The translations under genes were made by a program, and so were the position numbers. A stretch of DNA of 64,000 nucleotides from Syntrophaceae bacterium (GTDB taxonomy: Bacteria; Desulfobacterota; Syntrophia; Syntrophales; UBA2192): assembly GCA_013177795.1 (NCBI GenBank), contig JABLXY010000003.1, positions 701,578 to 765,577 on the forward strand. Reading direction: 5' to 3'. Below the pieces are notes generated by a model. The model did no database searches and had not been told where the DNA came from. It worked only from the letters and a program-made list of their open reading frames with translations. How positions within the stretch are numbered: position 1 is the first letter of the stretch; each line of letters begins with the position of its first letter. Of the stretch, positions 1 to 64,000 are shown piece after piece.

Positions 1-1
1 G

Positions 2-181
2 GCTAATTTCAAGCTTATCATGGGTGATGAGGCCCTGCCCGAAAAGGTCCGCATCGCCTGCATCGGCCCCGTCACGGCCGCCGCGGCGACAAGGCACGGC
101 TTCACGGTGGATATCTACCAGGAGACGTTCACCATCCCCGGGATGGTGAAGGCGCTGGTCGAGTATTTTTCAAGGAAGTGA
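2..181 (+). CDS. hemD: 3' end of a uroporphyrinogen-III synthase-type gene (HemD, possibly CobA/HemD fusion), truncated by the window edge
   Basis: Frame 2 reads ...IACIGPVTAAAATRHGFTVDIYQETFTIPGMVKALVEYFSRK and stops at TGA 179-181. The IGPxTA...G C-terminal pattern is typical of HemD. It lies immediately upstream of ahb/hemB genes. Confidence 0.45.
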   Translation, partial: ANFKLIMGDEALPEKVRIACIGPVTAAAATRHGFTVDIYQETFTIPGMVKALVEYFSRK

Positions 182-184
182 TGA

Positions 185-1366
185 ATGATCGGGATATCGA
201 AACTGTACTGCGGGGCCGTGGAGGCCGCCGACGTCCTGCGCTACGGGCGCCACTCGGCGAGGCTCCCCTCGCACCTGCTGCAGTTCTCCAGCGACAAGCG
301 GCCCGTCGTCGTCTGGAACGCCACCCGGCGCTGCAACCTCAAGTGCGTCCACTGCTACTCGAACTCGCAGAACATCCTCTACAGCGACGAGCTGACGACC
401 GGGGAGGGCAAGCGGCTCATCGACGACCTGGCCGCCTTCGGCTCGCCCGTGCTCCTGCTCTCGGGCGGTGAGCCCCTCATGCGTCCCGACCTGCCCGAGC
501 TGGCGCAGTACGCCGTGGACAGGGGGATGCGCGTCGTCATCTCCACGAACGGCACCCTCATCACGAAAAAGCTGGCCCGGGTCTTCAGCGACATCGGCCT
601 GTCGTACATCGGCGTGAGCCTCGACGGCCTGCGGGAGGTGCACGACCGCTTCCGGGGCGTCAAGGGGGCCTTCGACAGGACGCTGCGCGGCATCCGCAAC
701 GCCCGCGACGCGGGCATCAAGGTGGGCATCCGCTTCACCGTGAGCCGCAAGAACTGGAAGGAGATCCCCGGCATCTTCGACCTGATCGAGAAGGAGAACA
801 TCCCGCGCGTCTGCTTCTATCACCTCGTGTACTCGGGCCGCGGCTCGGCCCTCATCGAGGAGGACCTCACCCACGGGGAAACACGGCAGGTGGTCGACCT
901 GATCATGGACCGCACGAAGGACCTCTTCGACCGGGGCATCGAGAAGGAGGTGCTCACCGTGGACAACCACGCCGACGGCCCCTACGTGTACCTGAGGCTC
1001 CTCCGCGAGGACCCCCGGCGGGCCGCCGAGGTCCTGGAGCTGCTCCGGATGAACGAGGGCAACAGCTCGGGGCACGGGATCGGCTGCGTGAGCTGGGACG
1101 GCGAGGTCCACCCCGACCAGTTCTGGAGGGTCCACTCCTTCGGCAACGTCAAGGAAAGGCCCTTCAGCGAGATCTGGCTCGACACGTCGAACGAGCTGCT
1201 CGCGAAGATGAAGGACAAGAAGCCCCACGTCAAGGGCCGCTGCGCGACCTGCCGCTGGCTCGATGTCTGCGGCGGCAACTTCCGGGCACGGGCCGAGGCC
1301 GTCACGGGCGATGCCTGGGCGGCGGACCCGGCGTGTTACCTGACGGATGACGAAATCAAGAAATAG
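185..1366 (+). CDS. ahbC: NirJ-like radical SAM/SPASM enzyme of alternative heme biosynthesis, tentatively AhbC (12,18-didecarboxysiroheme deacetylase / Fe-coproporphyrin III synthase)
   Basis: 393 aa. CNLKCVHCY CxxxCxxC radical SAM motif after VVVWNATRR; C-terminal Cys-rich SPASM-like region (GRCATCRWLDVCGGNFRA). The rSAM-hemB-rSAM-nirD-like order matches my recollection of the Desulfovibrio ahbC-hemB-ahbD-ahbA locus. The C versus D assignment is tentative. Confidence 0.6.
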   Translation: MIGISKLYCGAVEAADVLRYGRHSARLPSHLLQFSSDKRPVVVWNATRRCNLKCVHCYSNSQNILYSDELTTGEGKRLIDDLAAFGSPVLLLSGGEPLMRPDLPELAQYAVDRGMRVVISTNGTLITKKLARVFSDIGLSYIGVSLDGLREVHDRFRGVKGAFDRTLRGIRNARDAGIKVGIRFTVSRKNWKEIPGIFDLIEKENIPRVCFYHLVYSGRGSALIEEDLTHGETRQVVDLIMDRTKDLFDRGIEKEVLTVDNHADGPYVYLRLLREDPRRAAEVLELLRMNEGNSSGHGIGCVSWDGEVHPDQFWRVHSFGNVKERPFSEIWLDTSNELLAKMKDKKPHVKGRCATCRWLDVCGGNFRARAEAVTGDAWAADPACYLTDDEIKK

Positions 1367-1455
1367 GCGTCAGGCATCAGGCTCCAGGCATCGGGAAAGA
1401 ATCAAGGCCGTTTCCTGCAGCCTGGCGCCCCATGCCCAACGTCGAATGCCCAGTT
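1365..1455. repeat. Heptamer array element: AGGCGTC AGGCATC AGGCTCC AGGCATC, then a complementary-phase arm (CCTGCAG CCTGGCG CCCCATG CCCAACG TCGAATG CCCAGTT)
   Basis: Read directly. Four tandem 7-mers start on the TAG stop of the upstream gene. The GCC-phased arm runs to the hemB ribosome-binding site. Confidence 0.7.
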
Positions 1456-1468
1456 GAAGGAGGCACCC

Positions 1469-2443
1469 ATGTTTTTCCCCGCATACCGTCCCCGGCGCAT
1501 GAGGCAAAACGAGAATCTGCGCAGGCTCATCCGCGAGACGAAGCTCTCGGTCGACGATCTCGTCCACCCGCTCTTCGTCGTCCCGGGCAAGGGCGTGAAG
1601 AAGCCCATCCAATCCATGCCCGGCAACTTCCAGATGTCCGTCGACCACCTGCTCAAGGAGGTGAAGCAGTCGAGGGACCTGGGCATCCCGGCCGTCCTGC
1701 TCTTCGGCATCCCCGACGAGAAGGATGAGAACGCCACGGGCGCCTTTCGGAAGGACGGGATCATCCAGCGGGCCGTCAAGGAGATCAAGGACAAGGTGCC
1801 CGACATCCTCGTCATCACCGACCTGTGCTTCTGCGAGTACACGAGCCACGGCCACTGCGGGTGCCTGAAGGACGGCGACGTGGACAACGACGCCACGCTG
1901 GAGATGCTGGCCGAGACGGCCGTCTCGCAGGCGAAGGCCGGGGCCGACATCGTGGCCCCCTCGGCGATGATGGACGGCCAGATCGAGGCCATCCGCGACG
2001 GCCTCGACGAGGCGGGCTTCGAGAACACGCCGATCATGGCCTACTCGGCCAAGTACGCCTCGTGCTTCTACGGGCCCTTCCGCGAGGCCGCCGAGAGTGC
2101 CCCGCGGTTCGGCGACCGCAAGGGCTACCAGATGGACCCGGCCAACAGCGACGAGGCCGTCCGCGAGATCGGGCTCGACATCGAGGAAGGGGCAGACATC
2201 ATCATGGTCAAGCCGGCGCTGCCCTACCTCGACATCATCCGGCGGGCCCGGGAGGAGTTCGACCACCCCGTTGCCGCTTACAACGTGAGCGGCGAGTTCG
2301 CGATGATCAAGGCGGCGGCCCAGATGGGCTGGATCGACGGCGAGCGGGCCATGATGGAGGCGCTCACGGCGATCAAGCGCGCCGGCGCCGACATCATCCT
2401 GACCTACTTCGCGCCGGAGGCGGCGAGGGTGCTGCAAAAGTAA
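1469..2443 (+). CDS. hemB: Porphobilinogen synthase (delta-aminolevulinic acid dehydratase)
   Basis: [24 protein letters not shown]... is the classic HemB N-terminus; the active-site region SAMMDG is present. GAAGGAGG RBS at 1456-1463 favours ATG 1469 over the TTG 1454 of the ORF track. Confidence 0.93.
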
Positions 2444-2446
2444 AAG

Positions 2447-2534
2447 CTGGAATCATGGAGTGATGGAATCATGGAAATAATGGGTGTGACAAATAAGCTC
2501 ATCATTCCAACATTCCAGTATTCCACCACTCCAG
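2447..2534. repeat. Octamer array inverted element: TGGAATCA TGGAGTGA TGGAATCA TGGAAATAA TGGGTGTG ... TCATTCCA ACATTCCA GTATTCCA CCACTCCA
   Basis: Read directly. The left and right arms are imperfect reverse complements (about 22/30 plus G:U-compatible positions), predicting a long imperfect hairpin between hemB and the next gene. Confidence 0.75.
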
Positions 2535-2546
2535 ATTCGTGATTAC

Positions 2547-3692
2547 ATGAAGCCGGAAGAAAGACAGAGATCGGGTCAACCCGGTTCGACGAGCCCCCGC
2601 GTGGACCGCATGGTCCTGCCCGGCACGCTGCGCATGGTTGCCTGGGAGGTGACGCGCAGCTGCAACCTCGCCTGCGTGCACTGCCGTGCCTCGTCGGTCC
2701 ACGGACCCTACGAGGGGGAACTGGAGACGGAGCGCTGCCTGCGGCTTCTCGACGAGATCGCGGCCTTCAGCCAACCGGTCATCATCCTCACCGGGGGCGA
2801 GCCGCTTCTTCGCCCCGACATCTTCGAGATCGCGGCCTACGGCGACGCGAAGGGCCTCCGGATGGTCATGGCCACAAACGGCACCCTCGTGGACGATGCC
2901 ACGGCGCGGAAGATCCGCGAGGCCGGTATCCGGCGGGTGAGCATCAGCCTCGACGGCGCGGATGCCGAGCGGCACGACGCGTTCCGGCAGGTGCCGGGGG
3001 CCTTCCAGGGGGCGCTTTCGGGCATCGAGGCCCTGAAGCGCGCCGGCGTCGAATTCCAGGTCAACACGACGATCACGCGCATGAACCTCGACCAGGTGGA
3101 GGAACTGCTCGCCCTGGCGCAGCGGCTCGGGGCGGCGGCGCATCACGTCTTCCTGCTCGTCCCCACGGGCCGGGGAAAGGAAATGGCCCACCAGGCCATC
3201 TCCGCCGGAGAGTACGAAAAGACGCTGGAGTGGTTCTACGAGGCGGGGCTGTCGTGCCCCATGCAGCTCAAGGCGACCTGCGCGCCGCACTTCTACCGGA
3301 TCTACCACCAGCGCAAGAAGGAGCGGGCGGCGCAGTCCGTCCCCGAAAACCCCCTGCACGCCATGACGCGCGGCTGCCTCGGCGGCAGCTCCTTCGTCTT
3401 CATCTCGCACCGGGGCCAGGTGCAGCCCTGCGGGTACCTCGAGCTCGACTGCGGGCAGCTCAGGGAGACGCCCTTCGAGGAGATCTGGAAAGACTCGAGG
3501 ATCTTCCGGGACCTGCGGGACCTCCGAAAGTACGGCGGCAAGTGCGGCCGCTGCGAGTTCGTCACCGTCTGCGGAGGCTGCCGGGCCCGGGCCTACGAGA
3601 AGACGGGCGATTACCTCGCGGAAGAGCCGCTGTGTGTCTATCAACCAAGGAAAGGCAAAGGGCAAATGGCTCAGGGCGAAAGGGCAAGATGA
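2547..3692 (+). CDS. ahbD: NirJ-like radical SAM/SPASM enzyme, tentatively AhbD (heme b synthase)
   Basis: 381 aa. LRMVAWEVTRSCNLACVHCRA radical SAM motif; C-terminal CGRCEFVTVCGGCRARA SPASM-like cluster. Synteny as for ahbC. The true start could be the internal ATG near 2610. Confidence 0.6.
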   Translation: MKPEERQRSGQPGSTSPRVDRMVLPGTLRMVAWEVTRSCNLACVHCRASSVHGPYEGELETERCLRLLDEIAAFSQPVIILTGGEPLLRPDIFEIAAYGDAKGLRMVMATNGTLVDDATARKIREAGIRRVSISLDGADAERHDAFRQVPGAFQGALSGIEALKRAGVEFQVNTTITRMNLDQVEELLALAQRLGAAAHHVFLLVPTGRGKEMAHQAISAGEYEKTLEWFYEAGLSCPMQLKATCAPHFYRIYHQRKKERAAQSVPENPLHAMTRGCLGGSSFVFISHRGQVQPCGYLELDCGQLRETPFEEIWKDSRIFRDLRDLRKYGGKCGRCEFVTVCGGCRARAYEKTGDYLAEEPLCVYQPRKGKGQMAQGERAR

Positions 3693-3758
3693 ATCATAAG
3701 AAATGCGATGCCTCTTGCTTCCGGCCATTAGCCATTCGCCGTACGCCTGATGCCATTT
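3654..3758. repeat. Heptamer array inverted element: GGCAAAG GGCAAAT GGCTCAG GGCGAAAG GGCAAGA (overlaps the ahbD 3' end) ... GCCTCTT GCTTCCG GCCATTA GCCATTC GCCGTAC GCCTGAT GCCATTT
   Basis: Read directly. Seven consecutive GCC-phased 7-mers at 3710-3758 end 4 nt before ATG 3763. The left arm encodes the last approximately 13 codons of the upstream gene. Confidence 0.8.
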
Positions 3759-3762
3759 GTTT

Positions 3763-4209
3763 ATGGACGCCCTCGACAGGAAAATTCTGAACATCCTCCA
3801 GACCCGCTTCCCGCTGGTTCCCGAGCCCTACGATGCCGTGGGGCAGGAGGTGGGACTGACGGGCGACGAGGTCATCGAGCGGGTGCGCAGGCTCAAGGCC
3901 GAAGGCGTGATCCGGCGGATCGGCGCGGTATTCGACTCCCGGAGGCTCGGCTACGCGAGCACGCTGTGCGCCGCGAAGGTGCCGGAGGAGAAGATGAGGG
4001 CCTTCGTGGAGGTCGTGAACGGCTACCCCGGCGTGACCCACAACTACCGCCGGGGGCACGACTACAACGTCTGGTTCACCTTCATCGCGCCGGATGCGGA
4101 GGCCCTGGAAGGGGCCCTCGACGAGATCCGCCGCAGGACGGGCGTGCAGGACGTCATCAGCATGCCGGCGGTCAGGACCTTTAAAATCAACGCCACCTTC
4201 GAACTATAG
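3763..4209 (+). CDS. Siroheme decarboxylase subunit (AhbA/AhbB; NirD/L/G/H family, Lrp/AsnC-like fold)
   Basis: MDALDRKILNILQTRFPLVPEPY...GVIRRIGAVFDS...GVTHNY.R...YN.WFT matches the NirD-like family signature. Only one copy is visible in the window. ATG 3763 is preferred over TTG 3757. Confidence 0.8.
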   Translation: MDALDRKILNILQTRFPLVPEPYDAVGQEVGLTGDEVIERVRRLKAEGVIRRIGAVFDSRRLGYASTLCAAKVPEEKMRAFVEVVNGYPGVTHNYRRGHDYNVWFTFIAPDAEALEGALDEIRRRTGVQDVISMPAVRTFKINATFEL

Positions 4210-4244
4210 AGGGCGGTGGACCGAAGGCACATGGCTCCGGAATC

Positions 4245-4348
4245 GGGAAGCTGGGAAGTTGAGAAATTGCGAAGCTTGGACCGGCTGAAGCCAAATTCAC
4301 CGTCTTCGCATTTCCGAGCTTCCTAACTTCAAAGCTTCTTAACTTCCG
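4245..4348. repeat. Octamer array inverted element: GGGAAGCT GGGAAGTT GAGAAATT GCGAAGCT ... TCCGAGCT TCCTAACT TCAAAGCT TCTTAACT TCCG
   Basis: Read directly. It has the same unit family as the element at 23599-23706. Confidence 0.75.
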
Positions 4349-4428
4349 TCTGTACAGGGTGCCTTGCATCCGGGCATTTTTGACCAGCCGGAAGAACCAC
4401 CGCATCGGAGGGCTGGAAGGAATTTCCC

Positions 4429-7092
4429 ATGACCGACAAGCCGAAACCCACCCTCTACCTCGTCGACGGCAGCAACTACGTCTACCGCGCCTTCTTCGCC
4501 ATCCAGGGCCTCACCAACTCGCGCGGCTTCCCGACCAACGCCGTCTACGGGTTCAACAACATGCTCTCCAAGCTCCTGCGGGAGCGCAAGCCCGAGTACA
4601 TCGCCGTCGTCTTCGACGCGAAGGGCCCGACCTTCCGCAACGAGGCCTTCGAAGACTACAAGGCGCACCGAAAGCCCATGCCCGACGCCCTGAAGCCCCA
4701 GATCGCCGTGATCAAGGACCTCGTGCGCGCCTACCGCATCCCCCTGCTGGAGATCGAGGGCATCGAGGCCGACGACGTGATCGGCACCCTGGCCCGGAAG
4801 TTCGAGGCCGAGGGCGTGAAGGTGGTCATCGTCTCGGGCGACAAGGACCTCATGCAGCTGGTCTCCGACGGGGTCGTCATGGTCGACACGATGAAGGACA
4901 AGACCTATGACGCCGCAGGCGTGGAGGAGCGCTTCGGTGTGGGGCCCGACCGGGTGGCCGAGCTGCTCGGCCTCATGGGCGATGCGTCGGACAACATCCC
5001 CGGCGTGCCCGGCGTGGGGCCCAAGACGGCGCTCCAGCTGATCCGGGACTACGGTTCCCTGGAGGGCGTGCTGAGCAATGCGGGAAAGATCCGCAACGAG
5101 CGGATCCGCAAGGCCGTCACGGAGCACGCTCAGCAGGCGAGGCTCTCCCGGGAGCTGGCCCTCGTGAGGACCGATGCCGCCGTCGATCTCGACCTCGAGC
5201 AGGCGCGCTACGAGGGGCCTGACCGCGAGGCGCTGAAGGCCCTCTTCAAGGAACTGGAGTTCTCCTCGCTCATCCAGGACCTGGAGGTGCGCGACCGCAA
5301 GGCGGACGGCAAAGCCCATCTCGTCTCGACGGCGGAGGGGCTTCACGGCCTCATCCGCGGCATCGAAAAGGCCGGGGCCGTTGCCCTTTACCCGGTCCTG
5401 ACCTCCGAGCTGCCCATGTACGCCGACCTCGTGGGACTCGGCATGGCCTGCGCGCCGGGGGAATCCTTTTACTTGCCCCTCGGGTCCGGCAAGGCGGCCT
5501 GGCGCGACCACGCCCTGAAGGAACTCGCGCCGGTTCTTTCCGCCGAGAAGATCCTCAAGCACGGCCACGACCTCAAGAATGCCGTCATCGCGCTCGCCCG
5601 GCTGGGGATTCCCCTGCGGGGGGCGGGCGACGACACGATGGTGGCCTCCTACCTGCTGAACCCCTCGAAGAAAAGCCACGACATCACCGAGGCGGCGCGG
5701 GAATTTCTCGACCTCGAGCTCACCCCGGCGAAGGAGGTGCTCGGCAGCGGCGCAAAGGCCCTGTCGCCCGCCGACGTGGAGCCCGCGCGCATGGCTCCGT
5801 ACGCGGGGGAACGCGCCGAGGCCGCCCTGCGGATCCGCCCCGTCGTGGCGGGGAAAATCCGGGAGGCGGCCCTGGAGGATCTCTACAGCAAGGTCGAGAT
5901 GCCGCTGGTCCATGTGCTGGCCGCCATGGAGCAGCGGGGGGTCCTCGTCGACCGCAAGCAGCTCGCGGAGATGTCGGTCCAGTTCGACGAGCTCCTGTCC
6001 CGGTCCGAGGAGAAGATCTACAGCCTGGCCGGCGAGCGATTCAACATCAACTCGCCCAAGCAGCTCCAGGTCATCCTCTTCGACAAGCTCAAGCTCGCCA
6101 AGGGACGGAAGATCAAGGAAGGCTACTCCACCGACGTGGAGACGCTCACGACGCTGGCCCAGTCCCACGAGCTGCCCGCCGAGATCCTGGCCTACCGGAG
6201 CATCGCGAAACTCAAGTCGACCTACGTCGACGCCCTGCCGGCGATGGTGCACCCGCAGACCGGGCGCATCCACACCTCCTACAACCAGACCGTGACCGCC
6301 ACGGGGCGCCTCTCGAGCAGCAACCCCAACCTGCAGAACATCCCCATCCGCACCCCCGAGGGCCGGCGGATCCGCCAGGCCTTCGTCGCGCCGCACGGGT
6401 GCGTGCTGGTCTCGGCCGACTACGCCCAGATCGAGCTGCACGTGCTCGCCCACCTCTCGGGAGACGAGGCGCTCATCGAGGTCTTCGAGTCGGGGGAGGA
6501 CATCCACACCCGGACCGCTTCGGCCCTCTTCGGCGTGTTCCCGGAAATGGTCACCCCCGAGCTGCGCCGGCGCGCCAAGGTGATCAACTTCGGCGTGATC
6601 TACGGCATGAGCCCCTTCGGCCTCTCCAAGGAGCTCGGGATCAGCCAGGCCGAGGCGAAGGAATACATCGACAGCTACTTCGACCGCTACAAGGGGGTCC
6701 GGAAATTCCTCGACGGGATCCTTGAGGATGCGCGCCGCGACAAGTACGTATGCACCCTGCTGAACCGCCGGCGCTACATCCCCGAGATCACGAGCTCCAA
6801 CGCGGCGCTGCGCCAGTTCGCCGAGCGCACGGCCATCAACGCGCCCATCCAGGGGACGGCGGCCGACCTCATCAAGATCGCCATGATCAACCTGCACGCC
6901 CTCCTCAAGAAGCGCCACCCGAAGGCGGCCATGATCATGCAGGTGCACGACGAGCTGGTGTTCGAAGTCCCCGAGGGCGAGAAGAAAGACCTCATGGCCC
7001 TCGTGAAGCGCGAGATGGAAGGGGTCATGAAGCTGCGCGTGCCGCTGAAGGTGGAGATCCATGCGGGGCGCAACTGGGACGAGGCGCACTGA
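4429..7092 (+). CDS. polA: DNA polymerase I (5'-3' exonuclease, 3'-5' exonuclease and polymerase domains)
   Basis: 887 aa. N-terminal LYLVDGSNYVYRAFFA and GIPGVPGVGPKTA; C-terminal ADYSQIELHVLAH-type (SADYAQIELHVLAHLSGD), KVINFGVIYG and QVHDELVFEV motifs. Confidence 0.97.
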   Translation: MTDKPKPTLYLVDGSNYVYRAFFAIQGLTNSRGFPTNAVYGFNNMLSKLLRERKPEYIAVVFDAKGPTFRNEAFEDYKAHRKPMPDALKPQIAVIKDLVRAYRIPLLEIEGIEADDVIGTLARKFEAEGVKVVIVSGDKDLMQLVSDGVVMVDTMKDKTYDAAGVEERFGVGPDRVAELLGLMGDASDNIPGVPGVGPKTALQLIRDYGSLEGVLSNAGKIRNERIRKAVTEHAQQARLSRELALVRTDAAVDLDLEQARYEGPDREALKALFKELEFSSLIQDLEVRDRKADGKAHLVSTAEGLHGLIRGIEKAGAVALYPVLTSELPMYADLVGLGMACAPGESFYLPLGSGKAAWRDHALKELAPVLSAEKILKHGHDLKNAVIALARLGIPLRGAGDDTMVASYLLNPSKKSHDITEAAREFLDLELTPAKEVLGSGAKALSPADVEPARMAPYAGERAEAALRIRPVVAGKIREAALEDLYSKVEMPLVHVLAAMEQRGVLVDRKQLAEMSVQFDELLSRSEEKIYSLAGERFNINSPKQLQVILFDKLKLAKGRKIKEGYSTDVETLTTLAQSHELPAEILAYRSIAKLKSTYVDALPAMVHPQTGRIHTSYNQTVTATGRLSSSNPNLQNIPIRTPEGRRIRQAFVAPHGCVLVSADYAQIELHVLAHLSGDEALIEVFESGEDIHTRTASALFGVFPEMVTPELRRRAKVINFGVIYGMSPFGLSKELGISQAEAKEYIDSYFDRYKGVRKFLDGILEDARRDKYVCTLLNRRRYIPEITSSNAALRQFAERTAINAPIQGTAADLIKIAMINLHALLKKRHPKAAMIMQVHDELVFEVPEGEKKDLMALVKREMEGVMKLRVPLKVEIHAGRNWDEAH

Positions 7093-7179
7093 GAAGAAGG
7101 CAAGACGGTGAGAGGGTAAGAACGTTGGATTGCTCGGAGGCCGAATTCCCGCCCTCGGATTCTCCAACCATACCCTTTA
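7091..7179. repeat. Purine-rich octamer array GAGAAGAA GGCAAGAC GGTGAGAG GGTAAGAA CGTTGGAT with a weak pyrimidine-rich counterpart (CGGATTCT CCAACCAT ACCCTTTA)
   Basis: Read directly. It starts on the polA TGA and shares the GGTAAGAA unit with the 39624-39766 element. Pairing with the right arm is poor. Confidence 0.5.
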
Positions 7180-7209
7180 GAACAGAAATTTTCCGAGGAG
7201 GTGCCGATC

Positions 7210-8436
7210 ATGAACCTTCTGAGCAGGACAACCTGTGCGGTGGCGGCTGTGTTGACCGTTTGTTTCCTGTCACCCGCGTCGGCGGCGGAGCCGAAGAAAC
7301 CCCTGACCCTGTACTGGGTGAGCGCGGCGACGCACAACATGGTGATCCCCGGGATGTCCCAGGGGGAGATGTCGGGCCTGCAGGGCATGATCCTGGGCAA
7401 GGTGGCCGGGGTCGGCCCGAAGCGGACGCTCCTGCTGCAGCTCAGCGCACCCGGGAATCCCCCGGCATCGCCCGAGGCGGCGCACGACATTCCCCCCGGC
7501 ATGGAGATGGGCAAGACCCTCCCGCTGCTGATCCCCGAGCGTGAGAAGCCCGTCCGGGGCGAGAGCCCGGAGGAGGGGAAGCCGGAGAAGCCGGAGAAGC
7601 CGAAGGCGCGCATGCTTCTTTACTGGGGCTGCAGCGAGACGGTGAGGCCCGGGCAGCCCCGGGTGCTCGACACGGAGAAGATGAGCCCGGCCGACTTCGG
7701 GAAAGCCATGGCGGGCCGGACCGGAACGGTGCTGTCTCCCCCGTCTCCGAGGGCGGGGTGGGCCTATGCGGAGTGGCCCAACCGCAGGGATCAGAGGGAG
7801 GTGCCGAGGTCGAGCTCCCTCGTGGGGAGCCACTTCGTGCACGGGAACTTCAGCCCCGACATCCGGTTCACCGTCGGCGAGAGGCACGACTTCATGGCGC
7901 CCGTGGAATTCACGTCCGTCAAGGGGGGGCTTGCGGACAGCATCGCCTTCGAGTGGAAGAAGATCCCCACGGCGATCGGGTATTTCGCCACGGCGATCGG
8001 CCACAGCGAGAAGACGGGCGAGACGATCCTCTGGTCCTCGAGCGATGCGCAGGAACCGGGGTACGGCCTGATGGGCTATCTCACGCCCGCCGACGTGAGC
8101 CGGTTCATCCGGGAGAAGGTGGTCATGGGGCCCGAGGTCACACGCTGCGCGATCCCCCGGGGGATTTTCAAGGACGCCGGCGGCGCCGCGCTGCAGTTCA
8201 TCGGCTACGGCGACGAGCTCAACATCGCGTACCCCCCGAAGCCGAAGGACCCGAAGATTCCGCACGAGTACGTCTGGGCGGTGAAGCTGCGCAACAAGTC
8301 GACGGGGATGCTGCCCCTGGGCCAGGAAGGCACGCAGGAGGAGCGCACGAAGGAAAGACAGCCCGCCGAGCAGAAGCCCGAGAGCACCACCGACAAGATG
8401 AAGAAGACGCTCGACGTGATCAAGGGGCTGTTCTGA
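7210..8436 (+). CDS. Secreted protein of unknown function
   Basis: GAGGAGG RBS at 7194-7200, then ATG 7210. The signal peptide MNLLSRTTCAVAAVLTVCFLSPASA/AEP is followed by a KPEKPEKPK linker. No family recognised. Confidence 0.6.
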   Translation: MNLLSRTTCAVAAVLTVCFLSPASAAEPKKPLTLYWVSAATHNMVIPGMSQGEMSGLQGMILGKVAGVGPKRTLLLQLSAPGNPPASPEAAHDIPPGMEMGKTLPLLIPEREKPVRGESPEEGKPEKPEKPKARMLLYWGCSETVRPGQPRVLDTEKMSPADFGKAMAGRTGTVLSPPSPRAGWAYAEWPNRRDQREVPRSSSLVGSHFVHGNFSPDIRFTVGERHDFMAPVEFTSVKGGLADSIAFEWKKIPTAIGYFATAIGHSEKTGETILWSSSDAQEPGYGLMGYLTPADVSRFIREKVVMGPEVTRCAIPRGIFKDAGGAALQFIGYGDELNIAYPPKPKDPKIPHEYVWAVKLRNKSTGMLPLGQEGTQEERTKERQPAEQKPESTTDKMKKTLDVIKGLF

Positions 8437-8440
8437 GCCC

Positions 8441-9976
8441 TCAGCCCGCGAGGGCGGGAAGGCTGCTCGAACAGGGCGACTGCAGGCAGCCGATGAACGC
8501 CTCGACCACCCTCGGGTCGAACTGCGTGCCGACGTATCGGCGCAGCTCCGCCACCGCCTCGTCGCGGCTCATGCTCGCGCGGTAGGGGCGGTTGGTCGTC
8601 ATGGCGTCGTAGGCGTCGGCCACGGCGATCATGCGCGACAGCAGCGGGATCTGCTCGCCCGCCAGGCCGTCGGGGTAGCCCGACCCGTCCCAGTTCTCGT
8701 GGTGGTGCCGGATGATCTTGCGCTCCTTCTCGAACAGGGCGATCGGGGTGAGGATGTCGTCGCCGATCGCGCAGTGGTTCTTGATGATGTCGTACTCCTC
8801 CCCCGTCAGCTCGTCGGGCTTGAGGAGGATGTGGTCCGGGATCGCGATCTTGCCGATGTCGTGGAGCATGGCGGCGATCTTGAGACACTCGATGTCGTCG
8901 GCCGTGCACGCCATGATCTCCGCCGTCCGGACCGAGAATTCCGTCACGCTCACGGAGTGGCGCTCGGTGTACTGGTCCCGCGCCTGGATGGAGGTCACCA
9001 GCGCCCGGAAGGTCTCGGCGATGTTCGTGTAGAGGGTCTCGTAGAGGACCTTGTTCTCGAGGTTCAGCGATGCCCGGCGCGCAAGGCTCAGGATGACGTG
9101 CAGGTCCTGGTCCGTGAAGCAGGCCCCGTTGCGGCCCTTCCAGAGGCCGAGGATCCCGAAGACGTTGCCGCGGATCGTCAGCGGGGCGCAGAGGATGGAC
9201 GCCGCGCCGTCGGCGCCGGAGACGTTGCACAGCACGCCGTCCCTCTTCTCGACGACCTCCCGCAGCAGATCCTTCGGCCACGGCACGGCGTGGCGCGGGG
9301 GGACGCTGTCGACGCTGCCGGTGAACTTGGGCAGGAACTCGCCGGTGTCCCGGTCGTAGAGCAGGATCAGGCAGTGCTCGCCGCCCGAGACCTTGAGGGC
9401 CAAATCGGCGATGACGCGGAAGACGTTGTCGTTGCTCACCCCGAGCCGCTCGATGAAGTCGTAGATGAACCCCTTGGCCGAGATCTGGCGGACCTTGTCG
9501 CGCAGCCGCTCCTGCTCGGCCTTGTGCAGGATCCCGTCGGCCGACAGCAGGGACTTTTCCCGCAGGTAGATGTTGACCTTGTAGAGCAGCTCGTCGATCC
9601 GGAAGGGCTTCGCGATGAAATCGACGGCCCCCGTCTTCATGGCCGACACGGAGAGGCCGATGGAGGGGTAGCCGGTGATGAGGATGACGGATATCGAGGG
9701 GTTGATCTCCCGGATCCGGCCCAGGAGGTCCATCCCGTTCATGCCGGGCATGTGGATGTCGCTGATGACCAGGTCGTAGAGGTTGGAGCGAAGGGCCTCC
9801 AGGGCCTCCTTTCCGTCGGCGGCCTCGGTGGCGATGTATTCACCCCCTTGCCGCAGGGCCTCGACGATGAGGCTGCGCACGGAAGGGTCGTCGTCGACGA
9901 CGAGGATCGTCCGCTTGACGGACGAGGGCACGGGCATGATCCTGAACTCGTTTCCGGCGGCCTGCATCCCGTTCAT
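8441..9976 (-). CDS. Response regulator with REC, GAF-like and HD-GYP (c-di-GMP phosphodiesterase-type) domains
   Basis: ILVVDDDPSVR...DLVISDIHMPGMNG receiver; C-terminal LHDIGKIAIP...HHENWDGSGYPDGL HD-GYP signature. Confidence 0.85.
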   Translation of the reverse strand: MNGMQAAGNEFRIMPVPSSVKRTILVVDDDPSVRSLIVEALRQGGEYIATEAADGKEALEALRSNLYDLVISDIHMPGMNGMDLLGRIREINPSISVILITGYPSIGLSVSAMKTGAVDFIAKPFRIDELLYKVNIYLREKSLLSADGILHKAEQERLRDKVRQISAKGFIYDFIERLGVSNDNVFRVIADLALKVSGGEHCLILLYDRDTGEFLPKFTGSVDSVPPRHAVPWPKDLLREVVEKRDGVLCNVSGADGAASILCAPLTIRGNVFGILGLWKGRNGACFTDQDLHVILSLARRASLNLENKVLYETLYTNIAETFRALVTSIQARDQYTERHSVSVTEFSVRTAEIMACTADDIECLKIAAMLHDIGKIAIPDHILLKPDELTGEEYDIIKNHCAIGDDILTPIALFEKERKIIRHHHENWDGSGYPDGLAGEQIPLLSRMIAVADAYDAMTTNRPYRASMSRDEAVAELRRYVGTQFDPRVVEAFIGCLQSPCSSSLPALAG

Positions 9977-10160
9977 CCTGGCGATCCCGTCCCTCGCGTC
10001 GATCCCGTCGCGTCAGCCGGGGGCAGTCGTGGGGCGGCGGCCTTCTCCAGTGGCGACGGCCGGTCACATGCGGTCTCCAACCAGGCGTACCGGGGTCATG
10101 TGATGAAGGGCGTTCAGCCCGCTCCGGGTCGGTCCCCCGCTCAGCGAATCGCGTCGGGTT

Positions 10161-10379
10161 CTATTTGGATTTATTGCCTTTCAGGAGGATGTCCATCAGG
10201 CTGTAGGAGATCCTGTCGTAGACCTCCGTTTTATGCTGCTCGGTGCCGAGCGATACCACGTCAGCGTACCGCGGGGTTGTCTTCGGACCCTCCCCGGACG
10301 CTGCGGGCTTCTCTGCGGCCTTGCTCTGCCGGCTGTAGGCCTTGAGGATGTTGTCGATCTGGTACGTCGATATGGTCAT
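10161..10379 (-). CDS. Small hypothetical protein (72 aa)
   Basis: The internal ATG at 10379 gives MTISTYQIDNILKAYSRQSK...DILLKGNKSK. The longer 160-aa ORF-track version runs through the divergent promoter region. The gene is co-directional with, and 184 nt upstream of, the HD-GYP gene. No family recognised. Confidence 0.4.
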   Translation of the reverse strand: MTISTYQIDNILKAYSRQSKAAEKPAASGEGPKTTPRYADVVSLGTEQHKTEVYDRISYSLMDILLKGNKSK

Positions 10380-10494
10380 CGCCGGGCTCACGGTTTTGTC
10401 ACAATGGAGATCGGTCCGGCGGGTCAAAACTTTAGGGCTTTGTGCCGCCCCGCGGTGCACGATCCCCCCGTCCCGGCACTCTCGATAATTCTGG

Positions 10495-10522
10495 TTGACT
10501 AATGTCAAAATTTTGTTAACAT
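10495..10522 (+). promoter_or_regulatory. Candidate sigma-70-type promoter TTGACT-N16-TAACAT embedded in the palindrome TTGAC-TAAT-GTCAA
   Basis: Read directly in the divergent spacer between the small minus-strand gene and the bEBP gene. The palindrome also presents TTGACA on the minus strand. Confidence 0.35.
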
Positions 10523-10684
10523 CCCGGGTTGCTTTAAGATCACGCGATACATACGATCCCTCCGCCAGGGGCTTCCCTGCCAGGGCCGGGGCACCGCCCG
10601 ACCCGCCGGAGGGGCTTTTGAAGGCGTCCGGATCGCCCGTCACCCGACAACACCCACCCCCGAGGAGCGGTAGTAGAGCCGGCC

Positions 10685-12091
10685 ATGGCAGACAGCAAGA
10701 TCAAGAAGGAAATGAAGAACATCCGGATCCTCATCGCCGAGGACAACGAGTTGAGCCGGGACAACCTCTCGGAATTGTTGAAAAGTTACGGATACGAGGT
10801 CAAGGGCGTCGGCGACGGCCGCCAGGCCATGGACGTCTTCATCGAGGACAAGTACGACCTCGTGATCACGGACCTCAAGATGCCCCACGTCGACGGCCTC
10901 CACTTGCTGAAGTTCGTCAAGGAGGTCAACCCCGAGAGCATCGTCATCATGATCACGGGCTACGGCACGGTCAACTCGGCCGTCGAGGCCATGAAGCTGG
11001 GCGCCTTCGACTACATCACCAAGCCCCTGAAGGACGACATCGTCAAGCTCACCATCGACCGTGCCCTGTCCTTCGCCAAGCTCAAGGAAGAGAACATCGC
11101 GCTGAAGGACCACCTGAAGAAGAAGTACGACTTCGGCAAGATCATCGGCTTCAGCGACAGCATGCGGAAGGTCTTCGACAACATCGAGAAGGTGGCCGCC
11201 TCGGACAGCACCGTCGTCATCTACGGGGAGAGCGGGACGGGAAAGGAACTCGTCGCCCGGGCCATTCACTTCAACAGCGACCGCCGGAGCTTTCCCCTCG
11301 TGCCGGTCAACTGCGGCGCCATTCCCGAGGAGCTCCTCGAGAGCGAGCTGTTCGGGCACGAGAAGGGGGCCTTCACGGGCGCCATCAAGAGCCGGGTGGG
11401 CCGCTTCGAGCTGGCCCAGGGCGGGACGATCTTCCTCGACGAGATCGGGGACATGAGCCCCGCACTGCAGGTCAAGGTCCTGCGCGTCATCCAGGAGAAG
11501 CAGTTCGAGCGCATCGGCGGGGTCAAGACGATCAACGCCGACGTGCGGATCATCTGCGCCACGAACCAGGACCTCGAGAAGGCCGTCCAGGAGAAGCGGT
11601 TCCGCGAGGACCTGTTCTACCGCATCAACGTCATCCCCATCTACCTGCCGCCCCTGCGGGACCGGAAGATGGACATCCCCGTCCTGGTCAACCACTTCCT
11701 CCAGAAGTTCAACAAGCTCAAGAAGAAGAACGTCAAGGGGCTCACCCCCGAGGCGACCAATTACATGATGCGCTACTCCTGGCCGGGAAACGTCCGCGAG
11801 CTGGAAAACCTCATCGAGATGCTCGTCGTCATGCGGGAGGACGGCATGATCAGGGTCGAGGACCTGCCGCCCAAGATCCTCAGCGTCGGGAAGGGCAAGA
11901 GCGAGGTGCTGAGCGTCGTCGACATCCCCGAGGACGGCATCGAGTACAACGGGGTGGTCGACCAGTTCGAAAAGGACCTCCTCCTCAAGGCCCTGGAGAA
12001 GACGGGCGGGGTGAAGAACCGCGCCGCCAAGCTGCTCAACCTGAACCGGACCACGTTCGTCGAAAAGCTCAAGCGCTTCAACATCAGCTAG
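10685..12091 (+). CDS. Sigma-54-dependent response regulator (REC + AAA+ bEBP + Fis-type HTH), candidate flagellar master regulator (FlrA/FleQ/FgrM-like role)
   Basis: DLVITDLKMPHVDG receiver Asp; GESGTGKE Walker A; GAFTGA sigma-54 contact loop; C-terminal NRAAKLLNLNRTTFVEKLKRF HTH. It lies at the head of the flagellar regulon. Confidence 0.88.
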   Translation: MADSKIKKEMKNIRILIAEDNELSRDNLSELLKSYGYEVKGVGDGRQAMDVFIEDKYDLVITDLKMPHVDGLHLLKFVKEVNPESIVIMITGYGTVNSAVEAMKLGAFDYITKPLKDDIVKLTIDRALSFAKLKEENIALKDHLKKKYDFGKIIGFSDSMRKVFDNIEKVAASDSTVVIYGESGTGKELVARAIHFNSDRRSFPLVPVNCGAIPEELLESELFGHEKGAFTGAIKSRVGRFELAQGGTIFLDEIGDMSPALQVKVLRVIQEKQFERIGGVKTINADVRIICATNQDLEKAVQEKRFREDLFYRINVIPIYLPPLRDRKMDIPVLVNHFLQKFNKLKKKNVKGLTPEATNYMMRYSWPGNVRELENLIEMLVVMREDGMIRVEDLPPKILSVGKGKSEVLSVVDIPEDGIEYNGVVDQFEKDLLLKALEKTGGVKNRAAKLLNLNRTTFVEKLKRFNIS

Positions 12092-12195
12092 CGGGCTTGT
12101 GAAAAACGCCCATCTGCGGCGTTCCTTCATCCCTCGTCGCTGCGACGCCCGTCCCGTCTTCTCAGTCTATTCCGTCTGTTCCGTCGAAAAGGGCG

Positions 12196-12223
12196 CCGGG
12201 GAGAATGCTCTCCCCGGTTTTTT
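12196..12223 (+). terminator. Rho-independent terminator
   Basis: CCGGGGAG-aatgct-CTCCCCGG is a perfect 8-bp stem followed by TTTTTT, about 100 nt after the bEBP stop. Confidence 0.85.
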
Positions 12224-12264
12224 CATGCTTTGCGCCTGCAGGCCCGAGGGTTTCGGCTTCGATC

Positions 12265-12278
12265 GTCAATATTTTGAC
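12265..12278. promoter_or_regulatory. Candidate enhancer (UAS) palindrome GTCAATATTTTGAC
   Basis: Perfect GTCAA-N4-TTGAC dyad 160 nt upstream of the sigma-54 promoter at 12425. It resembles the Pseudomonas FleQ box GTCaNTAAAtTGAC as I recall it (12/14). Confidence 0.45.
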
Positions 12279-12424
12279 AAGCCCCTCAAGTTTCCGTGGA
12301 TCGGGTCGACGGGCGCACGGGGCGCCATGCCCTGCTTCCGCTGCCGGCGGCCCCTGCACGCCGCCGCCCGGTGCCTGAACCCCTCCTGCCCCCGCCCCCA
12401 TCCCCCCCAGCCCCGTCTTTTCCA

Positions 12425-12440
12425 TGGCATAACCATTGCT
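12425..12440 (+). promoter_or_regulatory. Sigma-54 (-24/-12) promoter TGGCAT-aacca-TTGCT
   Basis: GG and GC are at canonical spacing, 62 nt upstream of ATG 12502. It overlaps the ORF-track start at 12436, which argues for the shorter CDS. Confidence 0.65.
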
Positions 12441-12501
12441 TTCTTCCGGTCAGGCGGTGGTGTGCCCGGCGCGGCCCGCACCGCGGAAAACGGGAGCGAC
12501 C

Positions 12502-14715
12502 ATGAAAAAACGCCTTTTTGCCTGCCTGGCTCTCCTCCTCTTACTGGCCCTCGACCCGCCTGCGGCCTCTGCCCGGAGAGGCGCGGAGGTCTTCAGCCTT
12601 CACGTGGGCTCTTACGCGAGCGCCGAAAAGGCCGCCGAGCAGGTCAGGCTCCTGCAGGGCAAGGGGTGCGAGGCCTTCGCCGATAAGCCCGACGGCAGGG
12701 ACGGGAAGGTGCGCGTCTACGTGGGCCGCTTTGCCGATCCGCAGGAGGCGGCCCGCGAGGGGTCAAGGCTCGAGCAGAAGAAGATCATCCGCTTCTTTGC
12801 CGTCCGGCCCGTCCGCGCAGCCGAGGCGCCGAAGAAAGCCCTTGCCGCGCGGGAGCCCGCCGCCCCGGCGGGTCCGAAAGCTCCCGACACCCCGGCCCTG
12901 AAGGACACGAAAATCCACCCCCAGGTGAAGATCGAAACGGCGGCCCCGGGAGCATCCCGGCCGGGAAAGAAACCCCCTCTCTTCGCCCCGAGGCTGGAGT
13001 CGGCTGCGGGCGACTCGGTGACGGCGGGACTGCCGGAACCGGAGTACTTCAAGTTCGAGCCCTTCGAGGCGGGCGCACGTCCCCGCGCGGAGAGCGGCCG
13101 GGCGGGTGCCGGCCTTGCGGAAGACGAGGCCCTCTACGCCGAAGCGGTGGAACTGTACCGAAAGGGCAAGTACAGCACGGCCATCGACACGTTCCGGTCC
13201 TATATCCGTCAGTTCGCGGGCGGGCCCCGGTCGAAGGCCTGTTTTTACTGGATTGCCGAGTGCCACAGCCAGATGAAGGACCCGGCGAAGGCCGACGAGG
13301 CCTTCGCAGAGGCCGTCAGGCGCTGGCCCGACTACCGGGACATCCCCCGGGAGACCCTCGTGAGCCTGGGGTTCCATCATTTCCGGCGGGGCGCCTTCGA
13401 CAGCGCCATCGAGGTCTTCTCGTACACGATCAATCTCTACCCCCAGGACCCCTTCCGCAAGGAGATGAGCTACCTGATCGCCCGCTCGCTCACCGAGATG
13501 CAGCAGTACGAATCGGCCCTCCGGGCCTACAGCGCGGTGATCGAGAAGTACCCCGACACCAAGGAAGCCAAGGAGAGCGCCGTCATCATGGCCAACATCG
13601 GGGTCAGGAGCCCCGGGCTGAAGCTCCCGGCCCTCATGGCGGGCGCGGAAAACTATCTGGACCCCGTTGCGGCCTACGACAGGGTGCTCGCGAAGGACCT
13701 CCCGAACCCGGAGCTGGCGGAGCGGATCCTCTTTCAGAAGGCCTATGCCCTGTACCAGCGGAAGCAGTACCGCGAGGCGTTCCAGGCCGGCTTTGAACAG
13801 CTCAGGCGCTTCCCGAACGGCCCGTGCCGGGACGCGGGGCTGCAGACCCTCAAGGGGAGCACGGAAAGGATGGTCGACGAGGACTACGGCAGGGGGGATT
13901 ACCTCCGCGTGGCCGATACCTTCCTGTCGGCCTACGAGGGCGCATGGGTGAAGTCCGTCGACTTCGCGACGGGCTACCGGATCGCCGACAGCCTGCGGCG
14001 GGTCGGCCTGTACCGCGAGGCGCGCCGCGTGGCCGACCACCTGCTGATGACCGAGCGGGACGGCGGGAACCGAAACGCCCTGCTGCTGCTCGCGGCCGAC
14101 GTGAGCCTCCGCGGGGGGCACGCCGACGAGGCGGAACGCATTTTGACGGAGCTCTCCCGGCAGGCGGCGGTGCTCGGCCGGGAGGACAGGCAGGCGATGC
14201 AGCGGCTCCAGGGGGACATCTACCTGAAGAAGGGGCTCTACCCGAAAGCGGCGGCCTCCTATGCCGACGTCCCGGCCGCGGACATGCCCGACGCGGCCGC
14301 CCTGCACCGCAGCTACGGCGTCGCCCTGCGGTTCAGCGATGACTGCCCGTCGGCGCTGCAGCAGTTCCAGATGGCCATCCGCCGAGCCGAGAAGGACAGG
14401 GCCGCGCACGGCAGGGCTCTCCAGGACGCGCTGGCCGGCTCCGGGGACTGCCACCTGCAGAGCCGCAATTACGCCGAAGCCGTCTCAGCCTACAGGCAGG
14501 CCGTCGAGGCCGCCCAGGGGGGGGCGCAGAACCCCTGGACCCTCTACCACCTCGGCAGGAGCTATGTGGGGATGAACAACCTGGCCGAGGCCAACCGGGT
14601 GTTCTCGGAGCTGAAGGTCCGGACCGGCGACGACTTCTGGAACAAGACGATCGACTACACCCTCTCCGAGGCCGCATGGACGGAGAAGTACCGAAAGTAC
14701 CTGCAGGCGAAGTAG
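12502..14715 (+). CDS. Exported SPOR-domain (peptidoglycan-binding) protein with a long TPR-repeat region
   Basis: MKKRLFACLALLLLLAL signal. FSLHVGSYASAEKAAEQVRLLQGKG...VRVYVGRFADPQEA fits the SPOR consensus. An Ala/Pro-rich linker follows, then multiple TPR-like helical repeats. GGGAG RBS before ATG 12502. Confidence 0.75.
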   Translation: MKKRLFACLALLLLLALDPPAASARRGAEVFSLHVGSYASAEKAAEQVRLLQGKGCEAFADKPDGRDGKVRVYVGRFADPQEAAREGSRLEQKKIIRFFAVRPVRAAEAPKKALAAREPAAPAGPKAPDTPALKDTKIHPQVKIETAAPGASRPGKKPPLFAPRLESAAGDSVTAGLPEPEYFKFEPFEAGARPRAESGRAGAGLAEDEALYAEAVELYRKGKYSTAIDTFRSYIRQFAGGPRSKACFYWIAECHSQMKDPAKADEAFAEAVRRWPDYRDIPRETLVSLGFHHFRRGAFDSAIEVFSYTINLYPQDPFRKEMSYLIARSLTEMQQYESALRAYSAVIEKYPDTKEAKESAVIMANIGVRSPGLKLPALMAGAENYLDPVAAYDRVLAKDLPNPELAERILFQKAYALYQRKQYREAFQAGFEQLRRFPNGPCRDAGLQTLKGSTERMVDEDYGRGDYLRVADTFLSAYEGAWVKSVDFATGYRIADSLRRVGLYREARRVADHLLMTERDGGNRNALLLLAADVSLRGGHADEAERILTELSRQAAVLGREDRQAMQRLQGDIYLKKGLYPKAAASYADVPAADMPDAAALHRSYGVALRFSDDCPSALQQFQMAIRRAEKDRAAHGRALQDALAGSGDCHLQSRNYAEAVSAYRQAVEAAQGGAQNPWTLYHLGRSYVGMNNLAEANRVFSELKVRTGDDFWNKTIDYTLSEAAWTEKYRKYLQAK

Positions 14716-14720
14716 GGCCC

Positions 14721-16022
14721 ATGCTGAACCGCAATGCGCACAGGCCGGACGGGACGGCGGAAGGCCCCGGCGGCGGGATCGACGTCCTGCAGAGGTCCTT
14801 CGAGAGCTTCAACGTGGCCACCCTGAAACTCCAGGAGGCCTTCCGGAGCCTCGAGACGAAGTTCGAAAGCCTCAACCGGGAGCTGGAGCAGAAGAACCGG
14901 CGCCTCGAAAGCCTGCTTGCCGAGAAGGAGGAGGTCCGCAGCGAGCTCGAGACCATCCTCGAGAGCCTGACCACGGGGGTCATCGTGACGGACCTGCAGG
15001 GCCGCATCACGAGGATGAACGGCTGTGCCGTCCGCCTTACCGGGACGGAACCCGGGGCCGCGGGGCCGCGGGTCGCCGAACTCCTTCTCGGGTCGCCGGA
15101 GACGGGCGGGACCGGGGCGCCCCCGGCCCGGGGCATTCCGGGCAAGCGCAAAATCCGCCTCGGGGAGAACATCCTCGAGGTTCTCACGGCCCCCGTTTCC
15201 GCCGGGGACGGCAGCAGGCTGGGGACGGTGCACATCCTGCTCGACGTGACCCGGGTCGAGAGGCTCGAGGAGATGGCCAAGCGCACGGAGAAGTTCGCCG
15301 CCATGGGGGAGATGGCGGCCAACATCGCCCACGAGGTCCGCAACCCCCTCGGGAGCATTGCCCTGTCGGCCTCGCTGCTCCTGAAGGGCCTTGCCGACGA
15401 GAAGAGCCGGGACCGGGCTTCCCGCATCCTCCATTCCGTGCGCAGCGTGGACAACAAGATCGCCAACCTGCTGCTCTTCACCCGCAAGCCGGAGCCGCAG
15501 TTTCGCAACCTGCGCCTGCACGACGTCCTGCGGGACATCCTCCGTTTCTCCGGCGAGATCCTCGAGAAGGAGGGCATCCGGCTCAACGTGCGCCTGGCCG
15601 ACGGCGAGCCCGTCGTCCGCGCCGACGGGGAACTGTTGCAGCAGGTGCTCCTCAACATGATTCTCAACGCCGTCCAGGCCATGCGCGGGGGCGGCGAGCT
15701 TTCCTTCGAGACCCGGCTGCACCGCGACCCGGCGCTCACGCCGGGCATGGAGCGGACGATCGAGCTGCGCATCGCCGACACGGGTCCGGGGATCCCCGAG
15801 GCGGACCGGAAGCGGATTTTCGACCCCTTCTTCAGCACGCGCGAGGGGGGCAGCGGCCTCGGGCTTGCCATCGTGCACAACATCATCGACCTGCACCGCG
15901 GCTCCGTGGATGTGGAGCGCGGGGAGCGGGGCGGGAGCGTGTTCACCATCCTCCTGCCGCTCGCGGAAACGAATGCAGAAGGCGGGGCGGCAATAGGGCA
16001 AGAAGATAGGAATCGGAGATGA
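14721..16022 (+). CDS. Cytoplasmic PAS sensor histidine kinase (FlrB/FleS-like)
   Basis: No TM segment. Coiled coil, a PAS-like region (TTGVIVTDLQGRITRMN), the H-box MAANIAHEVRNPLGSI, and HATPase motifs (NAVQAM, DTGPGIP, GGSGLGLAIV). Confidence 0.88.
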   Translation: MLNRNAHRPDGTAEGPGGGIDVLQRSFESFNVATLKLQEAFRSLETKFESLNRELEQKNRRLESLLAEKEEVRSELETILESLTTGVIVTDLQGRITRMNGCAVRLTGTEPGAAGPRVAELLLGSPETGGTGAPPARGIPGKRKIRLGENILEVLTAPVSAGDGSRLGTVHILLDVTRVERLEEMAKRTEKFAAMGEMAANIAHEVRNPLGSIALSASLLLKGLADEKSRDRASRILHSVRSVDNKIANLLLFTRKPEPQFRNLRLHDVLRDILRFSGEILEKEGIRLNVRLADGEPVVRADGELLQQVLLNMILNAVQAMRGGGELSFETRLHRDPALTPGMERTIELRIADTGPGIPEADRKRIFDPFFSTREGGSGLGLAIVHNIIDLHRGSVDVERGERGGSVFTILLPLAETNAEGGAAIGQEDRNRR

Positions 16023-17434
16023 CGGAAGCGGACACGAAGTGCAGGCCCATCCTCGTCGTCGACGACGACCCCTACATGCGGACGTCGCTCACGGACTGCC
16101 TCGTGAGCTGCGGCTGGCCTGTGGAGACGGCGGCCGACGGGGCCGACGCCCTGGCGAAGTTCCGCAAGGGGGCCTACGAGATGGTCATCACGGACGTCCG
16201 CATGCCCAAGATGGGCGGGCTGGAGCTGCTGAAGAACGTGAAGGGCCTGTCCCCCGACACTCCCGTCATCGTCATCACCGCCTACGGGACCGTGAACACG
16301 GCCGTGGAGGCCATGAAGCAGGGCGCGGCGGACTTCGTCATGAAGCCCTTTTCGCTCGACGATCTCGAAGTGGTGGTTCGGAATGTCCTCGAGCGGGGCC
16401 TGCAGCCGGACGTCGCCCGCGCAGATGTGCAGGAGACGGGAGGCGCGGCCCGCCCGGCGCAGCGGCCCATCGTGACGGAGGACGCCCGGATGGCCGAGCT
16501 CCTGGAGTTTCTCAAGAACATCGCGAAGAGCCGCTCGAGCGTCCTCATCCAGGGCGAGAGCGGGACGGGCAAGGAGCTGCTGGCCCGGTTCATCCACTAC
16601 CACAGCCCCCGGCGGCACCAGCCCTTCGTTGCCGTCAACTGCGCGGCCATCCCCCACACGCTCCTGGAGAGCGAGATGTTCGGCTACGAGAAGGGCGCCT
16701 TCACGGGCGCCGCCCAGCGCCGGATCGGCAAGTTCGAGCTGGCCGACCGCGGGACGCTTCTGCTCGACGAGGTGAGCGAGATGGACATGCCGCTGCAGGC
16801 GAAGCTCCTGCGTGTGATCCAGGAGTGCGAGATCGACCGGCTCGGCGGCAAGGACCCCATCCCCGTGGACGCGCGGATCATCGCGACGACCAACGCGGAC
16901 CTCAAGGCGTGCATCCGGGAGAAGAAGTTCAGGGAAGACCTCTACTACCGGCTCAACGTGATCCCCGTCCGCGTCCCGCCGCTGCGGGAGCGCAAGGGCG
17001 ACATCGCGGCCCTGGCGGGGCACTTCCTTGCGAAGTACGCAGCCGAGAACGGCAGGAAAAAGCCGGTCCTCACCCCCGAGACCCTGGCGGCGCTTGCCGC
17101 CTACCCCTGGCCGGGCAACGTGCGGGAGCTGGAAAACGTCATCGAGCGCGCCGTGCTCGTGTGCCCGGGCGATGCGCTCGAGCCGCATCACCTCGACCTC
17201 GACGGAGGCGGGATCGAGTCGGGGGCCGCAGGTCCCGAGCCGCCGTCCCCGGCGGGCGGGGCGACGACCCTGCGCGACATGGAGAAGCATCTCATCTTCA
17301 GCACCCTGAAGAGGGTCCGGGGCAACAAGACGAAGGCCTCCGAGATCCTCGGGATCAGCGTGCGGACGATGCGGAACAAGCTCAACGAGTACAAGCTCGA
17401 ACAGGGCTCGCCGGACGCCGGGGCCGATGCCTGA
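16019..17434 (+). CDS. Sigma-54-dependent response regulator (FlrC/FleR-like)
   Basis: ATGA overlap with the kinase gene. EMVITDVRMPKMGG receiver; GESGTGKE; GAFTGA; C-terminal HTH KASEILGISVRTMRNKL. Confidence 0.9.
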   Translation: MTEADTKCRPILVVDDDPYMRTSLTDCLVSCGWPVETAADGADALAKFRKGAYEMVITDVRMPKMGGLELLKNVKGLSPDTPVIVITAYGTVNTAVEAMKQGAADFVMKPFSLDDLEVVVRNVLERGLQPDVARADVQETGGAARPAQRPIVTEDARMAELLEFLKNIAKSRSSVLIQGESGTGKELLARFIHYHSPRRHQPFVAVNCAAIPHTLLESEMFGYEKGAFTGAAQRRIGKFELADRGTLLLDEVSEMDMPLQAKLLRVIQECEIDRLGGKDPIPVDARIIATTNADLKACIREKKFREDLYYRLNVIPVRVPPLRERKGDIAALAGHFLAKYAAENGRKKPVLTPETLAALAAYPWPGNVRELENVIERAVLVCPGDALEPHHLDLDGGGIESGAAGPEPPSPAGGATTLRDMEKHLIFSTLKRVRGNKTKASEILGISVRTMRNKLNEYKLEQGSPDAGADA

Positions 17435-17494
17435 CGGCTTCCCGCCCGCTGTCCCAAAATGGCCTATCTGCCTGTTTCTCCGAACACTTTTCTT

Positions 17495-17510
17495 TGGCAC
17501 ATGCCTTGCA
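17495..17510 (+). promoter_or_regulatory. Sigma-54 promoter TGGCAC-atgcc-TTGCA
   Basis: Perfect consensus match 40 nt upstream of the flgB ATG at 17550. Confidence 0.8.
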
Positions 17511-17549
17511 AAGTTTTCCCACGGATTCTCTGAACGGGGAAAAATCTGC

Positions 17550-17921
17550 ATGGACATCCTCTTCGGCAAAACGATCAACATGCTCTCGGACATCGTGGGG
17601 GCCCGGTCGCAGCGGCACCAGGTCCTGGCCTCGAACGTGTCCAACATCGACACGCCGGGCTACGAGCCCAAGGATGTGGACTTCGAGAACCTGATCGCCT
17701 CGATGCAGCAGAAGGGCGTCCGCCTGGCCCGCACGCACGGGAAACATTTGCCTGCCCAGACGGCGGGGGGTAGCCTCTCCGTGGTCCGGACGGGGGAACA
17801 GGTGAGCCTGGACCGCGAGATGGTCGCGATTGCCGAGAACCACCTCATGCACAACGCCGCCGTCGAGATGCTGGCGCGCAAGTTCAGGAAACTCCAGATC
17901 GTCCTGAGGGAGGGCAAGTAA
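17550..17921 (+). CDS. flgB: Flagellar basal-body rod protein FlgB
   Basis: SNVSNIDTPGYEPKDVDF rod-protein N motif. The start is placed downstream of the sigma-54 promoter. Confidence 0.9.
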   Translation: MDILFGKTINMLSDIVGARSQRHQVLASNVSNIDTPGYEPKDVDFENLIASMQQKGVRLARTHGKHLPAQTAGGSLSVVRTGEQVSLDREMVAIAENHLMHNAAVEMLARKFRKLQIVLREGK

Positions 17922-18346
17922 TGGATTTCATCACGTCCTTTGACATCTGCGCGTCGGGGCTGACGGCCCAGCGCAAGAAGATGGACGTCATCGTGAGCAA
18001 CCTCGCCAACGCGAGCACGATCCAGACCCCCGAGGGGGGCCCCTACAAGAGAAAAGTCGCCGTGCTGGCCGCGGAGCCCGTGCGGGGCAAGTTCGGCGCG
18101 GCCCTCCAGGATGCGCTCTCCCAGGTGAAGGTGACGGAGATCGTCGAGGACGGGGAGGGGCTCAAGAAGGTCCACGACCCCGCCCACCCCAACGCCGACG
18201 AGCAGGGGTTCGTCACCTACCCGAACGTGAACGTGGTCACGGAGATGGCCGACATGATCACGGCCAACCGGGCCTACGAGGCCTGCGTGACCGCGCTGGA
18301 CGCCTCGAAGAACATGGTCCTCAAGGCCCTCGACATCGGCAAGTAA
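17921..18346 (+). CDS. flgC: Flagellar basal-body rod protein FlgC
   Basis: SGLTAQRKKMDVIVSNLANAST...YPNVNVVTEMADMITANRAYEA. TAATG overlap with flgB. Confidence 0.95.
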   Translation: MDFITSFDICASGLTAQRKKMDVIVSNLANASTIQTPEGGPYKRKVAVLAAEPVRGKFGAALQDALSQVKVTEIVEDGEGLKKVHDPAHPNADEQGFVTYPNVNVVTEMADMITANRAYEACVTALDASKNMVLKALDIGK

Positions 18347-18360
18347 CGAATCCGGGAAGG

Positions 18361-18384
18361 TCCGGGGCGCAAACCGGCCCCGGA
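18361..18384 (+). other. GC-rich intercistronic hairpin TCCGGGGC-gcaaaccg-GCCCCGGA
   Basis: Perfect 8-bp stem between flgC and fliE with no U-tract. It may be an mRNA stability or processing element. Confidence 0.4.
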
Positions 18385-18403
18385 CGGTGAAGGAGCACGA
18401 CCC

Positions 18404-18709
18404 ATGAACAAGATCACGACGCGTCACGACGTCCAGGCGCCCCTGGCGCAGGCCCCGCGGCCTGCCGGGAGCGCAGCGGGCGGGCCGCAGGGCTCGTTCG
18501 GGGAGATGCTGAAGCAGGCGGTCAGCGAGATCAACCGGCTGCAGAACAGCGCCGACAAGGCGATCACGAACGTCCAGCTCGGCCAGTCGGGCAGCATCCA
18601 CGAGGCCATGATCGCCCTCGAGAAGGCCGATCTGTCCTTCCGGGCCATGATGCAGGTCCGGAACAAGATCCTGGAAGCCTACCAGGAAGTGATGCGGATG
18701 CAGGTGTAA
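18404..18709 (+). CDS. fliE: Flagellar hook-basal body complex protein FliE
   Basis: 101 aa. SFGEMLKQAVSEINRLQ...IHEAMIALEKADLSFRAMMQVRNKILEAYQEVMRMQV. Confidence 0.93.
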   Translation: MNKITTRHDVQAPLAQAPRPAGSAAGGPQGSFGEMLKQAVSEINRLQNSADKAITNVQLGQSGSIHEAMIALEKADLSFRAMMQVRNKILEAYQEVMRMQV

Positions 18710-18822
18710 CGTTCAGGGTTCCGCCCTCTGTCATCTGCGGCTCCTGCTCGACCTCGACCTGGATTGCGCGCTCCGATGACGGGTACCGAAATTCTTCTGA
18801 CGGATAGAGGGATCAACCGCCC

Positions 18823-20403
18823 ATGGCTCAGCTCGTCTCGCAGATGTGGAAGGGGTTCCAGTCCCTTCCGGTCCCCCGGAAACTCACCATCCTCGCGGCG
18901 GCGGCCGCCACGCTCGTCAGCATCGCGCTGGCCGTCGTCTTCATCAACCAGCCGGACTACAAGGTCCTCTTCACGAACCTCTCCGCCGAGGACGCCGGCC
19001 AGATCACGTCGAGGCTCCAGGAGAAGAAGATTCCCTACCAGCTCTCACCCGGCGGCGACACGATCTCGGTGCCCGCAGAGCAGGTGTCGCAGCTCCGGCT
19101 GGAGCTGGCCGCCTCGGGCCTGCCGAAGGGCGGCGGCGTCGGCTTCGAGATCTTCGACACGAAGAACCTGGGCGTCACCGAGTTCGTCCAGCAGCTCAAC
19201 CTCCAGCGCGCCCTCCAGGGTGAGCTGACCCGCACGATCAACAGCCTCGACGAGATCCAGCAGAGCCGGGTGCACCTGGCCATCCCGAAGAAGTCCCTCT
19301 TCGCCGAGGACCAGAAGAAGCCCACGGCGTCTGTCATCGTGAAGCTCAAGAGCGGGCGCAGCCTGAGCGAGCAGCAGATCCAGGGCATCGCCCACCTCGT
19401 CTCGAGCTCCATCGAGGGGATGAGCCCCCGGGACGTCATGATCGTGGACTCGAGCGGAAAGGTTCTCTCGAAGGTGACCGAGGGGGGCGGGGTGGCCCAG
19501 CTGTCCAACTCCCAGATCGAGTACAAGAAGAACGTCGAGAAGGACCTCACGAGCCGCATCACCTCCATGCTGGAGAAGGTCGTCGGCGAGGGGAAGGCCG
19601 TCGTCCGCATCTCCGCCGACCTGGACTTCCGGGTCATGGAGAAGACGGAGGAGAAGTACGACTCCGAGGAGCCCGCCATCCGCAGCGTGCAGCGCTCGCA
19701 GGAGAAGTCGGGCAGCACGTCCGGCTCGATGGGCGAGAGCTCCGTCGCGCTGACGGCCCGGCAGGCGGCGGCGCCCGCTGCGCGGCCGGCCGGGACGAAC
19801 CGCGAGAAGTCCGACGAGACGATCAACTACGAGATCAGCCGCACGGTCCACAAGACCGTCATGCCCGTGGGGGACGTCAAGAAGCTCTCCATCGCCGTGC
19901 TCGTCGACGGCACGTACGCGAAGAACGACAAGGGGGTCGAGGAGTACCAGCCGCGCCCCGAGAAGGAACTGGCGGCGCTGGAGGACCTCGTGAAGAAGTC
20001 CGCCGGGTTCGATGCGAAGCGGGGCGACCAGGTCGTCGTGTCCAACGTCCCGTTCAAGAAGGTGGACCTGTCCTCCGATATGCCCGAGAAGTCCTGGCTC
20101 GACAGGCTGGCGCCCTTCCTGCCGCTGGTCCGCTACCTCGTGATCCTGGCCGTGGTGGTCCTGGCGGCGCTCTTCGTCGTCAAGCCCCTCGTGCGCATGC
20201 TCGCCGAGCGGGGCCGGCAGGTGGAGGTGTCGGTCCGTGAAGTGCCGGCCGCCGCGGGCGAAATCAAGGGGGGAGACGGCGTGACGCTCTCGCTGGGCGC
20301 CCCGCAGGCGTCCCGCGAACTGACGGAGGCCGACATCGTGCGGCACATGGCCTCGGCGGACGCCAAGCGCTTCGCCGAGCTGCTGCGGAATTGGATAAAG
20401 TGA
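18823..20403 (+). CDS. fliF: Flagellar MS-ring protein FliF
   Basis: 526 aa. N-terminal TM segment; YKVLFTNLSAEDAGQITSRLQEKKIPYQL; LQGELTRTINSLD; C-terminal TM segment. Confidence 0.95.
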   Translation: MAQLVSQMWKGFQSLPVPRKLTILAAAAATLVSIALAVVFINQPDYKVLFTNLSAEDAGQITSRLQEKKIPYQLSPGGDTISVPAEQVSQLRLELAASGLPKGGGVGFEIFDTKNLGVTEFVQQLNLQRALQGELTRTINSLDEIQQSRVHLAIPKKSLFAEDQKKPTASVIVKLKSGRSLSEQQIQGIAHLVSSSIEGMSPRDVMIVDSSGKVLSKVTEGGGVAQLSNSQIEYKKNVEKDLTSRITSMLEKVVGEGKAVVRISADLDFRVMEKTEEKYDSEEPAIRSVQRSQEKSGSTSGSMGESSVALTARQAAAPAARPAGTNREKSDETINYEISRTVHKTVMPVGDVKKLSIAVLVDGTYAKNDKGVEEYQPRPEKELAALEDLVKKSAGFDAKRGDQVVVSNVPFKKVDLSSDMPEKSWLDRLAPFLPLVRYLVILAVVVLAALFVVKPLVRMLAERGRQVEVSVREVPAAAGEIKGGDGVTLSLGAPQASRELTEADIVRHMASADAKRFAELLRNWIK

Positions 20404-20484
20404 CAGGCTTCAGGCACCAGGCACCAGGCGTCAGGCCTGTTCGGAATTCTTCCCTCGAGCCTCATGCCCAATGCCTGATGCCCA
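20404..20484. repeat. Heptamer array inverted element: CAGGCTT CAGGCAC CAGGCAC CAGGCGT CAGGCCT ... GAGCCTC ATGCCCA ATGCCTG ATGCCCA
   Basis: Read directly. The five tandem 7-mers begin 1 nt after the fliF stop. The right arm ends 10 nt before the fliG ATG at 20495. Confidence 0.8.
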
Positions 20485-20494
20485 GGGTTTTTCT

Positions 20495-21493
20495 ATGACC
20501 AACGAAGAAAAGGCAGCCATCCTTCTGCTCTCCCTCGACGAGGAGCTCGCGGCGGCGGTGATGAAGAACCTCCGGGCCTCCGAGGTCCGCCGCATCAGCA
20601 AGTACATGAGCCGGATCACGAGCATCTCGGCGAGCGACGTGCAGAACGTCGCCAGGGAATTCTGCGACCTCGCGAAGGAAAAAGGCGGGATCGTCTCGGT
20701 CAAGGAGGACGTGGCGAAGAACATCGTCCTCAAGGCCCTGGGCCCCGAGCAGGCCGGGAGCATCCTCACCGCCCTGGAGGACGAGAAGGGCAAGATCAGC
20801 GAAAACCCCATCTTCGAGAAGCTGCGGGACATCGACCCCAAGCTGCTCAAGGAGTTCACGAAGATGGAGCACCCGCAGACGACGGCGCTCATCCTTGCGC
20901 ACCTGCGCCCCGAGCAGGCCGCGGAGATCATGGAATCCCTCTCCCCGGAGATGCAGATCGAGATCGTCCGGCGGATGGCGAATCTCAAGAGCGTGCCCAC
21001 GGACCTGATCGAGGACGTGGCCGAGACGCTCGAGAGCGAGCTGATCTCCGGGGCCGCCAACGAGAAGGAGATCGGCGGCGTGCGGCTCATGGCGGAGATC
21101 CTCAACCGGATGAACCGCACGAGCGAAAGCGCGATCATTTCCTCGCTCGACGGCACGGACCCGGAGCTGGCCGCGGAGATCCGCGGGCTGATGTTCACCT
21201 TCGACGACATCCTGAAGCTCGACGACCGCAGCATGCAGGAGCTGCTGCGCGAGGTCTCGAGCGAGGACCTCGCCCGGGCCCTCAAGGTCGTCGTCGCGGA
21301 GGGCCGCGAGAAGGTCTTCAGGAACATGTCCAAGCGCGGCGCCGAGATGCTGAAGGAAGACATCGAGATGATGCCGCCCGTGCGTCTCTCCGAGGTGGAG
21401 AAGAGCCAGCGGGCCATCCTGGACATCTGCAAGCGGCTCGAGGCCGAGGGCCGCATCCAGCTGCTGCGCGAGGAGGGCGATGCGTTCGTCTAA
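20495..21493 (+). CDS. fliG: Flagellar motor switch protein FliG
   Basis: MTNEEKAAILLLSLDEELAA...; EHPQTTALILAHL; MFTFDDI; typical FliG. The ORF-track start at 20471 lies inside the repeat arm. Confidence 0.95.
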   Translation: MTNEEKAAILLLSLDEELAAAVMKNLRASEVRRISKYMSRITSISASDVQNVAREFCDLAKEKGGIVSVKEDVAKNIVLKALGPEQAGSILTALEDEKGKISENPIFEKLRDIDPKLLKEFTKMEHPQTTALILAHLRPEQAAEIMESLSPEMQIEIVRRMANLKSVPTDLIEDVAETLESELISGAANEKEIGGVRLMAEILNRMNRTSESAIISSLDGTDPELAAEIRGLMFTFDDILKLDDRSMQELLREVSSEDLARALKVVVAEGREKVFRNMSKRGAEMLKEDIEMMPPVRLSEVEKSQRAILDICKRLEAEGRIQLLREEGDAFV

Positions 21494-22163
21494 CCGGGTC
21501 ATCAAGTCCCAGAACGTCAAGATCGTCGACGCCCCCCGGACGGAAAAGCCCCGCTTCGTGCCGGCCGACTTCGGCTGCGAGAACCTCTCCCAGGGCCCGG
21601 TGCCGCGGCGCTCGCGGATCGAGGAAATCCTCGTCGAGTCGGAGAGGAAGATCGAGGCCGCCGTGAAGCATGCCTACGAGAGGGGGCATGCCGAGGGGTT
21701 CCGCAAGGGATGCGAAACGCGGGAAAAGGAACTGGCCGCCACGGCCGAGGCGCTCAAGAAGCTGCTGCTCGAGGTCGAGAACATCCGCCGCAGCATCCTG
21801 GAGCGCGGGGAGGCGAAGGTGCTCAAGCTCGTCATCGCCGTGGCCCGGAAGGTCATCCGGCGGGAGGTGGCGATGGACCGCGACGTGATCCTCGGCGTCC
21901 TGCGCGAGGCCGTCAAGAACGTCCTCGACCGCGACCGCATCAAGATCCGGCTCAACCCGCGGGACCACGAGCGGGTCTCGAAGCTGACCCCGGGCCTCAT
22001 TGCGGGCTTCGAGGGGATCCGGTCGATCACCCTGGAGGCGGACCCGGGCATCAGCGCCGGCGGCGCCGTGATCGAGACGGCCTTCGGCGAAATCGACGCC
22101 ACCCTGGAGCAGCAGCTCGAGGAGATCCTGAAGGCGTTTTTGCAAAACGGGCAAAAGGCATAA
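21480..22163 (+). CDS. fliH: Flagellar assembly protein FliH
   Basis: 227 aa. GAGGAGGG RBS; 14-nt overlap with fliG; central AYERGHAEGFRKG; position between fliG and fliI. Confidence 0.85.
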   Translation: MRSSNRVIKSQNVKIVDAPRTEKPRFVPADFGCENLSQGPVPRRSRIEEILVESERKIEAAVKHAYERGHAEGFRKGCETREKELAATAEALKKLLLEVENIRRSILERGEAKVLKLVIAVARKVIRREVAMDRDVILGVLREAVKNVLDRDRIKIRLNPRDHERVSKLTPGLIAGFEGIRSITLEADPGISAGGAVIETAFGEIDATLEQQLEEILKAFLQNGQKA

Positions 22164-22233
22164 GGCAAAGGGCGAAAGGCGACGCGGAAAAAATTCTTTT
22201 CAAGCCCTTACGCCATCGGTCCCTGCGCCTGAG
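22149..22233. repeat. Heptamer array inverted element: GGGCAAAA GGCATAA GGCAAAG GGCGAAA GGCGACG ... AAGCCCTTAC GCCATCG GTCCCTGC GCCTGAG
   Basis: Read directly. The left arm overlaps the last codons of fliH. The right arm ends about 8 nt before the fliI start. Confidence 0.7.
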
Positions 22234-22241
22234 GTATTTTG

Positions 22242-23558
22242 ATGACCCTGGACTTCAACCGCTACAACCGCATTCTCGACCAGATCAACCCGATCAAGGT
22301 CAACGGGACGGTGAGCGAGATCATCGGCCTCATGGTCGAGGGGCACGGACCCGCGAGCTCCGTGGGCGAGATGTGCAACATCTTCGCCAACGGCGGCGCC
22401 TGCGAGACGCTCCGCGCCGAGGTGGTCGGCTTCCGGAAGGGAAAGGTCCTCCTCATGCCGCTGGACCACCTGCAGGGCGTGGGCCCGGGCTGCAAGATCG
22501 TCTCGCTGGGGCGCAAGGCGTCCATCGCCGTGGGCAAGAAGCTCCTGGGGCGGATCATCGACGGCCTGGGCAACCCGATCGACGGCCGCGGCCCCATCGA
22601 GCCGGAGGACGACTATCCGCTCTATGCCGAGCCGATCAACCCCCTGAAGCGGGGGCGGATCGTGGAGCCCATGGACCTCGGCATCCGCGCCCTCAACGGC
22701 CTGCTGTCCTGCGGCAAGGGCCAGAAGATGGGCATCTTCTCCGGCTCCGGCGTGGGGAAGAGCATTCTCATGGGGATGATCGCCCGCTACACGAAGGCCG
22801 ACGTCAACGTGATCGGCCTGATCGGCGAGCGGGGGCGCGAGGTCCGCGAATTCGTCGAGAAGAACCTGGGGCCGGAAGGCCTGAGCCGCTCCGTGGTCAT
22901 CGTGGCCACCTCGGACCGCCATCCGCTGATCCGCATGCGCGCGGCCTACGTGGCCACGTCCGTGGCCGAGTACTTCCGGGACCAGGGCGCCGACGTGCTG
23001 CTCATGGTGGACTCGCTCACCCGCTTCGCCATGGCCCAGCGGGAGGTCGGCCTCTCCGTGGGCGAGCCGCCGGCCACGAAGGGCTACACGCCATCCGTCT
23101 TCAGCCTCCTGCCCAAGCTCCTGGAGCGGACGGGTCCCGTTGAGGGCCGGGGGAGCATCACGGGGCTCTACACCGTGCTCGTCGAGGGCGACGACTTCAA
23201 CGAGCCGATTGCCGACGCGGCCCGCTCCATCCTGGACGGTCACATCGCCCTGTCGCGCGCCATCGCCGCGAAGAACCACTACCCGGCCGTGGACGTGCTC
23301 GAGAGCGTGAGCCGCGTGATGATCGACATCGTGGACGGCGAGCAGCGCAGGCGGGCCAACGAGCTGCTCAACATCATCGCCACCTACCGGAAGGCCGAGG
23401 ACCTCATCAACATCGGCGCCTACGTCGCGGGCAGCAGCCCCGAGATCGACCACGCCATCCGGATGATCGACCGGGTCAACGCCTACCTCCGGCAGGACAT
23501 GAGCGAGAAGGTGAGTTTCGAGGAGAGCCGCAGGCAGCTGCTTGCGCTGTTCGAGTGA
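22242..23558 (+). CDS. fliI: Flagellum-specific ATP synthase FliI
   Basis: GSGVGKS Walker A; LLMVDSLTRFA Walker B region; F1-ATPase beta-like fold. Confidence 0.96.
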   Translation: MTLDFNRYNRILDQINPIKVNGTVSEIIGLMVEGHGPASSVGEMCNIFANGGACETLRAEVVGFRKGKVLLMPLDHLQGVGPGCKIVSLGRKASIAVGKKLLGRIIDGLGNPIDGRGPIEPEDDYPLYAEPINPLKRGRIVEPMDLGIRALNGLLSCGKGQKMGIFSGSGVGKSILMGMIARYTKADVNVIGLIGERGREVREFVEKNLGPEGLSRSVVIVATSDRHPLIRMRAAYVATSVAEYFRDQGADVLLMVDSLTRFAMAQREVGLSVGEPPATKGYTPSVFSLLPKLLERTGPVEGRGSITGLYTVLVEGDDFNEPIADAARSILDGHIALSRAIAAKNHYPAVDVLESVSRVMIDIVDGEQRRRANELLNIIATYRKAEDLINIGAYVAGSSPEIDHAIRMIDRVNAYLRQDMSEKVSFEESRRQLLALFE

Positions 23559-23598
23559 GAGGTGAACAAACCTCTGCGGTGGTGCGGCTCGTAATGTC

Positions 23599-23706
23599 CG
23601 GGAAGATACGAAGTTGGGAAGTTGAGAAGTTTGGAATGCGCTACGGCACGACATGTCCTTTTCGCTTCTCCAAGCTTCAGAGCTTCAAAACTTCTCAGCT
23701 TCGCAG
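23599..23706. repeat. Octamer array inverted element: GGGAAGAT ACGAAGTT GGGAAGTT GAGAAGTT TGGAATGC ... TCTCCAAGCT TCAGAGCT TCAAAACT TCTCAGCT TCGCAGGC
   Basis: Read directly. It is a sequence relative of the 4245-4348 element (GGGAAGTTGAGAA shared). Confidence 0.75.
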
Positions 23707-23769
23707 GCTGCGGCCTTTCATCGAGACATCTCTCCGACATACAGGAGGGATGAACGACAGGAGTACAGG

Positions 23770-24234
23770 GTGTTCCGGTTCCGGTTCGAACAGGTCCTGA
23801 ATGTGCGGAAGCTCGCGGAGGAGCAGATCTTGCAGGAGTTCTCCGAGCAGGTCCGGGACCTCGAGCGCCAGAAGGAGCGGCTCCGGTCGATCCGCGGCGA
23901 GAAGGCCTCCGTGCTGGCCGGACTGATGCGCCGCCGGGAAGGGACGCTCAACGCGGGCGAGATCGGCCTGGCCTTCGGGTACCTCCGGACCCTCCGTCAG
24001 CGGGAGGTGGCCCAGGCGGTGCTGGTCGCCGACCGCGAGAAAGCCCTCGAGATCAAGCGGGATGAGCTCACGGAGGCCATGAAGCGGCGAAAGATCATGG
24101 AGATCCTCAAGCAGAAGAAGTTCGATCAGTACTGGAAAGAGTGGACCCGCAAGGAGTCCGTGGAATTGAACGAGCAGGGAATCATCCGCTTTCTGAAGAG
24201 GTCCGGCGATGAGAAGGCTGATCATCATCTGTGA
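23770..24234 (+). CDS. fliJ: Flagellar export chaperone FliJ
   Basis: (V)FRFRFEQVLNVRKLAEEQ... coiled-coil with KRRKIMEILKQKKFDQYWKEW. The GTG 23770 start, with AGGAG 6 nt upstream, is inferred. The ORF-track start at 23653 lies in the repeat element. Confidence 0.75.
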   Translation: MFRFRFEQVLNVRKLAEEQILQEFSEQVRDLERQKERLRSIRGEKASVLAGLMRRREGTLNAGEIGLAFGYLRTLRQREVAQAVLVADREKALEIKRDELTEAMKRRKIMEILKQKKFDQYWKEWTRKESVELNEQGIIRFLKRSGDEKADHHL

Positions 24235-24814
24235 GATCCTCGTCGTGGCGCTGATCGTCGTCAAGCTCGCCGCCGCCGGGGGCGTCCTGCAGACGTTCAT
24301 GCCCCATGCCGCGGCGGTCCTCGACCCCGATCACGCGATCGCCAACGTGGCGCAGAAGGCGCCGGAGAAGGGGGCCCCGCCGCAGCCCGCGGAGGACGCC
24401 CTGGCGAGGGAGCGCAAGCTCGCCGCGGCGCTGGCCGAGCGCGAGAAGCAGCTCGACGGCCGCGAAAGCGCGATCCGGGAGGAGGAGAAGAGGCTGCAGG
24501 CCCTGAAGGGGGAGATCGTCGCCAAGATCGACGCGCTCAAGGGCCTCGAGGACAGGCTCTCGGGCATGCTCGACGCCGTGAAGGCGGCCGAGGACAAGCG
24601 GCTCCGCGACCTCGCCACCGTCTTCGAGGCCACGCCGCCGGCCCAGGCGGGCCCCATGCTCGAGAAGATGGACAGGAAGCTTGCCGCCGGGATCATCATG
24701 AACATGAAGAGCAAGAAGGCGGGCGCAATCTGGGGACACCTCAGCGCCCAGCGGGCCGCCGAGATCGCCAAGGAGATCACGGGCACCCCGAACCGGCCGG
24801 AGCCGGCGCAGTAG
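24209..24814 (+). CDS. MgtE_N/MotE-like flagellar protein (counterpart of Bacillus YlxF)
   Basis: N-terminal TM helix, coiled coil, then LATVFEATPPAQAGPMLEKMDRKLAAGIIMNMKSKKAGAIWGHL (MgtE intracellular N-domain-like). Located between fliJ and fliK. Confidence 0.65.
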   Translation: MRRLIIICEILVVALIVVKLAAAGGVLQTFMPHAAAVLDPDHAIANVAQKAPEKGAPPQPAEDALARERKLAAALAEREKQLDGRESAIREEEKRLQALKGEIVAKIDALKGLEDRLSGMLDAVKAAEDKRLRDLATVFEATPPAQAGPMLEKMDRKLAAGIIMNMKSKKAGAIWGHLSAQRAAEIAKEITGTPNRPEPAQ

Positions 24815-24962
24815 GCTGCTTCGCAGCAGGCAAAAGGCTCAGATCAAGAGGCGACAGGGCCCCGGAGAGGACGCATAAAGCGGGCACATTGCATGGGGAC
24901 GGTCAGTCCATCGGACGATCGATCCCTTTTTTTATGCCCCCGTCGACCCGGACCCGGGAAGC

Positions 24963-26150
24963 CTAGAAGACGCCCGAGAAGCCGGTCCACTGGTCCTTCC
25001 GGGGGTCCATCCTCTGCTCGAAGCGGTCGGTCCCCCGGAAGCAAAACTCGATGTGCCCGGGGTCGATGGTGCCGTCGGCCGCGGCGTTCTGGCGGACGGT
25101 GAAGAAGACCGTGGCGGTGAGGTTCCGGGAATCGTAGCTGACAAAGTCCGGCAGCATCGCGACGGAGATCTCCGTCGACGGGACCGGCAGGCCGAAATTG
25201 TAGAGTCCTGCCCCACCTCCCTGGGACCTGCGGATGGTCCAGTTCGTCGTCGTCTCCACGGATTCCCGGTCCATCTCCTTGTCGAACTGGAACTTCACCC
25301 AGAAGGTCTTCGAGGCGCCGGCGGCGGAAAGCTCGGCATCGAGACTCGAGACCGCCGTTCCCGCGGGCAGGCTGTAGGGGAACGAGCTGTTGGCGTAGGC
25401 CAGCACGAATTTCGGCGGGTCGGCCTTGTAGATGTAACGGCTCAGGATGTCCGCCAGCGCAGGGGCCTTCGACTCGAGGAGCCTGACGGTGTCCTGGGCG
25501 AGGTCGATCTCCCCCCGGTCGGCGTACACGTATCCCAGCTCGGCGTAGGCGTCCCAGAAGTCCCTCTTCTTGTCGATGGCCGCCTTGAACTCGCGGACCG
25601 CCGCCTCCGTGTCGCCCTGCCGGGCATAGGTCTGGCCGAGGCCCAGGTGCGCGGCGGGGTCGTCGGGCAGCATGAGCCGCACCCGCATGAACTCCTGCTC
25701 GGCATCGCCCAGGCGGCCCGCCTGCAGGTAGGCCTCGCCGAGGGCGAAGCGGTTGGATGCGCTGGGGCTGAGCTCGACGGCCTTCTCGTATTCCGTGACG
25801 GCCTCGTCGTACCGCTCCTCCTGGAACAGCAGGCGGGCCAGCAGGGCGTGTGCCCCGTCCGAGGAACGGTTCTTCCCGACGAAGTCCTTGACGGAGTCGA
25901 CGGCACGCTGCGCATCCCCCATCGCGCGGTAGGCCTTCGACATGAGCTCCGCCACGCCGAGGGCGTTCTGCGCCTGCGGCGCGAGGGACAGCGACATCCG
26001 GAATTCCCCGACGGCGGCCCCGTACTGCTTGTTCTTGTAGCGCTCGATGCCCCGCTCCAGGGCGCGGCCCGCGTAGTACTCCAGCTGCCCGGGGTTGACC
26101 TGCATGGAGGCAAAGAGCCGCTCCGCACCCGTTGTGTCGATGGCCGTCAT
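24963..26150 (-). CDS. TPR-repeat protein with a C-terminal beta-rich (Ig-like) domain; function unknown
   Basis: The ATG at 26150 (AAGAGGA RBS) gives MTAIDTTGAERLF...; four or more TPR-like repeats (YGAAVGEF, AYRAMGDAQRAV, AYLQAGRLGDAEQEF, TYARQGDTEAAVREF). It is the only minus-strand gene inside the flagellar core. Confidence 0.7.
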   Translation of the reverse strand: MTAIDTTGAERLFASMQVNPGQLEYYAGRALERGIERYKNKQYGAAVGEFRMSLSLAPQAQNALGVAELMSKAYRAMGDAQRAVDSVKDFVGKNRSSDGAHALLARLLFQEERYDEAVTEYEKAVELSPSASNRFALGEAYLQAGRLGDAEQEFMRVRLMLPDDPAAHLGLGQTYARQGDTEAAVREFKAAIDKKRDFWDAYAELGYVYADRGEIDLAQDTVRLLESKAPALADILSRYIYKADPPKFVLAYANSSFPYSLPAGTAVSSLDAELSAAGASKTFWVKFQFDKEMDRESVETTTNWTIRRSQGGGAGLYNFGLPVPSTEISVAMLPDFVSYDSRNLTATVFFTVRQNAAADGTIDPGHIEFCFRGTDRFEQRMDPRKDQWTGFSGVF

Positions 26151-26264
26151 GGCGCTCCGAATCCTCTTTGAGCCTTTCTTCTCAACGGGTTCATCGGCAC
26201 GGACAGGGCGTTTCTTTAGGCGCTGCACCCTCGTAAAATTTACCCGGCCCCTCGGGGAAAGGCA

Positions 26265-26277
26265 GGCAAATATTGCC
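26265..26277. promoter_or_regulatory. Candidate enhancer palindrome GGCAA-ATA-TTGCC
   Basis: Perfect dyad 182 nt upstream of the fliK sigma-54 promoter. Confidence 0.3.
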
Positions 26278-26405
26278 CGGCCCGCAGGGCGTCGTGCCCC
26301 CTTCCGCGCGGGCGAAATCACCGGAAGCACGGCACGGAAGGAGAGCGCGATCGGAAGTGAACGGTCGTGATTCCGATGTGTTATACGCGTCCTGTCCCTC
26401 CTGTC

Positions 26406-26441
26406 GCCCTTTGGCCCTGCGCCCTGTGCCCCGTGCCCCGG
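26406..26441. repeat. GCC-phased heptamer array GCCCTTTG GCCCTGC GCCCTGT GCCCCGT GCCCCGG
   Basis: Read directly. It ends exactly 5 nt before the TGGCAC at 26447. The complement is G4-capable: GGGGCACGGGGCACAGGGCGCAGGGCCAAAGGGC. Confidence 0.7.
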
Positions 26442-26446
26442 CGGCG

Positions 26447-26462
26447 TGGCACACGGGTTGCT
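26447..26462 (+). promoter_or_regulatory. Sigma-54 promoter TGGCAC-acggg-TTGCT
   Basis: Perfect -24/-12 match about 30-35 nt upstream of the fliK start codons. It lies inside the ORF-track N-terminal extension. Confidence 0.8.
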
Positions 26463-26490
26463 CCCCTGCACGGGCAAAACAACTCGAGGA

Positions 26491-27879
26491 ATGCCCATGG
26501 ATTCTTCCGCTGTTCAGCTTCCGATTGACCCCGTCGCCCAGGCAGACGCCCCCCGCGGCGCGGACCCGGCACCCGGCAGGAAGCGGGACGACCGGGCCGA
26601 CGCCAGGGATGCCGCAGCGGCCGGCCTCACCGTGTCCTTTGCCGACATTCTCCGGTCCAAGAGGCTGGATCTCGAGGCCGTCAAGGCGCAGGGCGAGAAG
26701 AAAGGAACGTCCCCGAAGGGAAAACCGGCAGGGGGAACGGAGGGGGCTGAAGCGCTCGCCGGGGCCGGCGGGCGGCTCGCCGCCGCGGGCAGACGGATCG
26801 GGCAGGCCGCCGTCGAGGTGCAGGCGAAGGAGACCCTGGAGCATGCGAGGGAGCTTGCCGGGCAGGCCATGAAGGCGGCGCCCCCGAAGGCGGCGGTCCG
26901 GGAAGGCGCGGATGCACAGCAGGCCGCCGCTGCGTCGAAAAAAGGCTCCCTCACCCCGGCCGAGGAGGCCCTGCTGAAGGAAATGGTCCGGAACAACGGC
27001 GGCCTCGCCGCGCAGAGGAAGGCCGCACGGCAGACGGGATACGTCAACGGCGAGCCCCTGAACCGGCGCGAGGGGATCAACGCCGTGAAATCGATGACCG
27101 CCAGGGAAGGGGAGGTCCTCAGGATCCTCACGGGCGGCGAGGGGGCCCCGGCACAGTCGAAGGCGAAGACCGCAAAGGCGCCAAGGCCCCAGCCGGCCGC
27201 CGTGGTTCCCGAGGCGCCCCCGCCGGAGGGCAAGCCGAGCCAGGCCGTTCCGTCCGCCGAGAGGGTGAAGAGCGAATTCGGCGGCCTCGCCGGGGGCGAG
27301 CCGGACAAGACGGCGGACACCGGCTCCCTGAAGAAGCAGGCCGTCCCGAGGATCAGCGGCCTCGAGGGCCGCGATGCGCCGGCCGGCCAGGCCGAACGGT
27401 CCGCCCCCGCCCAGGGCAAGGCGGCGGGGAACCTGTCCGCCGCAAGGCCGCAGACCGTGGTGAGCCAGGTCCTCGAGGGCGCGGCCCAGATCCTCCGCGA
27501 CGGCTCGGGGCGCATGGTCCTGAACCTGCAGCCGCCGCGGCTCGGCACCCTCGACCTCGACGTCGTCGTCCAGGACAACCGCGTCAAGCTGGTCATGCTG
27601 GCCGACAACCAGGAGGTCAAGCAGCTGCTCCAAGCCGGCATGGACGACCTGCGGAGCGCGCTGCAGGACAAGGGCTTCGAGATCGAGCGCCTGGAGGTGC
27701 TCGTCCAGAACCGTCCCGACGAGGACGGTGAGGGCTTCTGGAGGGAGGCGGGATTTGCCCGCGGGGATTCCCGGAGGGGAAACGAACGAAAGCACGGGCA
27801 GGATGCACGAGCGCCTGAGCCGGGAATCCCGGCGGGGCCGCCCCGCATCGGGGACGGCGGACTGAGCGTCTTCGCCTGA
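26491..27879 (+). CDS. fliK: Flagellar hook-length control protein FliK
   Basis: Ala/Pro/Lys-rich disordered N-terminal two-thirds. The C-terminal Flg_hook-type domain is MVLNLQPPRLGTLDLDVVVQDNRVKLVMLADNQEVKQLLQAGMDDLRSALQDKGF. The start is 26491 or 26497. Confidence 0.85.
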   Translation: MPMDSSAVQLPIDPVAQADAPRGADPAPGRKRDDRADARDAAAAGLTVSFADILRSKRLDLEAVKAQGEKKGTSPKGKPAGGTEGAEALAGAGGRLAAAGRRIGQAAVEVQAKETLEHARELAGQAMKAAPPKAAVREGADAQQAAAASKKGSLTPAEEALLKEMVRNNGGLAAQRKAARQTGYVNGEPLNRREGINAVKSMTAREGEVLRILTGGEGAPAQSKAKTAKAPRPQPAAVVPEAPPPEGKPSQAVPSAERVKSEFGGLAGGEPDKTADTGSLKKQAVPRISGLEGRDAPAGQAERSAPAQGKAAGNLSAARPQTVVSQVLEGAAQILRDGSGRMVLNLQPPRLGTLDLDVVVQDNRVKLVMLADNQEVKQLLQAGMDDLRSALQDKGFEIERLEVLVQNRPDEDGEGFWREAGFARGDSRRGNERKHGQDARAPEPGIPAGPPRIGDGGLSVFA

Positions 27880-27908
27880 AAGGATACGGAATCGGAAGGA
27901 GTCGAACC

Positions 27909-28568
27909 ATGAGCGTGACCAACACCGTGCAGGCGGCCTCGAACAGCACGAACACGGCCGCGACGACAGGCGGCAAGAACATCATCGGCAAGGACGAGTT
28001 CCTGCGGATGCTCATCGCCCAGCTGAAGAACCAGGACCCGCTCAACCCGCTGGACGGCACGGCCTTCACGGCGCAGCTGGCCCAGTTCTCGAGCCTCGAG
28101 CAGCTCCAGAACATCAACACCCAGCTCACCGCCTTCACCAGGCAGCAGCAGTCGCTGGGCAGCGCGCAGGCCGTGAGCCTCATCGGCAAGGAGGTCCTGG
28201 CCCGGGGCAACACGGTCCAGGCCGCGGGCGGCCCCGTGACGCTGAGCTACCGGCTCGCCGGCGATGCCGCGGAGGGCCTCGTCCGCATCTACAATGCCGA
28301 GGGCGAGTTCGTCGACGCCGTGGCCTTCCGGAACCAGAAGCAGGGCCTCAACACACTGACCTGGAGCCCGCCGAGCGCGCTTGCGGGCACCTGCACCTTC
28401 GAGGTGAGCGCCGCCGACCGCGCGGGCAGGGCCGTCGGCGCCGAGACCGTGATCCAGGGCGAGGTGACGGGGGTGAACTTCCGCGACGGCGCCACCACGC
28501 TGAGCGTGGGCGGCCGCGAGATCGCCTACGGCGACGTCATTTCCGTGAAGAAGACCAGCACGAATTAA
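27909..28568 (+). CDS. flgD: Flagellar hook assembly (capping) protein FlgD
   Basis: IGKDEFLRMLIAQLKNQDPLNPLD signature plus a FlgD Ig-like C-terminal part. Confidence 0.95.
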   Translation: MSVTNTVQAASNSTNTAATTGGKNIIGKDEFLRMLIAQLKNQDPLNPLDGTAFTAQLAQFSSLEQLQNINTQLTAFTRQQQSLGSAQAVSLIGKEVLARGNTVQAAGGPVTLSYRLAGDAAEGLVRIYNAEGEFVDAVAFRNQKQGLNTLTWSPPSALAGTCTFEVSAADRAGRAVGAETVIQGEVTGVNFRDGATTLSVGGREIAYGDVISVKKTSTN

Positions 28569-28607
28569 CACCGGGCGTCTGACCGGGGAAACGAGGAGGA
28601 CAGCGAG

Positions 28608-30131
28608 ATGGGAAGCGCACTGTGGATCGCCATTTCGGGGCTCAACGCCAGCTCCAAGCAGATGGACGTGATCGGGAACAACATCGCCAACGCCAACACG
28701 ATGGGATTCAAGGCCGGCAAGGCCTACTTCGCCAACGTGCTGAGCCAGAGCCTCTCCGGCGGCGCCTCCGGCATCATGCAGATCGGCCAGGGCGTCACCG
28801 TGGCCGACGTGGCCACCCAGTTCAGCCAGGGCTCCCTCGAGTCCACCTCGAGCGCTCTGGACCTGGCCATCGACGGCGGCGGCTTCTTCATCGTCCGGGA
28901 CGACGAGGGCTCCCAGTTCTACACACGGGCAGGGGCCTTCCACATCGACGGCGAGGGCTACCTCGTCGACGTCAACGACTACCGCGTGCAGGGATACCCG
29001 CCGGGGACACCCACGCTGGGGGACATCAACACCCGAAACGCCCAGTCGGCCCCCGTCCCGTCCACGACCTTCTCCATCGGGCTGAACCTCGACGCGAGGA
29101 CCGCCACGGGCGGCACGTACAACTCCTCCCAGACCGTCTTCGACTCCCTCGGGGCGGCCCACACGCTGGCCGTGACCTACATGAAGAACGAGGGCGACGG
29201 CCAGTGGGGGATGTACGTCACCCTGGACGGCAACGCGCCCGACTCGCAGAACTACTCGGGGCTGTCCTTCGACGGCCTGGGCAACCTCGAAAAGGTCTAC
29301 AGCTCGACCATGGGCACCCTGACGCCCTCGGGCAGCGGGACGGCCACGGCGCAGCTGGTTGCCGGCCATAACGGGCAGATCTACAAGACGGGCAGCCTCG
29401 TGCTGCAGCGAGACAGCGTCAACGCCTGGTCCGTCCACTCCTCCTCGGATTATGCAAACGCCTCCATCACGGGCTACGGCACGACCAACGTGGATGACAC
29501 GCTGCTCATCGACCTCGACGGCGCAGGCGGGGCGGACATCACCGTGACCCTCGGGGGCGCCTGGGCCAACGGCGACCTGCTCACGATCCCCTTCACGTAC
29601 ACCGAGGCGGACCCCGCCGACATCAACGTCGCCTTCAGCGGGCTGGCCAACGGTGCCGTCATCGGCAACGGGGGAACCCTGACGTGGGACCTCACGTCGG
29701 CCCGGGCCGAGACGATGACCGGTTACGCCTCCAGCTCGACGGTGAAGGCCCTGACCAACGACGGCTATCCCTCCGGCGTGCTGCGGAGCCTTGCCATCGA
29801 GAAGGACGGCACGATCACGGGCTTCTTCACCAACGGCCAGACGGCCTCGCTGGGGCAGATCGCTCTGGGCGACTTCCCCAACCCCTGGGGCCTCAAGAAG
29901 ATGGGCTCGAACCTCTTCAGCGCCACCCTCGTCTCGGGCCAGGCGATCATCAACACGCCGGGCGCCGGCGGGCTGGGCGAGGTCAAGTCCAACGCCTTGG
30001 AGATGGCCAACACGGACCTCGGCACGGAGTTCATCACGATGATCACGGCCCAGAGGGCCTACCAGGCCAACGCGAAGGTCATCACGACGACGGACGCCAT
30101 GATGGCCGAGCTGATGAACATCAAGCGGTAA
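28608..30131 (+). CDS. flgE: Flagellar hook protein FlgE
   Basis: SGLNASSKQMDVIGNNIANANTMGFK N motif; C-terminal VKSNALEMANTDLGTEFITMITAQRAYQANAKVITT. Confidence 0.96.
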   Translation: MGSALWIAISGLNASSKQMDVIGNNIANANTMGFKAGKAYFANVLSQSLSGGASGIMQIGQGVTVADVATQFSQGSLESTSSALDLAIDGGGFFIVRDDEGSQFYTRAGAFHIDGEGYLVDVNDYRVQGYPPGTPTLGDINTRNAQSAPVPSTTFSIGLNLDARTATGGTYNSSQTVFDSLGAAHTLAVTYMKNEGDGQWGMYVTLDGNAPDSQNYSGLSFDGLGNLEKVYSSTMGTLTPSGSGTATAQLVAGHNGQIYKTGSLVLQRDSVNAWSVHSSSDYANASITGYGTTNVDDTLLIDLDGAGGADITVTLGGAWANGDLLTIPFTYTEADPADINVAFSGLANGAVIGNGGTLTWDLTSARAETMTGYASSSTVKALTNDGYPSGVLRSLAIEKDGTITGFFTNGQTASLGQIALGDFPNPWGLKKMGSNLFSATLVSGQAIINTPGAGGLGEVKSNALEMANTDLGTEFITMITAQRAYQANAKVITTTDAMMAELMNIKR

Positions 30132-30203
30132 CCCGGCAATCCGGGTTGCCCCTGAAGTGCGGTAAGCCGCCGAAGGGGGCAGCCCGGATGCCCGTTTCTC
30201 ACC

Positions 30204-30217
30204 GTCAATTTGTTGAC
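30204..30217. promoter_or_regulatory. Candidate enhancer (UAS) palindrome GTCAATTTGTTGAC
   Basis: Second GTCAA-N4-TTGAC dyad in the window, 146 nt upstream of the fliL sigma-54 promoter. Confidence 0.45.
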
Positions 30218-30349
30218 CCGCCGGGGCCGCCCCGTGCCGTCCCCGGGACCTTCCCTTGCGCCTGTCCGGCCGCCGCCGCCGGGCCGGCCCGTACCCCTCC
30301 GCGGGCAGCCCCGGCCGCCGGAATCGCTTGAAAAATCCCCGCTTTCGAT

Positions 30350-30365
30350 TGGTATGGAATTTGCT
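30350..30365 (+). promoter_or_regulatory. Sigma-54 promoter TGGTAT-ggaat-TTGCT
   Basis: GG/GC at canonical spacing in the 367-nt flgE-fliL spacer. Confidence 0.55.
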
Positions 30366-30498
30366 CTCATTCTCTGTGCGCCCGCAGCGCCGCTGCGGCC
30401 CGGCCCGGGACCCAGCCCGCAGGGCTCGAGCCCTCGGGACGGTATGCCCTGACGGTTCGGGCCGACAGCGTAAATCCGAAGGAGTGAACCGGGGAGCC

Positions 30499-30999
30499 AT
30501 GGCCAAGGAAGCGGAAAAGAACAAGACGGAAGAGCAGGCCGCCGAGGGCGGCAAGGAAAAGAAGAAGGGCTCCAAGCTCAAGTGGATCCTCATCGGCGTG
30601 GTCCTCCTGCTGGTGCTCGGAGGAGGCGGCGCCGGGGCCTATCTGTTCCTGAACAAGTCGGCGGGCAAGGAGCCCCAGGCCCCCCCGAAGCCCCCCATCG
30701 GCGCCGTCTGGGCACCCGACGTGTTCATCATCAACCTCGCCGACGCCGATGCGGACCGCTATCTCAAGATCACCATGAACTTCGAACTGTCGGACGCGCT
30801 CGCCGCGACCGAGCTGGAACAGATGAAGCCGAAGGTGCGCGACATGGTCCTCGGCGTGCTGACCGTGAAGACGTTCAAGGACCTGAACAACTTCGAGGGC
30901 AAGCAGCGCCTCAAGGAAGAGATCGCCATGCGCCTCAACAGCCACCTCACGAGGGGCAAGGTGGTGCAGGTCTACTTCACGGATTTTGTGGTGCAATAA
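30499..30999 (+). CDS. fliL: Flagellar basal body-associated protein FliL
   Basis: Lys-rich N-terminus, one TM helix, then FIINLADADADRYLKITMNFEL...VVQVYFTDFVVQ, the classic FliL end. Confidence 0.92.
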   Translation: MAKEAEKNKTEEQAAEGGKEKKKGSKLKWILIGVVLLLVLGGGGAGAYLFLNKSAGKEPQAPPKPPIGAVWAPDVFIINLADADADRYLKITMNFELSDALAATELEQMKPKVRDMVLGVLTVKTFKDLNNFEGKQRLKEEIAMRLNSHLTRGKVVQVYFTDFVVQ

Positions 31000-31000
31000 G

Positions 31001-31068
31001 AGGCGAAGGGCAAAAGGCGGAAATCCCCCTGACACCCCCTCATGGAAAACGGGGAAAGAGGGGGATTT
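31001..31068. repeat. Short GGC-phased purine array (GAGGCGAA GGGCAAAA GGCGGAAA) plus perfect 10-bp hairpin AAATCCCCCT ... AGGGGGATTT
   Basis: Read directly. The stem arms are at 31021-31030 and 31059-31068 in the fliL-fliM spacer. Confidence 0.6.
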
Positions 31069-31110
31069 GGACGAAATAGAAACGGGAAGAGAAATAGGCG
31101 GCGTTTCGCG

Positions 31111-32112
31111 ATGTCCAACATCCTGTCCCAGGAAGAAGTCGACGTCCTCTTGAAAGGGCTCTCCGGCGGGGAGATCGACACGGACCGGGTCGAGCAGCAC
31201 GAGCCGGGCGATGTCCTTCCCTACGACCTGACCAGCCAGGACCGGATTATCCGGGGCCGGATGCCCACCTTCGAGATGACGACGGAGAAGTTCGCCCGCA
31301 TCTTCCGGCTCAGCCTCTCGTCGCTGTTGCGGCGGGTCGTCGGGGTGAGCGCCCTGTCGGTGGAGATGATGAAGTTCGGCGAGTTCCTCAAGACGCTCCC
31401 GGTGCCGACGAGCCTGCACATCTTCCGGATGGACCCGCTTCGGGGCAGCGCGATCTTCGTCGTCGAGTCGAAGGTGATCTTTTCCCTCGTGGACATCCTC
31501 TTCGGCGGCTCGGGACAGTCGAGCTTCAAGATCGAGGGCCGCGAGTTCACCGCCATCGAGAACCGCCTGATCAAGCGGGTCGTGCTCAGCGCGTTGGCCG
31601 ATTTCGAGAAGGCCTGGAAGGCGATCCTCGAGGTGAAGATCACGCACCAGCGCTCGGAGATCAACCCCCAGTTCGCGCACATCGTCCCGCTGACGGACGT
31701 GGTCGTCGTGGTGCACTTCGAGATCGAGATGGAGTTCTCCTCGGGCATCGTGTCCATCTGCATCCCCTATTCGATGCTGGAGCCCGTGCGCGAGAAGCTG
31801 CAGGCCGGCTTCCAGAGCGACGCCCTGGAGGTGGACCGGGAGTGGGCCAACCGGTTCAAGGAGGGGCTCGTCGCGTCGAAGGTGGAGCTCATCGTGGAGC
31901 TCGGGCGCACGGAAGTCAGCGCCAAGGAGGTGGTCGGCCTCAAGAAGGGCGACGTCATCATGCTCGACCGCTACCGCGTTGACCCGCTCGACGTCTACGT
32001 GGAGGGGGTCCAGAAGCTGCGCGCCTACCCGGGCGTCTACAAGGGAAACACGGCGATTCAGATCGCGGGAATGGTGGAAGGAAAAGAGGCTCGGTACTAT
32101 GGAACAGAATGA
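31111..32112 (+). CDS. fliM: Flagellar motor switch protein FliM
   Basis: MSNILSQEEVDVLLKG (CheY-binding-type N-terminus), followed by the FliM middle and C-terminal domains. Confidence 0.95.
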   Translation: MSNILSQEEVDVLLKGLSGGEIDTDRVEQHEPGDVLPYDLTSQDRIIRGRMPTFEMTTEKFARIFRLSLSSLLRRVVGVSALSVEMMKFGEFLKTLPVPTSLHIFRMDPLRGSAIFVVESKVIFSLVDILFGGSGQSSFKIEGREFTAIENRLIKRVVLSALADFEKAWKAILEVKITHQRSEINPQFAHIVPLTDVVVVVHFEIEMEFSSGIVSICIPYSMLEPVREKLQAGFQSDALEVDREWANRFKEGLVASKVELIVELGRTEVSAKEVVGLKKGDVIMLDRYRVDPLDVYVEGVQKLRAYPGVYKGNTAIQIAGMVEGKEARYYGTE

Positions 32113-32554
32113 AGTGGACAGCTTGATGCAGGAGATCAACAAGGAGACCGGCGGCGCCCCGCCCAGGCAGGATGGGGAGATCGGTTGGGACGACGTCAGG
32201 GACGAGCTGGAGAAATCCCGGCAGGGCGCCCCGACGGCGGAAGTCAGCGATCCCGACTTCAGCGAGCTGCAGAAGCCTGCGGCCGGCAAGGGGGGCTTCG
32301 ATCTCGACTTCATCCTCGACATCCCGCTGAGCCTCACCGTGGAGCTGGGCCGCTGCCGCATGCTGATCAGCGAGCTGCTGCAGCTCGGGCAGGGGTCCGT
32401 GGTGGAGCTGCAGAAGATCGCCGGCGAGCCCATGGACGTCTATGTCAACCAGCGCCTCATCGCGCGCGGGGAGGTCGTCGTCATCAACGAGAAGTTCGGC
32501 GTCCGCCTGACGGACATCGTCTCCCCCGCGGAGCGCATCCTCAAGCTGCGCTGA
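32099..32554 (+). CDS. fliN: Flagellar motor switch protein FliN
   Basis: C-terminal LDIPLSLTVELGRCRMLISELLQLGQGSVVELQKIAGEPMDVYVNQRLIARGEVVVINEKFGVRLTDI. 14-nt overlap with fliM. Confidence 0.93.
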   Translation: MEQNEVDSLMQEINKETGGAPPRQDGEIGWDDVRDELEKSRQGAPTAEVSDPDFSELQKPAAGKGGFDLDFILDIPLSLTVELGRCRMLISELLQLGQGSVVELQKIAGEPMDVYVNQRLIARGEVVVINEKFGVRLTDIVSPAERILKLR

Positions 32555-32570
32555 AGGGAGGCGGGCGGGC

Positions 32571-32972
32571 ATGAGCACATTCGAGTTCCTGGCGTCGCTC
32601 GTGAAGATGATCTCGGCCCTGGCCGTCGTGCTCGGGGTCATGCTGGCCGGGCTCTGGGCGGTCCGGAAGCTGATGCAGAGGACGGGTGCGAAGGTCGACG
32701 ACGGCCGGATGATCCGGGTCCTCTCCACCCGCCACCTGGGCCCGAAGTCGAGCATCCTGCTGCTCGACGTGCTGGGAAGCGTGATCGTCGTTGGTGTCTC
32801 CGGCGACCGGATGACCCTGCTGACCACCATCACCGACGAGGATGCCCTCGAGCGTCTCCGGTCGGCGCGCCCCGGGGAGGCCGAACCGCAGCCGTTTCTG
32901 GACCCGGTGGCCCTGTACCGGCGCAAGCTCAAGACCCTGAGCCTCCTGGGCGGGCAGGGTGAAACGAAATGA
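32571..32972 (+). CDS. fliO: Flagellar biosynthesis protein FliO
   Basis: 133 aa. A single TM helix ([18 protein letters not shown]), then ...[22 protein letters not shown]. Located between fliN and fliP. Confidence 0.8.
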
Positions 32973-33009
32973 GGCGACGCACCCGAACAACGACCCGGCG
33001 GACACGGCC

Positions 33010-33783
33010 ATGAAAAAGCCCCTGTGGACATCGCTCGCCCTGGCGGCCCTGCTTGCCGCTGCGGCCACCCTCTCCGCGGCGGAGGCCGCGTGGGCGCAGA
33101 ACATGCCCGTGCCGTCCGTCAGCCTCAGCATCGGCGACGGCTCCGGCGAGCCGGGCAAGGTGGCCGTGGTGATGCAGCTGCTGCTGCTGCTCACCGTCCT
33201 GTCGCTCGCCCCGGCGATCCTCATGATGGTGACCTCCTTCACGCGGATCGTCGTCGTGCTCTCGATCCTGCGGCACGCCCTGGGCACCCAGCAGCTGCCG
33301 GCAAACCAGATTGTCATCGGGCTCGCACTCTTCCTGACGTTCTTTATCATGACGCCCGTCTGGCAGAAGGTCAACAGCGACGCCATCCAGCCCTACATGA
33401 ACGAGGAGATCTCGACCCAGCAGGCCTTCGAGAAGGCGGCGGTGCCGATCCGGGACTTCATGCTCAAACAGACCCGGGAGAAGGACATGGAGCTCTTCAT
33501 CAAGATCTCGGGCGGCAAAAAGCCCGAGAAGCCCGCCGACGTGGCGCTTACGGCGCTCATCCCGGCATTCGTGATCAGCGAGCTGAAAACCGCCTTCCAG
33601 ATCGGCTTTCTCATCTACATCCCCTTCCTCGTCATCGACATGGTCGTGGCCAGTATCCTGCTGTCGATGGGGATGATGATGCTGCCGCCGATCATGATCA
33701 GCCTGCCCTTCAAGCTCCTGCTGTTCGTGCTCGTCGACGGGTGGTACCTCATCATCGGCTCGCTCGTCCAGAGCTTCCACTGA
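33010..33783 (+). CDS. fliP: Flagellar export apparatus protein FliP
   Basis: [19 protein letters not shown] signal; [18 protein letters not shown]; [28 protein letters not shown]. An alternative upstream ATG at 32959 overlaps fliO. Confidence 0.93.
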
Positions 33784-33808
33784 GCGCCCGCGGGGGGGAG
33801 GCAGAGGC

Positions 33809-34078
33809 ATGACAACGGATCTGATCATGGGCATCGCGGCCGAGACGATGAAGGTGACCCTCCTGGTGTCGGCGCCGATCCTGCTCGTCGGCCTCGTCGT
33901 GGGCATCGTGATCAGCGTCTTCCAGGCAGTGACGCAGGTGCACGAGATGACGCTGACCTTCGTGCCGAAGATCATCGCCGTCATGCTGGCCCTCCTCGTC
34001 GCCGCGCCGTGGATGCTGGACATGCTCGTGAACTTCACACACAACCTGTTCTCGAACATACCGAACTATATCAAATAG
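33809..34078 (+). CDS. fliQ: Flagellar export apparatus protein FliQ
   Basis: 89 aa. VISVFQAVTQVHEMTLTFVPKI. Confidence 0.95.
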   Translation: MTTDLIMGIAAETMKVTLLVSAPILLVGLVVGIVISVFQAVTQVHEMTLTFVPKIIAVMLALLVAAPWMLDMLVNFTHNLFSNIPNYIK

Positions 34079-34110
34079 GCACCAGGCAACAGGCGCGGGC
34101 ATCAGGTGAC
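34076..34110. repeat. Heptamer array TAGGCAC CAGGCAA CAGGCGC GGGCATC AGGTGAC
   Basis: Read directly. It fills the whole fliQ-fliR spacer, starting on the TAG stop. Confidence 0.65.
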
Positions 34111-34115
34111 AGAGC

Positions 34116-34889
34116 GTGAACTTCCCCGTTTTCTCCGCCGCCCAGGTCGAGCTGTTCTTCCTCGTCCTCATCCGGGTCAGCACGATCCTGGCCATGATCC
34201 CGATCCTCGGGGACCGGACCACGCCCCTGCGGGTCAAGGGGGGGCTGTCGATTCTCGTTACCGCTCTGGTCCTGCCCTTCGTGGAGCCCCCGGCGGCGGC
34301 CGCGGACGATCTCTTCAGCCTCGGCATGCGCATGGGCGGGGAGGTGTTCATCGGGGTCATCCTGGGATTCGCCGGCCGGCTCGTGTTTGCGGGGATCCAG
34401 CTGGCAGGCCAGCTCGTGGGCTTCCAGATGGGCTTTGCCATCGTCAACGTCATCGACCCCGCGACGAGCGGCCAGGTGTCCATCATCGCCGAGTTTCAGT
34501 ACATGCTGGCCGGGCTCTTCTTTTTGGCCGTCGACGGCCACCACACGATGATCCAGGCCATCTCGGAAAGCTACCGGGTCCTGCCGGTCCTCGGGTTCCA
34601 CGTCACGGGCGACCTGGTGCAGAACCTCGTCGCGCTGTCGCGGAACCTCTTCATCATCGCCGTCAAGGTCTCGGCCCCCATCGTCGTGGCCCTCCTGTGC
34701 GCGAATGTCGGCCTGGGCCTCGTCGCGCGCACCGTTCCACAGATCAACATCTTCATCGTGGGCTTCCCGCTCCAGATCGCCATCGGCCTCATCGGGATCG
34801 GGGTCACGCTGCCCCTGTTTCTCCACATCGCGGCCGGCCTCTTCTCGAACCTCCCCGCCGAAATGGGCCTCTTGCTCAGGGCAATGTAG
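34116..34889 (+). CDS. fliR: Flagellar export apparatus protein FliR
   Basis: GTG start. (M)NFPVFSAAQVELFFLVLIRVSTILAMIPILG; polytopic membrane protein. Confidence 0.92.
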   Translation: MNFPVFSAAQVELFFLVLIRVSTILAMIPILGDRTTPLRVKGGLSILVTALVLPFVEPPAAAADDLFSLGMRMGGEVFIGVILGFAGRLVFAGIQLAGQLVGFQMGFAIVNVIDPATSGQVSIIAEFQYMLAGLFFLAVDGHHTMIQAISESYRVLPVLGFHVTGDLVQNLVALSRNLFIIAVKVSAPIVVALLCANVGLGLVARTVPQINIFIVGFPLQIAIGLIGIGVTLPLFLHIAAGLFSNLPAEMGLLLRAM

Positions 34890-34899
34890 GCGCCGGGGG

Positions 34900-34928
34900 T
34901 GCAGGCATCAGGCAACGGGCGTCAGGCG
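34900..34928. repeat. Heptamer array TGCAGGCA TCAGGCA ACGGGCG TCAGGCG
   Basis: Read directly, 11 nt after the fliR stop. Confidence 0.6.
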
Positions 34929-35026
34929 CAAGACTGGACGGCGGGGAAAGGCGTCCATCATCTCTCCTTGCGGCCCGGCCATTGCCCGAAATCCGGAGCG
35001 ATAATCCCGGAATCAGAACGCGTTTC

Positions 35027-35042
35027 CGGCACGAAGTCTGCA
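35027..35042 (+). promoter_or_regulatory. Weak sigma-54-like promoter candidate CGGCAC-gaagt-CTGCA
   Basis: GG/GC spacing is correct, but both hexamers deviate by one base. It lies 187 nt upstream of flhB. Confidence 0.3.
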
Positions 35043-35081
35043 ACCCTTTCCATCGCCGCCGCAGCCTGATACCCCGGGTTT

Positions 35082-35163
35082 GGCGCCGGTTTGTTGACGG
35101 CGCCGTCAGCAGCCCGGAATCTCGTTGCAAGGGTTGCAAAACCGCCGTCTTGCGCGCTGACGG
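35082..35163. other. Cluster of dyads: hairpin GGCGCCG-N9-CGGCGCC, 12-bp palindrome GACGGCGCCGTC, TTGCAAGGGTTGCAA, and GCCGTC-N9-GACGGC
   Basis: Read directly in the 339-nt fliR-flhB spacer. Confidence 0.5.
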
Positions 35164-35175
35164 CTAGAGCGAACA

Positions 35176-35224
35176 ACGCAAAACGTAAAACGTAAAACCC
35201 AAAACCTAACACGGCATACGGCAG
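35176..35224. repeat. Heptamer array ACGCAAA ACGTAAA ACGTAAA ACCCAAA ACCTAAC ACGGCAT ACGGCAG
   Basis: Read directly. Seven tandem 7-mers end 4 nt before the flhB ATG. Confidence 0.8.
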
Positions 35225-35228
35225 TTTC

Positions 35229-36299
35229 ATGGCCGACATCGACAAGGACCAGGAACGAAACGAACAGGCGTCGCCCAAGCGACGCGAGGAAGCCCGGAGC
35301 AAGGGCCAGGTCGCCCAGAGCCGCGAGGCGGTATCGGCGGCGATCCTGCTGTCCTGCACGATCCTGTTCTATTTCGGCTCCGGGGCCATGGTCGAGCGCC
35401 TGATGGACCTGACGCGCTGGACGCTGCGCGAATGCGGCACGACGGCCGTCACCCTCACGAACATCCACTCGCTTCTCTGGGGATGGTCCTGGAAGCTCCT
35501 GCTCATCCTGGGCCCGCTGCTGCTCACCGTGCTTGCGGCCGGGGTGCTGGCCAACTACCTGCAGATCGGGTTCATCTTCTCCACGGAGGCGCTCGCCCCG
35601 AAGTTCGACAAGATCAACCCCGTCAAGGGCTTCCAGCGCCTCTTCTCGCTGCGTTCCGTGGTTGAGCTGGCCAAGAGCCTCGTGAAGATGGGCGTCGTCG
35701 CCTATGTCGTCTGGTTCACCCTGAGAGAGGAACTGCCGAACGTGGTGCCGCTCATGGAGGAGTCCGTCTGGGGGATCCTCCTGTACACGGGGCGGGTCTC
35801 CTTCAAGATCCTGATCACGACCTGCTGGATCCTCGTCGTGCTGGCCATCGTGGACTACATCTACCAGCGCTGGGAGTACGAGAAGGGGCTCCGGATGTCC
35901 AAGCAGGAGGTCAAGGACGAATACAAGCAGACCGAGGGCAACCCTGCTGTCAAGGCGAGGATCCGGCGCATCCAGCGCGAGGCGGCGCGCAGGCGGATGA
36001 TGGCCGCCGTGCCCAAGGCCGACGTGGTCATCACCAACCCGACGCACCTGGCCGTGGCCGTCCGCTACGACCCCGAGAAGATGCACGCGCCCACCGTCGT
36101 GGCCAAGGGGGCGGGCCACATCGCCGAGAAGATCCGGGAGATCGCCGCGGCCCACGGCGTGCCCGTCGTCGAGAACAAACCCGTGGCACAACTATTGTAT
36201 AAAACGGTCGATGTGGACCGTGCGATCCCGGAGGACCTGTACCGCGCGGTCGCCGAGATCCTGGCTTACGTGTACGGCCTCAAGGAGCGGGCTGTCTAG
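35229..36299 (+). CDS. flhB: Flagellar export switch protein FlhB
   Basis: EQASPKRREEARSKGQVAQSRE N-terminus and the NPTH autocleavage site (VVITNPTHLAVAVRYD). Confidence 0.96.
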   Translation: MADIDKDQERNEQASPKRREEARSKGQVAQSREAVSAAILLSCTILFYFGSGAMVERLMDLTRWTLRECGTTAVTLTNIHSLLWGWSWKLLLILGPLLLTVLAAGVLANYLQIGFIFSTEALAPKFDKINPVKGFQRLFSLRSVVELAKSLVKMGVVAYVVWFTLREELPNVVPLMEESVWGILLYTGRVSFKILITTCWILVVLAIVDYIYQRWEYEKGLRMSKQEVKDEYKQTEGNPAVKARIRRIQREAARRRMMAAVPKADVVITNPTHLAVAVRYDPEKMHAPTVVAKGAGHIAEKIREIAAAHGVPVVENKPVAQLLYKTVDVDRAIPEDLYRAVAEILAYVYGLKERAV

Positions 36300-36387
36300 G
36301 GCTCTGGTTACGTCTGCGAGTGTTTTGCCGACGACCCGCAAGGATATTCCTGCGGGGCGCATCCCTGCACGGATGGCGGAATAAGCG

Positions 36388-38457
36388 ATGGCAGAAGCGG
36401 TTGAAAAAGCGGGGGCCGTCCCCCACTGGGCGAAAAACCCGGCGACGCTGATGGGCGTCGGCGTGATCGCCATCCTCATGGTCATGGTGATCCCCCTGCC
36501 GCCGATCATCATCGACCTGCTGCTGTCGCTCAGCATCACGACGGCGATCGTGATTCTGCTGATGTCGATGTTCGTCCTCAAGCCCCTCGACTTCTCCGTC
36601 TTCCCCTCCGTGCTGCTGACGGTGACCCTGTTCCGCCTGTCGCTCAACGTGGCCTCGTCGCGGCTCATCCTGCTGCACGGCAACGAGGGCACCGGGGCCG
36701 CCGGGCAGGTCATCAAGGCCTTCGGGACCTTCGTCGTGGGGGGCAACTACGTGGTGGGCCTCATCGTCTTCACCGTGCTCACCCTGATCAACTTCGTCGT
36801 GATCACCAAGGGCGCCACCCGCATCGCGGAGGTGGCGGCCCGGTTCACCCTGGACGCCATGCCGGGCAAGCAGATGAGCATCGACGCCGATCTCAACGCC
36901 GGGCTCATCTCGGAGGCCGAGGCGAGGCGCCGGCGCAGCGAGATCGAGCGGGAGGCCGACTTCTACGGCGCCATGGACGGCGCCAGCAAGTTCGTGCGCG
37001 GCGACGCCATCGCCGGGGTCGTGATCATCTTCATCAACATCGTGGGGGGTCTCATCGTCGGCGTGCTGCAGCAGGGCATGGACATCACCGATGCGGCCCG
37101 CAACTACACGCTGCTCACGATCGGCGACGGGCTCGTGACGCAGGTGCCGGCCCTGATCATCTCCACGGCCGCCGGCATGCTCGTGACGCGCTCCACCTCG
37201 TCGTCCAATCTCGGGCAGGAGATCTCGGACCAGCTCTTCCTGCAGCCCAAGGCGATCGGCACGGCCGCCGCGATCCTCCTCGTGTTTGCCCTGATCCCCG
37301 GCATGCCGAAGCTCTCCTTCCTCCTCGTGGCGGCGGGTGCGGGGTTTCTGGCCTGGCACCTGATCCGCAGCGCCCCGCCGGCAACGGAGGCCGCCGAGGA
37401 GCAGGCGCCGCCGCCCACGCCGATCGAGACCGTGGACCTGCTGCTGCCGCTCGACCTGCTGGAGATCGAGGTGGGCTACGGGCTCATCGGGTTTGTCGAC
37501 GCGGCACAGGGCGGGGAGCTCCTGCAGCGCATCAAGTCGCTGCGGCGGCAGCTGGCCGCGGAGATGGGGTTCGTCATCCCGGCCATCCACATCCGGGACA
37601 ACCTCCAGCTCAAGCCCAACCAGTACACCGTCATCCTCAAGGGCGTCGAGATCGCCCGCGGCGAGCTGATGCCCGGCCACTGGCTGGCGCTCACGTCGGA
37701 CAAGACACCCCGCGTCAAGGGGATCGAGACGAAGGAGCCCGCCTTCGGGCTTCCCGCCGTCTGGATCACGGAGCGGGAGAAGGAGAGCGTCCAGGCGCGC
37801 GGCGTGGTCGTCGTGGACCCCGCCACGGTGGTGACGACGCACCTGACCGAGATCATCAAGGCCCACGCAGACGAGCTGCTCGGCCGGCAGGAGGTCCAGG
37901 CGCTGCTCGACAACCTCGCGAAGACCTATCCGAAGGTGGTCGAGGAGCTCGTCCCGAAGGTGGTCTCCGTGGGGACGATCCACCGCGTGCTGCAGCGGCT
38001 GCTGCGCGAGAGGATCTCCATCCGGGACCTGCTGACGGTGCTCGAGACGCTGGCCGACTACGCGCCGATGACGAAGAACATCGACATCCTCACCGGCTAC
38101 GTGCGCCAGGCTCTGGCCCGGACCATCACCCGGCAGTACCGCGACAGCGAGGGGGGCATCACCGTGGTCATGCTCTCGCCGGAGATCGAGGACAAGATCA
38201 GCCAGTCCGTCCAGCACACGGAATTCGAGTCGTTCCTCGCCGTGGACCCGAACTGGGTGCAGAAAGTCGTCCGCGGCGTGCAGAAGTTCATCGGGACCTT
38301 TGCCTCGAGGGGGCTGCAGCCCATCGTGCTGTGTTCGCCGGGGGCCCGGATCCACTTCCGGAAGGTCCTGGAAAAATTCATCCCGAACATCATCGTGCTC
38401 TCGCACAACGAGATCACGCACGACGTGAACATCAAATCCCTCGGGATCGTGGAGTAG
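36388..38457 (+). CDS. flhA: Flagellar export gate protein FlhA
   Basis: 689 aa. FPSVLLTVTLFRLSLNVASSRLILL; EVAARFTLDAMPGKQMSIDADL; GAMDGASKFVRGDAIAG. Confidence 0.97.
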   Translation: MAEAVEKAGAVPHWAKNPATLMGVGVIAILMVMVIPLPPIIIDLLLSLSITTAIVILLMSMFVLKPLDFSVFPSVLLTVTLFRLSLNVASSRLILLHGNEGTGAAGQVIKAFGTFVVGGNYVVGLIVFTVLTLINFVVITKGATRIAEVAARFTLDAMPGKQMSIDADLNAGLISEAEARRRRSEIEREADFYGAMDGASKFVRGDAIAGVVIIFINIVGGLIVGVLQQGMDITDAARNYTLLTIGDGLVTQVPALIISTAAGMLVTRSTSSSNLGQEISDQLFLQPKAIGTAAAILLVFALIPGMPKLSFLLVAAGAGFLAWHLIRSAPPATEAAEEQAPPPTPIETVDLLLPLDLLEIEVGYGLIGFVDAAQGGELLQRIKSLRRQLAAEMGFVIPAIHIRDNLQLKPNQYTVILKGVEIARGELMPGHWLALTSDKTPRVKGIETKEPAFGLPAVWITEREKESVQARGVVVVDPATVVTTHLTEIIKAHADELLGRQEVQALLDNLAKTYPKVVEELVPKVVSVGTIHRVLQRLLRERISIRDLLTVLETLADYAPMTKNIDILTGYVRQALARTITRQYRDSEGGITVVMLSPEIEDKISQSVQHTEFESFLAVDPNWVQKVVRGVQKFIGTFASRGLQPIVLCSPGARIHFRKVLEKFIPNIIVLSHNEITHDVNIKSLGIVE

Positions 38458-38461
38458 GGCC

Positions 38462-39625
38462 GTGCAGATCAAGCGTTTCGAAGCCGCCAGCACGCAGGAA
38501 GCCTTGTTGAAGATCAAGAGCGAGCTCGGGCCGGATGCCGTGGTGCTCTCGACGAGGAAGCTCCGCGGGGGGAGGGACCCGCTCGTCGAGGTCACCGCTG
38601 CCGTGGACGAGCGCCCGGAAGGCCGCCGCGAAGGCGCGCGGCCCGCGGGCCCGCCCGCTCCGGTTGCGCCCGACGGCGAAGGGGAGGCCGTGGCCCGCGC
38701 GCTGCGGCGCGACCTGGAGGAGATCAAGGGGCTTTTGGCCGAGTCCGCCCTTCGCTCCTTCCCCTACGGGGAGTTCCTCGAGATGCGGGAGATGCTCGAC
38801 ACGTTCTTCGACACCATGGGGTTCCAGCGCAAGGAGAAGTTCCCCGGGGCACTGCTGAAGATCTACCACCGGCTCGTCTCGTCCGGCGTGTCGCGCCCGA
38901 AGGCCTTCCTGCTCGTGAGCACGCTGAACCGCAACCTGCCGCCGGGGAAGCTGCAGGACGAGGAGGCCGTGGGCCGCACCGCCGAGAAGCTGCTGGCCAT
39001 GTCCATCGGCCTCTCCTACCGGGGCGAGGAGAGGAGGCGCATCTGCGCCTTCGTGGGGCCCACCGGCGCGGGGAAGACGACGACCCTGGCGAAGATCGCG
39101 GCCCGGGCGGCCCTCGAGGAGAAGAAGAAGGTCGGCCTCATCACGACGGACACCTACCGCATCGCCGCCGCGGAGCAGCTCAAGACCTACGCACGGATCA
39201 TGCAGATCCCCATCGAGGTGGTCCCCGACAAGGCGGCCTTCCGGATGGCCCTGGCGAAACTCGCGGACCGGGACCTCGTCCTGGTGGACACGCCCGGCAA
39301 GAACACGGCGGAGCCCGGCTACATCGACAGGCTGCGGGATCTCTTCGAGCTCGACGCCCCCGTGGAGGCCAGCCTCCTGCTGCCCCTGACGTCGAGCCAG
39401 GACAACCTGGCCGAGAACGTCGCGCGGTTCAAACCCGTGGGCTACCGCTCGATCATCTTCACCAAGCTCGACGAGGACCGGCATTTCGGCAGGATCTACA
39501 ACATCATCGACCAGGAGCGCAAGCCCGTCTCCTGGGTGACCAACGGGCAGAACGTCCCGCAGGACATCGAGAGGATCGACCCGGGGCGGCTGGCCCGGAT
39601 GATCATGACCAGCACGATGCAGTGA
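38462..39625 (+). CDS. flhF: Flagellar biosynthesis GTPase FlhF (SRP-type)
   Basis: GTG start. (M)QIKRFEAASTQEALLKIKSELGPDAVVLST; GPTGAGKTTT; DTPG; TKLDE. Confidence 0.93.
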   Translation: MQIKRFEAASTQEALLKIKSELGPDAVVLSTRKLRGGRDPLVEVTAAVDERPEGRREGARPAGPPAPVAPDGEGEAVARALRRDLEEIKGLLAESALRSFPYGEFLEMREMLDTFFDTMGFQRKEKFPGALLKIYHRLVSSGVSRPKAFLLVSTLNRNLPPGKLQDEEAVGRTAEKLLAMSIGLSYRGEERRRICAFVGPTGAGKTTTLAKIAARAALEEKKKVGLITTDTYRIAAAEQLKTYARIMQIPIEVVPDKAAFRMALAKLADRDLVLVDTPGKNTAEPGYIDRLRDLFELDAPVEASLLLPLTSSQDNLAENVARFKPVGYRSIIFTKLDEDRHFGRIYNIIDQERKPVSWVTNGQNVPQDIERIDPGRLARMIMTSTMQ

Positions 39626-39766
39626 GAAGACAGAGGGTAAGAGGGTAAGAAGGTAAGAAGGGACGTTAAGAAGAAATGAAGGGATAGAGATCGAAGAAGC
39701 GGATGATGCGCGATGTAACACAGACGCATCCAACCTTCTGATCCTCTCACTTTCTTACCTTCTTAT
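39624..39766. repeat. Octamer array inverted element: GAGAAGAC AGAGGGTAA GAGGGTAA GAAGGTAA GAAGGGACGTTAA GAAGAAATGAA ... CCAACCTTC TGATCCTC TCACTTTC TTACCTTC TTA
   Basis: Read directly. It fills the flhF-flhG spacer and shares the GGTAAGAA unit with the 7091-7130 array. Confidence 0.75.
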
Positions 39767-40751
39767 GCAGGCGGCCGAAGGGCCGACAGCGGCGGCAGCG
39801 GAATCGGGTATGTCATCAAACGGAGGTGCTTTTCAGTTGGATCAGGCAACCTTGCTCAGGCGGATGAAAAAGGCCTCGGAACTCAAGGAAGGATCGATCG
39901 ACCCCTGCCCCGGGGGGGTCTCTGCGGAGCGGGCGCCCCGGCGGGCGACCCGCGTGATTGCGATCACGAGCGGCAAGGGCGGCGTCGGCAAGACCAACAT
40001 CGCGGCGAACCTGGCCTATCATCTCTCCCGGATGAAGAAGAGGACCCTCGTCCTGGACGCGGACATGGGCCTCGCGAACATCGACGTGATCCTGGGGCTC
40101 GCGCCGAAGTACAATCTCTATCACGTCCTGCGGGGCGAGAAGGCGCTTGCCGAGGTGATCGTCGAGGGGCCCGGCGGCATGCAGATCCTGCCTGCCACCT
40201 CGGGCATCCCCGAGATGGCGGACCTGTCCCGGGGCGAGAAGCTCGCCCTGCTCGATGAGCTCGACGGGCTGGGCAGCGAGCTGGACTTCATGCTCATCGA
40301 CACGGCCGCGGGCATCGCGGGCAACGTGATCTACTTCAACGTGGCCGCCCGGGAGATCATCGTCGTCGCCTCGCCGGAGCCCACCTCCATCACCGACGCC
40401 TACGCCCTGATCAAGATCCTCTACAGCCAGCACGGCGAGAAGCGCTTCATGCTCCTGGCGAACATGGTGAAGAACTCCAGCGAGGCCCGGGAGGTGTTCC
40501 TGAAGGTGAGCAACGCCACCTCGCATTTCCTGAATCTCTCCATCGAGTCCCTCGGGTACGTCCTGGACGACACCCGGGTGACCGAAGCGGTGCGGCAGCA
40601 GAAGGCCCTGGCGGAGGCCTTTCCCGAATCCAAGGCGAACAAGTGCCTGCAGTCCATCGCCCGGAAGCTCTGCAGGATCCAGCCCGGCCCCGTCGAGTCG
40701 GGCAGCCTGAAGTTCTTCTGGAAGTCCATCGTCGAGAAACCGCGCGGGTAG
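39765..40751 (+). CDS. flhG: MinD/ParA-type ATPase FlhG (FleN, YlxH)
   Basis: N-terminal DQATLLR activator motif; deviant Walker A SGKGGVGKT. The start may instead be ATG 39810. Confidence 0.9.
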   Translation: MQAAEGPTAAAAESGMSSNGGAFQLDQATLLRRMKKASELKEGSIDPCPGGVSAERAPRRATRVIAITSGKGGVGKTNIAANLAYHLSRMKKRTLVLDADMGLANIDVILGLAPKYNLYHVLRGEKALAEVIVEGPGGMQILPATSGIPEMADLSRGEKLALLDELDGLGSELDFMLIDTAAGIAGNVIYFNVAAREIIVVASPEPTSITDAYALIKILYSQHGEKRFMLLANMVKNSSEAREVFLKVSNATSHFLNLSIESLGYVLDDTRVTEAVRQQKALAEAFPESKANKCLQSIARKLCRIQPGPVESGSLKFFWKSIVEKPRG

Positions 40752-40759
40752 GGGCGGAC

Positions 40760-41470
40760 GTGAACAAGAAGGAACGGGACAAGCTGATTCTGAAATACGC
40801 CCCTCTCGTCAAGAGCATCGTCGACCGGATCGCCTGCAAGGTGCCCGCGCACGTGGCCGAGCGCGATGACCTCATCAACGTGGGGGTCATCGGCCTGATC
40901 TCCGCCCTGGAGAAGTTCGACAAGGGGCGAAACGTCCAGTTCGAGACGTACGCGCGCTTCCGCATCCGCGGCGCCGTCCTCGACGAGCTGCGGGCGAGGG
41001 ACTGGCAGCCGCGCTCGGCGCGCAACAAGGACGCCCGGATCGAGAAGGCAATGCTCGCCCTCCAGAAGCAGCTCGGCCGGCCCCCCGACGAGGCGGAAAT
41101 CGCCGAGTTCATGGAGCTGTCGCTCGAGGACTACCACCAGCTCCTCGACGAGGCCTCGGGCGTGTCGCTGCTGTCGAGCGAGGACCTGCCGCCCGACTAC
41201 TGCGAGAAGTACGCCGCCTACGACGTGCTGGAAAAGATGGACCAGGGCAGCCCCCTGTCGATCCTGGCCCGGGGCGAGGTGCGGAAGATCCTCAAGGATG
41301 CCATCGAGGCGCTGCCCGACAAGGAGAAGCTGGTGCTGTCGCTCTACTACTACGAGGAACTCACCATGAAGGAGATCGGCTGCGTGATGAATCTCACCGA
41401 ATCCCGGGTCTGCCAGCTCCACTCGCAGGCGGTGCTGCGGCTCCGGGGCAGGGTGAAAGAGCTCCGGTAG
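40760..41470 (+). CDS. fliA: Flagellar sigma-28 factor FliA
   Basis: GTG 40760 lies just after the flhG stop. LILKYAPLVKSIVDRIA, DLINVGVIGLISALEKFD, and region 4 ELTMKEIGCVMNLTESRVCQLHSQAV. Confidence 0.92.
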   Translation: MNKKERDKLILKYAPLVKSIVDRIACKVPAHVAERDDLINVGVIGLISALEKFDKGRNVQFETYARFRIRGAVLDELRARDWQPRSARNKDARIEKAMLALQKQLGRPPDEAEIAEFMELSLEDYHQLLDEASGVSLLSSEDLPPDYCEKYAAYDVLEKMDQGSPLSILARGEVRKILKDAIEALPDKEKLVLSLYYYEELTMKEIGCVMNLTESRVCQLHSQAVLRLRGRVKELR

Positions 41471-41482
41471 GCGGGCAAGGCC

Positions 41483-42124
41483 ATGGCGCGGCGCGTAGAA
41501 CTCGATCTGCTGGAAATCGACGGGCCGGCGGAAGCCCCGGGCACGGCACCGGCGGGGATCGCCGCCGAGGCGGGTCCTGCCCCGCCGAAGCGCATGTCGC
41601 TGCTGCTGCGGCTCCGCGCATGCCTGCAGAGGGCCCTCGGCGTGTTCGGGCGGCCGGGCCCCTCGCTCGGGTGGAGGGCTCTGCTGAACTGGAAAGTCCT
41701 CGCGGCGGGCGTCACTGGGCTCCTTCTCCTCTCGGCCGCCGCCGGGTCCCTCGTCTATTTCCGCCATCAGGGGGAGGAGCGGATCACCGCCGGGCAGCAG
41801 ACGGCGGCCGTCCCGGCCGCCCCGGCGGTCCACGAGGCCGTATTCCCCGATTTCAGCATCGACGTCAAGGATGCCAAAGGCCGCTACCGCTTCCTGCAGT
41901 GCGACGTCACGGTCGAGTTTCACGGGGCGGTGGAGCTCACGGAGGACCGGAAGGTGGAGATCCGCAGGGCGATCTACCACGCGGCGAAGAAGAGGGGGCC
42001 CGAGTGGATCGGGAAGCCCGATTCCGGCAGCCGGTTCAAGAGGGACGTGCGGGAGGAGCTGCAGAGCGTCCTGGGCGAGGGGACGCTGAAAAACGTGTAC
42101 CTGACCCGGTTCGTGTGGTTATAG
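41483..42124 (+). CDS. FliL-like membrane protein (second FliL-domain paralog) with an extended N-terminal region
   Basis: One TM helix (VLAAGVTGLLLLSAAAGSLVYF), then FSIDVKDAKGRYRFLQCDVTVEF...KNVYLTRFVWL, parallel to the FliL end VVQVYFTDFVVQ. Confidence 0.6.
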   Translation: MARRVELDLLEIDGPAEAPGTAPAGIAAEAGPAPPKRMSLLLRLRACLQRALGVFGRPGPSLGWRALLNWKVLAAGVTGLLLLSAAAGSLVYFRHQGEERITAGQQTAAVPAAPAVHEAVFPDFSIDVKDAKGRYRFLQCDVTVEFHGAVELTEDRKVEIRRAIYHAAKKRGPEWIGKPDSGSRFKRDVREELQSVLGEGTLKNVYLTRFVWL

Positions 42125-42164
42125 GGAACGGGGCCCGGGGAACGGGCGGAAGGGGGATCGGGAG

Positions 42165-42503
42165 ATGCCGCGTCCGGCGAGATTTGTGATTGCTTTTTTC
42201 ATCGTGCTGCTTTATTCAGGCTGGGCCTCGGCCCTCACGGCCGACGAGGTCATCCGGCTCAAAAAGGCCGGGGTCAGCGAAGAGACCATCCGGCTCATGA
42301 TCGAGCAGGAGCAGGCCGGCAGGCCGAACCCGTCCGACCGGATCGGCACCCGGGAGGTCAGGGACGACGCGGGCAATACTTCGGTCATCCATTCGACGGG
42401 CGCCCCCACGGCGGCCGGGCAGAACCTGTCGGAGCAGGAAAAGGTCGACAGGGCATGGAAAATGCTTCAAAATCAAAACGTGATCATCGACCGCCGGCGT
42501 TAG
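42165..42503 (+). CDS. Small exported protein, unknown function
   Basis: Signal peptide FVIAFFIVLLYSGWASA/LT, then the motif DEVIRLKKAGVSEETIRLMIEQEQ. Confidence 0.5.
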   Translation: MPRPARFVIAFFIVLLYSGWASALTADEVIRLKKAGVSEETIRLMIEQEQAGRPNPSDRIGTREVRDDAGNTSVIHSTGAPTAAGQNLSEQEKVDRAWKMLQNQNVIIDRRR

Positions 42504-42540
42504 GCCGGGAAGAGCCGGGGAGAAAGCGGAGAAGGGGGAT

Positions 42541-43374
42541 ATGATCAAGCCCAAGGAAGTGAGGGAAACGAGGGAAACGAGGGAAGCCGAGGTGTTCCGC
42601 CTCCTGGAGCGGGAGTTCGAAGGCACCTTCATCGAGGAGCTCATCCCGGGGATCCTGCACAACTTCGCCAATCCTCTCAACGGGATCATCGGGCGCACGC
42701 GGCTGCTGCAGCGGCGTCTCGAGGAAGCCATCCGCAAGACCCGTGAGGCCTACCCGGACGCGGAGCGCACCCTCGGGGAGGACCACGCGAAGCTCCTCAA
42801 GGACATCGAGCTCATCACCCGCGAGTCGGACCGGCTCTTCGACCTCTTCAAGCACGTCTCGGGGAAGTTCTACGCCATCGGCGACCGCAACATCCAGCAG
42901 GTGAATCTCTCGGAGCTCGTGGAGAACGAGATCCGGTTCTTCGATTTCTACCTGGATTTCAAGCACAACGTGAAGAAGATCATGGACCTCGACGCGGATC
43001 TGCACGACGTCGCCGGCTCCCCCGCCGACTACTCCATCTTCATCTCCACCTGGGTCCGTTACGCCATGGAGGCCATGAAGGACAGCCCCGTGAAGGAATT
43101 CTTCGTGTCCACGGCCCGCCGCAACGGCCGGGTCGTGCTCAAGTTCCAGGACACGGGACGCCCCATGCCGCCCGAGCTGAGGGACGCGATCCTGCAGGGG
43201 CGCCAGGGACAGGAATGCAGGGACGAGCGGGCCGCGGGGCTCCTGCTGGCCGTCTCCCTGCTGCGCAAGTACGACGTCCGGTTCGAGGTCGGCCACGAGG
43301 CGGGGATCAACATCTTCGCCATGGAAATCCCCTGCCAGCCCGCCGGGATGAGAAAGAAAGCGGCCAGGAGGTAA
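42541..43374 (+). CDS. Soluble histidine-kinase-like protein with a degenerate ATP-binding domain
   Basis: H-box-like LHNFANPLNGIIGRTRLL. The C-terminal region keeps a DTG (G1-like) motif but lacks a recognisable N-box Asn and a GxGLG G2 box. Confidence 0.55.
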   Translation: MIKPKEVRETRETREAEVFRLLEREFEGTFIEELIPGILHNFANPLNGIIGRTRLLQRRLEEAIRKTREAYPDAERTLGEDHAKLLKDIELITRESDRLFDLFKHVSGKFYAIGDRNIQQVNLSELVENEIRFFDFYLDFKHNVKKIMDLDADLHDVAGSPADYSIFISTWVRYAMEAMKDSPVKEFFVSTARRNGRVVLKFQDTGRPMPPELRDAILQGRQGQECRDERAAGLLLAVSLLRKYDVRFEVGHEAGINIFAMEIPCQPAGMRKKAARR

Positions 43375-43387
43375 GGCGCGGCGGGAT

Positions 43388-43415
43388 TAAAGATTCCGGC
43401 CCGATCCGTCGATTG
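43388..43415 (+). promoter_or_regulatory. Candidate sigma-28 promoter TAAAGATT-N12-GTCGATTG
   Basis: It has the same N12 spacing as the flgM and flagellin sigma-28 promoters. The -10 element matches 5/8. Confidence 0.35.
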
Positions 43416-43510
43416 CATGAACAGGGACGTCAGGACGGTTCCCGGCCCCCCGCGAGGTTCGAGGGGACGGCTTCCCGGGGACGCACCCGCCGGGAAGGGG
43501 AGATCCGGTC

Positions 43511-43831
43511 ATGCTGAGGGCGGTCGATGTACAGCAGATCCTGCTGCAGACGACGTCGGTGGAGAGAATCCAGCAGACGCAGCAGCAGCAGTCCGACCTG
43601 CAGCAGCGCTACGTGGCCGCGCACACGACCGAGGAGAAGAAGCTGCTCAAGGAGAAGGTGAAGGAATCGGACGAGACCGAGAAGGCCCGGGTCCAGCGCG
43701 AGGAGGAAAGGGAGCGGAGGCGCAGACCGGCCCGGGAGCCCCGGCAGTCCGACGAGAAGCCCCGCCCGGCGGCCGGTCAGGAAGACAGCCCCGCGGAGGG
43801 CCAGGGCAGCCGGATCAGCATCCGGGTCTGA
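43511..43831 (+). CDS. Small Gln/Glu/Lys/Arg-rich hypothetical protein
   Basis: 106 aa, GGGGAG RBS. MLRAVDVQQILLQTTSVERIQQTQQQQSDLQQ, then a charged low-complexity tail. Confidence 0.45.
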   Translation: MLRAVDVQQILLQTTSVERIQQTQQQQSDLQQRYVAAHTTEEKKLLKEKVKESDETEKARVQREEERERRRRPAREPRQSDEKPRPAAGQEDSPAEGQGSRISIRV

Positions 43832-43876
43832 TTCGTCATCCCGTCATCGCAAGGCATCCGCGGCGGCAACCAACCC

Positions 43877-44365
43877 ATGGGCATCATGGACATCGACCCG
43901 AAAACCTTTTTCGCCATCCAGGTGCTGGCCGACGTGGTTCTGTGCGTGGCCGTCGTCTTCATCCTCGGCAGGGTCAACCGCGAATTGAGGCGCAGGCCTT
44001 CCGGCGTCGACCCCGCGAGCCTGGCCGAGCTCAAGCGGGTCATCGAGGATTCCCAGAAGGCGACGACGGCGCTGATCGGGGCCATGGAGGAGAGCAAGAG
44101 GGCCCTCCGGGACATCTCGCGCGCCATCGACGAGAAGGAGGCCCGCCTGCGGGACTGCATGGAGGCGGCTTCCGCGCAGATCGACAGGCTCGACGAGGCC
44201 GGTGACGGCGCCGCCGGGAGCCGTCCGGAGCGGGACCGCGACGAGGTCCTCCGGCTCGCCGGCCAGGGTTTCACCCCGGCGGAGATCGCGGGGAGCCTCG
44301 GGCTCACGGAAGGCGAGATCCGCCTCATCCTGGACCTGGCCCGCCGCAGCGCTGACGTCCGCTGA
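43877..44365 (+). CDS. Membrane-anchored coiled-coil protein with a C-terminal HTH-like motif (DUF2802-like flagellar-cluster protein)
   Basis: TM helix FFAIQVLADVVLCVAVVFILG; C-terminal RDEVLRLAGQGFTPAEIAGSLGLTEGEIRLILDL. The family assignment is from memory of DUF2802 architecture. Confidence 0.5.
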   Translation: MGIMDIDPKTFFAIQVLADVVLCVAVVFILGRVNRELRRRPSGVDPASLAELKRVIEDSQKATTALIGAMEESKRALRDISRAIDEKEARLRDCMEAASAQIDRLDEAGDGAAGSRPERDRDEVLRLAGQGFTPAEIAGSLGLTEGEIRLILDLARRSADVR

Positions 44366-45504
44366 TGACCCCCGGCGTCCAATTCCCCACCCATCTCCGG
44401 CCCGCTGACGAACCGGTCCTGCAGATCCGGACCGGGCAGCCGCCGCCGGGCATGTCCCCGGGCCAGACCGTCGAGGTCCGCGTACTGGAGCGGCTGGCCG
44501 ACGGGCGGCTTCTCATCCGCGCGGGCGAAACGCACCTGACGGCCGAGGCGGCCCCGGCGCTGCGTCCCGGCCAGACGCTGACCGCGCGGGTGGAGAGCCT
44601 CCTTCCCCGGGTCGTGCTGTCGGTTGTGCCCTCGGCCGAGGAGCGCCTGATCGCGGAGCAGCTCCGGGCCTTCCGGTCCAACCCCGCCGCGCTCACCCAG
44701 AGCCTCGCGGAGCTGGCCGCGGTTCTCGGCGGCAGGACGGGCGGCGCCGCCCCGCAGGCGGGCCCCGATTTCCTGGCCGCGATCCTCGATGCGCTCAGGG
44801 CGGTCCTGCCGGGCCGGGAGCGGATCGGGGAGGGCTTCTCGCTCACCGACTTCGCCCGGACGCTTGGCCTGCTCACGGAGAGCGACCTGAGAAGGATCCT
44901 GGAAAAGCCCGGAGACCGCCAGACATCCCTGCCGGCCAACCTGAAGACAAGCCTGATGCGGGGCCTCCGCGAACTCCAGGCGGTCCCCGGGACGGGCGAA
45001 CCCGCCCCCGTAGAGACCGGCACGGCCCGCCCGCTCATCCCGGCCCTGGAGAAGGCCCTGCGGGCGATCGAGGGCCGGCAGCTCCTCGACGTCCACCTCC
45101 AGCAGGGCGAGGGGAAGCTGCTGTTCCAGGTGCCCCTCCTCATGGCCGGTCATGTGGGAAACGCGAGCATCCTCATCGAGCGCGACGGGCAGCGCGCCCT
45201 CCCGGGCGGGCGGGGCGGGGCGTTCCGGGTGCTCTTCGCCCTCGAGATGGACGCCCTGGGCGACGTGATGGCGCAGGCGCACTTCAGCGCAAACACGGTG
45301 ACGTGCAGCGTGCACTGCGCAGGCGCGGACGCGGCGTCGTTCGTCGCGGGCCTGCTCCCTGCACTCAACGATCAACTGGTCCGGGCGGGGTACCGCGTGG
45401 CGGGCCTCGAGGTGCTCGTCGACCGCCGGGTCCGAGAGACGATGCAGGATCGCCTCCGGGAGGCAATCTGCGGCGATGGCGCCGTGCTGAGCGTATTTGC
45501 GTAG
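44365..45504 (+). CDS. FliK-like protein (Flg_hook-type C-terminal domain)
   Basis: TGATG overlap with the upstream gene. C-terminal FRVLFALEMDALGDVMAQAHFSANTVTCSVHCAGADAASFVAGLLPALNDQLVRAGY resembles the FliK C-terminal domain. Confidence 0.55.
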   Translation: MTPGVQFPTHLRPADEPVLQIRTGQPPPGMSPGQTVEVRVLERLADGRLLIRAGETHLTAEAAPALRPGQTLTARVESLLPRVVLSVVPSAEERLIAEQLRAFRSNPAALTQSLAELAAVLGGRTGGAAPQAGPDFLAAILDALRAVLPGRERIGEGFSLTDFARTLGLLTESDLRRILEKPGDRQTSLPANLKTSLMRGLRELQAVPGTGEPAPVETGTARPLIPALEKALRAIEGRQLLDVHLQQGEGKLLFQVPLLMAGHVGNASILIERDGQRALPGGRGGAFRVLFALEMDALGDVMAQAHFSANTVTCSVHCAGADAASFVAGLLPALNDQLVRAGYRVAGLEVLVDRRVRETMQDRLREAICGDGAVLSVFA

Positions 45505-45547
45505 GAAGAGGCGCAAGGCAAAAGGCATAAGGCATAAGGGAAGAGGC
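45505..45547. repeat. Heptamer array GAAGAGGC GCAAGGC AAAAGGC ATAAGGC ATAAGGG AAGAGGC
   Basis: Read directly. It fills the spacer up to GTG 45550. Confidence 0.75.
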
Positions 45548-45549
45548 TC

Positions 45550-45867
45550 GTGAGAAGAAAGGCACCCCCGATCGGCGAGACGAGGCAGCAGAGACAGAAG
45601 ATCGCGGCGGCGCTCCGCTACGATGCGGCCACGGGAGACGCCCCGAGGCTCACGGCGAAGGGCAGGGGGGCCGTGGCCGAAAAGATCATCGAGCTTGCCC
45701 GGCGCCACGACATCCCCGTGCGCGAGGACAGGGCCCTCGTCGAGATCCTGAGCCGGCTCGAGATCGACCGGCAGATCCCCCCGGAACTCTACCGGGCCGT
45801 GGCGGAGATCCTCGCCTTCGTCTACTCCGCCAACGAGAGGTACCGGGAAGACAGGGGGCAAGAGTAG
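45550..45867 (+). CDS. Stand-alone FlhB C-terminal-domain protein (EscU/YscU/HrcU family, YlqH-like)
   Basis: KIAAALRYDAATGDAPRLTAKGRGAVAEKIIELARRHDIPV...LYRAVAEILAFVY aligns with FlhB residues following the NPTH site (HLAVAVRYD...LYRAVAEILAYVY). Confidence 0.85.
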   Translation: MRRKAPPIGETRQQRQKIAAALRYDAATGDAPRLTAKGRGAVAEKIIELARRHDIPVREDRALVEILSRLEIDRQIPPELYRAVAEILAFVYSANERYREDRGQE

Positions 45868-45924
45868 AGGATCGGGGGAACAGGGCAGGGACAGAGAAGC
45901 GCACCGCCCGATGGAGACCCCGCA

Positions 45925-45938
45925 GGCAATATTTTCCC
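45925..45938. promoter_or_regulatory. Degenerate enhancer-like site GGCAATATTTTCCC
   Basis: 11/14 identical to GTCAATATTTTGAC at 12265; 186 nt upstream of the flgF sigma-54 promoter. Confidence 0.25.
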
Positions 45939-46050
45939 GCCCCGCCCAGAATTACCCGCCTCTTTTCACAGGCCCAGGGTCTGCACCCCTTCGGCCCGTC
46001 GACCGACCAAAGTCCCTTCCGATGATAAATCCTTGAAATTCAACTAGTTG

Positions 46051-46105
46051 GCCTTCTCCTCTCTTTTCCCTCCTCGTGCCTTGAGCCTTGTGCCTTCTGC
46101 CTGTC
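46051..46105. repeat. Pyrimidine-rich tract followed by GCC-phased heptamers GCCTTGA GCCTTGT GCCTTCT GCCTGTC
   Basis: Read directly. It ends exactly 5 nt before the TGGCAC at 46111. Confidence 0.7.
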
Positions 46106-46110
46106 TTCGA

Positions 46111-46126
46111 TGGCACGCCCGTTGCC
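46111..46126 (+). promoter_or_regulatory. Sigma-54 promoter TGGCAC-gcccg-TTGCC
   Basis: Perfect -24/-12 spacing, 41 nt upstream of the flgF ATG at 46167. It overlaps the ORF-track start at 46110. Confidence 0.78.
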
Positions 46127-46166
46127 TCCTATGGGGTCGACACCACCCGGAGCGGAAACGATTGCC

Positions 46167-46880
46167 ATGATGTACGGTGTGAACACGGCGGTCAGCGCGG
46201 CCGTCAAGAAGCTCTCCCAGCACGACTACGTGACCCACAACCTGGCCAATGCCAACACGCCGGGCTTCAAGGCCGAGCGGCTGATTTTCGTGCGGAGGCC
46301 CGGGACGGACCCCATGGCCGAGGACGGCTTCAGCCACGACCCCGTCGTCCTGGTCGACCACTCGCCGGGGACGCTGCAGAAGAGCGGAAACCCTCTCGAC
46401 GTGGCCATCCAGGGGGAGGGGTACTTCGTCATCGAGACGAAGGACGGCGAGCGCTACACGCGCAACGGCAGCTTCACCCTCAACCAGAACCGGGAGCTCG
46501 TGACCCAGTCCGGCGACGCCGTGCTGGGCGAGGGCGGCAGGATCACGATTTCCGGCAAGAAGATCCAGATCTCGAATGCGGGGGCCGTCAGCGTCGACGG
46601 CAGCGAGGTGGGGAAGCTGAAGATCGTCGATTTCAAGAAGAAGGACGCGCTCGTGAAGCGGGGAGCCGGTCTTTTCGAGGCTTCCGACAAGGCCGAGCAG
46701 GCCGCGCTGGAAAACCCGGAGGTCCGCTCGGGCTACCTCGAGACCTCCAACGTCCAGGCCGTCAAGGAGATGATCGAGATGATCGACATCCAGCGCTCCT
46801 TCGAGGCCTACCTCAAGATCATGCAGACGATGAGCGAGCAGGACCGACTGGCGACGGGCCGGATCGGCAAGCTGACGTAA
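46167..46880 (+). CDS. flgF: Flagellar basal-body rod protein FlgF
   Basis: THNLANANTPGFKAERL; GYFVIETKDGERYTRNGSFTLN; C-terminal LETSNVQAVKEMIEMIDIQRSFEA. Confidence 0.9.
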   Translation: MMYGVNTAVSAAVKKLSQHDYVTHNLANANTPGFKAERLIFVRRPGTDPMAEDGFSHDPVVLVDHSPGTLQKSGNPLDVAIQGEGYFVIETKDGERYTRNGSFTLNQNRELVTQSGDAVLGEGGRITISGKKIQISNAGAVSVDGSEVGKLKIVDFKKKDALVKRGAGLFEASDKAEQAALENPEVRSGYLETSNVQAVKEMIEMIDIQRSFEAYLKIMQTMSEQDRLATGRIGKLT

Positions 46881-46883
46881 AAA

Positions 46884-46920
46884 CAGGCATTTAGGAAAAA
46901 GGCTAAAGGCGAAAGCCCTT
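46884..46920. repeat. Short GGC-phased purine array (CAGGCATTT AGGAAAA AGGCTAA AGGCGAA AGCCC)
   Basis: Read directly in the flgF-flgG spacer. Confidence 0.5.
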
Positions 46921-46935
46921 TTGGGAGGATTCGAT

Positions 46936-47721
46936 ATGATCCGATCTCTGTACACGGCGGCCACGGGCATGCTGGCCCAGCAGATCAACCAGGACGTCGT
47001 CGCCAACAACCTGGCGAACGTCCAGACCCCCGGCTTCAAGAGCTCCAGGGCCGAGTTCCAGGACCTCATGTACCAGGTGAGCCGGCAGGCGGGCGTGGGC
47101 ACCACGTCCGGCACGGCGCTGCCCCTGGGCATGGAGGTGGGCCTGGGCTCGAAGCTCACGTCGATCCAGAAGACCTTCACCCAGGGCGACTACCAGCAGA
47201 CGGGCAACCGCTTCGACTGGGCCATCGAGGGCGACGGCTTCTTCCAGGTCGACGACGGCAACGGCAAGACCCTCTACACCCGGGCCGGAAGCTGGAAGAT
47301 CAGCAAGGACCTCTACCTCGTGAATTCCGAGGGCCTCAAGCTGATCCCCGAGGTCACCGTGCCCACGGGGACGGTCACCTTCACCGTCGATGCCGGCGGC
47401 ACCTGGACGGCCAAGGACAAGGGCGGTGCGACCCTCGCCTCGGGCCGCCTCGAGCTGGCCAAGTTCGCCAACCCCGCGGGGCTGACGAACCTGGGCCGCA
47501 ACCTCTACGCCAAGACCGACGGCTCCGGCGAGCCTGTCACGGGAAACCCCGACACGGAAGGCTTCGGGACCATCTCCCAGACCTTCCTGGAGATGTCCAA
47601 CGTCAACGTCGTCGACGAGATGGTCCAGATGATCGTCGGCCAGCGGGCCTACGAGATCAACTCCAAGGCCATCCAGACGGCCGACAACATGTTGGCCATG
47701 GTCAACAACCTCAAGAGGTAA
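46936..47721 (+). CDS. flgG: Flagellar distal rod protein FlgG
   Basis: MIRSLYTAATGMLAQQINQDVVANNLANVQTPGFK; C-terminal LEMSNVNVVDEMVQMIVGQRAYEINSKAIQTAD. GGGAGGA RBS. Confidence 0.96.
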   Translation: MIRSLYTAATGMLAQQINQDVVANNLANVQTPGFKSSRAEFQDLMYQVSRQAGVGTTSGTALPLGMEVGLGSKLTSIQKTFTQGDYQQTGNRFDWAIEGDGFFQVDDGNGKTLYTRAGSWKISKDLYLVNSEGLKLIPEVTVPTGTVTFTVDAGGTWTAKDKGGATLASGRLELAKFANPAGLTNLGRNLYAKTDGSGEPVTGNPDTEGFGTISQTFLEMSNVNVVDEMVQMIVGQRAYEINSKAIQTADNMLAMVNNLKR

Positions 47722-47727
47722 GACGCG

Positions 47728-48453
47728 ATGAAACGCCCCCACGCCCTGTCCGCCCTTGCCGTCCTCCTGATCGCCCTTGCCTGCGCGTGCGGCGTCGCGG
47801 CCGACTGCGGGGCGGCGCCCGTCGGGGAGAAGGCGATCAAGGAAGCCGTGAAAAAGCACGTCGAGGACAACGCGCCCTGGCCGAGGGACCGGGTGCGCGT
47901 CGAGTTCTTCGGCGCGATGCCCGAGGTGTCCGTCGCCGGCGGGCCCACCGACATCCAGGTCCGCAGCCGCGCGGGCGAGCAGTACATCGGGCGCACGTCC
48001 TTCACCGTGCGCTTCTCGAAGGGCGACACCGTCGTCCGCGAGGAGACGGTGCGCGTGCGGATCGAGGTCCTCACCGACGTCGTCGTCAGCACCCGGGGCA
48101 TCCTGCGCGACGCCGTCATCAGGCCCGACGACGTGACCGTGACGAGCAAGTGGATGGACACGGCCACCACGGGGACCCTGGCGGACGCCGGCGAGGCGGT
48201 GGGCAAGAGGGCGACGGCCCGGCTCAACCCCGGCACGGAGATCACGCGGCAGATGCTGCGCTCGGTGCCCGTCGTGAAGAAGGGCGAGGTCGTCCGCATC
48301 GTCCTCGAGAGCGGCCCCATGACGATTTCCGCCGTCGGCCTGTGCCAGGAGGACGGCGGCCAGGGGGACCTCATCCGGGTCCAGAACGTGTCGTCGAAAA
48401 AGATCATCTTCGCCCGGGTGATGGGCACCGCCCTCGTCCGCGTGGACTTCTGA
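47728..48453 (+). CDS. flgA: Flagellar P-ring assembly chaperone FlgA
   Basis: Signal peptide plus a C-terminal SAF-like domain: VKKGEVVRIVLESGPMTISAVGLCQEDGGQGDLIRVQN. Confidence 0.88.
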   Translation: MKRPHALSALAVLLIALACACGVAADCGAAPVGEKAIKEAVKKHVEDNAPWPRDRVRVEFFGAMPEVSVAGGPTDIQVRSRAGEQYIGRTSFTVRFSKGDTVVREETVRVRIEVLTDVVVSTRGILRDAVIRPDDVTVTSKWMDTATTGTLADAGEAVGKRATARLNPGTEITRQMLRSVPVVKKGEVVRIVLESGPMTISAVGLCQEDGGQGDLIRVQNVSSKKIIFARVMGTALVRVDF

Positions 48454-48472
48454 GAAAGGGAGGCGCAAGCGC

Positions 48473-49162
48473 ATGAAAGTCTTCCGCACCGCTCTGTCGA
48501 TGACCCTGCTTCTGCTGCTCACGGGCTGCCTGGCCACGAGCTACGACGCCGCCATGAACCGCGAGCCCGTCGTGCTTCCTCCCCCGGCGCCGCAGGAGAT
48601 CAGGCAGACGCCGTCCCCGGGCTCCATCTGGCCGGGGGCGACGTCCAACAACCTGCTCTTCACCGACCGCAAGGCCCGCAACATCGGCGACATCGTGACG
48701 ATCGTCGTCGACGAGAAGGCCGAGGGCGAGAACAACGCCAACACGGACACCAAGCGCCAGACGTCGACCACGGCGGGGATCACCGGGTTCGTCCAGACCA
48801 ACCCCGACAAGCGGTTCGTCGCCGGCTACTCCCTGGGCGGCGCTGCGGACAGCTCCCTGAAGGGCGAGGGCAAGACCAACCGCGACGGCAGCCTCAAGGG
48901 CCGCATCAGCGCCCGCGTCGTGCGGGTGCTGCCCAACGGCAACCTCGTCATCGAGGGCCGCCGCATGCTCACGGTCAACGCCGAGGACCAGTTCATGGTG
49001 ATCACCGGGATCATCCGGCCCGATGACGTCACGACGGACAACCTCGTCTACTCGCAGTACATCGCCGATGCCCGGATCGTCTACGCGGGCAAGGGGGTTG
49101 TGGACGACAAGATGCGGCCGGGCTGGCTGACGCGGGTCGTGGACTGGGTGTGGCCGTTTTAG
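48473..49162 (+). CDS. flgH: Flagellar L-ring lipoprotein FlgH
   Basis: Lipobox LLLLTGC; GSIWPG; DRKARNIGDIVTIVV; NGNLVIEGRR. Confidence 0.95.
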   Translation: MKVFRTALSMTLLLLLTGCLATSYDAAMNREPVVLPPPAPQEIRQTPSPGSIWPGATSNNLLFTDRKARNIGDIVTIVVDEKAEGENNANTDTKRQTSTTAGITGFVQTNPDKRFVAGYSLGGAADSSLKGEGKTNRDGSLKGRISARVVRVLPNGNLVIEGRRMLTVNAEDQFMVITGIIRPDDVTTDNLVYSQYIADARIVYAGKGVVDDKMRPGWLTRVVDWVWPF

Positions 49163-49194
49163 GCTTCAGGCATCAGGCAACAGGCTTTGGGCAA
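49160..49194. repeat. Heptamer array TAGGCTT CAGGCAT CAGGCAA CAGGCTT TGGGCAA
   Basis: Read directly. It starts on the flgH TAG stop. Confidence 0.75.
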
Positions 49195-49276
49195 CGACCG
49201 GTCGAATATTGAAAAAGGTCAATCGAAACGGCCATATGGGCAACAAAATTGCAAGAATGGATACCTGACGGTGGGG

Positions 49277-50467
49277 ATGAAGATGAGCCGGAATCGCATG
49301 AACAGGGGAATTCTCACAGGGGTTGTGCTCGCCTTGGCGGCCTGCCTGCTGATGCCCGTCCCGGCCGGGGCGGCGCGGATCAAGGACATCGCCTCGATCG
49401 GCGGGATCCGGGACAACCAGCTCGTCGGCTACGGCCTCGTGGTGGGCCTCATGAACACGGGCGACAGCATCAAGAACGGCTTCACGAAAGAAACCCTCTC
49501 GAACATGCTCGCCCGGCAGGGCCTTGCCATGCGGGACAAGGACCTCAAGTCCAACAACATCGCCGCCGTGATGGTCACCGCCGTTCTGCCGCCCTTCGCC
49601 AAGGCGGGCTCCAAGCTCGACGTCATGGTCTCCTCCGTCGGCGACGCCAAGAGCCTCCTGGGGGGCACGCTTCTCATGACGCCGCTCCGGGGCGCCGACG
49701 GCGAGATCTACGCCGTGGCGCAGGGCGCCGTGGTGATCGGGGGCTTCGTGGCGGGCGCCAATTCGGGCTCGGGCAGCGCCGTGGCGAAGAACCACACGAC
49801 CGTGGGCTACATCACCAACGGGGCCCTCATCGAGAAGGAGCTCCAGTACGACTTCACGAAGACGCGCCAGCTCACGGTGAACCTCTACCAGCCCGACTTC
49901 ACGACGCTCACCCGGCTGGCCTCGACGATCCATTCCCGGGTCGGGGACGTGGACGTGCAGCTCGTCGACTCGGGCTCCGCCGTGATCACCGTGAAGAGCT
50001 CCTACAAGGGGAGCATCGTGAGTCTGCTGTCCGCCATCGAGAACCTCGACGTCTCCGTCGACACGCCGGCCGTGGTCGTGCTCAACGAGAAGACGGGCAC
50101 CGTCGTCATGGGGGAAAACGTCCGGATCTCGACGATCGCCGTGGCGCACGGGAACCTCAGCTTCCAGATCCGGGAGGAGTTCAACGTCTCCCAGCCCCTG
50201 CCCTTTGCCCCGCGGGGCACGGGAGGCGCCGTCGACGCAGGCCGGGGCGTGACGATGGGCCCCGGCGGCCAGACCGTCGTGACCCCGAGCAGCCAGGTCA
50301 ACGTGTCCGAGGAGAAGAGATCCCTCACCGTGGTGCCCCGGGGGGTCACCATCCAGGAGGTGGTGCGCGCCCTCAACGCCATGGGCGTCACCCCGAGGGA
50401 CCTCATCCAGATTCTTCAGACCATCAAGGCCGCGGGCTCCCTGCAGGCCGACCTGAAGGTGATGTAG
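49277..50467 (+). CDS. flgI: Flagellar P-ring protein FlgI
   Basis: Signal peptide, then ARIKDIASIGGIRDNQLVGYGLVVGL and the C-terminal VVRALNAMGVTPRDLIQILQTIKAAGSLQADL. Confidence 0.95.
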   Translation: MKMSRNRMNRGILTGVVLALAACLLMPVPAGAARIKDIASIGGIRDNQLVGYGLVVGLMNTGDSIKNGFTKETLSNMLARQGLAMRDKDLKSNNIAAVMVTAVLPPFAKAGSKLDVMVSSVGDAKSLLGGTLLMTPLRGADGEIYAVAQGAVVIGGFVAGANSGSGSAVAKNHTTVGYITNGALIEKELQYDFTKTRQLTVNLYQPDFTTLTRLASTIHSRVGDVDVQLVDSGSAVITVKSSYKGSIVSLLSAIENLDVSVDTPAVVVLNEKTGTVVMGENVRISTIAVAHGNLSFQIREEFNVSQPLPFAPRGTGGAVDAGRGVTMGPGGQTVVTPSSQVNVSEEKRSLTVVPRGVTIQEVVRALNAMGVTPRDLIQILQTIKAAGSLQADLKVM

Positions 50468-50478
50468 GAGCGCTGAAC

Positions 50479-50874
50479 ATGGAAGAAATCCGGCATATTC
50501 CGCCCCTGGCGACGCAGAACCTGGCCCGGATGTCGGCCCGGGCCGACGCCGCTTCCCCCGAGGACGAGGAAAAGGACCGGAAACTGAGGAAGTCCTGCGC
50601 CGATTTCGAAGCGTTGTTCATCAGTTACATCTTTCAGACGATGCGAAAGACCATCCCCGAGAGCACTGCCACGACCCGGATGCCCGGAAAAGACACCTAC
50701 ACGATGATCATGGACCACAAGCTCTCCGAGGACCTGGCCCGCCGGGGCGGGATCGGGCTGCAGAAGATTCTCTACGAGCAGCTGAGGCAGCCCCGGGGGG
50801 TCGTGAAACCGGGGGAGGCCGCCGGGGCGGAACCGCCGGAATCGGCCGTGAAAAAAACGCTAAAGACGGACTAG
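50479..50874 (+). CDS. flgJ: Rod-binding protein (FlgJ N-terminal domain only, no muramidase domain)
   Basis: 131 aa. CADFEALFISYIFQTMRKTIP rod-binding motif. Confidence 0.8.
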   Translation: MEEIRHIPPLATQNLARMSARADAASPEDEEKDRKLRKSCADFEALFISYIFQTMRKTIPESTATTRMPGKDTYTMIMDHKLSEDLARRGGIGLQKILYEQLRQPRGVVKPGEAAGAEPPESAVKKTLKTD

Positions 50875-50888
50875 GGTTTTGCCGATCA
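50861..50888 (+). promoter_or_regulatory. Sigma-28 promoter TAAAGACG-N12-GCCGATCA
   Basis: Close to the TAAAGTTT-N11-GCCGATAA consensus. It overlaps the flgJ stop and lies 32 nt upstream of the flgM ATG. Confidence 0.7.
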
Positions 50889-50919
50889 GTGTGTTAAGAT
50901 TCCCGCAGAGGTGTACGAA

Positions 50920-51237
50920 ATGAAGATTTCCAAAGTCGACGACGCCACCCTCCAGATGATCCAGCACTACCAGAAGGCCGACAAGGTCGAGGACCGTGCG
51001 CAGGAGAAACCGGAGAAGGCCGGCGCCGCCAATCTCGTACCCGAGGAAAAGGTGAATCTTTCCACCACGGCAAAGGACGTGCAGAGCCTGAAGAATGCCG
51101 TCTCGAGCCTGCCCGACGTCAGGGAGGACAGGGTCCAGAACCTGCGGGAGCAGATCGAGAAGGGCACCTACAAGGTCGACGCGGAGAAGGTTGCCGAGAA
51201 GATGGTGGGAGAGTCGCTGCTCGATGTCCTTTCCTGA
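50920..51237 (+). CDS. flgM: Anti-sigma-28 factor FlgM
   Basis: C-terminal VREDRVQNLREQIEKGTYKVDAEKVAEKMV is typical FlgM; preceded by a sigma-28 promoter. Confidence 0.88.
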   Translation: MKISKVDDATLQMIQHYQKADKVEDRAQEKPEKAGAANLVPEEKVNLSTTAKDVQSLKNAVSSLPDVREDRVQNLREQIEKGTYKVDAEKVAEKMVGESLLDVLS

Positions 51238-51407
51238 GCGAATCGGACTGATTCCCCCCGTTACAACTCAAGGGCTCCAGACCCGTCCGTATCCCGAAAC
51301 CGTCCGCAGAACGTAAGGAAGGGCGGGGCGCCGGAAACGGCCCCCGCCGGATTCCCGCAAAGCCGGCCCGCCCGACGGCCGGCCATGCCACGCAGGACAG
51401 GTGCGCC

Positions 51408-51959
51408 ATGCTGAACCCGAATCTGCAGATGACCCACGAACCGGAGGGGAGGGCCGACCTGGAGACCCTCCTGGGCTCCCTGCTGTCCGTTCTCCGCAAG
51501 GAGGTCGAGGTCTACGGCGAACTCGCCGAGGCCGTCGCCCTCGAGGCGGACATCCTCCGGAGGCCCTCCCTGGAGAGCCTCCACGAGAGCAATGCCCGCA
51601 AGGAGACCTGCATCCTCAAGTCCCGGCTCCTGGAGGAGGTCCGGTTGAAAACGGTCGGCCGGATCGCGTCGGCCCTGGGGCTCGACGAAGAGGGGCTGAC
51701 GCTCCAGGCGATCCTGCCCCACGCGCAGGGCGGCCTGGGGCGGGACCTCCGGGACTGCCACCGGGAACTGCGCGCACTGGCCGCCCGGATCCGGGAAGCG
51801 AACCGCCGCAACGGGCGCCTGCTGGATGCGTCGCTCGAGGGGGTCCGCGCCGGCACCGAGTTCCTCGGCAGCCTCCTCGGCGGGGGCGCGACGTACCTCG
51901 ACTCGGGTGCCTTGAAACAAAGCGGCCTGAGCGGCCGCATCTGCTCGGAGAGAGGGTGA
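51408..51959 (+). CDS. flgN: FlgN-family export chaperone for hook-associated proteins
   Basis: LETLLGSLLSVLRKEVEVYGELAEAVALEADIL..., a helical protein located between flgM and flgK. Confidence 0.7.
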   Translation: MLNPNLQMTHEPEGRADLETLLGSLLSVLRKEVEVYGELAEAVALEADILRRPSLESLHESNARKETCILKSRLLEEVRLKTVGRIASALGLDEEGLTLQAILPHAQGGLGRDLRDCHRELRALAARIREANRRNGRLLDASLEGVRAGTEFLGSLLGGGATYLDSGALKQSGLSGRICSERG

Positions 51960-51963
51960 CCCC

Positions 51964-53343
51964 ATGTCCGGCATCTACCAGATCCTCAACACGGCGAAGG
52001 AAGGCCTCCTGGCGGCCCAGGTCGGCATGGCGGTGACGGGCGCCAACGTCACCAACGCCCACACGCCCGGTTACGTCCGGCAGCGGGCCGTCATGGCGGC
52101 GACCAGCCCCGGCGCAGCGGCCGGCAGCGACATCCAGACCGGCGTGGAGGTCACGACGATCGAGCGGCTCTACAACCGCTTCATCGAGCTCCAGATGGTC
52201 GAGCAGTCCTCCCAGGTCGGAGAGGCCTCGATCCGCAAGGAGACCCTGGACCGCATCGAGACGATCTTCAACGAGACCGACGGCGGGGGCCTCAACGAGC
52301 TGATGAACCGGTTCTGGAGCGCCTGGGAAGACCTCTCGGCCAACCCCGCGGGGCAGGTGGAGCGGACGGCCCTGGCCAACGCCGCGGACAGCCTGGCCGG
52401 GATGTTCCGGGAGTACGCCGGCGAATTGTACAGTATCCGGGCCGACTGCAACACGCAGGTGGCCGCGGCGGTCGGCGAGCTCAACGGGTACCTCGCCGAC
52501 ATCGCCTCCCTGAACGGGAAGATCATCGAGGGCCTGAGCGGCGGCGTGAACGTCAACAACCTCCTGGACCAGCGCTCGGCGCTGCTCAAGAAAGCGGCCG
52601 GGCTCATCGATATCCAGTACGTGGAGGAGGCGGGCGGGGCCGTCAACGTCCTGACCTCCGACGGCCGGTCCCTCGTCCAGGGGATCGCCTCGTGGCAGCT
52701 GGGCGTCCAGGTCCGGAGCGACGGCTACTACGACGTCGTCTATGCCGACAACCCGGCGGCCCCCATCAACGGCACCATCGGCGGCGGGAAGCTGGCGGGG
52801 CTCATCGGCATGCGGGACACGGCCGCGAAGGGTTACCAGGACGCGCTCGACAGCCTGGCCGGTGCGATGGTCGACGCCGTCAACACCCTGCACGCCTCCG
52901 GCTTCGACGGTTACCGCAACGCGGGGGGGACCTTCTTCGATCCCCTCGGCGCCACGGGGGCGCGCGACATGCGGGTGTCGGCCGCCGTCCTGGGCGACCC
53001 GAACCGGATCGCCGCGTCGGCGACCGTGCAAGCCGATGGGGACAACGCCCGGGCGATCGCCGGCATCCGGGACTCCATCCTCATGGGCGGCGTGGCCACC
53101 CTGGGGGAATTCTACGCCTCGCTGGTGGGGCAGATCGGCCGCGACGCGACAGAAGCCGCCCGGCGGGAGGCGCACGAGACGGGCGTGATGACCCAGATGG
53201 AGAACGCCTGGGAGCAGACCTCGGGCGTTTCCATCGACGAGGAGATGATGAGCCTCATCAAGTATCAAATGAGCTATCAGGCGGCGGCCCGTCTTGCCAA
53301 GGCCGCGGACGAGATCCTCCAGTCGCTCCTGGAGATGACGTAA
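51964..53343 (+). CDS. flgK: Flagellar hook-associated protein 1 FlgK
   Basis: GLLAAQVGMAVTGANVTNAHTPGY; C-terminal VSIDEEMMSLIKYQMSYQAAARLAKAADEILQSLLEM. Confidence 0.93.
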   Translation: MSGIYQILNTAKEGLLAAQVGMAVTGANVTNAHTPGYVRQRAVMAATSPGAAAGSDIQTGVEVTTIERLYNRFIELQMVEQSSQVGEASIRKETLDRIETIFNETDGGGLNELMNRFWSAWEDLSANPAGQVERTALANAADSLAGMFREYAGELYSIRADCNTQVAAAVGELNGYLADIASLNGKIIEGLSGGVNVNNLLDQRSALLKKAAGLIDIQYVEEAGGAVNVLTSDGRSLVQGIASWQLGVQVRSDGYYDVVYADNPAAPINGTIGGGKLAGLIGMRDTAAKGYQDALDSLAGAMVDAVNTLHASGFDGYRNAGGTFFDPLGATGARDMRVSAAVLGDPNRIAASATVQADGDNARAIAGIRDSILMGGVATLGEFYASLVGQIGRDATEAARREAHETGVMTQMENAWEQTSGVSIDEEMMSLIKYQMSYQAAARLAKAADEILQSLLEMT

Positions 53344-53370
53344 GGGGCGGCGGGGCAGAGAGGTTTGGGT

Positions 53371-54876
53371 ATGCGAATCACGGAGACCCTGCGTTACGAG
53401 TCGCTCATCGCCAGCCTGGGGCGGGCACAGGGCAACTACAGCTCCCTCATGGAGCAGATGGCGTCGCAGAAGAAGATCAACCGGCCCTCGGACGACCCCG
53501 TGGGGGCGACGCGCGTGCTCGATTTCCGGGGCGTGCGCGACGCCATTGCCCAGTACGGGCGCAACATCGAAAACGCCGACGCGTGGCTGCAGCTGAGCGA
53601 GACGAAGCTCGAGAACATCAGCGACCTCATCGGCAAGGCCCGCGAGGCGGGCATCAACGACCAGTCTTCGCAGACCCGCCAGGTCCTCGCCCAGAACGTG
53701 GGGTCGCTCATCGAGGAGATCCTCTCGCTGGCCAATTCGAAGTTCGGAGACCGCTGGCTCTTCGCGGGGTCGCGGACGGACCGGGCCCCCTTCGAGCGGA
53801 TCATCCTGCCCGTGGCCCACTCGGCCAACGGCTTCGACGGCTCCGTCTTCTCCGGCGGGACCTACACGGGGACGGCGGACAAGACCTACACCGTGCGGAT
53901 CGCCTCCGGCGGGGCGCCGGGCACGGCGACCTACGAGGTGTCCGAGGACGGCGGGGCAACGTGGGGCGCCGCGGCCGCCGTGCCTGCATCGGGGATCGTG
54001 AGCCTCGGCGGCGGCCTGACGGTCCGGTTCGGCGACGACGGCACGACGGACCTCACGGCGGGCGACCTCTTCACCGTGAACGCCTACGCGGGCGGCCGGA
54101 CCACGGACGCCCGCGTGGAAGCGCCGCAAGCAGCGGCGAACAACGCCTTCGCGGGCACCGTGGCGCTCGACGCGTCGAGCGGCACCTACGGCGGGCAGAG
54201 CAACCGCACCTACGTCGTGCAGTTCGTCAACGGCGGCGGCGCCGTCGGGGAGGCCGATTACCGCATCTCCACGGACGGCGGGAAGACCTGGGGCGCTGTG
54301 CAGACGGCCCCCTGGGGCGACACGATCACCGTGGACGATTCGGCGGGGCACGAGCAGGTGCTGCGGTTCACGGCCGCGGGGCCGGCCGACGGGTTTGCGG
54401 AAAACGACCTGTTCTACGTCAACGTCTACGCCCCGGGCGTCTACAGCGGCAACGGAGAGGACCTCTCCGTCGCCACGGGCCGCGGCAGCCGCATGGTCTA
54501 CAACGTCACCGGGGAGGAGGCCTTCACGGACCGGGGCCGGGGCACCGTGGACCTCTTCGCCGCGCTGGAGTCCCTGAAGACGGCTCTCGAGCAGGGGGAC
54601 CGCGCGGGCGTCATCGCCCAGGTCGACCGCCTCACCACGGCCCAGGACACGATCCGGCAGTACGTCGCCGAGAGCGGGGCCCGGCGCAGCAGCCTCCAGA
54701 TTTCCAAGCAGAATTACCAGGTCCTCGACGACAAGATCGCGGGACTCGTGTCCGCGACGGAGGGTGTCGACCTCGAACGGCTCATCGTCGAGTTCAAGAT
54801 GAAGGAGACCGCCCTGCAGGCCTCCTACGCGATGTCGGTCCAGATCGGCAGGATGTCGATCCTGCAGTATCTGTAG
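53371..54876 (+). CDS. flgL: Flagellar hook-associated protein 3 FlgL with a large central insertion
   Basis: MRITETLRYESL...KKINRPSDDPVGA N motif; flagellin-like C-terminus VDLERLIVEFKMKETALQASYAMSVQIGRMSILQYL. At about 500 aa it exceeds typical FlgL proteins of about 300 aa. Confidence 0.88.
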   Translation: MRITETLRYESLIASLGRAQGNYSSLMEQMASQKKINRPSDDPVGATRVLDFRGVRDAIAQYGRNIENADAWLQLSETKLENISDLIGKAREAGINDQSSQTRQVLAQNVGSLIEEILSLANSKFGDRWLFAGSRTDRAPFERIILPVAHSANGFDGSVFSGGTYTGTADKTYTVRIASGGAPGTATYEVSEDGGATWGAAAAVPASGIVSLGGGLTVRFGDDGTTDLTAGDLFTVNAYAGGRTTDARVEAPQAAANNAFAGTVALDASSGTYGGQSNRTYVVQFVNGGGAVGEADYRISTDGGKTWGAVQTAPWGDTITVDDSAGHEQVLRFTAAGPADGFAENDLFYVNVYAPGVYSGNGEDLSVATGRGSRMVYNVTGEEAFTDRGRGTVDLFAALESLKTALEQGDRAGVIAQVDRLTTAQDTIRQYVAESGARRSSLQISKQNYQVLDDKIAGLVSATEGVDLERLIVEFKMKETALQASYAMSVQIGRMSILQYL

Positions 54877-54885
54877 GGATAGCGC

Positions 54886-54913
54886 TCAAGTTTTCCGGGA
54901 AAGGGTCCGATAG
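54886..54913 (+). promoter_or_regulatory. Sigma-28 promoter TCAAGTTT-N12-TCCGATAG
   Basis: Read directly, about 160 nt upstream of the flagellin ATG, implying a 5' UTR of roughly 150 nt. Confidence 0.6.
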
Positions 54914-55071
54914 GTACCGGTGAAAGGGCTTTGAAATCCGGAAAGGAGGTTAAGCGACAGCGCGGCGAGAGCCGCATGCCGGGCATGCAGCCCAAATCAC
55001 GGAACCCGACGCTCTTTCGGACCCGCCGGCAAGAATGCCGGCCACAACATCCAGAAAAGGAGACTTGATTC

Positions 55072-55893
55072 ATGGCTATCAATGACATCTCTTTGACCTC
55101 CGGAATGCGGAACAACCTCGTCAGCCTGCAGGGCACCGTCGAGCTTCTCAACCGCACCCAGGAACGTCTCGCCACCGGCAAGCGGGTGAACAGCCCCCTG
55201 GACAACGCGACCAACTACTTCGTGGCCAAGTCCCACATGGACCGCGCCACGGACCTCAGCGTCCGCAAGGACGGCATGAGCGAGGCCATCCAGACGGTCA
55301 AGGCGGCCAACGCGGGCATCCAGGCCATCACGGACCTGATCGCGAGCGCCAAGGGTATCGCCCAGTCGGCCCTCTCGGCGGGGACGGCGGAGCGCTCCGT
55401 TCTGGCGGCCCAGTACGACCAGATCCGGACACAGATCGACCAGCTTGCCGAGGACTCCGGCTACAAGGGCACGAACCTCCTGGATTCGGGCGATCTCACG
55501 GTCCAGTTCAACGAGGACGGCACCAACTCGCTGACCATCTCCGGCTTCGACGCCTCGACGGCCAGCCTCGGGATCGATGCCGCCGTCGGCAACTGGGCGG
55601 ACGTCAACGACATCAGCGGCACGGGCGGCGCCATCGCGGATCTCGACGCGGCGCTCAACACGCTGCGGGCACAGGCCAAGAACCTGTCGTCGAACCTCAA
55701 CATCATCACGACGCGAAGCTCGTTCACGCAGGGGATGATCAACGTCCTCACGGAGGGCGCCACCAACCTCACGGCGGCCGACACGAACGAGGAGGGAGCC
55801 AACATGCTCATGCTCCAGGTCCGGCAGTCCCTGGGCACGACGGCCCTCAGCCTCTCGGCCCAGGCGGCGCAGTCGGTCCTGAGGTTGTTTTAG
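55072..55893 (+). CDS. fliC: Flagellin (short, D0/D1-only type)
   Basis: 273 aa. ISLTSGMRNNLVSLQGTVELLNRTQERLATGKRVNSPLDNATNYF; C-terminal EEGANMLMLQVRQSLGTTALSLSAQAAQSVLRLF. AAAAGGAGA RBS. Confidence 0.92.
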   Translation: MAINDISLTSGMRNNLVSLQGTVELLNRTQERLATGKRVNSPLDNATNYFVAKSHMDRATDLSVRKDGMSEAIQTVKAANAGIQAITDLIASAKGIAQSALSAGTAERSVLAAQYDQIRTQIDQLAEDSGYKGTNLLDSGDLTVQFNEDGTNSLTISGFDASTASLGIDAAVGNWADVNDISGTGGAIADLDAALNTLRAQAKNLSSNLNIITTRSSFTQGMINVLTEGATNLTAADTNEEGANMLMLQVRQSLGTTALSLSAQAAQSVLRLF

Positions 55894-55970
55894 CAACGGG
55901 GACCTGAGCGGGAGCGCCTATCTCCCCTCGGATCAGGCCCCCATGCAAGACCAGACTCTCGCATAGGCCC

Positions 55971-56005
55971 GGCACGAGGAGGGGCCCCGCGCCCCTCCCC
56001 GTGCC
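55971..56005 (+). other. Strong GC hairpin GGCACGAGGAGGGGC-cccgc-GCCCCTCCCCGTGCC
   Basis: 15-bp stem with one mismatch and no U-tract. It lies 8 nt upstream of the AGGAGG RBS of the flagellin-like gene. Confidence 0.6.
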
Positions 56006-56026
56006 TGCCGTGCAGGAGGTCGTGTT

Positions 56027-56899
56027 ATGGACGGAATCAAAGCAGCCACAGACCGGGCGCTGATCGCCGCCGAGCATGCGAGATCGTCGATGGACGCGGC
56101 GACGAAGCGGATCGCGACGGGCCGGAAGATCAACGCCGCCGCGGACGACCCGGCCCGGTGGGCGTCGACGCAGAAGGCGCGGTCGGTCGACGGGCACCTG
56201 CAGGCCGTCAACGCCGGCCTCGAGACCGTCGCAATCGGCATCCGCGGCGCCGACCAGGCCATGGCCGCCATCGAGGAGCACCTCGACCAGATGATCGAGA
56301 TGGTCAAGCTCTTTCCGCCATACCCGGAGGGGGACAACGCGGAGGAGCGGATCCGGATGCTGCGGAGCTTCAACGGGATCCGGAGGCTCATCGACCAGCT
56401 GACGGTCCCGCCGAGGGACGACCTGGGGCAGGCGATCATGTCCGACCCCGCCGCGAACGACGTGCCCGACTCCTGGCCGGTCATCGTCAACGAGCAGGGC
56501 GACGTCAAGACGATTCGGAGGCAGGAGGTCCACACGGGGCCCACGGGTCTCAACATCCCCGAGCTCACCGAGGCGGACCTGACCGAAGACGGGCGGGCAG
56601 GCGGACCCCTGAGCCGGCAGAAGCTCGACGGCATCGCGGCCAATCTCGAAAACGCCAAGGCGATCCTGCGGCAGCGCAGGGCCGCCCTCGGCAGCGACGC
56701 GGCCGCCATCGCCCGGGCGAAGACGTCCAACGCGGAGGCTGCGAACTTCCACAAGGCCTACGCGGAAAAGCTGGAGAGCGCCGACATCAACGAGACGGCC
56801 GCGCAGGTAACGAGCATCCAACTCAAGCAGTCCCTGGCCCTCGAGTCGCTGGGAAGCATCACGTCCATGCGCTCGGAGCTGGTCGCGCTGCTGAAGTGA
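56027..56899 (+). CDS. Divergent flagellin-family protein with a non-canonical central region
   Basis: N-terminal KRIATGRKINAAADDPARWAST...LQAVNAGLETV (flagellin N motif); C-terminal LESADINETAAQVTSIQLKQSLALESLGSITSMRSELVALLK (flagellin C motif). The middle roughly 110 aa is unlike known flagellin domains. Confidence 0.6.
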   Translation: MDGIKAATDRALIAAEHARSSMDAATKRIATGRKINAAADDPARWASTQKARSVDGHLQAVNAGLETVAIGIRGADQAMAAIEEHLDQMIEMVKLFPPYPEGDNAEERIRMLRSFNGIRRLIDQLTVPPRDDLGQAIMSDPAANDVPDSWPVIVNEQGDVKTIRRQEVHTGPTGLNIPELTEADLTEDGRAGGPLSRQKLDGIAANLENAKAILRQRRAALGSDAAAIARAKTSNAEAANFHKAYAEKLESADINETAAQVTSIQLKQSLALESLGSITSMRSELVALLK

Positions 56900-56903
56900 T
56901 CCC

Positions 56904-57320
56904 ATGGCCCTGAGAATCGAGCTGAAACCGCGCGAGCGGTTCATCCTGGGGGGAGCCGTCATCCAGAACGGCGATAGCCGCTCGGAGTGGATCCTGGAGA
57001 ACAACGTCCCGATTCTCCGCGGGAAAAACATCATGAGCCTCGAGAAGGCCGACACCCCGTGCAAGCGGGTCTACTTCCTGATCCAGCTCATGTACGTGGA
57101 GGGGGGCAATCTCGAGGGGCACCAGGAAACATACTGGACCCTGGTCCGCGACATCGTCCGGGCGGCGCCCAGCCTGCTCGATCTCGTCGACGCCATCAAC
57201 GAACACATCGTGGGGGGCCGATACTACGAGGCCCTCAAGCTGACGCGGAAACTCATCACCGAAGAGGAGAGGTTGATTCAACATGCAAACGCAGGTACAG
57301 GCCTACCGGAACACCCATAA
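56904..57320 (+). CDS. flbT: Flagellin translation regulator FlbT
   Basis: MALRIELKPRERFILGGAVIQNGDSRSEWILENNVPILRGKNIM...TPCKRVYFLIQLMY matches the FlbT family pattern (MxLKLxLKPGEKxxINGAVxxNGD). Confidence 0.85.
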   Translation: MALRIELKPRERFILGGAVIQNGDSRSEWILENNVPILRGKNIMSLEKADTPCKRVYFLIQLMYVEGGNLEGHQETYWTLVRDIVRAAPSLLDLVDAINEHIVGGRYYEALKLTRKLITEEERLIQHANAGTGLPEHP

Positions 57321-57672
57321 GATGGTCATGTCGGACCGGGAAGTGGAGGCAGCGGTCCTCACGAAGGCGGCCCTCATGCTCCGCGACTGCCAGGAGAACT
57401 GGACCCGCGGCGGCAGCAACGGCATGCTCGACGAGGCGCTGCGCTACAACCAGCTCGTCTGGAGCATCTTCCAGGCGGAGATCACCCGGAAGGACCACCC
57501 GATGCCCGTGGACCTGCGGCAGAAGATCCTGACACTCAGCCGCTTCATCGACCGGCGCATCTTCGAGGTCATGGCCTACCCGAATGCGGGCAAGCTCGAC
57601 GCCATCATCAACATCAACCTCAACCTCGCCGCCGGGCTGAGAGGGTCTCCCGAAGGGGATCTGGAGGACTGA
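57283..57672 (+). CDS. flaF: Flagellar biosynthesis regulator FlaF
   Basis: QAYRNT...SDREVEAAVLTKAALML...EALRYNQLVWSIFQAEI...PMPVDLRQKILTLSRFI matches the FlaF family pattern. It overlaps flbT by 38 nt; the alternative ATG at 57322 would remove the overlap. Confidence 0.8.
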   Translation: MQTQVQAYRNTHKMVMSDREVEAAVLTKAALMLRDCQENWTRGGSNGMLDEALRYNQLVWSIFQAEITRKDHPMPVDLRQKILTLSRFIDRRIFEVMAYPNAGKLDAIININLNLAAGLRGSPEGDLED

Positions 57673-57700
57673 CCGCCGCGGGCGGAAAGACGGAACCAAA

Positions 57701-57741
57701 GGGGGGCGGGCCGATGGACATATCGGACCGCCCCCTTCGTT
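57701..57741. terminator. Bidirectional terminator hairpin GGGGGGCGGGCCGAT-ggacat-ATCGGACCGCCCCC flanked by AAA / TTCGTTT
   Basis: 14/15-bp stem in the 126-nt spacer between the convergent flaF and giant glycosyltransferase genes. Confidence 0.7.
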
Positions 57742-57798
57742 TGACCGTGATTTGCCTGAGACGGATCCGCCGTGACTCCCGTGCGCGGGGGATGCCCG

Positions 57799-60700
57799 TC
57801 ACGGCCGGAGCGGCTCGCCCCGTCTGTCGGAGGCCGATGCCGTCTGCAGCGGCGGGATGTCGGCCCCCAGGGCCGACATGATCTGACCGACCTCTTCCGG
57901 CGAGCCTTCGAGCCCGCGGCATTTCAGCGCGTCCGCCCACAGCCTGCGGGCTTCCGCAAGAAGCGCTTCGGCGTCATGGCCGCGGCCGGCCTCCCGCAGG
58001 CGTGCGGCGTAGACCTGGAAAAAGGCGGCAGGGTTGAGTTCCCGGCCCGACAGCGCACGGATCCCCTCCTCGGCCTCGGCGCGCCGGCCCGCGAGCAGGC
58101 AGGCGGCGCAGAGGAGAGCCGCTGCGGGCGGGTAGTCGCCCGTTGTGGAAAGGAGGCTTTCGAGTCTCTCGGCTGCCTTTTCCGGGCATCCTTGGTAAAA
58201 TTCGGCCATGGCCAGGTTCAGGGCAGCCTCCTTCAGCCCGGGGTCAATGGCCAGCGCCTTGCGGGAGGCGTCGATCGCCCTGCCGTACTGCCCGGTTTCG
58301 AGGTAGGCGTGCCCAAGGTTCAGGAATGCCAGGGGCAGGTCATCCCGGCAGCCGAGCGAAAGATACCGCTGCCACAACTCGATGGCCTCCGCAAACCGCC
58401 GAAGCCTCCCTGCCTGGACGGCCAGCTCGTAGACCGCCCGGGGATTCCCGTCTGTCGCCTCGAGTTTCTGCCGTCCCAGCCGGTAGTAGAACTCGCCCTT
58501 GCTCCTGCCGGCAAGCGGCCCGTAGTGATGGACCGGGACGTCGCAGGCGGCCCAGCGAAGGCCGTGGCGTTCCATGGCAGGCTCGACCATCTCGTGGACG
58601 GCCCCCTCGTAGCGGATGCGGGGGTCGTTGCGGAAGAGCCGGACCTTCCTGCTCGGGAACCACCCGGGCCCTGCCTCCTCGGAAGGATACAGGCCGTCGT
58701 TGCCCGTCCATCCCTCGGCATTCATCTCGGTCGAATAGTTCCTTGTGGGGAGGACAAACCCGGCTGCGTCCTCGGGTGCCGTCGCGGCGAGCCGGACCAG
58801 CCGCTCCGCATCCGCCGGTGCGAGGGCCTCATCGGCATCGAGGATGAAGATCCAGTCCCCCGTCGCCCTGGAGAGCGAGAAGTTCCTCGCCGCCGCGAAG
58901 TCGTCGCACCAGGGGAAATCGAATACGTTTGCGCCCGAAGCAAGGGCGATCTCCCGGGTCCGGTCTTTCGACCCCGTGTCCACGACGATCATCTCGGAGA
59001 CGGCCGCCCGGACGCTCGAAAGGGCCCGGCCGATCGATGCCTCCTCGTCGCGGGCGATCATGCAGAGGCTGATGGCCGGGCGCTCCGCGAAACCCTCGCT
59101 CGGCGGGTCAGCCGCCGGGTGTGAGGCCCCGCCGCGCGCAAGAGATGCCGCAGCCTCGGGGCGTCCCGCCTGTCTCAGTTTCGTCGCATACGACTGCAGG
59201 AAGGATGTGTCCGTGAAACCGGCTTGGCGCAGTGCGGCCAGAGGAACGCTTGCCTTTTCCCTCTCCCCTCGGACAAGGTAGGCAGCGGCCAGCAAGGCGC
59301 TGGCGGGGGGATAGTTCTCGACCCGCTCGAGCAGCCTCTCCAGGATCGAGATCGTCTGTGTCACGTCGCCGGCGTAGAACTCCGCCATGGCGCAGTTGAG
59401 ACAGGCCTCCTTCATGCCCGGGTCGAGAGCCACGGCCTTTCTTGCGCTGTCGAGCGCCTCGCGATACCTGCCGGCCTCCAGATGGAGGTGAGCAAGGTTC
59501 ATGTGTGCCTGGGCGCTGTCCGGCTCGAGGGAAACGACACGGGACCAGAGTGCGAAGGCCTCCTCGCGGTCTCCGAGTTCCATCGCCTGTATGGCCAGCT
59601 CGCGGACACTCCGGGCGTCGGATCCGTTGTCCTCGAGTTTCTTCTTGCCCAGGTCGAAGTAATTTTTCCCTTTTTCAAGGGTCTTCCCGGGGTCGAGCTT
59701 CCCGTAGTGATGCACGGGGACGGCGAGCGCCTCGGGCTTCAGCCCGATTCTCTTTAGCGAGGGTTCCACGATCTCGTGGACGCGGTTTTCGAAGCGGATC
59801 CGCTTGTCCCGGCTGAAGAGCCTCACCTTGCCGCTCGGGAACCAGCCGCTTCCGGCCTCTTCGGCATACTGCCCGTCGTTGGCCTGCCAGCCTCTCTGCT
59901 GGGGGATGTCGAGGTAGTTTCGGGTCACCATCGTGAAGGCGCGGGGCTTCCCAGGCGCCTTGGCCGTAAATTTCCTGAAGACCGGGTAATCGCGCGGCGA
60001 GAGGACCTCGTCGGCGTCGAGAACGAGGACCCAGTCCCCCGTCGCCTTCGAAAGCGAGAAGTTCCTCGCCTCGGCGAAGTCCTCGGTCCAGGCAAAATCG
60101 TACACCTGTGCGCCGAGAGCCCGGCTGAGCTCCCGCGTGCGGTCCGTCGAGCCCGTGTCGACGACGATGATCTCGTCCACCACGGGCTTGGCGCTCAGGA
60201 GACAGCGGGCGATGTGCTTCTCCTCGTTCTTCACGATCATGCACAGCGACACCCGTGCCTTTTTCTTCGAAGCATCCCTCATCCCGGCGTGCGGGCCGAC
60301 CCGGTCCCTCACGTGCAACGCCGACGCGAGGAACGCGTCGTCGATGTCGAAGAGCGTCAAGGCGTGCTCGATCTCCCCCATCGCCTCCTCGTGCCTGCCG
60401 AGGCCGATGAGCAGGTCGATGAGCATGAGCCGCAGGTGGCGGCAGTCGGGATAAAGGGCCCTCGCCTCGCGGAAGAGGTCCGCTGCGCTCTCCTGCCTTC
60501 CGAGGGACGCCGCCGCGGCGTGGTAGCGTTCCGCACAGTCCGGCACGTGGGGCGAGAGGATAAAGCCCCTCTCCAGGAGTCCATAGGCGTCTTCCTGGTT
60601 TCCGGATGCCCATTGCAGCACCCCGAGGTTCGTGAGCGGCTCGCCCCATGCGGGGTCGCAGGCGGCCGCCCTGCGGAAGTGCGTTTCCGCCCCCTGGCGG

Positions 60701-62883
60701 TCTCCCCTCTTGTAGGCGAGCACGCCCTTGAGGTTGACCGCACGGGCGTTGCCCTCATCGAGGGCAAGCGCCTCGTCGGCGAGTCTTTCCGCCTCGGCGT
60801 CCTCGTTGAGACCCTCGCGGCAGTATCCCGTAAGGACAAGGTGCATCCTGCGGTTTGCCTTGTCCGGGACCGCTTCGAGAATGTCGAGGGCTTCCCGGTG
60901 GTGCTTCGCCTCGATGAGGGTCTCTGCCAGTTCGCCGTAGATCTCCCACGCACCCGGCGCTTCCCTCATGGCCTCGACGTATCCGGCGACCGCAGCCCGC
61001 AGGTCACCCCGCTGATAACGTTCCCGGGCTTTTTCACGGATGTTTCGCGATTGCAGAAATCTTCCCTCGGCGCTCTCGCGGCCGGCGGCGTTCCATTTGC
61101 GCCGAAAGATTTTTCGGTTGCCTGCCAGGGAAGACCCGCAGTCGATCCGGTTCCCGATGAAGCTGCGGCTCCCGAAGTGATGGACGAAGACATCCCCGGC
61201 GATGTAATTCCGGTATCCTGCCATGAGCGCGCGCAGGCAGAAATCGTCATCCTCGAAATTGCCGGTCCCGAAGCTCTCGTCGAGAAGACCGATCCTGTCC
61301 ACAAGCGCCTTCCGGAAGAGCATGCAGAAGCCGACGACCCGCCCCGACTCGATGCGGCGATGCCGGTGTCTGTCGCGGAACAGCCGGGCGAACCCGTCCA
61401 GGCCCTCCAGCGACGCATACCCGACGGACTCCATCTTCTGCCGGCCGCTGATTGCGTTCGTCAGGGGGCCCACGATGCCCGCGCCGGGCGCGCCTTTCAG
61501 GCAGTCAAGCATCCCGGAGAGCCACCCTTCGGTCACGACGGTGTCGTTGTTGAGAAGGAGGATGAACTCGCCCGCGGCGGCCTCGATCCCCTGGTTGCAG
61601 CCCTTCGCGAAGCCGAGGTTCGAGCCGTTTTCGATCAGCCGATAGTGCCCGTTCTCCCCGACGAGCTTCCGCAGCCACTGGACCGTCCCGTCCGTGGAGC
61701 CGTTGTCGACGAAGATGATCTCATGCGGCTCCGGCGTGTGCCTGCGGACGCTCTCGACGCAGCGCCTCGTGTACTCGAGTTCGTTGAAGGTGAGGATGAC
61801 GATTGAGACGAGGCCGGCTGAGGCCCCCCGCTTTGCCGCCGATGCATCCGACAAGGCCTGCTTTGTGGCCTCCAGATAGGCCCTGCCGAATCGGAGGTCG
61901 GGTTCGAGATGATTCCCTTCCCCCCATTCGTTCCAGGCATTGATGAAGACGATGTTCTCGTCCAAGTCGTACCGGTCGATCTTCCTGATCACGGAAGCAA
62001 GCCAATGTCGATAGTGCTCCGGAGAGGACTGGTCGAGGATCACGGATGCCGTTGCCCTGCGCGGCGAGTTATCCCAGCTGGGTGTCACACAGGGGAAGCG
62101 CTTGTAGGGTGGGATGGGTTTCTTCAGCATCCGCTCGACGACCGCAGGGTAATCGAAGACGAGGTGATCCTTCGGCAACCGCTTCACAGGCGGACCGAGG
62201 TTCCCCCAGTCCGGCTGGAATTCGATACTGGCATCGAAACCGATCAAGCGCGGATCGCCGTACTCGTACGGGGCGCTTTCAACCTTGCAGAGATAGAGTT
62301 CCTCGCCCTGCCGCCTGGCCTCCTCTCGCCATACTTCCGCCGTCCGGGCCGCGTTGGGCAATCTCGTCGAGAGGTACACGATCATCAAGGGCTTGTTCCG
62401 AATCCGGATATACCTCCTGTCCCGAAACACGCGCAGGAGCCAACGGATGTGTCGCCGGTCATCCTCCTCGCTGAACGTCTGCTCCATGAGGATTTCCCCC
62501 TGGCGGCCGTCCCACGCGCGCGTCCAGTGCTCATTCGCCCAGCACAGGCAGAACGGGAAATCAGGCTTGCGGGATGCGAGCACCTCGTCCAGGGGGCGGT
62601 TCAGCAGGCGCCTGCCGTTGAACCAGTAGTGGTAGTAGCAGAACCCGTCAATGCCGTACTCTCTGGCCAGATCCGCCTGCGCTTGTCGCGTTTCCCCGAC
62701 GCGGAGATCGCAGAACCCCAGGTCTGCGGGGATGTGCGGCTGATAGTGTCCGGGGAACAGCGGATTGGCCTGCACGACGTTCGTCCACTCCGTGAACCCT
62801 TTGCCCCACCAGCGGTCGTTCTCCGGGATGGGATGGTATTGCGGAAGATAAAGCGCAATCAGGCGCACGTCCGGATGGCTCAC
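57799..62883 (-). CDS. Giant multidomain glycosyltransferase: WbsX-like domain + GT2 + TPR + (GT2 + TPR) x2
   Basis: 1,694 aa, GTG start. aa 1-345: LIALYLPQYHPIPENDRWWGKGFTEWTNV (WbsX-type). aa 357-575: VSIVILTFNE...FVDNGSTDGT...LLNNDT (GT2). aa 877 onward: VSLCMIVKNEE...VVDTGSTDRT...LDADE. aa 1269 onward: ISLCMIARDEE...VVDTGSKDRT...LDADE. Each GT2 is followed by TPR-like repeats. Confidence 0.85.
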   Translation of the reverse strand: MSHPDVRLIALYLPQYHPIPENDRWWGKGFTEWTNVVQANPLFPGHYQPHIPADLGFCDLRVGETRQAQADLAREYGIDGFCYYHYWFNGRRLLNRPLDEVLASRKPDFPFCLCWANEHWTRAWDGRQGEILMEQTFSEEDDRRHIRWLLRVFRDRRYIRIRNKPLMIVYLSTRLPNAARTAEVWREEARRQGEELYLCKVESAPYEYGDPRLIGFDASIEFQPDWGNLGPPVKRLPKDHLVFDYPAVVERMLKKPIPPYKRFPCVTPSWDNSPRRATASVILDQSSPEHYRHWLASVIRKIDRYDLDENIVFINAWNEWGEGNHLEPDLRFGRAYLEATKQALSDASAAKRGASAGLVSIVILTFNELEYTRRCVESVRRHTPEPHEIIFVDNGSTDGTVQWLRKLVGENGHYRLIENGSNLGFAKGCNQGIEAAAGEFILLLNNDTVVTEGWLSGMLDCLKGAPGAGIVGPLTNAISGRQKMESVGYASLEGLDGFARLFRDRHRHRRIESGRVVGFCMLFRKALVDRIGLLDESFGTGNFEDDDFCLRALMAGYRNYIAGDVFVHHFGSRSFIGNRIDCGSSLAGNRKIFRRKWNAAGRESAEGRFLQSRNIREKARERYQRGDLRAAVAGYVEAMREAPGAWEIYGELAETLIEAKHHREALDILEAVPDKANRRMHLVLTGYCREGLNEDAEAERLADEALALDEGNARAVNLKGVLAYKRGDRQGAETHFRRAAACDPAWGEPLTNLGVLQWASGNQEDAYGLLERGFILSPHVPDCAERYHAAAASLGRQESAADLFREARALYPDCRHLRLMLIDLLIGLGRHEEAMGEIEHALTLFDIDDAFLASALHVRDRVGPHAGMRDASKKKARVSLCMIVKNEEKHIARCLLSAKPVVDEIIVVDTGSTDRTRELSRALGAQVYDFAWTEDFAEARNFSLSKATGDWVLVLDADEVLSPRDYPVFRKFTAKAPGKPRAFTMVTRNYLDIPQQRGWQANDGQYAEEAGSGWFPSGKVRLFSRDKRIRFENRVHEIVEPSLKRIGLKPEALAVPVHHYGKLDPGKTLEKGKNYFDLGKKKLEDNGSDARSVRELAIQAMELGDREEAFALWSRVVSLEPDSAQAHMNLAHLHLEAGRYREALDSARKAVALDPGMKEACLNCAMAEFYAGDVTQTISILERLLERVENYPPASALLAAAYLVRGEREKASVPLAALRQAGFTDTSFLQSYATKLRQAGRPEAAASLARGGASHPAADPPSEGFAERPAISLCMIARDEEASIGRALSSVRAAVSEMIVVDTGSKDRTREIALASGANVFDFPWCDDFAAARNFSLSRATGDWIFILDADEALAPADAERLVRLAATAPEDAAGFVLPTRNYSTEMNAEGWTGNDGLYPSEEAGPGWFPSRKVRLFRNDPRIRYEGAVHEMVEPAMERHGLRWAACDVPVHHYGPLAGRSKGEFYYRLGRQKLEATDGNPRAVYELAVQAGRLRRFAEAIELWQRYLSLGCRDDLPLAFLNLGHAYLETGQYGRAIDASRKALAIDPGLKEAALNLAMAEFYQGCPEKAAERLESLLSTTGDYPPAAALLCAACLLAGRRAEAEEGIRALSGRELNPAAFFQVYAARLREAGRGHDAEALLAEARRLWADALKCRGLEGSPEEVGQIMSALGADIPPLQTASASDRRGEPLRP

Positions 62884-64000
62884 CGTGAACTGTCCTCCGT
62901 ATTTCGCAGAATTTCAAGGTTCTCCCAGGCGTTCCGGTTGCCCGGCGCAACAGCGAGAACTTTGTGGTAGAAGATCTGTGCCTCGGCGGAGCGGCCGGCC
63001 AACGCGCAGATGTTGCCGAGAATCAGGAGCGATTCGACATCATGGGGCCGTGCCTTGAGAAGATCGAGATAGATCTGGATTGCATCATCCGCCCGGCCCA
63101 TCTCCGAAAAGTAGAATCCCGCCAGATTTTTCCGGAATGCGTCGTTTTCCGGTTGAAGGCTTACTGCGCGCTCGTAACACAGACCGGCTTTTTCCTTGTC
63201 CTGGAGGCTGTGGTGCAGGACCCCCAGATCCCCATAGAGAACCGCTTTCTCAGGATGTGCTTCGAGCAGTTTCTCGTATCGGGCGATCGCCTTTTCGGGG
63301 GGTTCATGCCCGATCATGTTTCGCGCTTGCGCGTACGCCTGCTCGAAACCACCCACCCGTCCGCGTCGATTGTAAAGCTCGTCCAGCATCGCCACGGCGG
63401 AATCGAAAATCGTCTCCGGCTTCGGGAAATTGTCGCAGGAAGGCTTTCCGTTCTTCGGGCAACGATTGAATCCGAAACAGCCGGGACAGTCCATGTCCTC
63501 GATGAGATAGCGGTAATGGTCCGACACGGGCGCGTCCGAGTTAACCGGCTTGGTGTTTCCAAAGAGGCAGATCGCAGGCGATCCCATGATGTGCGCCGCA
63601 TAGTGGACGGGGAACGAGTCCATCCCGATCAGCAGGTGATGCGAGGAAAGCAGTTCCCGGAAGTGCTTCAGGTTGCTGTACGGCACGGTCTTTACGTTCT
63701 TGCCGCCGTGCGGTCGGGAGCTCAGAAGCGTGATCTGATACCCTTTACGGCGGAATTTCTCGATCAGCACCTTCAGGTGGGTCTCCGGGTAGGTCTTCAG
63801 CGGCCAGCCACCCTCCGTGTGCAGCAGGATGCGAAAGGCGCTTCCCGTCCTGTCCGGGAGATACCGGCTTGCGATGGGTCGGCTGCACAGCAGATCGCCT
63901 TTCGATTGAAGGCTCGCGCCGAGAGCGAAATAGTAGTGGTCGATCAGGTGAAAATCGGAGATTCGGTATTCCCGGGAGGGCCGGCAATAGTAGTAAAAGT
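62880..64000 (-). CDS. GT9 (heptosyltransferase-like) glycosyltransferase fused to C-terminal TPR repeats; 5' end lies beyond the window
   Basis: The frame stays open to the window edge (...ILLHTEGGWPLKTYPETHLKVLIEKF...). The GT9-like motif LLIGMDSFPVHYAAHIMGSPAICLFG is followed by TPR-like repeats. The TGA overlaps the GTG of the downstream giant gene (GTGA). Confidence 0.75.
   Translation of the reverse strand, partial: FYYYCRPSREYRISDFHLIDHYYFALGASLQSKGDLLCSRPIASRYLPDRTGSAFRILLHTEGGWPLKTYPETHLKVLIEKFRRKGYQITLLSSRPHGGKNVKTVPYSNLKHFRELLSSHHLLIGMDSFPVHYAAHIMGSPAICLFGNTKPVNSDAPVSDHYRYLIEDMDCPGCFGFNRCPKNGKPSCDNFPKPETIFDSAVAMLDELYNRRGRVGGFEQAYAQARNMIGHEPPEKAIARYEKLLEAHPEKAVLYGDLGVLHHSLQDKEKAGLCYERAVSLQPENDAFRKNLAGFYFSEMGRADDAIQIYLDLLKARPHDVESLLILGNICALAGRSAEAQIFYHKVLAVAPGNRNAWENLEILRNTEDSSR

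Follow-up and report, generated by a model that had tools for sequence, protein, structure and literature searches.

About one third of the intergenic gaps in a Syntrophales bacterium carry degenerate 7- or 8-nt repeat runs of about 30 nt

Why do so many spacers between the genes of this bacterium, a member of an uncultured Syntrophales lineage with 66% GC, hold short tandem runs that keep their period better than their sequence? In the window, by which we mean the whole 64,000-nt stretch of DNA that was analysed, the initial annotation had listed 18 such loci, and we scored them by segments with at least 17 of 21 self-matches, with 100 dinucleotide shuffles as the control. The 4,983 nt of spacers contained six such segments at lag 7, four at lag 8 and none at lags 3-6 and 10-13; the shuffles contained none at lag 7 or 8, and 59 kb of coding DNA contained one at lag 7 and none at lag 8. 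With ten segments in the spacers against none in the shuffles and one in coding DNA, the tandem signal is therefore genuine, intergenic and limited to periods 7 and 8, as had been claimed. Period-7 or period-8 arrays were present at all 18 listed loci, most of them caught by TRF at a score of at least 30 and the remainder identified by direct reading, and at about seven further loci (Table 1); about one third of the intergenic gaps carry such runs of about 30 nt. Chance low-complexity sequence or an assembly artefact, for which only the degeneracy of some arrays (e.g. 46878 and 31001) speaks, is refuted by the shuffle test and by the finding that the same spacers bear arrays in independent MAGs and in metagenome contigs of different projects, and we give it practically no credence.

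The size of the arrays was uniform: 167 of them, from 515 kb of sequence from relatives, had a median of 4.2 units and 31 nt, and period 8 accounted for 23% of arrays. The unit consists of a conserved core and two or three variable positions, as in CAGGC-NN or AAGGC-NN. The cores themselves are diverse (RGGC, GGGT, GAAGG, TGGAAT, GTCT, CAGCCGA and AACGTAA), the units reported by TRF in the window being CAGGCAT, AAGGCAA, TGGAATCA, GGGAAGTT, GGTAAGAA and AACGTAA, and the arrays sort into a small set of families found repeatedly inside a genome and across genomes. Judged by the TRF units, most window arrays have GG rather than GGG runs, so that canonical quadruplex motifs are few; four G3 tracts were found only in array 42124 in the window and in a few arrays of relatives.

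Table 1. Arrays and array pairs in the window. z, fold energy relative to shuffles; "added", absent from the initial annotation.
Feature	Position	Strand	Details
G-rich heptamer array, family D (CAGGCNN)	1364..1395	+	TAGGCGT CAGGCAT CAGGCTC CAGGCAT; unit 1 includes stop codon of upstream radical-SAM gene
Degenerate complementary C-rich arm (..GCCTG.. ATGCCCA..)	1414..1452	+	z=-3.8; followed by SD and start of hemB
Family E octamer hairpin, hemB-ahbD spacer	2446..2534	+	(TGGAATNA)x4, loop, (TNATTCCA)x4; z=-4.7; sequence kept in L004, L014, L015 and L018
Family C heptamer pair	3649..3754	+	AhbD's last ~13 residues, not conserved, are encoded by G-rich arm 3649-3688; 2 nt separate the end of C-rich arm 3714-3754 from next start codon
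Family B octamer hairpin (GGGAAGYT)	4244..4348	+	arms 4244-4279 and 4314-4348; z=-2.75; within another palindromic repeat, upstream of polA
Family A octamer element	7090..7178	+	GAAGGTAA-type arm 7090-7129, conserved loop, truncated right arm 7161-7178; first base on polA stop codon
Period 8-9 array CCGTCT(N)	12154..12186	+	complement of relatives' (GACNGAATA)n family; added
C-rich quasi-heptamer array (CCCCCNN)	12380..12417	+	directly upstream of sigma54-type motif 12425-12439; added
Family D pair	20401..20475	+	(CAGGCNN)x5 from TGA stop; short C-rich partner 20457-20475
Family C pair	22149..22231	+	G-rich arm 22149-22187 across stop codon; C-rich arm 22203-22231
Family B octamer hairpin	23599..23703	+	GGGAAGTT / AACTTC arms; fliI-like-fliJ spacer (true fliJ start probably near 23771); z=-3.7
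G-rich array	24812..24861	+	from TAG stop of + gene 24209-24814; convergent spacer; added
Minus-strand G-rich array (C-rich on +)	24934..24965	-	from stop codon of minus-strand TPR gene; added
C-rich heptamer array (GCCCTNN)	26400..26441	+	ends 5 nt before sigma54-type fliK promoter 26447-26461
Short family C G-rich array	30997..31020	+	from TAA stop; then a different hairpin repeat 31021-31068
Degenerate (GACNGAATA)n-type array	31069..31101	+	precedes next start codon; added
Family D single G-rich array	34076..34112	+	fills fliQ-fliR spacer
Family D G-rich arm and C-rich units	34887..35020	+	arm 34887-34932; partner 34966-34988; (CCNGAAT)-type units (part 34985-35020 added) reach sigma54-like motif 35027-35042
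(AACGTAA)x5.6 array, lone right arm	35175..35214	+	ends 14 nt before flhB start; L097 retains a complementary (GTTTTAN)n left arm
Family A-like octamer hairpin	39623..39764	+	flhF TGA stop to next gene's ATG; z=-3.75
(GGGAACG)-type G-rich array	42124..42164	+	fills 40-nt spacer; G-quadruplex-type motif; added
Family C G-rich array	45502..45547	+	from TAG stop; best complement in window is 46072-46102
C-rich array (CCTTGTG)	46072..46109	+	abuts sigma54-type promoter 46111-46125; with 45502-45547 brackets a 105-aa FlhB-C-terminal-like ORF
Weak family C/D single G-rich array	46878..46918	+	fills spacer
Family D single G-rich array	49160..49195	+	from TAG stop

The expectation that an arm begins at the upstream stop codon was borne out. 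By direct reading, the first base lies on the stop codon in 13 of the 17 G-rich arrays of the window (e.g. TAGGCGT CAGGCAT...), the median distance of G-rich arrays from the upstream stop is 10 nt (31/54 within 15 nt), and the rule also holds for a minus-strand gene when that strand is read. The AhbD of most relatives matches that of the window only to residue ~369. Four sigma54-type promoters are adjoined by C-rich arrays; several C-rich arrays lie upstream of such promoters and would therefore be missing from the transcript started there. Several genes downstream of a C-rich arm (e.g. those at 2547, 3757 and 39765) lack an SD, and short SD-containing spacers never carry arrays.

The predicted complementary arm was found at ten of the listed loci, clear at 1365, 2447, 3654, 4245, 22149, 23599, 34900 and 39624 and clear though short at 7091 and 20404; the remaining listed loci are single arms, and about half of the arrays overall have no partner. 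A significant partner lay at most 350 nt away for 51 of 150 arrays, the distance within pairs being about 20 nt at the shortest and about 500 nt at the longest (45502/46072). Of 48 significant pairs, 44 had the G-rich arm on the 5' side and the C-rich arm on the 3' side, the GC skew had the expected sign in 43 of 50 hairpins, and left arms exceeded right arms in regularity (27 vs 12, p=0.008). The long hairpins that had been anticipated were only partly recovered: five spacers clearly outdo their shuffles in fold energy (z = -3.7 to -4.7 at 1360, 2438, 23590 and 39620; z = -2.75 at 4235), whereas the others are weak (|z| < 1.7). Arm complementarity between loci matches the level within loci, which speaks for dispersal.

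Where else do such arrays occur, and how do they change? Loci of the window's clade and L103 hold 2-7 of them per 10 kb, against about 0 in some 100 further Syntrophales or related loci, among them loci with 57-63% GC; most other Syntrophales, similar-GC lineages included, carry none, and the arrays are lineage-restricted and not GC-driven. Between 97%-identical genomes, the sole multi-nt indels, of 7 nt and 11 nt, are inside arrays and measure about one unit each, which supports the slippage origin proposed initially; the window and L081 are 91% identical, and their alignment breaks exactly at array-bearing spacers. Among orthologous spacers it is the location that persists, the array-bearing spacers being the same across all relatives, but not the units or their number (2 to 12 in the fliQ-fliR spacer). 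The claim that no single REP/MITE-like consensus underlies the arrays could not be upheld, since families recur and the ~105-bp element of octamer family A, whose loop is conserved and whose arms are inverted, sits at no fewer than five non-orthologous loci. No target-site duplication was visible at the copy ends read, neither an autonomous partner element nor a RAYT gene was found in the partial genomes covered, and no IS was seen beside arrays in the window.

Could the pairs be functional intercistronic RNA hairpins, serving as translational-coupling devices, mRNA stabilisers or processing sites, as the initial annotation suggested? For coupling, the terminating ribosome would melt the hairpin base and so free the start codon opposite the stop. 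The arms do span the interval from stop codon to start codon, the genes lacking an SD would suit such a device, and hairpins occur in the same spacers of all relatives despite the turnover of units; similar roles, transcript stability or translational coupling, have been suggested for the cyanobacterial STRR hairpins in a paper that summarises them (PMC2670836). Moreover, family E shows 80% identity between the window and L015, where 4-fold sites of the flanking genes are about 50% identical and near saturation, and for family A the identity is 84%, with about 70% for 4-fold sites; both outrank synonymous sites and therefore some copies are constrained or repeatedly homogenised, and these two octamer elements appear to be under constraint. 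However, mismatches in the arms show no sense-strand G·U excess (76 sense-compatible vs 105 antisense-compatible), so RNA-level selection is unsupported; the sense and antisense strands fold with equal energies (19 vs 20), array-bearing spacers are not more structured per nt than other spacers, and no covariation was found. The many arrays without a partner arm, and those located in convergent spacers or just ahead of sigma54-type promoters, also disagree with a device of this sort. Rfam covariance models gave no match at the gathering threshold in the whole window and no meaningful match at E<=1 in 1300-7300. Positive evidence for the proposed mRNA roles was thus not obtained, and we regard them as an unlikely explanation of the pairs.

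A different possibility is that the arrays are DNA structural or protein-binding sites (IHF/HU, G-quadruplex or i-motif) that shape promoter-proximal architecture. C-rich arrays adjoin four sigma54-type promoters, in the region usually bent by IHF-type proteins, the unit core is conserved with fixed spacing, the arms are strand-symmetric, families A and E are conserved, and the modal four units equal the four G-tracts that a quadruplex needs (PMC4692102). Yet unit cores vary widely and the unit at one promoter changes between relatives (at the fliK promoter position, every relative has an array, with differing units), and therefore a single sequence-specific binder is unlikely; GG rather than GGG in most window arrays, periods of 7 or 8 bp that are out of helical phase, and the location of most arrays at stop codons and not promoters make such sites quite improbable as the general explanation.

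The explanation that we prefer, with a probability of roughly 0.55 for the whole of it, is that the arrays are lineage-specific DNA-level repetitive elements. Each element would comprise about four degenerate 7- or 8-nt units (~30 nt), typically in a convergent inverted pair with the G-rich arm followed by the C-rich arm. The arrays change through whole-unit slippage, and octamer family A, at least, spreads as a whole ~105 bp element in the manner of a MITE or REP. They fill spacer DNA that is not otherwise needed and so lie directly against stop and start codons, terminators and sigma54-type promoters. The inverted partner may be a fold-back or template-switch copy of the G-rich arm, or a ready-made palindrome may have been inserted. 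The near-constant G-rich-first order may reflect a selective filter, under which transcripts of either strand would never expose a free C-rich, Rho-loading stretch and no sense-strand G-rich tract would lie directly ahead of a start codon. Transcribed pairs would form periodic imperfect hairpins, with helices of 5-6 bp between 2x2 internal loops and, at the base, the stop codon facing the start codon. Such hairpins must have some influence on mRNA stability or translational coupling, and we consider these effects secondary for most copies.

Several observations count against the arrays being elements of this kind: the conservation of families A and E beyond 4-fold sites; the fixed unit core and fixed variable positions, which neutral decay of slippage products does not predict; the asymmetry in regularity between left and right arms relative to gene direction; and the lack of a detectable target-site duplication or autonomous partner. 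The presence of arrays in the same spacers of all relatives, together with their absence from short spacers with an SD, could reflect function rather than tolerance.

How do the arrays compare with known repeats? REP/REPIN/BIME sequences and MITEs (Correia, ERIC) are short, palindromic, extragenic, dispersed and lineage-specific and often lie near stop codons. REP arms are not made of tandem units, REP/REPIN go with a RAYT (Y1 transposase) gene flanked by repeats, and the hallmarks of MITEs are terminal inverted repeats, dispersed copies, a target-site duplication and a related autonomous IS. Family A behaves like REP/MITE, a likeness by description and not by sequence comparison.

The initial view that nothing equivalent is known for this lineage, with STRR as the closest analogue, is not supported: papers on Xanthomonas and Nostoc (PMC4692102) and on G. 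metallireducens (PMC2700814) describe the same anatomy, and another describes STRR hairpins between cistrons (PMC2670836). STRR, first reported for Calothrix PCC 7601 (cited in PMC4692102), are described in connection with spacers such as hupS-hupL as 7-nt tandem intergenic units that can form hairpins and whose function is unknown (PMC2670836). They share the 7-nt period and the hairpin habit with the arrays here, but their defining unit sequences differ, their hosts are filamentous cyanobacteria and not Syntrophales, and such accounts usually present them as near-perfect repeats of one unit, unlike the degenerate units here. The TAACTGA direct repeats of Beggiatoaceae and cyanobacteria (MacGregor 2015), with 2-6 copies a few nt from start codons in spacers without canonical RBSs (PMC4679880), are heptamers as well; they differ in having a single perfect unit, in almost never forming inverted pairs and in lying upstream of starts and not on stops.

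To judge from their anatomy, the arrays are of the same kind as the repeats of G. metallireducens, Xanthomonas and Nostoc, a kind that is still functionally unexplained. The paired 'putative global regulator binding sites' of G. metallireducens (Aklujkar et al. 2009), GTTGCTYN x4, TCTCCGTS[Y] x3 and MTYCTGA x5 on opposite strands, number 8-24 pairs per family and are confined, within the genus, to this one genome; the spacing between ISGme8/9 and some of the Geobacter sites is constant, and IHF/HU binding was proposed, untested there (PMC2700814). Both hosts are former Deltaproteobacteria, and in both several families per genome lie between genes as opposite-strand pairs of 3-5 tandem 7-9-nt units at variable distance. 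In contrast, none of these three units is among the TRF consensus units here, no IS was seen at a fixed distance, and arrays occupy about one third of spacers.

The heptamers of Xanthomonas campestris/axonopodis, (GGGANTN)n, and Nostoc PCC 7120, GGGGA(C/T)T, have a modal number of four units, are about 90% intergenic and have no known function (Rehm et al. 2015; PMC4692102). On the coding strand their G-rich run follows a stop codon within 0-50 nt and may overlap it; on the non-coding strand it precedes a start. Convergent inverted pairs are numerous, and related species share the sites, with variation in array length and sequence. Quadruplex or i-motif formation was proposed for the Xanthomonas repeats, and the type is marked by units (GGGAATC / GGGGAYT) whose four G3+ tracts can form a quadruplex (PMC4692102). 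The TRF units of the window are different; here many unit families per genome, octamers included, occur in another phylum, one family is a dispersed element of ~105 bp, and the density is about tenfold higher (about 3 per 10 kb, extrapolated from 515 kb, vs about 186 per 5 Mb). Common to both are a heptamer core with variable positions, about four units as the mode, an intergenic location with the G-rich 5' end beside an ORF boundary, and frequent convergent inverted pairs.

The initial annotation had claimed periodic intergenic elements at 18 loci, and this observation is confirmed and statistically robust. Arrays of degenerate 7- or 8-nt tandem units were present at 18 of the 18 loci, further arrays were found beyond them (see the table), and TRF showed that period-7 and period-8 arrays of at least three copies are almost confined to the spacers of the window. 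The GC content here is 66% and nearly every gene is on the plus strand, with alternative haem pathway genes and polA at 0–8 kb and a long flagellar region at 18–57 kb. When we counted segments with at least 17/21 self-matches, the spacers (4,983 nt) gave six at lag 7 and four at lag 8 against none at either lag in 100 dinucleotide shuffles, the coding DNA (59 kb) gave one at lag 7 and none at lag 8, and the remaining lags within 3–13 gave essentially none. Both the periodicity and its greater frequency in spacers than in coding DNA thus hold.

The arrays are neither copies of one consensus nor unrelated sequences. They fall into families by unit sequence, octamers in A, B and E and heptamers in C and D, so that the absence of a REP/MITE-like consensus asserted previously does not stand. 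Families C and D differ chiefly at one unit position and are mixed inside arrays, and the best complement of an arm is frequently found at a different locus. In family A the whole element measures ~105 bp and conservation extends to the loop; it occupies at least five non-orthologous loci across several genomes, and therefore behaves like a dispersed MITE/REP-like element.

Tandem arrays and associated sequence features in the window
Feature	Unit or motif	Position
Family A, octamer	GGTAAGAA	7091, 39624
Family B, octamer	GGGAAGTT	4245, 23599
Family C, heptamer	AAGGCNN / AAGGGCN	3654, 22149, 24812, 26400 (complement), 31001, 45505, 46072 (complement), 46884
Family D, heptamer	CAGGCNN	1365, 20404, 34076, 34900, 49160
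Family E, octamer	TGGAATNA	2447
No family letter	AACGTAA	35176
No family letter	GGGAACG	42124
Arrays beyond the 18 loci		12154, 12380, 24812, 24934, 31069, 34985, 42124
Sigma54-type motifs before flagellar genes	TGGCAC-N5-TTGC	12425-12439, 17495-17509, 26447-26461, 46111-46125, also 35027-42
Terminator-like hairpin	GGGGACGGTCAGTCCATCGGACGATCGATCCC then T7	24895-24933
Second palindromic repeat	GGCTGGTGAAAAAYRCCCATCTGCGGCG ... CGCCTTGCATCCGGGCATTTTTGACCAGCC	12093-12125, 4357-4389
Third repeat type, hairpin	AAATCCCCC...GGGGGATTT	31021-31068

A scan of species-representative genomes gave the nearest relatives 86–93% amino-acid identity in AhbD; these (loci L001–L013) are MAGs of uncultured 'Syntrophaceae/Syntrophales bacterium', and Smithella and Syntrophus-like genomes reached at most 73%. 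A protein identical to AhbD was found only on a Logan contig of 4.5 kb from SRR6186653. Array density was 2–7 per 10 kb in the clade of the window, including the more distant loci L014, L015, L018 and L097, and essentially zero at ~100 other loci, several of them at 57–63% GC. GC content is ruled out as the cause by these array-free loci of other lineages, and the trait is lineage-specific, not a by-product of GC. Dense heptamer arrays (4.2 per 10 kb; for example at 11651–11680 and 11854–11885) were also found at an unrelated locus of a distant lineage with 57% GC (L103, metagenome contig Ga0116160_1000951, FlgE 55% identical), which contains a near-perfect pair in the opposite order, AAATCCC x4.3 then ATTTGGG x4.6.

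Among the relatives of the window (515 kb) we found 167 arrays (129 with period 7, 38 with period 8), with a median size of 4.2 units (IQR 3.6–4.6) or 31 nt, and 51 of 150 arrays in a non-redundant set had a significant reverse-complement partner at most 350 nt away. In the window a complementary arm lies within the same spacer at ~10 loci, and the predicted helices are periodic, with paired cores of 5–6 bp alternating with 2x2 internal loops where the units vary. The long hairpins predicted earlier were upheld at some loci only: hairpin energies were far below those of shuffles at 1360, 2438, 23590 and 39620 (z = -3.7 to -4.7) and also at 4235 (z = -2.75), and were unremarkable at the remaining window loci tested.

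Of 48 informative pairs, 44 had the G-rich arm on the 5' side and the C-rich arm on the 3' side. In 43 of 50 hairpins GC skew changed from positive in the left arm to negative in the right, and those breaking the rule all belonged to one CAGCCGA family. The order of the arms says nothing about the direction of transcription, because it is identical on both strands of a palindrome (R...Y reverse-complements to R...Y), and a purine-rich arm coming first was rejected on this ground as an orientation signal; informative tests are provided by single arms and by the minus-strand TPR gene (24963–26498). The array at 24934–24965 begins on the stop codon of this gene and is G-rich on the gene's own strand. 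The rule therefore places a gene boundary right at the 5' end of the G-rich strand. Thirteen of 17 G-rich arrays in the window begin on the stop codon itself, and the median distance from the upstream stop codon to the G-rich array is 10 nt in the clade. The left, post-stop arm was more regular than the right one (27 vs 12, p=0.008), an asymmetry with respect to gene direction that may just come from the constraints an RBS imposes on the right arm. An enrichment of TAG at array-adjacent stops, suggested by a manual count in the window, was not borne out by the clade-wide count (3 TAG of 26). In clade-wide raw counts, TAA accounted for 14 of the 26 stops touching a G-rich array vs 89 of 319 in other genes, which suggests that the first array unit is often the source of the stop codon.

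Corresponding spacers bear arrays in all relatives, but the unit and the copy number change from one relative to another (2 to 12 units in the fliQ-fliR spacer), and short spacers with a canonical SD were never array-bearing in the relatives compared. The window and the related locus L081 share 91% DNA identity, and their alignment breaks exactly at the array-bearing spacers. Between L086 and L088, genomes 97% identical, the sole multi-nt indels in 10 kb, of 7 and 11 nt, are both inside arrays and each about one unit long. Judged from the aligned sequences, such indels are the signature of slippage, which the initial annotation had named as one possible origin and which holds as a process here. 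Each genome prefers certain units at several of its loci, such as CAGGGTN in L085 and AAGGCNT in L082. The identity of RGGCNN-type heptamer arrays is at or below the level of 4-fold sites. Family A at polA is 84% identical vs ~70% at 4-fold sites, and family E at hemB-ahbD, compared between the window and L015, reaches 80% identity vs ~50% at the 4-fold sites of the flanking genes, a value near the random expectation of 0.38–0.42.

We consider it somewhat probable (about 0.55) that the elements represent a burst, specific to this lineage, of palindromic DNA-level elements made of short tandem repeats. Their arrays change by slippage, as the L086/L088 indels show, and their dispersal is at least partly that of whole elements, as seen with family A. 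Selection would confine them to spacer DNA without other function, and they would abut stops, starts, promoters and terminators because of this confinement. The constant G-to-C order would best be explained as a filter: were a C-rich stretch transcribed first, Rho could load on it inside operons, and initiation would be disturbed by a G-rich tract on the sense strand right ahead of a start. Alternatively, the order could come from an origin by fold-back of a G-rich nascent strand, subsequently copied.

The mRNA-level roles suggested in the initial annotation were not borne out, and a primary RNA function of the elements is unlikely. When the left arm of 51 hairpins was aligned to the reverse complement of the right arm, with both kinds of transition mismatch scored equally, there were 1,082 Watson-Crick positions, 168 transversions, and 76 mismatches that would form G·U in sense RNA vs 105 that would do so in antisense RNA only. 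The MFE of sense and antisense spacer RNA was equal (19 vs 20 spacers), and structure per nt was no higher in array-bearing spacers than in other spacers. RNAalifold detected no covariation in families E and A, for which it is uninformative because either conservation is too high or the register in which the tandem arms pair shifts, and a check for an already described family in Rfam gave no match to the window. With no G·U bias, equal energies, no covariation and no Rfam match, these data therefore give no positive evidence that mRNA pairing, or the sense strand in particular, is selected. Hairpins in a polycistronic mRNA would be bound to have some effect, and, given that families A and E are conserved, a subset may have a genuine function.

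A DNA-structural or protein-binding function is quite unlikely; its G-quadruplex version was ruled out as a general explanation, most window units having just GG. We regard as very unlikely, even speculative, a lineage-specific trans-acting system that writes or maintains the arrays by recognising the period and the G-core and not a fixed sequence, for which a repeat-binding protein or a template-guided polymerase at spacer boundaries would be candidates. Such arrays would form a genome-wide layer of operon 'punctuation' setting coupling, polarity and promoter context in about one-third of spacers. It would fit the units favoured by each genome at several loci, the fixed cores with 2–3 freely varying positions, the nearly constant array length of ~30 nt and the constraint on families A and E.

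C-rich quasi-heptamer arrays directly precede the sigma54-type motifs at 12425, 26447 and 46111, ending a few nt before them, and C-rich units likewise end just before a weaker motif at 35027. The positions of the motifs at 26447 and 35027 are kept in relatives, and the total of five motifs against 2.8 expected is not above chance for the window. The fliK promoter (26447) has such an array in every relative, with a different unit in each. The longest-ORF starts at 23653 and 46110 are probably wrong, having been called inside arrays or promoters: the homology of fliJ to relatives starts near 23771, and the 'ATG' at 46110 is part of the sigma54-type motif, the likely start being the ATG at 46168. 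The last ~13 codons of AhbD (3649–3692) are encoded by a heptamer array, and relatives mostly match AhbD only to about residue 369; the array has therefore replaced the original C-terminus and stop codon. In practice, the arrays thus mislead gene callers and break alignments between close relatives.

Other features were also seen. The terminator-like hairpin, in the convergent spacer after 24209–24814, is near-identical in L081, L092 and L097, and the neighbouring TPR gene is absent in L097. A recent insertion of the TPR gene in a hairpin loop was rejected, since every close relative has the gene and the arms at 24812 and 26400 do not pair best with each other. The second palindromic repeat, unrelated to the arrays, has full copies in L002 (9650–9810), L015 and L018 (asnC-polA spacer), and its centre holds a tandem-arm hairpin of another family in several genomes. 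The hairpin of the third type, regularly followed by (GACNGAATA)n arrays, also occurs in L001, L002, L009 (g185-hemB spacer), L085 and L092 (g30256-g31042 spacer). A small ORF of ~90 aa, GIY-YIG-like by eye from its translation, is inserted in the hemB-ahbD spacer beside a heptamer array, with its own flanking hairpins (L002 7570–7900, L009 9600–9900). The fliQ-fliR spacer of L097 (15436–15893) contains an element of ~300 bp with terminal inverted repeats GGTTACCTATGTCATGACA, which sits within a (GGCTAAA)n array that resumes on both sides.

Since 1990, an over-representation of heptamer repeats beside gene boundaries has been observed in several bacterial phyla. Rehm et al. (2015) described the repeats (GGGANTN)n of Xanthomonas and GGGGAYT of Nostoc, in which a conserved core is combined with variable positions, four units are preferred and ~90% of cases are intergenic (PMC4692102). 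Their G-rich strand lies 0–50 nt after coding-strand stops, stop overlap included, or before non-coding-strand starts, each genome has 70–75 convergent inverted pairs, and species share the site but differ in its length and sequence; the repeats were assigned no function (PMC4692102). Aklujkar et al. (2009) reported in G. metallireducens several families of paired opposite-strand arrays, each of 3–5 tandem units of 7–9 nt at variable distance, and interpreted them as IHF/HU sites (PMC2700814). In Beggiatoaceae, TAACTGA repeats lie upstream of starts (PMC4679880). The analogy with STRR heptamer hairpins between cyanobacterial cistrons, for which an effect on transcript stability or translational coupling was suggested (PMC2670836), holds, but the statement that nothing equivalent is known does not as a wider claim, equivalents having been published (PMC4692102, PMC2700814); the initial interpretation was therefore right in part and wrong in part. 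Our full-text literature search, combining repeats with Syntrophus or general bacterial-genome terms, found no description of such repeats in Syntrophales. With about one array per 3 kb and many unit families, the clade is unusually dense and diverse, and array turnover in close relatives vs no arrays in sister lineages of similar GC makes the question of origin and function approachable. The Syntrophales arrays add a new, unusually dense case to a kind of bacterial repeat that is already known, though unexplained.

Follow-up and report, generated by a model that had tools for sequence, protein, structure and literature searches.

A SPOR/TPR protein encoded with the flagellar two-component system of Syntrophales, a candidate PflA-like motor scaffold

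We examined a window of 64,000 nucleotides (the whole stretch of DNA that was analysed) from a Syntrophaceae bacterium, contig JABLXY010000003.1. In it, a first activator gene (bEBP1), a terminator, a GTCAA-N4-TTGAC dyad and a sigma-54 promoter are followed by a SPOR/TPR gene, a PAS kinase gene, a second activator gene (bEBP2), another sigma-54 promoter and flgB (Table 1). A sequence-only reading had proposed this two-tier sigma-54 flagellar regulatory layout, and each of its elements (both bEBPs, the dyad and both promoters among them) was found in the predicted place or a few bases from it. Most features of the layout are kept in ~79 related loci, all from Syntrophales or from metagenome contigs.

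Table 1. Features of the locus, with positions in the window
Feature	Position	Strand	Basis or remark
bEBP1, stand-alone REC-AAA+(sigma-54)-HTH response regulator	10685..12091	+	Pfam REC, Sigma54_activat, AAA_lid, HTH_8
Intrinsic terminator after bEBP1	12195..12226	+	stem 12195-12218, 10 bp, 7 GC pairs, then TTTTTT
Putative activator dyad GTCAATATTTTGAC	12265..12278	.	160 nt upstream of -24 element
Sigma-54 promoter TGGCATAACCATTGCT of SPOR/TPR-kinase-bEBP2 operon	12425..12440	+	TGGCAT-N5-TTGCT, perfect pattern match
Conserved 5′ untranslated leader	12441..12501	+	conservation in related loci
Exported SPOR-linker-TPR protein, 737 aa	12502..14715	+	Pfam, hydropathy, AlphaFold2 model, homologues
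Coiled-coil-PAS-HisKA-HATPase histidine kinase, cytoplasmic, flagellum-associated, FlrB/FleS type	14676..16022	+	Pfam; no hydrophobic segment; orthologues
bEBP2, REC-AAA+-HTH response regulator, FlrC/FleR/FlbD-like	16019..17434	+	Pfam
Sigma-54 promoter TGGCACATGCCTTGCA of flgB-flgC-fliE-fliF-fliG-fliH-fliI-fliJ	17495..17510	+	61 nt past bEBP2 stop
flgB, flgC, fliE, fliF, fliG, fliH, fliI, fliJ	17547..24234	+	Pfam, ORFs
FlgY/FlbB-like candidate: N-terminal TM helix, coiled coil, MgtE_N-like domain	24209..24814	+	MgtE_N sub-threshold, E 1.7e-4
Different dyad GGCAAATATTGCC (FlbD/DVU1063-like GGCA...TGCC)	26265..26277	.	182 nt upstream of fliK sigma-54 promoter 26447-26462
Second GTCAA-N4-TTGAC copy	30204..30217	.	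146 nt upstream of sigma-54-like site 30350-30365, before fliL-fliM

The translation of bEBP1 carries GAFTGA and a receiver Asp in DLVITD, and its identity is 90-99% in close relatives, falling to 73-77% in distant ones. It is a candidate for the top-tier activator, comparable to FgrM or FlrA except that its receiver is phosphorylatable. Its Pfam domains and the stem and T-run behind it agree with the earlier description of a stand-alone bEBP followed by a terminator; this is the only plus-strand terminator-like site in 10000-18500, and the upstream alignment shows equivalent hairpins in relatives. The sigma-54 pattern was matched 6 times within the window against 1.55 expected. The operon promoter was likewise anticipated after the dyad; of the 52 distinct upstream regions from related loci, 51 keep it, and a sigma-54 site lies upstream of flgB in 37/39 related loci. 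The dyad was present as described, but the core conserved in the alignment is (T)GTCA-N6-TGAC(A), followed by conserved AAGTTTTC and TCGAC. It forms an invariant island inside an otherwise divergent spacer: an exact GTCA-N6-TGAC occurs in 36 of the 52 regions, with one mismatch in most others, and stands 103-215 nt upstream of the promoter in 36/52 loci, low-GC Smithellaceae included. Promoter and enhancer site are thus conserved, in a promoter/dyad pattern far beyond chance. The leader (12441-12501) gave no convincing covarying structure. The enhancer dyad is probably bound by the phosphorylatable bEBP1, a pairing of activator and dyad that we infer; the likeness of GGCAAATATTGCC to FlbD/DVU1063 sites comes from motif comparison with PMC3333781.

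The true ATG of the SPOR/TPR open reading frame is the one at 12502, not one further 5′. Pfam matched SPOR (E 7.6e-7, above the cut-off) and many TPR families. A signal peptide (~residues 1-24) precedes the SPOR domain (~30-104), a Pro/Ala-rich disordered linker (~108-203) and a TPR superhelix (~207-734). Similarly, the AlphaFold2 model comprised a SPOR fold, a ~95-residue disordered linker and a ~530-residue TPR superhelix, with pLDDT of ~90 for both folded parts and <35 for the linker. Hydropathy revealed one N-terminal, signal-type hydrophobic segment only, and nearly all full-length family representatives likewise have a single N-terminal hydrophobic stretch. The protein is therefore, as had been claimed, an exported SPOR and TPR protein.

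The first 40 nt of the kinase gene lie within the end of the SPOR/TPR frame, and bEBP2 overlaps the kinase stop by 4 nt; in L024-L026 the SPOR/TPR-kinase junction ranges from a 23-nt overlap to an 18-nt gap. No terminator was found between 12226 and flgC, including between bEBP2 and flgB. These overlapping frames and the lack of an internal terminator establish the SPOR/TPR-kinase-bEBP2 operon put forward before, and the overlap with the kinase gene leaves the SPOR/TPR gene without a separate transcript. The distance from bEBP2 to the flgB promoter agreed with the ~60 nt proposed, and the kinase, with Pfam PAS-HisKA-HATPase matches, indeed has neither a membrane nor a periplasmic domain. bEBP2 scored 421 bits with the NCBIfam FlbD model, against 318 for bEBP1, and matched the FlrC AAA+ domain with E 7e-80.

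Wherever the DNA downstream was readable (69 of 79 loci), the TPR gene stands directly before (kinase)-bEBP2-flgB-flgC-fliE-fliF-fliG; kinase-bEBP2 comes next in 65 and bEBP2 directly in 4. The supposed linkage to the two-component system is thus conserved in relatives, and the gene is absent from none of the readable orthologous operons. Its 5′ neighbours differ among loci (RR-HD-GYP/orf160/bEBP1, or pilZ, or motB-motA-pilZ). It evolves faster than any of its neighbours, yet is never missing: its identity is 66% in L005 and 33% in L016, against 75-92% and 51-74%, respectively, for the neighbour genes. Such fast evolution is typical of peripheral scaffold proteins.

The family proper was found next to flagellar genes only (79/79 loci), a strict tie across the order Syntrophales. 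This tie, together with the flagellar-type sigma-54 promoter and the enhancer dyad common with the fliL operon, makes it highly improbable that the product is an envelope housekeeping protein of the CpoB/YbgF kind, a companion of Tol-Pal or ExbBD with nothing but a transcript in common with flagellar regulators, even though CpoB/YbgF and BamD were the best natural bacterial matches in a PDB sequence search, JGI names homologues ‘TolA-binding protein’ and related ~1000-aa TPR proteins in Salinibacter-type genomes adjoin a SPOR protein and ExbB/ExbD.

The sequence-only reading had also suggested that the protein could be the missing input of the kinase, through TPR-kinase contact. It would read pole or septum peptidoglycan, signal to the PAS kinase and gate bEBP2-dependent flagellar genes. 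A linkage to kinase and bEBP2 preserved, with translational coupling, throughout an order would fit such a sensor, as would a kinase with no sensor domain outside the cytoplasm and the targeting of septal or denuded glycan by SPOR domains. However, as the SPOR/TPR protein has only its N-terminal hydrophobic segment and the kinase has none, the inner membrane separates the two, and the operon encodes no partner that spans it. In one whole lineage (L016, L017, L020, L053-L061) the gene stays in place without SPOR, so that what is conserved cannot be a sensing of septal or denuded glycan. In L018, L064, L066 and L067 the kinase is absent from the operon and the TPR gene, kept, is followed by bEBP2 and flgB. 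The Geobacter TPR gene GSU0406, set before flgB without a two-component system, and the PflA-like architecture also argue against the contact, and what controls the homologous kinases FlrB, FleS and FlgS is the assembly of MS ring, rotor and export apparatus (PMC7064773, PMC12607845). The proposed contact is thus not supported, and we regard a sensor of envelope state as improbable. Operon sharing would rather provide co-expression of early flagellar genes than a signal from protein to kinase.

FlhF and FlhG are encoded in the cluster, hence the flagellum is polar. We considered a factor for polar site selection or wall remodelling, which would bind denuded glycan at new poles or from lytic enzymes and mark or prepare the rod crossing, its TPR platform recruiting hydrolases or FlhF-dependent assembly. 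SPOR was found in ~50 of the first 70 family representatives, and the dyad common to the SPOR/TPR and fliL-fliM (switch/export gene) operons fits early expression. This role is nonetheless doubtful: besides the SPOR-less lineage, alignments showed that most members have His in place of the key Gln in the glycan-binding strand of SPOR, the SPOR/TPR gene has no linked hydrolase gene, and conservation lies in the TPR body of the protein rather than in SPOR. Distant relatives that match this body along its whole length (E ~1e-60) carry AMIN-like N-termini instead of SPOR, the AMIN evidence being sub-threshold.

With modest confidence, we favour a periplasmic accessory of the polar flagellar motor, a PflA-like spoke or scaffold, a motor location and structural role that we infer from several lines of evidence: the flagellar linkage, co-transcription, export, the N-terminal domain-linker-TPR architecture, GSU0406, AMIN/SPOR swapping, the fast evolutionary rate and the FlgY/FlbB-like candidate. 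A Foldseek match and a prior listing of potential PflA homologues point the same way. A 773-residue chain of 9HMF, a model of the periplasmic scaffold of C. jejuni, ranked 6 (E 5.5e-9), but APC/C, OGT and CpoB/YbgF score as well as this PflA-containing model, and with such generic fold and sequence matches homology to PflA is not demonstrated. Against the structural reading, the linkage to the two-component system, in overlapping frames, is tighter and older than such a role alone would demand. According to a 2025 preprint (PMC11870540), almost every flagellated member of the Thermodesulfobacteriota has a potential PflA homologue in a TPR protein of its flagellar cluster; that of Syntrophus aciditrophicus has 669 aa and that of G. 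sulfurreducens 696 aa. The FlgY/FlbB-like candidate after fliJ occupies the same place as in the FlgY gene order of that preprint and is presumably the partner ring of the spoke; the cluster encodes a second TPR protein, which lacks both signal peptide and TM segment, and no PflB-like membrane-anchored TPR partner was identified there. In the proposed scheme, the secreted protein, whose gene leads a sigma-54 operon for a flagellum-associated two-component system directly 5′ of flgB, would tether itself to the cell wall through its small N-terminal peptidoglycan-binding domain, here SPOR, and its TPR solenoid may surround the basal body as a structural platform for stators or an E-ring.

The regulators resemble FlrBC of Vibrio, FleSR of Pseudomonas and FlgSR of Campylobacter and Helicobacter: a cytoplasmic coiled-coil/PAS/HisKA/HATPase kinase with an NtrC-type REC-AAA+-HTH regulator, sigma-54 promoters before rod and hook genes, and FlhF and FlhG. 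Those operons hold the two regulatory genes only, whereas here the first gene of the transcript encodes an exported TPR protein. The canonical, phosphorylatable receiver of bEBP1 differs from FlrA and FleQ and is closer to Geobacter FgrM. Among periplasmic proteins, the MotX/MotY T-ring of Vibrio is likewise a motor accessory with a peptidoglycan-binding module (MotY, OmpA-like) and TPR-like repeats (MotX, Sel1), but consists of two separate small proteins of different folds without evident homology. CpoB/YbgF, Tol-Pal-associated, shares TPR_6-type repeats (E ~1e-11 over ~100 residues); CpoB has ~260 aa, a coiled-coil trimerisation domain and a place in the tol-pal operon, whereas the present protein is three times longer, SPOR-bearing and strictly flagellar-linked. 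GSU0406 of Geobacter sulfurreducens, of the same phylum and compared by description rather than sequence, is a 696-aa TPR protein with its own predicted RpoN promoter directly before flgB and no two-component system between (PMC2725144); both are ~700-aa TPR proteins of sigma-54-controlled flagellar clusters, but here kinase and bEBP stand between TPR gene and flgB.

PflA (paralysed flagellum protein A) forms the periplasmic spoke in the motors of Campylobacter jejuni and Helicobacter pylori, with 16 TPR motifs, an unstructured linker and an N-terminal beta-sandwich (PMC12222027), a peptidoglycan-binding AMIN-like module (PMC11870540); FlcA of spirochaetes and CC_2058 of Caulobacter also figure among the ‘potential PflA homologues’. 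Like PflA, the SPOR/TPR protein is secreted to the periplasm, belongs to the ~740-790 aa range, joins a small N-terminal wall-binding domain through an unstructured linker to a long TPR superhelix, and has its gene among flagellar genes, in a cluster that also holds a FlgY/FlbB-like candidate. The likeness is one of architecture, sequence homology not being demonstrated, and the N-terminal domain is SPOR (RNP-like fold) instead of an AMIN-like beta-sandwich. Flagellar-cluster TPR proteins were already known; new here are the replacement of the AMIN-like domain by SPOR and the position of the gene inside, and as first cistron of, a two-component operon.

The window has a G+C content of 65% and carries a complete polar-flagellum gene cluster between roughly 10.7 and 57 kb, as delineated by gene calling on third-position G+C and annotation with Pfam and NCBIfam. 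The flagellum was taken to be polar because FlhF and FlhG (38462-40751) and FliA are encoded in the cluster. Haem-synthesis genes, polA, a gene whose secreted product has no known function and a divergent RR-GAF-HD-GYP gene lie 5′ to it. The SPOR/TPR gene is located inside the cluster, three genes 5′ to flgB. The sequence-only reading had described a stand-alone regulator (bEBP1) and a terminator, followed by a dyad, a sigma-54 promoter and an operon leading up to the flgB promoter; this layout was correct and each element was located in the window, as listed in the table below. Besides the listed stem, no terminator-like site was detected on the + strand between 10000 and 18500. Since no terminator separates the operon regulator bEBP2 from flgB, transcripts begun at the upstream promoter may run on into flgB-fliF.

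Positions of the operon, its control elements and related features in the window
Feature	Position	Strand	Remarks
bEBP1	10685-12091		REC, sigma-54 AAA+ and HTH domains; GAFTGA and receiver Asp
Terminator	12195-12218		Stem, with T-run
Perfect dyad	12265-12278		GTCAATATTTTGAC
Sigma-54 promoter, perfect	12425-12440		TGGCAT-N5-TTGCT
SPOR/TPR ORF	12502-14715	+	737 codons; ATG at 12502, slightly 3′ to the longest-ORF start
Kinase gene	14676-16022		40-nt overlap with the SPOR/TPR gene, stop codon included
bEBP2	16019-17434		4-nt overlap with the kinase stop
flgB sigma-54 promoter, consensus	17495-17510		TGGCACATGCCTTGCA; 61 nt past the bEBP2 stop; match before rod/hook genes
flgB, flgC, fliE, fliF, fliG, fliH, fliI, fliJ			3′ to the promoter at 17495-17510
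fliK-flgD-flgE sigma-54 promoter	26447		Match before rod/hook genes
flgF/G sigma-54 promoter	46111		Match before rod/hook genes
FlgY/FlbB-like candidate (E-ring)	24209-24814	+	201 aa, directly after fliJ

The control region is conserved. A sigma-54 promoter was found 5′ to the TPR gene in 51 of 52 distinct upstream regions from related loci, and an exact GTCA-N6-TGAC dyad precedes it by 103-215 nt in 36 of the 52, including low-G+C Smithellaceae. Several lineages devoid of the exact dyad carry it with a single mismatch (GTCAA-N4-TTGGC or -TTGTC), and in addition a 3′ TTGAC half-site. When close relatives were aligned, the dyad and the adjacent AAGTTTTC...TCGAC formed an invariant island, the rest of the spacer being unalignable. 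The 5′ leader of about 60 nt (12441-12501, GGTCAGGCGGTGGTG...) is far better kept than the remaining intergenic DNA; folding of its alignment gave a weak and unconvincing RNA structure (-7.2 kcal/mol, 2 compensatory pairs).

Within the window, a second GTCAA-N4-TTGAC dyad occurs at 30204-30217, 146 nt 5′ to a sigma-54-like site before fliL-fliM. The fliK promoter is preceded, 182 nt upstream, by a different dyad, GGCAAATATTGCC (GGCAA-N3-TTGCC, 26265-26277), which resembles GGCA-N4-TGCC, the motif of Caulobacter FlbD and of DVU1063, a flagellar regulator from Desulfovibrio (PMC3333781). A one-mismatch copy of the fliK-type dyad, GGCAATATTTTCC, lies 5′ to the flgF/G promoter. The two dyad types suggest two bEBP regulons, and the two-tier cascade initially claimed fits these two enhancer classes and the two bEBPs encoded in the window; the pairing of a particular bEBP with a particular dyad is one that we infer. 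Two sigma-54-like sites, one within the 3′ end of flhB before flhA (36184-36199) and one at the beginning of the flgF/G gene (46111-46126), parallel the reported RpoN promoters of the Geobacter flhA and flgG operons.

The kinase comprises PAS/coiled-coil, HisKA and HATPase domains and shows no hydrophobic segment by Pfam and hydropathy analysis; hydropathy gave the same result for bEBP1 and bEBP2. The kinase matched a 354-aa histidine kinase of the PDB (E 4.7e-26) and other generic kinases. bEBP2 carries an EMVITD receiver Asp, GAFTGA and an HTH, and matches the FlrC AAA+ domain with E 7e-80. It scored 421 bits with the NCBIfam FlbD model, as against 318 for bEBP1, the FlgR and FlbD scores lying below the cut-offs of those NCBIfam models. 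The assignment of the kinase-bEBP2 pair to the FlrBC/FleSR type is based on genomic context: like those systems, the locus combines a cytoplasmic kinase, an NtrC-type regulator, sigma-54 rod/hook promoters and FlhF with FlhG.

We then considered the SPOR/TPR protein itself. A single hydrophobic stretch was detected by hydropathy at residues 5-25 (MKKRLFACLALLLLLALDPPAASA), followed by ASA↓RR, and none elsewhere; the protein is therefore predicted to be exported to the periplasm via a cleavable signal peptide, with no further membrane segment. Pfam identified a SPOR domain (PF05036, E 7.6e-7, 29.8 bits for a cut-off of 21) and many TPR families from residue ~210 to the C-terminus. An AlphaFold2 model built from a 30-sequence alignment (mean pLDDT 76.7) consists of a SPOR fold (beta-alpha-beta-beta-alpha-beta, residues 31-105, pLDDT ~90), a disordered Pro/Ala-rich linker (residues 109-204, pLDDT <35) and a continuous TPR superhelix of 30 helices in paired repeats (residues 208-735, pLDDT 80-94). 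In the first-strand motif of the SPOR domain, LHVGSY, His replaces the usual Gln, a conserved glycan-binding residue of the septal peptidoglycan-binding SPOR proteins (FtsN, DamX, DedD, RlpA), which is kept in the related locus L019. The close clade shares a motif GDSVTxGLPEPExFKFxPF in the disordered linker (residues ~171-189), and the entire family an invariant non-TPR loop (residues ~356-392, E-S-x-x-I-M-A-N-I-G-V...P-G...P...G...Y-x-D-P..T-Y). Both are candidate docking sites. PflA, the periplasmic spoke of Campylobacter and Helicobacter flagellar motors, binds PflB through its linker. Three Smithellaceae proteins (L025, L026 and L027) have an additional conserved segment of ~45 residues between SPOR and TPR body (residues ~130-180), reading VVVGNKTSKRYHLPGMPFYxKVK...EAxxxGY, for which Pfam gave only a faint ArfC match.

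A genome scan recovered 21 loci, every one of them from a MAG labelled Syntrophales, Syntrophaceae or ‘delta proteobacterium’, and the order RR-HD-GYP(-), small ORF(-), bEBP1, TPR gene, kinase, bEBP2, flgB, flgC, fliE, fliF, fliG was assigned to 21/21, L018 being without the kinase. Kinase orthologues of ~50% identity led to four Smithella/Smithellaceae loci (L024-L027) encoding a SPOR+TPR protein of 838-916 aa, a PAS kinase, a bEBP and the genes from flgB onwards, with pilZ-motA-motB and che genes in place of bEBP1 5′ to the TPR gene. Over ~520 residues their TPR bodies share 27-30% identity with that of the window protein (E 1e-59 to 1e-75) and are true homologues of it. Another 54 loci came from a scan of metagenomes: the TPR gene is followed by the kinase in 43 and directly by bEBP2 in 3, while 7 end just past the TPR gene and one is an odd short contig with a bEBP2 match on the opposite strand. 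For all 79 loci, the corresponding numbers are 65 with TPR gene then kinase, 4 with TPR gene then bEBP2, 9 truncated and 1 odd. In none of the 79 was the TPR gene found away from flagellar genes. We regard its flagellar linkage, the export of its product and the operon structure as shown.

The SPOR/TPR gene is nevertheless the fastest evolving of its neighbourhood. Its product is 66% identical to the window protein in L005 (bEBP1 92, kinase 75, bEBP2 81, FliF 86%) and 33% in L016 (bEBP1 74, kinase 51, bEBP2 63, FliF 58%). Word-indexed protein and profile searches gave only ~36 members, an underestimate as revealed by exhaustive profile search, which returned 185 clusters at 50% identity with E <1e-30. 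Most top members are 800-970 aa long and have a signal-type N-terminus and a SPOR domain; the 721-725-aa proteins of one lineage (L016, L017 and L020) consist of a signal peptide and TPRs only. Cluster look-up of distant representatives returned no Geobacter or Desulfovibrio names and almost exclusively anonymous metagenome proteins; the distribution beyond Syntrophales is taken from literature tables.

The neighbours of the operon also recur. The REC-GAF-HD-GYP gene (8441-9976, -), of c-di-GMP phosphodiesterase type, is conserved, and in other lineages (L024-L027, L062-L081) a PilZ gene or pilZ-motA-motB replaces it; these neighbours suggest that c-di-GMP control is tied to the locus. The small ORF at 10161-10643 (-), without any Pfam or NCBIfam family match, was considered as FlgM and rejected, the real FlgM being encoded at 50911-51237. 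Its C-terminal 70-100 residues are conserved, and in nearly all related loci, distant lineages included, it lies divergently just 5′ to bEBP1 or directly 5′ to the TPR gene. It is an uncharacterised flagellum-linked small protein.

The sequence-only reading had proposed that the SPOR/TPR protein is the missing input of the kinase, feeding it the state of the envelope. This proposal fared poorly and we consider it very unlikely. The two proteins are predicted to reside in separate compartments, and the operon encodes no membrane-spanning protein to connect them. The SPOR domain is gone from a whole lineage, and in four loci (L018, L064, L066 and L067) bEBP2 follows the TPR gene with no intervening kinase. 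In Geobacter sulfurreducens, GSU0406, a ‘TPR domain protein’ of 696 aa (437169-439259) listed in the RpoN-regulon supplement, is predicted to possess an RpoN promoter of its own and is directly followed by flgB (GSU0407, 439493), without an intervening two-component system (PMC2725144). Moreover, many flagellum-associated kinases are cytoplasmic by design (PMC7064773, PMC3760246). Activity of the model kinases depends on export apparatus, MS ring and rotor (PMC7064773), and FlrB is polar, FlhF-dependent and MS-ring-modulated (PMC12607845); hence the input was not ‘missing’ in the sense assumed.

An indirect coupling of envelope or pole state to class III transcription, with the SPOR-TPR protein as a periplasmic assembly checkpoint, seems to us improbable. 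According to this scheme, the protein would dock on the wall of the pole as well as around the nascent basal body, and only then would the complex of MS ring and export apparatus reach its kinase-activating state. It is retained since a purely structural role leaves the tight and ancient two-component coupling unexplained; a checkpoint would account for the lasting translational coupling of the gene to the two-component system over the history of the order.

Structural comparison of the model with the PDB by Foldseek returned generic TPR solenoids (APC/C, OGT, Ctr9). Rank 6 was a 773-residue chain, 9hmf_K, from 9HMF, a model of the periplasmic flagellar scaffold of C. jejuni (E 5.5e-9, TM 0.25), with equally good generic TPR matches alongside. 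Profile search of PDB sequences was similarly generic (designed TPRs, OGT, CpoB/YbgF, BamD, LapB). Fold and sequence alone thus assign no specific family. A CpoB-like housekeeping protein merely sharing the transcript appears most improbable for a gene that accompanies flagellar genes throughout. The next-best profile matches, TPR proteins of ~1000 aa from Salinibacter-type genomes, were rejected as family members and treated as a separate family because their neighbours are HU, a SPOR protein and ExbB/ExbD, not flagellar genes. In L022 (P0040, Salinibacter altiplanensis) and L023 (P0037), such proteins reach E 1e-47 to 1e-52 with the profile, and the conserved gene order is TPR, a 560-590-aa protein of unknown function, HU, SPOR or HU-CCDC81 protein, ExbB, ExbD. 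This is another, non-flagellar pairing of TPR and SPOR with a MotA/ExbB-type motor.

PflA forms the spokes of a stator-holding periplasmic scaffold, and its N-terminal domain is a peptidoglycan-binding AMIN-like module (PMC11870540). Spokes of this class run from the E-ring (FlgY) to a rim or the stators and are needed for motility. In the same preprint, TPR proteins in or near flagellar clusters were considered potential PflA homologues in ~52% of flagellated species, and in its table almost all flagellated Thermodesulfobacteriota are credited with one such protein (for example 669 aa in Syntrophus aciditrophicus and 696 aa in G. sulfurreducens, the latter being the length of GSU0406) and with a homologue of FlgY (PMC11870540). 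The SPOR/TPR protein shares with PflA its size and three-part plan; the wall-binding module differs. As in PflA, with its ~16 TPR motifs, an unstructured linker precedes an elongated TPR superhelix in our model. The N-terminus of the window protein lacks an AMIN-like beta-sandwich and carries SPOR instead, another fold of analogous function. Distant relatives whose match covers the full TPR body (E ~1e-60) have AMIN-like N-termini in place of SPOR, as judged from weak, sub-threshold signals.

We therefore favour, with some reserve, a PflA-like periplasmic scaffold component, possibly orthologous to PflA, GSU0406 and the Syntrophus protein. In this clade SPOR would have taken the place of the former wall anchor, and one lineage would have lost the anchor altogether; the gene would be an early one under sigma-54, co-expressed with the checkpoint two-component system. 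The protein would accordingly be placed at the motor in a structural role. A factor in polar site selection or wall remodelling is a less likely alternative, yet one that deserves mention.

The E-ring candidate of the table looks, and is placed, as expected for FlgY/FlbB: it combines a coiled coil with a TM helix at the N-terminus and an MgtE_N-like domain that stays below threshold (E 1.7e-4). A second TPR protein (24963-26150, -) was set aside as a PflA or PflB candidate since neither a signal peptide nor a TM segment is present. Its C-terminal domain of ~150 residues is beta-rich, and third-position G+C over the initial 116 codons of its long ORF looks non-coding. Elsewhere the cluster contains two FliL paralogues (30256-30999 and 41483-42124), a small protein like the FlhB C-terminal domain (45550-45867) and a five-gene run (42165-45504; 112, 277, 106, 162 and 379 aa), four of which have no family match and the 162-aa one only DUF6115. 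Adjoining the late flagellar genes, a 1694-aa protein combining WbsX and GT2 glycosyltransferase domains with TPR arrays (57799-62883, -) is possibly a flagellin glycosylation enzyme.

These results open no new kind of biology. New are the large, unnamed SPOR-TPR family, which invariably accompanies the flagellar checkpoint two-component system, its strict position at the head of that operon across Syntrophales, and the conserved enhancer dyads, a clean motif pair for dissecting the two-tier sigma-54 flagellar hierarchy in hard-to-grow organisms. As a class, TPR proteins of flagellar clusters had been pointed out before, and Geobacter has a similar sigma-54 layout. Should the protein prove to be a PflA-type spoke, the wall-anchoring module would be interchangeable (SPOR here, AMIN elsewhere, none in one lineage) and the periplasmic motor scaffolds of Thermodesulfobacteriota would share the plan of those of Campylobacterota, in support of a recently advanced view, according to which E-ring and spoke structures are widespread and of ancient origin.

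Follow-up and report, generated by a model that had tools for sequence, protein, structure and literature searches.

Conserved FleQ-box-type dyads at two sigma-54 promoters of a Syntrophales flagellar cluster, with a receiver-bearing regulator as their predicted activator

The flagellar gene cluster of a Syntrophaceae bacterium contains two copies of the palindrome GTCAA-N4-TTGAC, which raises the question of what these dyads do and which regulator reads them. Re-reading of the 64-kb stretch of DNA analysed here (the window; 66% G+C) places dyad 1, GTCAATATTTTGAC, at 12265..12278 and dyad 2, GTCAATTTGTTGAC, at 30204..30217 (both exact motif matches, with no strand assigned), as a preliminary description of this DNA had reported. 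These are the only two exact sites in the window. The same description held that such a pair was unlikely to arise by chance, a view borne out by 100 dinucleotide-preserving shuffles of the window: 0.01 sites are expected per window, and none of the shuffles contained two or more.

Both dyads lie at enhancer distance from sigma-54 promoters, as had been proposed, and the promoters are genuine and conserved. Measured from start to start, dyad 1 is 160 nt upstream of P_spor (TGGCAT-N5-TTGCT; TGGCATAACCATTGCT, 12425..12440, + strand), a -24/-12 promoter that is conserved in 48 loci and precedes the ATG at 12502 by 77 nt. Dyad 2 is 146 nt upstream of P_fliL (TGGTAT-N5-TTGCT; TGGTATGGAATTTGCT, 30350..30365, + strand), a -24/-12 promoter 149 nt before the fliL ATG at 30499; its earlier assignment to a fliL operon holds, as the next gene encodes FliL (Pfam, E=1.4e-23). 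The strict pattern TGGYAY-N5-TTGCW has four matches in the window (12425, 17495, 26447 and 30350) against 0.04 expected. The remaining two are P_flgB (TGGCACATGCCTTGCA, 17495..17510, +), which is without a dyad, and P_fliK (26447..26462, +). Together with P_flgF/G (TGGCAC-N5-TTGCC, 46111..46126, +), all five sigma-54 promoters are on the + strand, directly 5′ of flagellar operons.

Upstream of dyad 1, a gene on the + strand (10685..12091) encodes bEBP1, which comprises a receiver, a sigma-54 AAA+ domain with GAFTGA and a Fis-type HTH (HTH_8; Pfam). An intrinsic terminator, with a 10-bp stem followed by a T-run (12195..12228, +), lies between this gene and the dyad and is conserved in several relatives in the P_spor alignment. 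P_spor precedes overlapping reading frames for a SPOR+TPR protein (12502-14715), a PAS histidine kinase (14676-16022) and a second regulator, bEBP2 (16019-17434; all +, Pfam), which form proposed target operon 1 (12502..17434, +) and keep this order in most related loci. A tblastn search with the AAA+ domain found only these two bEBPs in the window. P_flgB is followed by flgB, flgC, fliE, fliF, fliG, fliH, fliI and fliJ (+), then by a TPR gene on the - strand, and P_fliK by fliK, flgD and flgE (+). Proposed target operon 2 (30499..41470, +; Pfam/NCBIfam) would extend over fliL, fliM, fliO, fliP, fliR, flhB, flhA, flhF, flhG and fliA, the FliA-like ORF occupying 40643-41470 (+). A pattern search of the window found no other strict sigma-54 promoter inside 30499..41470. 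Short ORFs also lie between the named genes of this stretch. P_flgF/G precedes flgF/G, with flgM and flagellin genes further on.

The conservation of the dyads was assessed by a FliG-anchored scan covering a single genome for each GTDB species, which yielded 80 loci with 10-kb flanks, almost all from Syntrophales/Syntrophaceae metagenome-assembled genomes, with FliG identities from 97% down to about 50%. Orthologues were mapped by tblastn, strict sigma-54 promoters were classed by their place in the conserved gene order, and the 275 nt preceding every promoter were searched for the best dyad match. A dyad with no more than one mismatch precedes 37 of the 48 P_spor promoters (2-4 mismatches in the best match of the other loci) and 37 of the 41 P_fliL promoters, which follow flgE (2 mismatches in the others). 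No such dyad precedes any of the 57 P_flgB or 45 P_fliK promoters of the related loci (0/102 together), where the best matches have 2-4 mismatches. The shorter form GTCA-N6-TGAC is present at 38 of the 41 post-flgE promoters. Fisher's exact test on this partition among promoter classes gives P=3e-38, a figure that is not a true probability because the loci are phylogenetically related. Nearly all of the 71 dyad sites differ in sequence and come from different species. Enrichment near sigma-54 promoters, which the preliminary description had named as a check on its proposal, was found: of the 34 exact dyads in the window and 1.34 Mb of related loci, 30 sit 60-350 nt upstream of a strict promoter, a zone that makes up 4.7% of the sequence (binomial P ~7e-36).

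When the ten closest species are aligned, the dyad and the -24/-12 element appear as invariant islands in both the P_spor region (mean column identity 46%) and the P_fliL region (72%), the conserved block around dyad 2 reading ACCGTCAAWTTGTTGACC. A position frequency matrix of the 71 sites has G1, T2, C3, A4, G12 and C14 invariant or nearly so, with an A/T-rich centre. The palindrome is near-perfect at P_fliL. More distant species often have TTGGC or TTGTC as the right arm at P_spor, with no compensating change in the left arm, and in such loci GTCA-N6-TGGC is the variant that P_spor has most often. Dyad-to-promoter spacing ranges from 87 to 292 nt across loci, a variability typical of a position-flexible enhancer. 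Dyad symmetry, this upstream range (generally about 80-300 bp), the flexible position and the adjacent HTH-bearing bEBP1 are all features of sigma-54 enhancers in general.

Readings of the dyads other than as activator sites account poorly for this pattern. The uncompensated right-arm changes point to DNA that is recognised by a protein, not to an RNA stem, and we assign a negligible probability to the view that the palindromes arose by chance or act as RNA hairpins, without a function at the DNA level. Dyad 1 with its flanks does fold at -9.2 kcal/mol (z=-3.4), but for dyad 2 shuffled sequences fold just as well (z=+0.8), and changes to A, G or T at position 13 are uncompensated at position 2, which together exclude a hairpin or intrinsic terminator. 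There is no T-run at the dyads, the real terminator being that at 12195-12228. Chance is opposed by the low expected number of sites and by conservation across dozens of species. It is also very improbable, if slightly less so, that the dyads are architectural sites for IHF or another nucleoid protein, or sigma-70 -35 elements (TTGACA). The IHF consensus, WATCAANNNNTTR, is asymmetric, and TCAA-N4-TTG fits its core. The dyads, however, are conserved symmetrically, including G1 and C14, which fall outside that consensus, and they are distal (87-292 nt upstream) rather than placed between enhancer and promoter; an assignment as IHF sites was rejected on these grounds. As for the -35 element, dyad 1 ends in TTGACA, but dyad 2 reads TTGACC and no -35/-10 pair was found at either dyad. 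A separate, weak and putative IHF-like element does lie nearer P_fliL, between dyad 2 and the promoter: AATCGCTTGAAAA (30322..30334, +) partly fits the reverse IHF consensus, YAANNNNTTGATW, and the element is conserved as GGAATCNCTTGAAAAT in the P_fliL alignment.

The dyads had been likened to the FleQ box of Pseudomonas, and comparison with published sites agrees with this. FleQ boxes are exemplified by GTCaNTAAAtTGAC in P. aeruginosa and GTCAaAAAAtTGAC in P. putida (as quoted in PMC6120874). They consist of the inverted repeats GTCAAT/ATTGAC with two A/T bases between them; a symmetric HTH dimer binds them, and a single upstream box is typical of flagellar operons (PMC10723142). The dyads are likewise 14-bp pseudo-palindromes, GTCA(A/T)-N4-(A/T)TGAC, with the GTCA/TGAC ends and A/T-rich centre of the Pseudomonas box (GTCAAT-N2-ATTGAC), and they too occur singly 5′ of sigma-54 flagellar promoters. 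Their location also corresponds, at class II promoters and absent from hook/rod promoters. FleQ targets in Pseudomonas are fleSR, flhA, fliE and fliL (PMC6120874); those here are a kinase/second-bEBP operon, comparable to fleSR, and the fliL operon with flhA, flhF and flhG. The hosts differ, Pseudomonas FleQ belonging to a gammaproteobacterium and the present dyads to Syntrophales.

A second precedent is yGTCA-N6-TGACr, predicted for the FlrA/FleQ-like DVU2894 in Desulfovibrionales (Kazakov et al. 2015, PMC4641369); V. cholerae has GTCA-N6-TGGC in the FlrA-bound region upstream of flrBC (PMC4641369). This DVU2894/FlrA motif shares both half-sites and spacing with the dyad and is likewise part of a flagellar sigma-54 cascade whose second regulator is FlbD-like. 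The DVU2894 dyads, however, are 5′ of its own gene, with implied autoregulation and no sigma-54 promoter, whereas those described here are at sigma-54 promoters. On the strength of these sequence comparisons, the two dyads are classed as real, evolutionarily conserved upstream sites of FleQ-box type.

The promoters without the dyad carry another palindrome, GG[CA]A-N5-T[GT]CC (for example GGCAATATTTGCC), which was first spotted by eye in their upstream regions; an enumeration of perfect 4+4 palindromes found none for P_flgB or P_fliK. In the window this FlbD-type element occurs as GGCAAATATTGCC (26265..26277, no strand assigned), 182 nt upstream of P_fliK, and as GGCAATATTTTCC (45925..45937, no strand assigned), 186 nt upstream of P_flgF/G, with further sites at 46154 and at 17740, the latter at +245 of P_flgB. 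It is distributed in the opposite way to the dyad: among the related loci it is found upstream of 43 of 45 P_fliK promoters, with peaks about 86 and 171 nt upstream, but of only 2 of 48 P_spor and none of 41 P_fliL promoters. For P_flgB it lies upstream in 11 of 57 cases and at +245 inside flgB in about 20-21 of 57. The element at the fliK, flgF/G and some flgB promoters resembles the Caulobacter FlbD site of the ftr enhancers, CCCGGCAxxxxxTGCCGGG, and the DAP-chip-derived motif GGCAxxxxTGCC of the Desulfovibrio flagellar regulator DVU1063 (PMC3333781). The dyad has GTCA where these have the half-site GGCA, and it falls outside the FlbD family because it never occurs with the GGCA-type motif at P_fliL. 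The presence of an FlbD-type counterpart at the other promoters thus indicates that the cluster uses two enhancer codes. The two enhancer types partition the five promoters, and two bEBPs are available to serve them.

The preliminary description had attributed the dyads to one of the bEBPs encoded here. Judging from a FleQ-like recognition helix and from the partition of the two motifs, this can be narrowed to bEBP1 as the predicted binder. The bEBP1 HTH, GGVKNRAAKLLNLNRTTFVEKLKRFNIS, aligns with that of P. aeruginosa FleQ, GGVVARAAERLRIRRTTLVEKMRKYGMS (chain 8p53_C), with LNRTTFVEKLKRFNIS of the former opposite IRRTTLVEKMRKYGMS of the latter. The recognition helices, NRTTFVEKLKR in bEBP1 and RRTTLVEKMRK in FleQ, have RTT-VEK-(K/R) in common. 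Among the PDB HTHs compared, the RTT-VEK helix is present only in FleQ, while ZraR, two other NtrC-family DNA-binding domains (4l5e and 2m8g) and Fis differ, and 118 of 120 bEBP1 homologues (71-91% identity) carry RTT[LFY]VEK.

Several observations count against this assignment. The R467-R468 pair of FleQ is proposed to read the GxC ends (PMC10723142), and the first arginine of this pair is replaced by asparagine in bEBP1, giving N-R in place of R-R. An HTH-only search of 1.84 billion representatives revealed a large RTTLVEK helix class, found on bEBPs with canonical, weak or absent receivers; FleQ represents the one known DNA specificity of this class. Furthermore, 11 of the 48 P_spor promoters are without a dyad at up to one mismatch. 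The N-terminus of bEBP1 also sets it apart from FleQ, whose receiver domain is phosphorylation-incompetent. The bEBP1 receiver is canonical (Pfam Response_reg, E=2.9e-28), with the acidic pocket, the Asp (LVITDLKMP), the Thr and the Lys all present, and GAFTGA is intact. DVU2894, by comparison, has no N-terminal domain and reads GAFTHA. No Pfam FleQ-domain match was found in bEBP1, and its NCBIfam matches, to AtoC, NtrC and others, are all sub-threshold, leaving FleQ-family membership unsupported. Because of the canonical receiver, the N-R pair and the variety of RTTLVEK proteins, the site may work like a FleQ box while the regulator does not belong to the strict FleQ family. FleN and c-di-GMP control are part of the definition of FleQ, and flhG is present in the cluster.

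The bEBP1 gene has a sigma-70-type promoter of its own (TTGACT-16-TAACAT, with TG before the -10; 10495..10522, +), conserved as TTGACTAWTG...TTTGTTWACAT in six loci (L014, L047, L048, L050, L058 and L085/L086). This conserved promoter and the gene's own terminator argue that bEBP1 is not sigma-54-dependent and heads the cascade. No conserved dyad was found 5′ of bEBP1 in the compared loci. The third-best PWM match, GTCAAAATTTTGTT at 10504, 181 nt upstream of bEBP1, was considered as an autoregulatory box and rejected: it is not conserved, it lies in the spacer of the sigma-70-type promoter, and its GTCAA is replaced in relatives. The setting differs in Syntrophus buswellii and related contigs: there the bEBP1 orthologue adjoins che genes and not the flagellar cluster, and a dyad in its intergenic region, GTCATTGTTTTGAC, precedes by about 200 nt a sigma-54 promoter that faces an MCP-che operon. 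bEBP1 and a dyad are thus neighbours in a second, independent setting, which supports their pairing and suggests that chemotaxis genes may fall within the dyad regulon. One further homologue (88% identical, locus L084) has restriction/abortive-infection genes as neighbours, and neither a dyad nor a sigma-54 promoter is close by.

The main alternative to bEBP1 is a regulator encoded outside the window, either a true FleQ/FlrA/DVU2894-type bEBP whose receiver is degenerate or absent, or a non-bEBP transcription factor with a modulating role, for which the dyads would still be enhancers. We regard this as unlikely. It draws on the assignment of the Desulfovibrio motif to DVU2894, a bEBP without an N-terminal domain (PMC4641369), and on the occurrence of the RTTLVEK helix on receiver-less bEBPs. 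Many dyad-bearing loci, moreover, have no bEBP1 orthologue within 10 kb, so that its presence in those genomes is assumed. However, bEBP1 has the FleQ-like helix itself, is extremely conserved, is found in motility neighbourhoods (the L084 homologue excepted) and adjoins a dyad-promoter pair in two contexts; with bEBP2, it already supplies two activators for two enhancer types. Less likely still is binding by bEBP2 (16019-17434), which would then activate fliL and positively autoregulate its own operon. Dyad 1 does precede that operon, and autoregulated two-component operons are common. The recognition helix of bEBP2, SVRTMRNKLNEY, nevertheless has no RTT-VEK and resembles those of Fis and the Aquifex NtrC-family DNA-binding domain 4l5e, not that of FleQ. 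bEBP2 is also the better match to the NCBIfam FlbD model (421 bits vs 318 bits for bEBP1), and its similarities identify it as a putative FlbD/DVU1063-like protein. The FlbD family binds GGCA-N4/5-TGCC (PMC3333781), and the GGCA-type motif is at the other promoters, mutually exclusive with the dyad.

With bEBP1 as the preferred binder, the dyads most likely allow it to switch on the early flagellar operons, as far as the sequences can tell. In the proposed model, sigma-70 would transcribe bEBP1, and a dimer of its C-terminal Fis-type HTH domains would bind GTCAA-N4-TTGAC. Phosphorylation of the receiver would lead bEBP1 to oligomerise and, by DNA looping, possibly aided at P_fliL by the IHF-like site, to contact the sigma-54 holoenzyme 146-160 bp downstream. 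ATP hydrolysis would then open the promoter through the GAFTGA loop. The class II units switched on in this way would be the SPOR/TPR-histidine kinase-bEBP2 operon and the fliL-fliMOPR-flhBA-flhFG-fliA operon, which covers the switch and export apparatus along with FlhF, FlhG and FliA. bEBP2, acting at the GGCA-N5-TGCC enhancer, would in turn activate the hook/rod promoters of fliK-flgDE, flgF/G and perhaps flgB, and FliA would drive the late genes. We consider the model as a whole, from dyad binding and looping by bEBP1 to the hook/rod role of bEBP2, to be probable. Its four tiers correspond to those of the Pseudomonas and Vibrio scheme, the second tier here being FlbD-like.

The switch is thus of a known type, the FleQ-box class, of which this is a new and well-conserved example in an unstudied lineage. 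Syntrophales are mostly uncultured syntrophs, and our literature search found no regulatory study of flagellar genes for this order. The apparent twist relative to FleQ is a predicted phosphorylatable regulator operating alongside an FlbD-type second enhancer code. FgrM of Geobacter, reportedly described by Ueki et al. in 2012, is said to be a response-regulator-type flagellar master bEBP; it would share with bEBP1 a functional receiver, a master role and a formerly 'deltaproteobacterial' lineage. The gene fgrM is named as a flagellar regulator elsewhere (PMC4579418). The proteins concerned have only generic annotations, as 'sigma-54-dependent Fis family regulator' or 'ZraR', and the present analysis proposes a function and predicts DNA sites for the two regulators. 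The predicted four-tier hierarchy of sigma-70, bEBP1, bEBP2/FliA and late genes is recognisable from the sequences of dozens of metagenome-assembled genomes. The findings suggest that conservation of the FleQ-box recognition code extends well past Pseudomonas and Vibrio, whatever input domain the regulator carries, and both motifs are directly usable to annotate the motility regulons of related genomes.

More tentatively, bEBP1 may represent a widespread and very conserved clade of phosphorylation-dependent master regulators of flagella and chemotaxis in Syntrophales and neighbouring Thermodesulfobacteriota, which kept the FleQ helix and box together with a canonical receiver. If so, the code linking this HTH to GTCA-N6-TGAC would be ancient and cross-phylum, with the input domain exchanged among a true receiver, a degenerate FleQ domain and none. 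With its FlbD-type second tier, the cluster would in that case combine two enhancer codes, the FleQ code of gammaproteobacteria and the FlbD code of alphaproteobacteria. A further kinase would belong to this system, and possibly a small, sigma-28-driven feedback protein beside the regulator gene. A query of a word-indexed database with the HTH returned only fragments, one of which is named 'flagellar transcriptional regulator A'.

The GTCAA-N4-TTGAC dyad also occurs where the gene for bEBP1, the proposed master activator, occupies a different neighborhood. In Syntrophus buswellii and its relatives (L081 and L087-L090), the bEBP1 orthologue adjoins an MCP-cheR-cheD-...-cheA operon rather than the flagellar cluster. 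The dyad in these loci lies approximately 200 nt upstream of a minus-strand sigma-54 promoter that faces this operon, and chemotaxis genes are therefore probably part of the regulon. At a further locus, L084, an 88%-identical bEBP1 homologue has type I restriction, SprT-like and AbiGi genes as its neighbors, an odd context, and neither dyad nor sigma-54 promoter is nearby.

A second palindrome, GG[CA]A-N5-T[GT]CC, is of the FlbD/DVU1063 type and probably represents the enhancer of bEBP2, the FlbD-like second activator. It occurs in the window at 17740-17752, 26265-26277, 45925-45937 and 46154-46166, and also in the related loci L016-L074. The palindrome is positioned upstream of 43 of 45 fliK promoters, upstream of flgF/G in the window, and inside flgB at a fixed position of +245 in 20-21 of 57 loci. 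In distant loci, it is followed by an IHF-like sequence, TAACATATTGATA, at approximately -45.

The spacers between enhancer and promoter feature C-rich, tandem heptamer-like repeats, found in the window at 12340-12415 and 26380-26440 and in L002, L005-L009, L013 and L014. The window carries GCCCCGT (2.9 copies); examples from relatives include GATACCC (four copies), TGATGCC (four copies) and ACCCTGT (three copies). Both the repeat unit and its copy number vary between species, thereby altering the enhancer-to-promoter distance.

Immediately 3' of dyad 1, the ten closest species share a block at 12279-12320 (A-GC--CT-AAGTTTYC, about 10 nt, then TCGAC). More distant species have not kept it, and its conservation could mark a second protein site or reflect mere recent common ancestry. 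A further block, GGTCAGGCGGTGGTG (12447-12465), lies in the SPOR/TPR operon leader, between promoter and start codon, and is near-invariant in the 10-species alignment of this region. Nested inverted repeats 3' of flgE (30141-30187; CCGGGTTGCCCC ... GCGGTAAGCCGC ... GGGGCAGCCCGG) are kept in nine of ten aligned sequences, the exception being L014. They lack a T-run and may form a transcript-end or stabilizing stem-loop that parts flgE from the fliL promoter region.

bEBP1 itself has a sigma-70-type promoter at 10495-10522 (TTGACTAATG...TTTTGTTAACAT), which exhibits striking conservation among species of widely differing G+C content. A dyad-like sequence within its spacer, at 10504, is not conserved among the species compared. 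Divergent from bEBP1, a 72-aa ORF (MTISTYQIDNILKAYSRQ...; 10161-10379, minus strand) without a Pfam match is preceded by a sigma-28-type promoter, CTAAAGTTTT-N11-CCGAT, on the reverse strand at approximately 10405-10436. Most of the related loci that were examined carry this motif upstream of bEBP1; it is degenerate in L050 and absent in L084. The ORF product may act as a late-gene feedback factor on bEBP1; counterparts of 70-71 aa are called in L083, L085 and L086. Adjoining both genes, a minus-strand gene at 8441-10012 encodes a receiver-GAF-HD-GYP (HD_5) protein, which may feed into the motility switch as a c-di-GMP phosphodiesterase. The arrangement of HD-GYP gene, small ORF and bEBP1 is kept in the same three loci.
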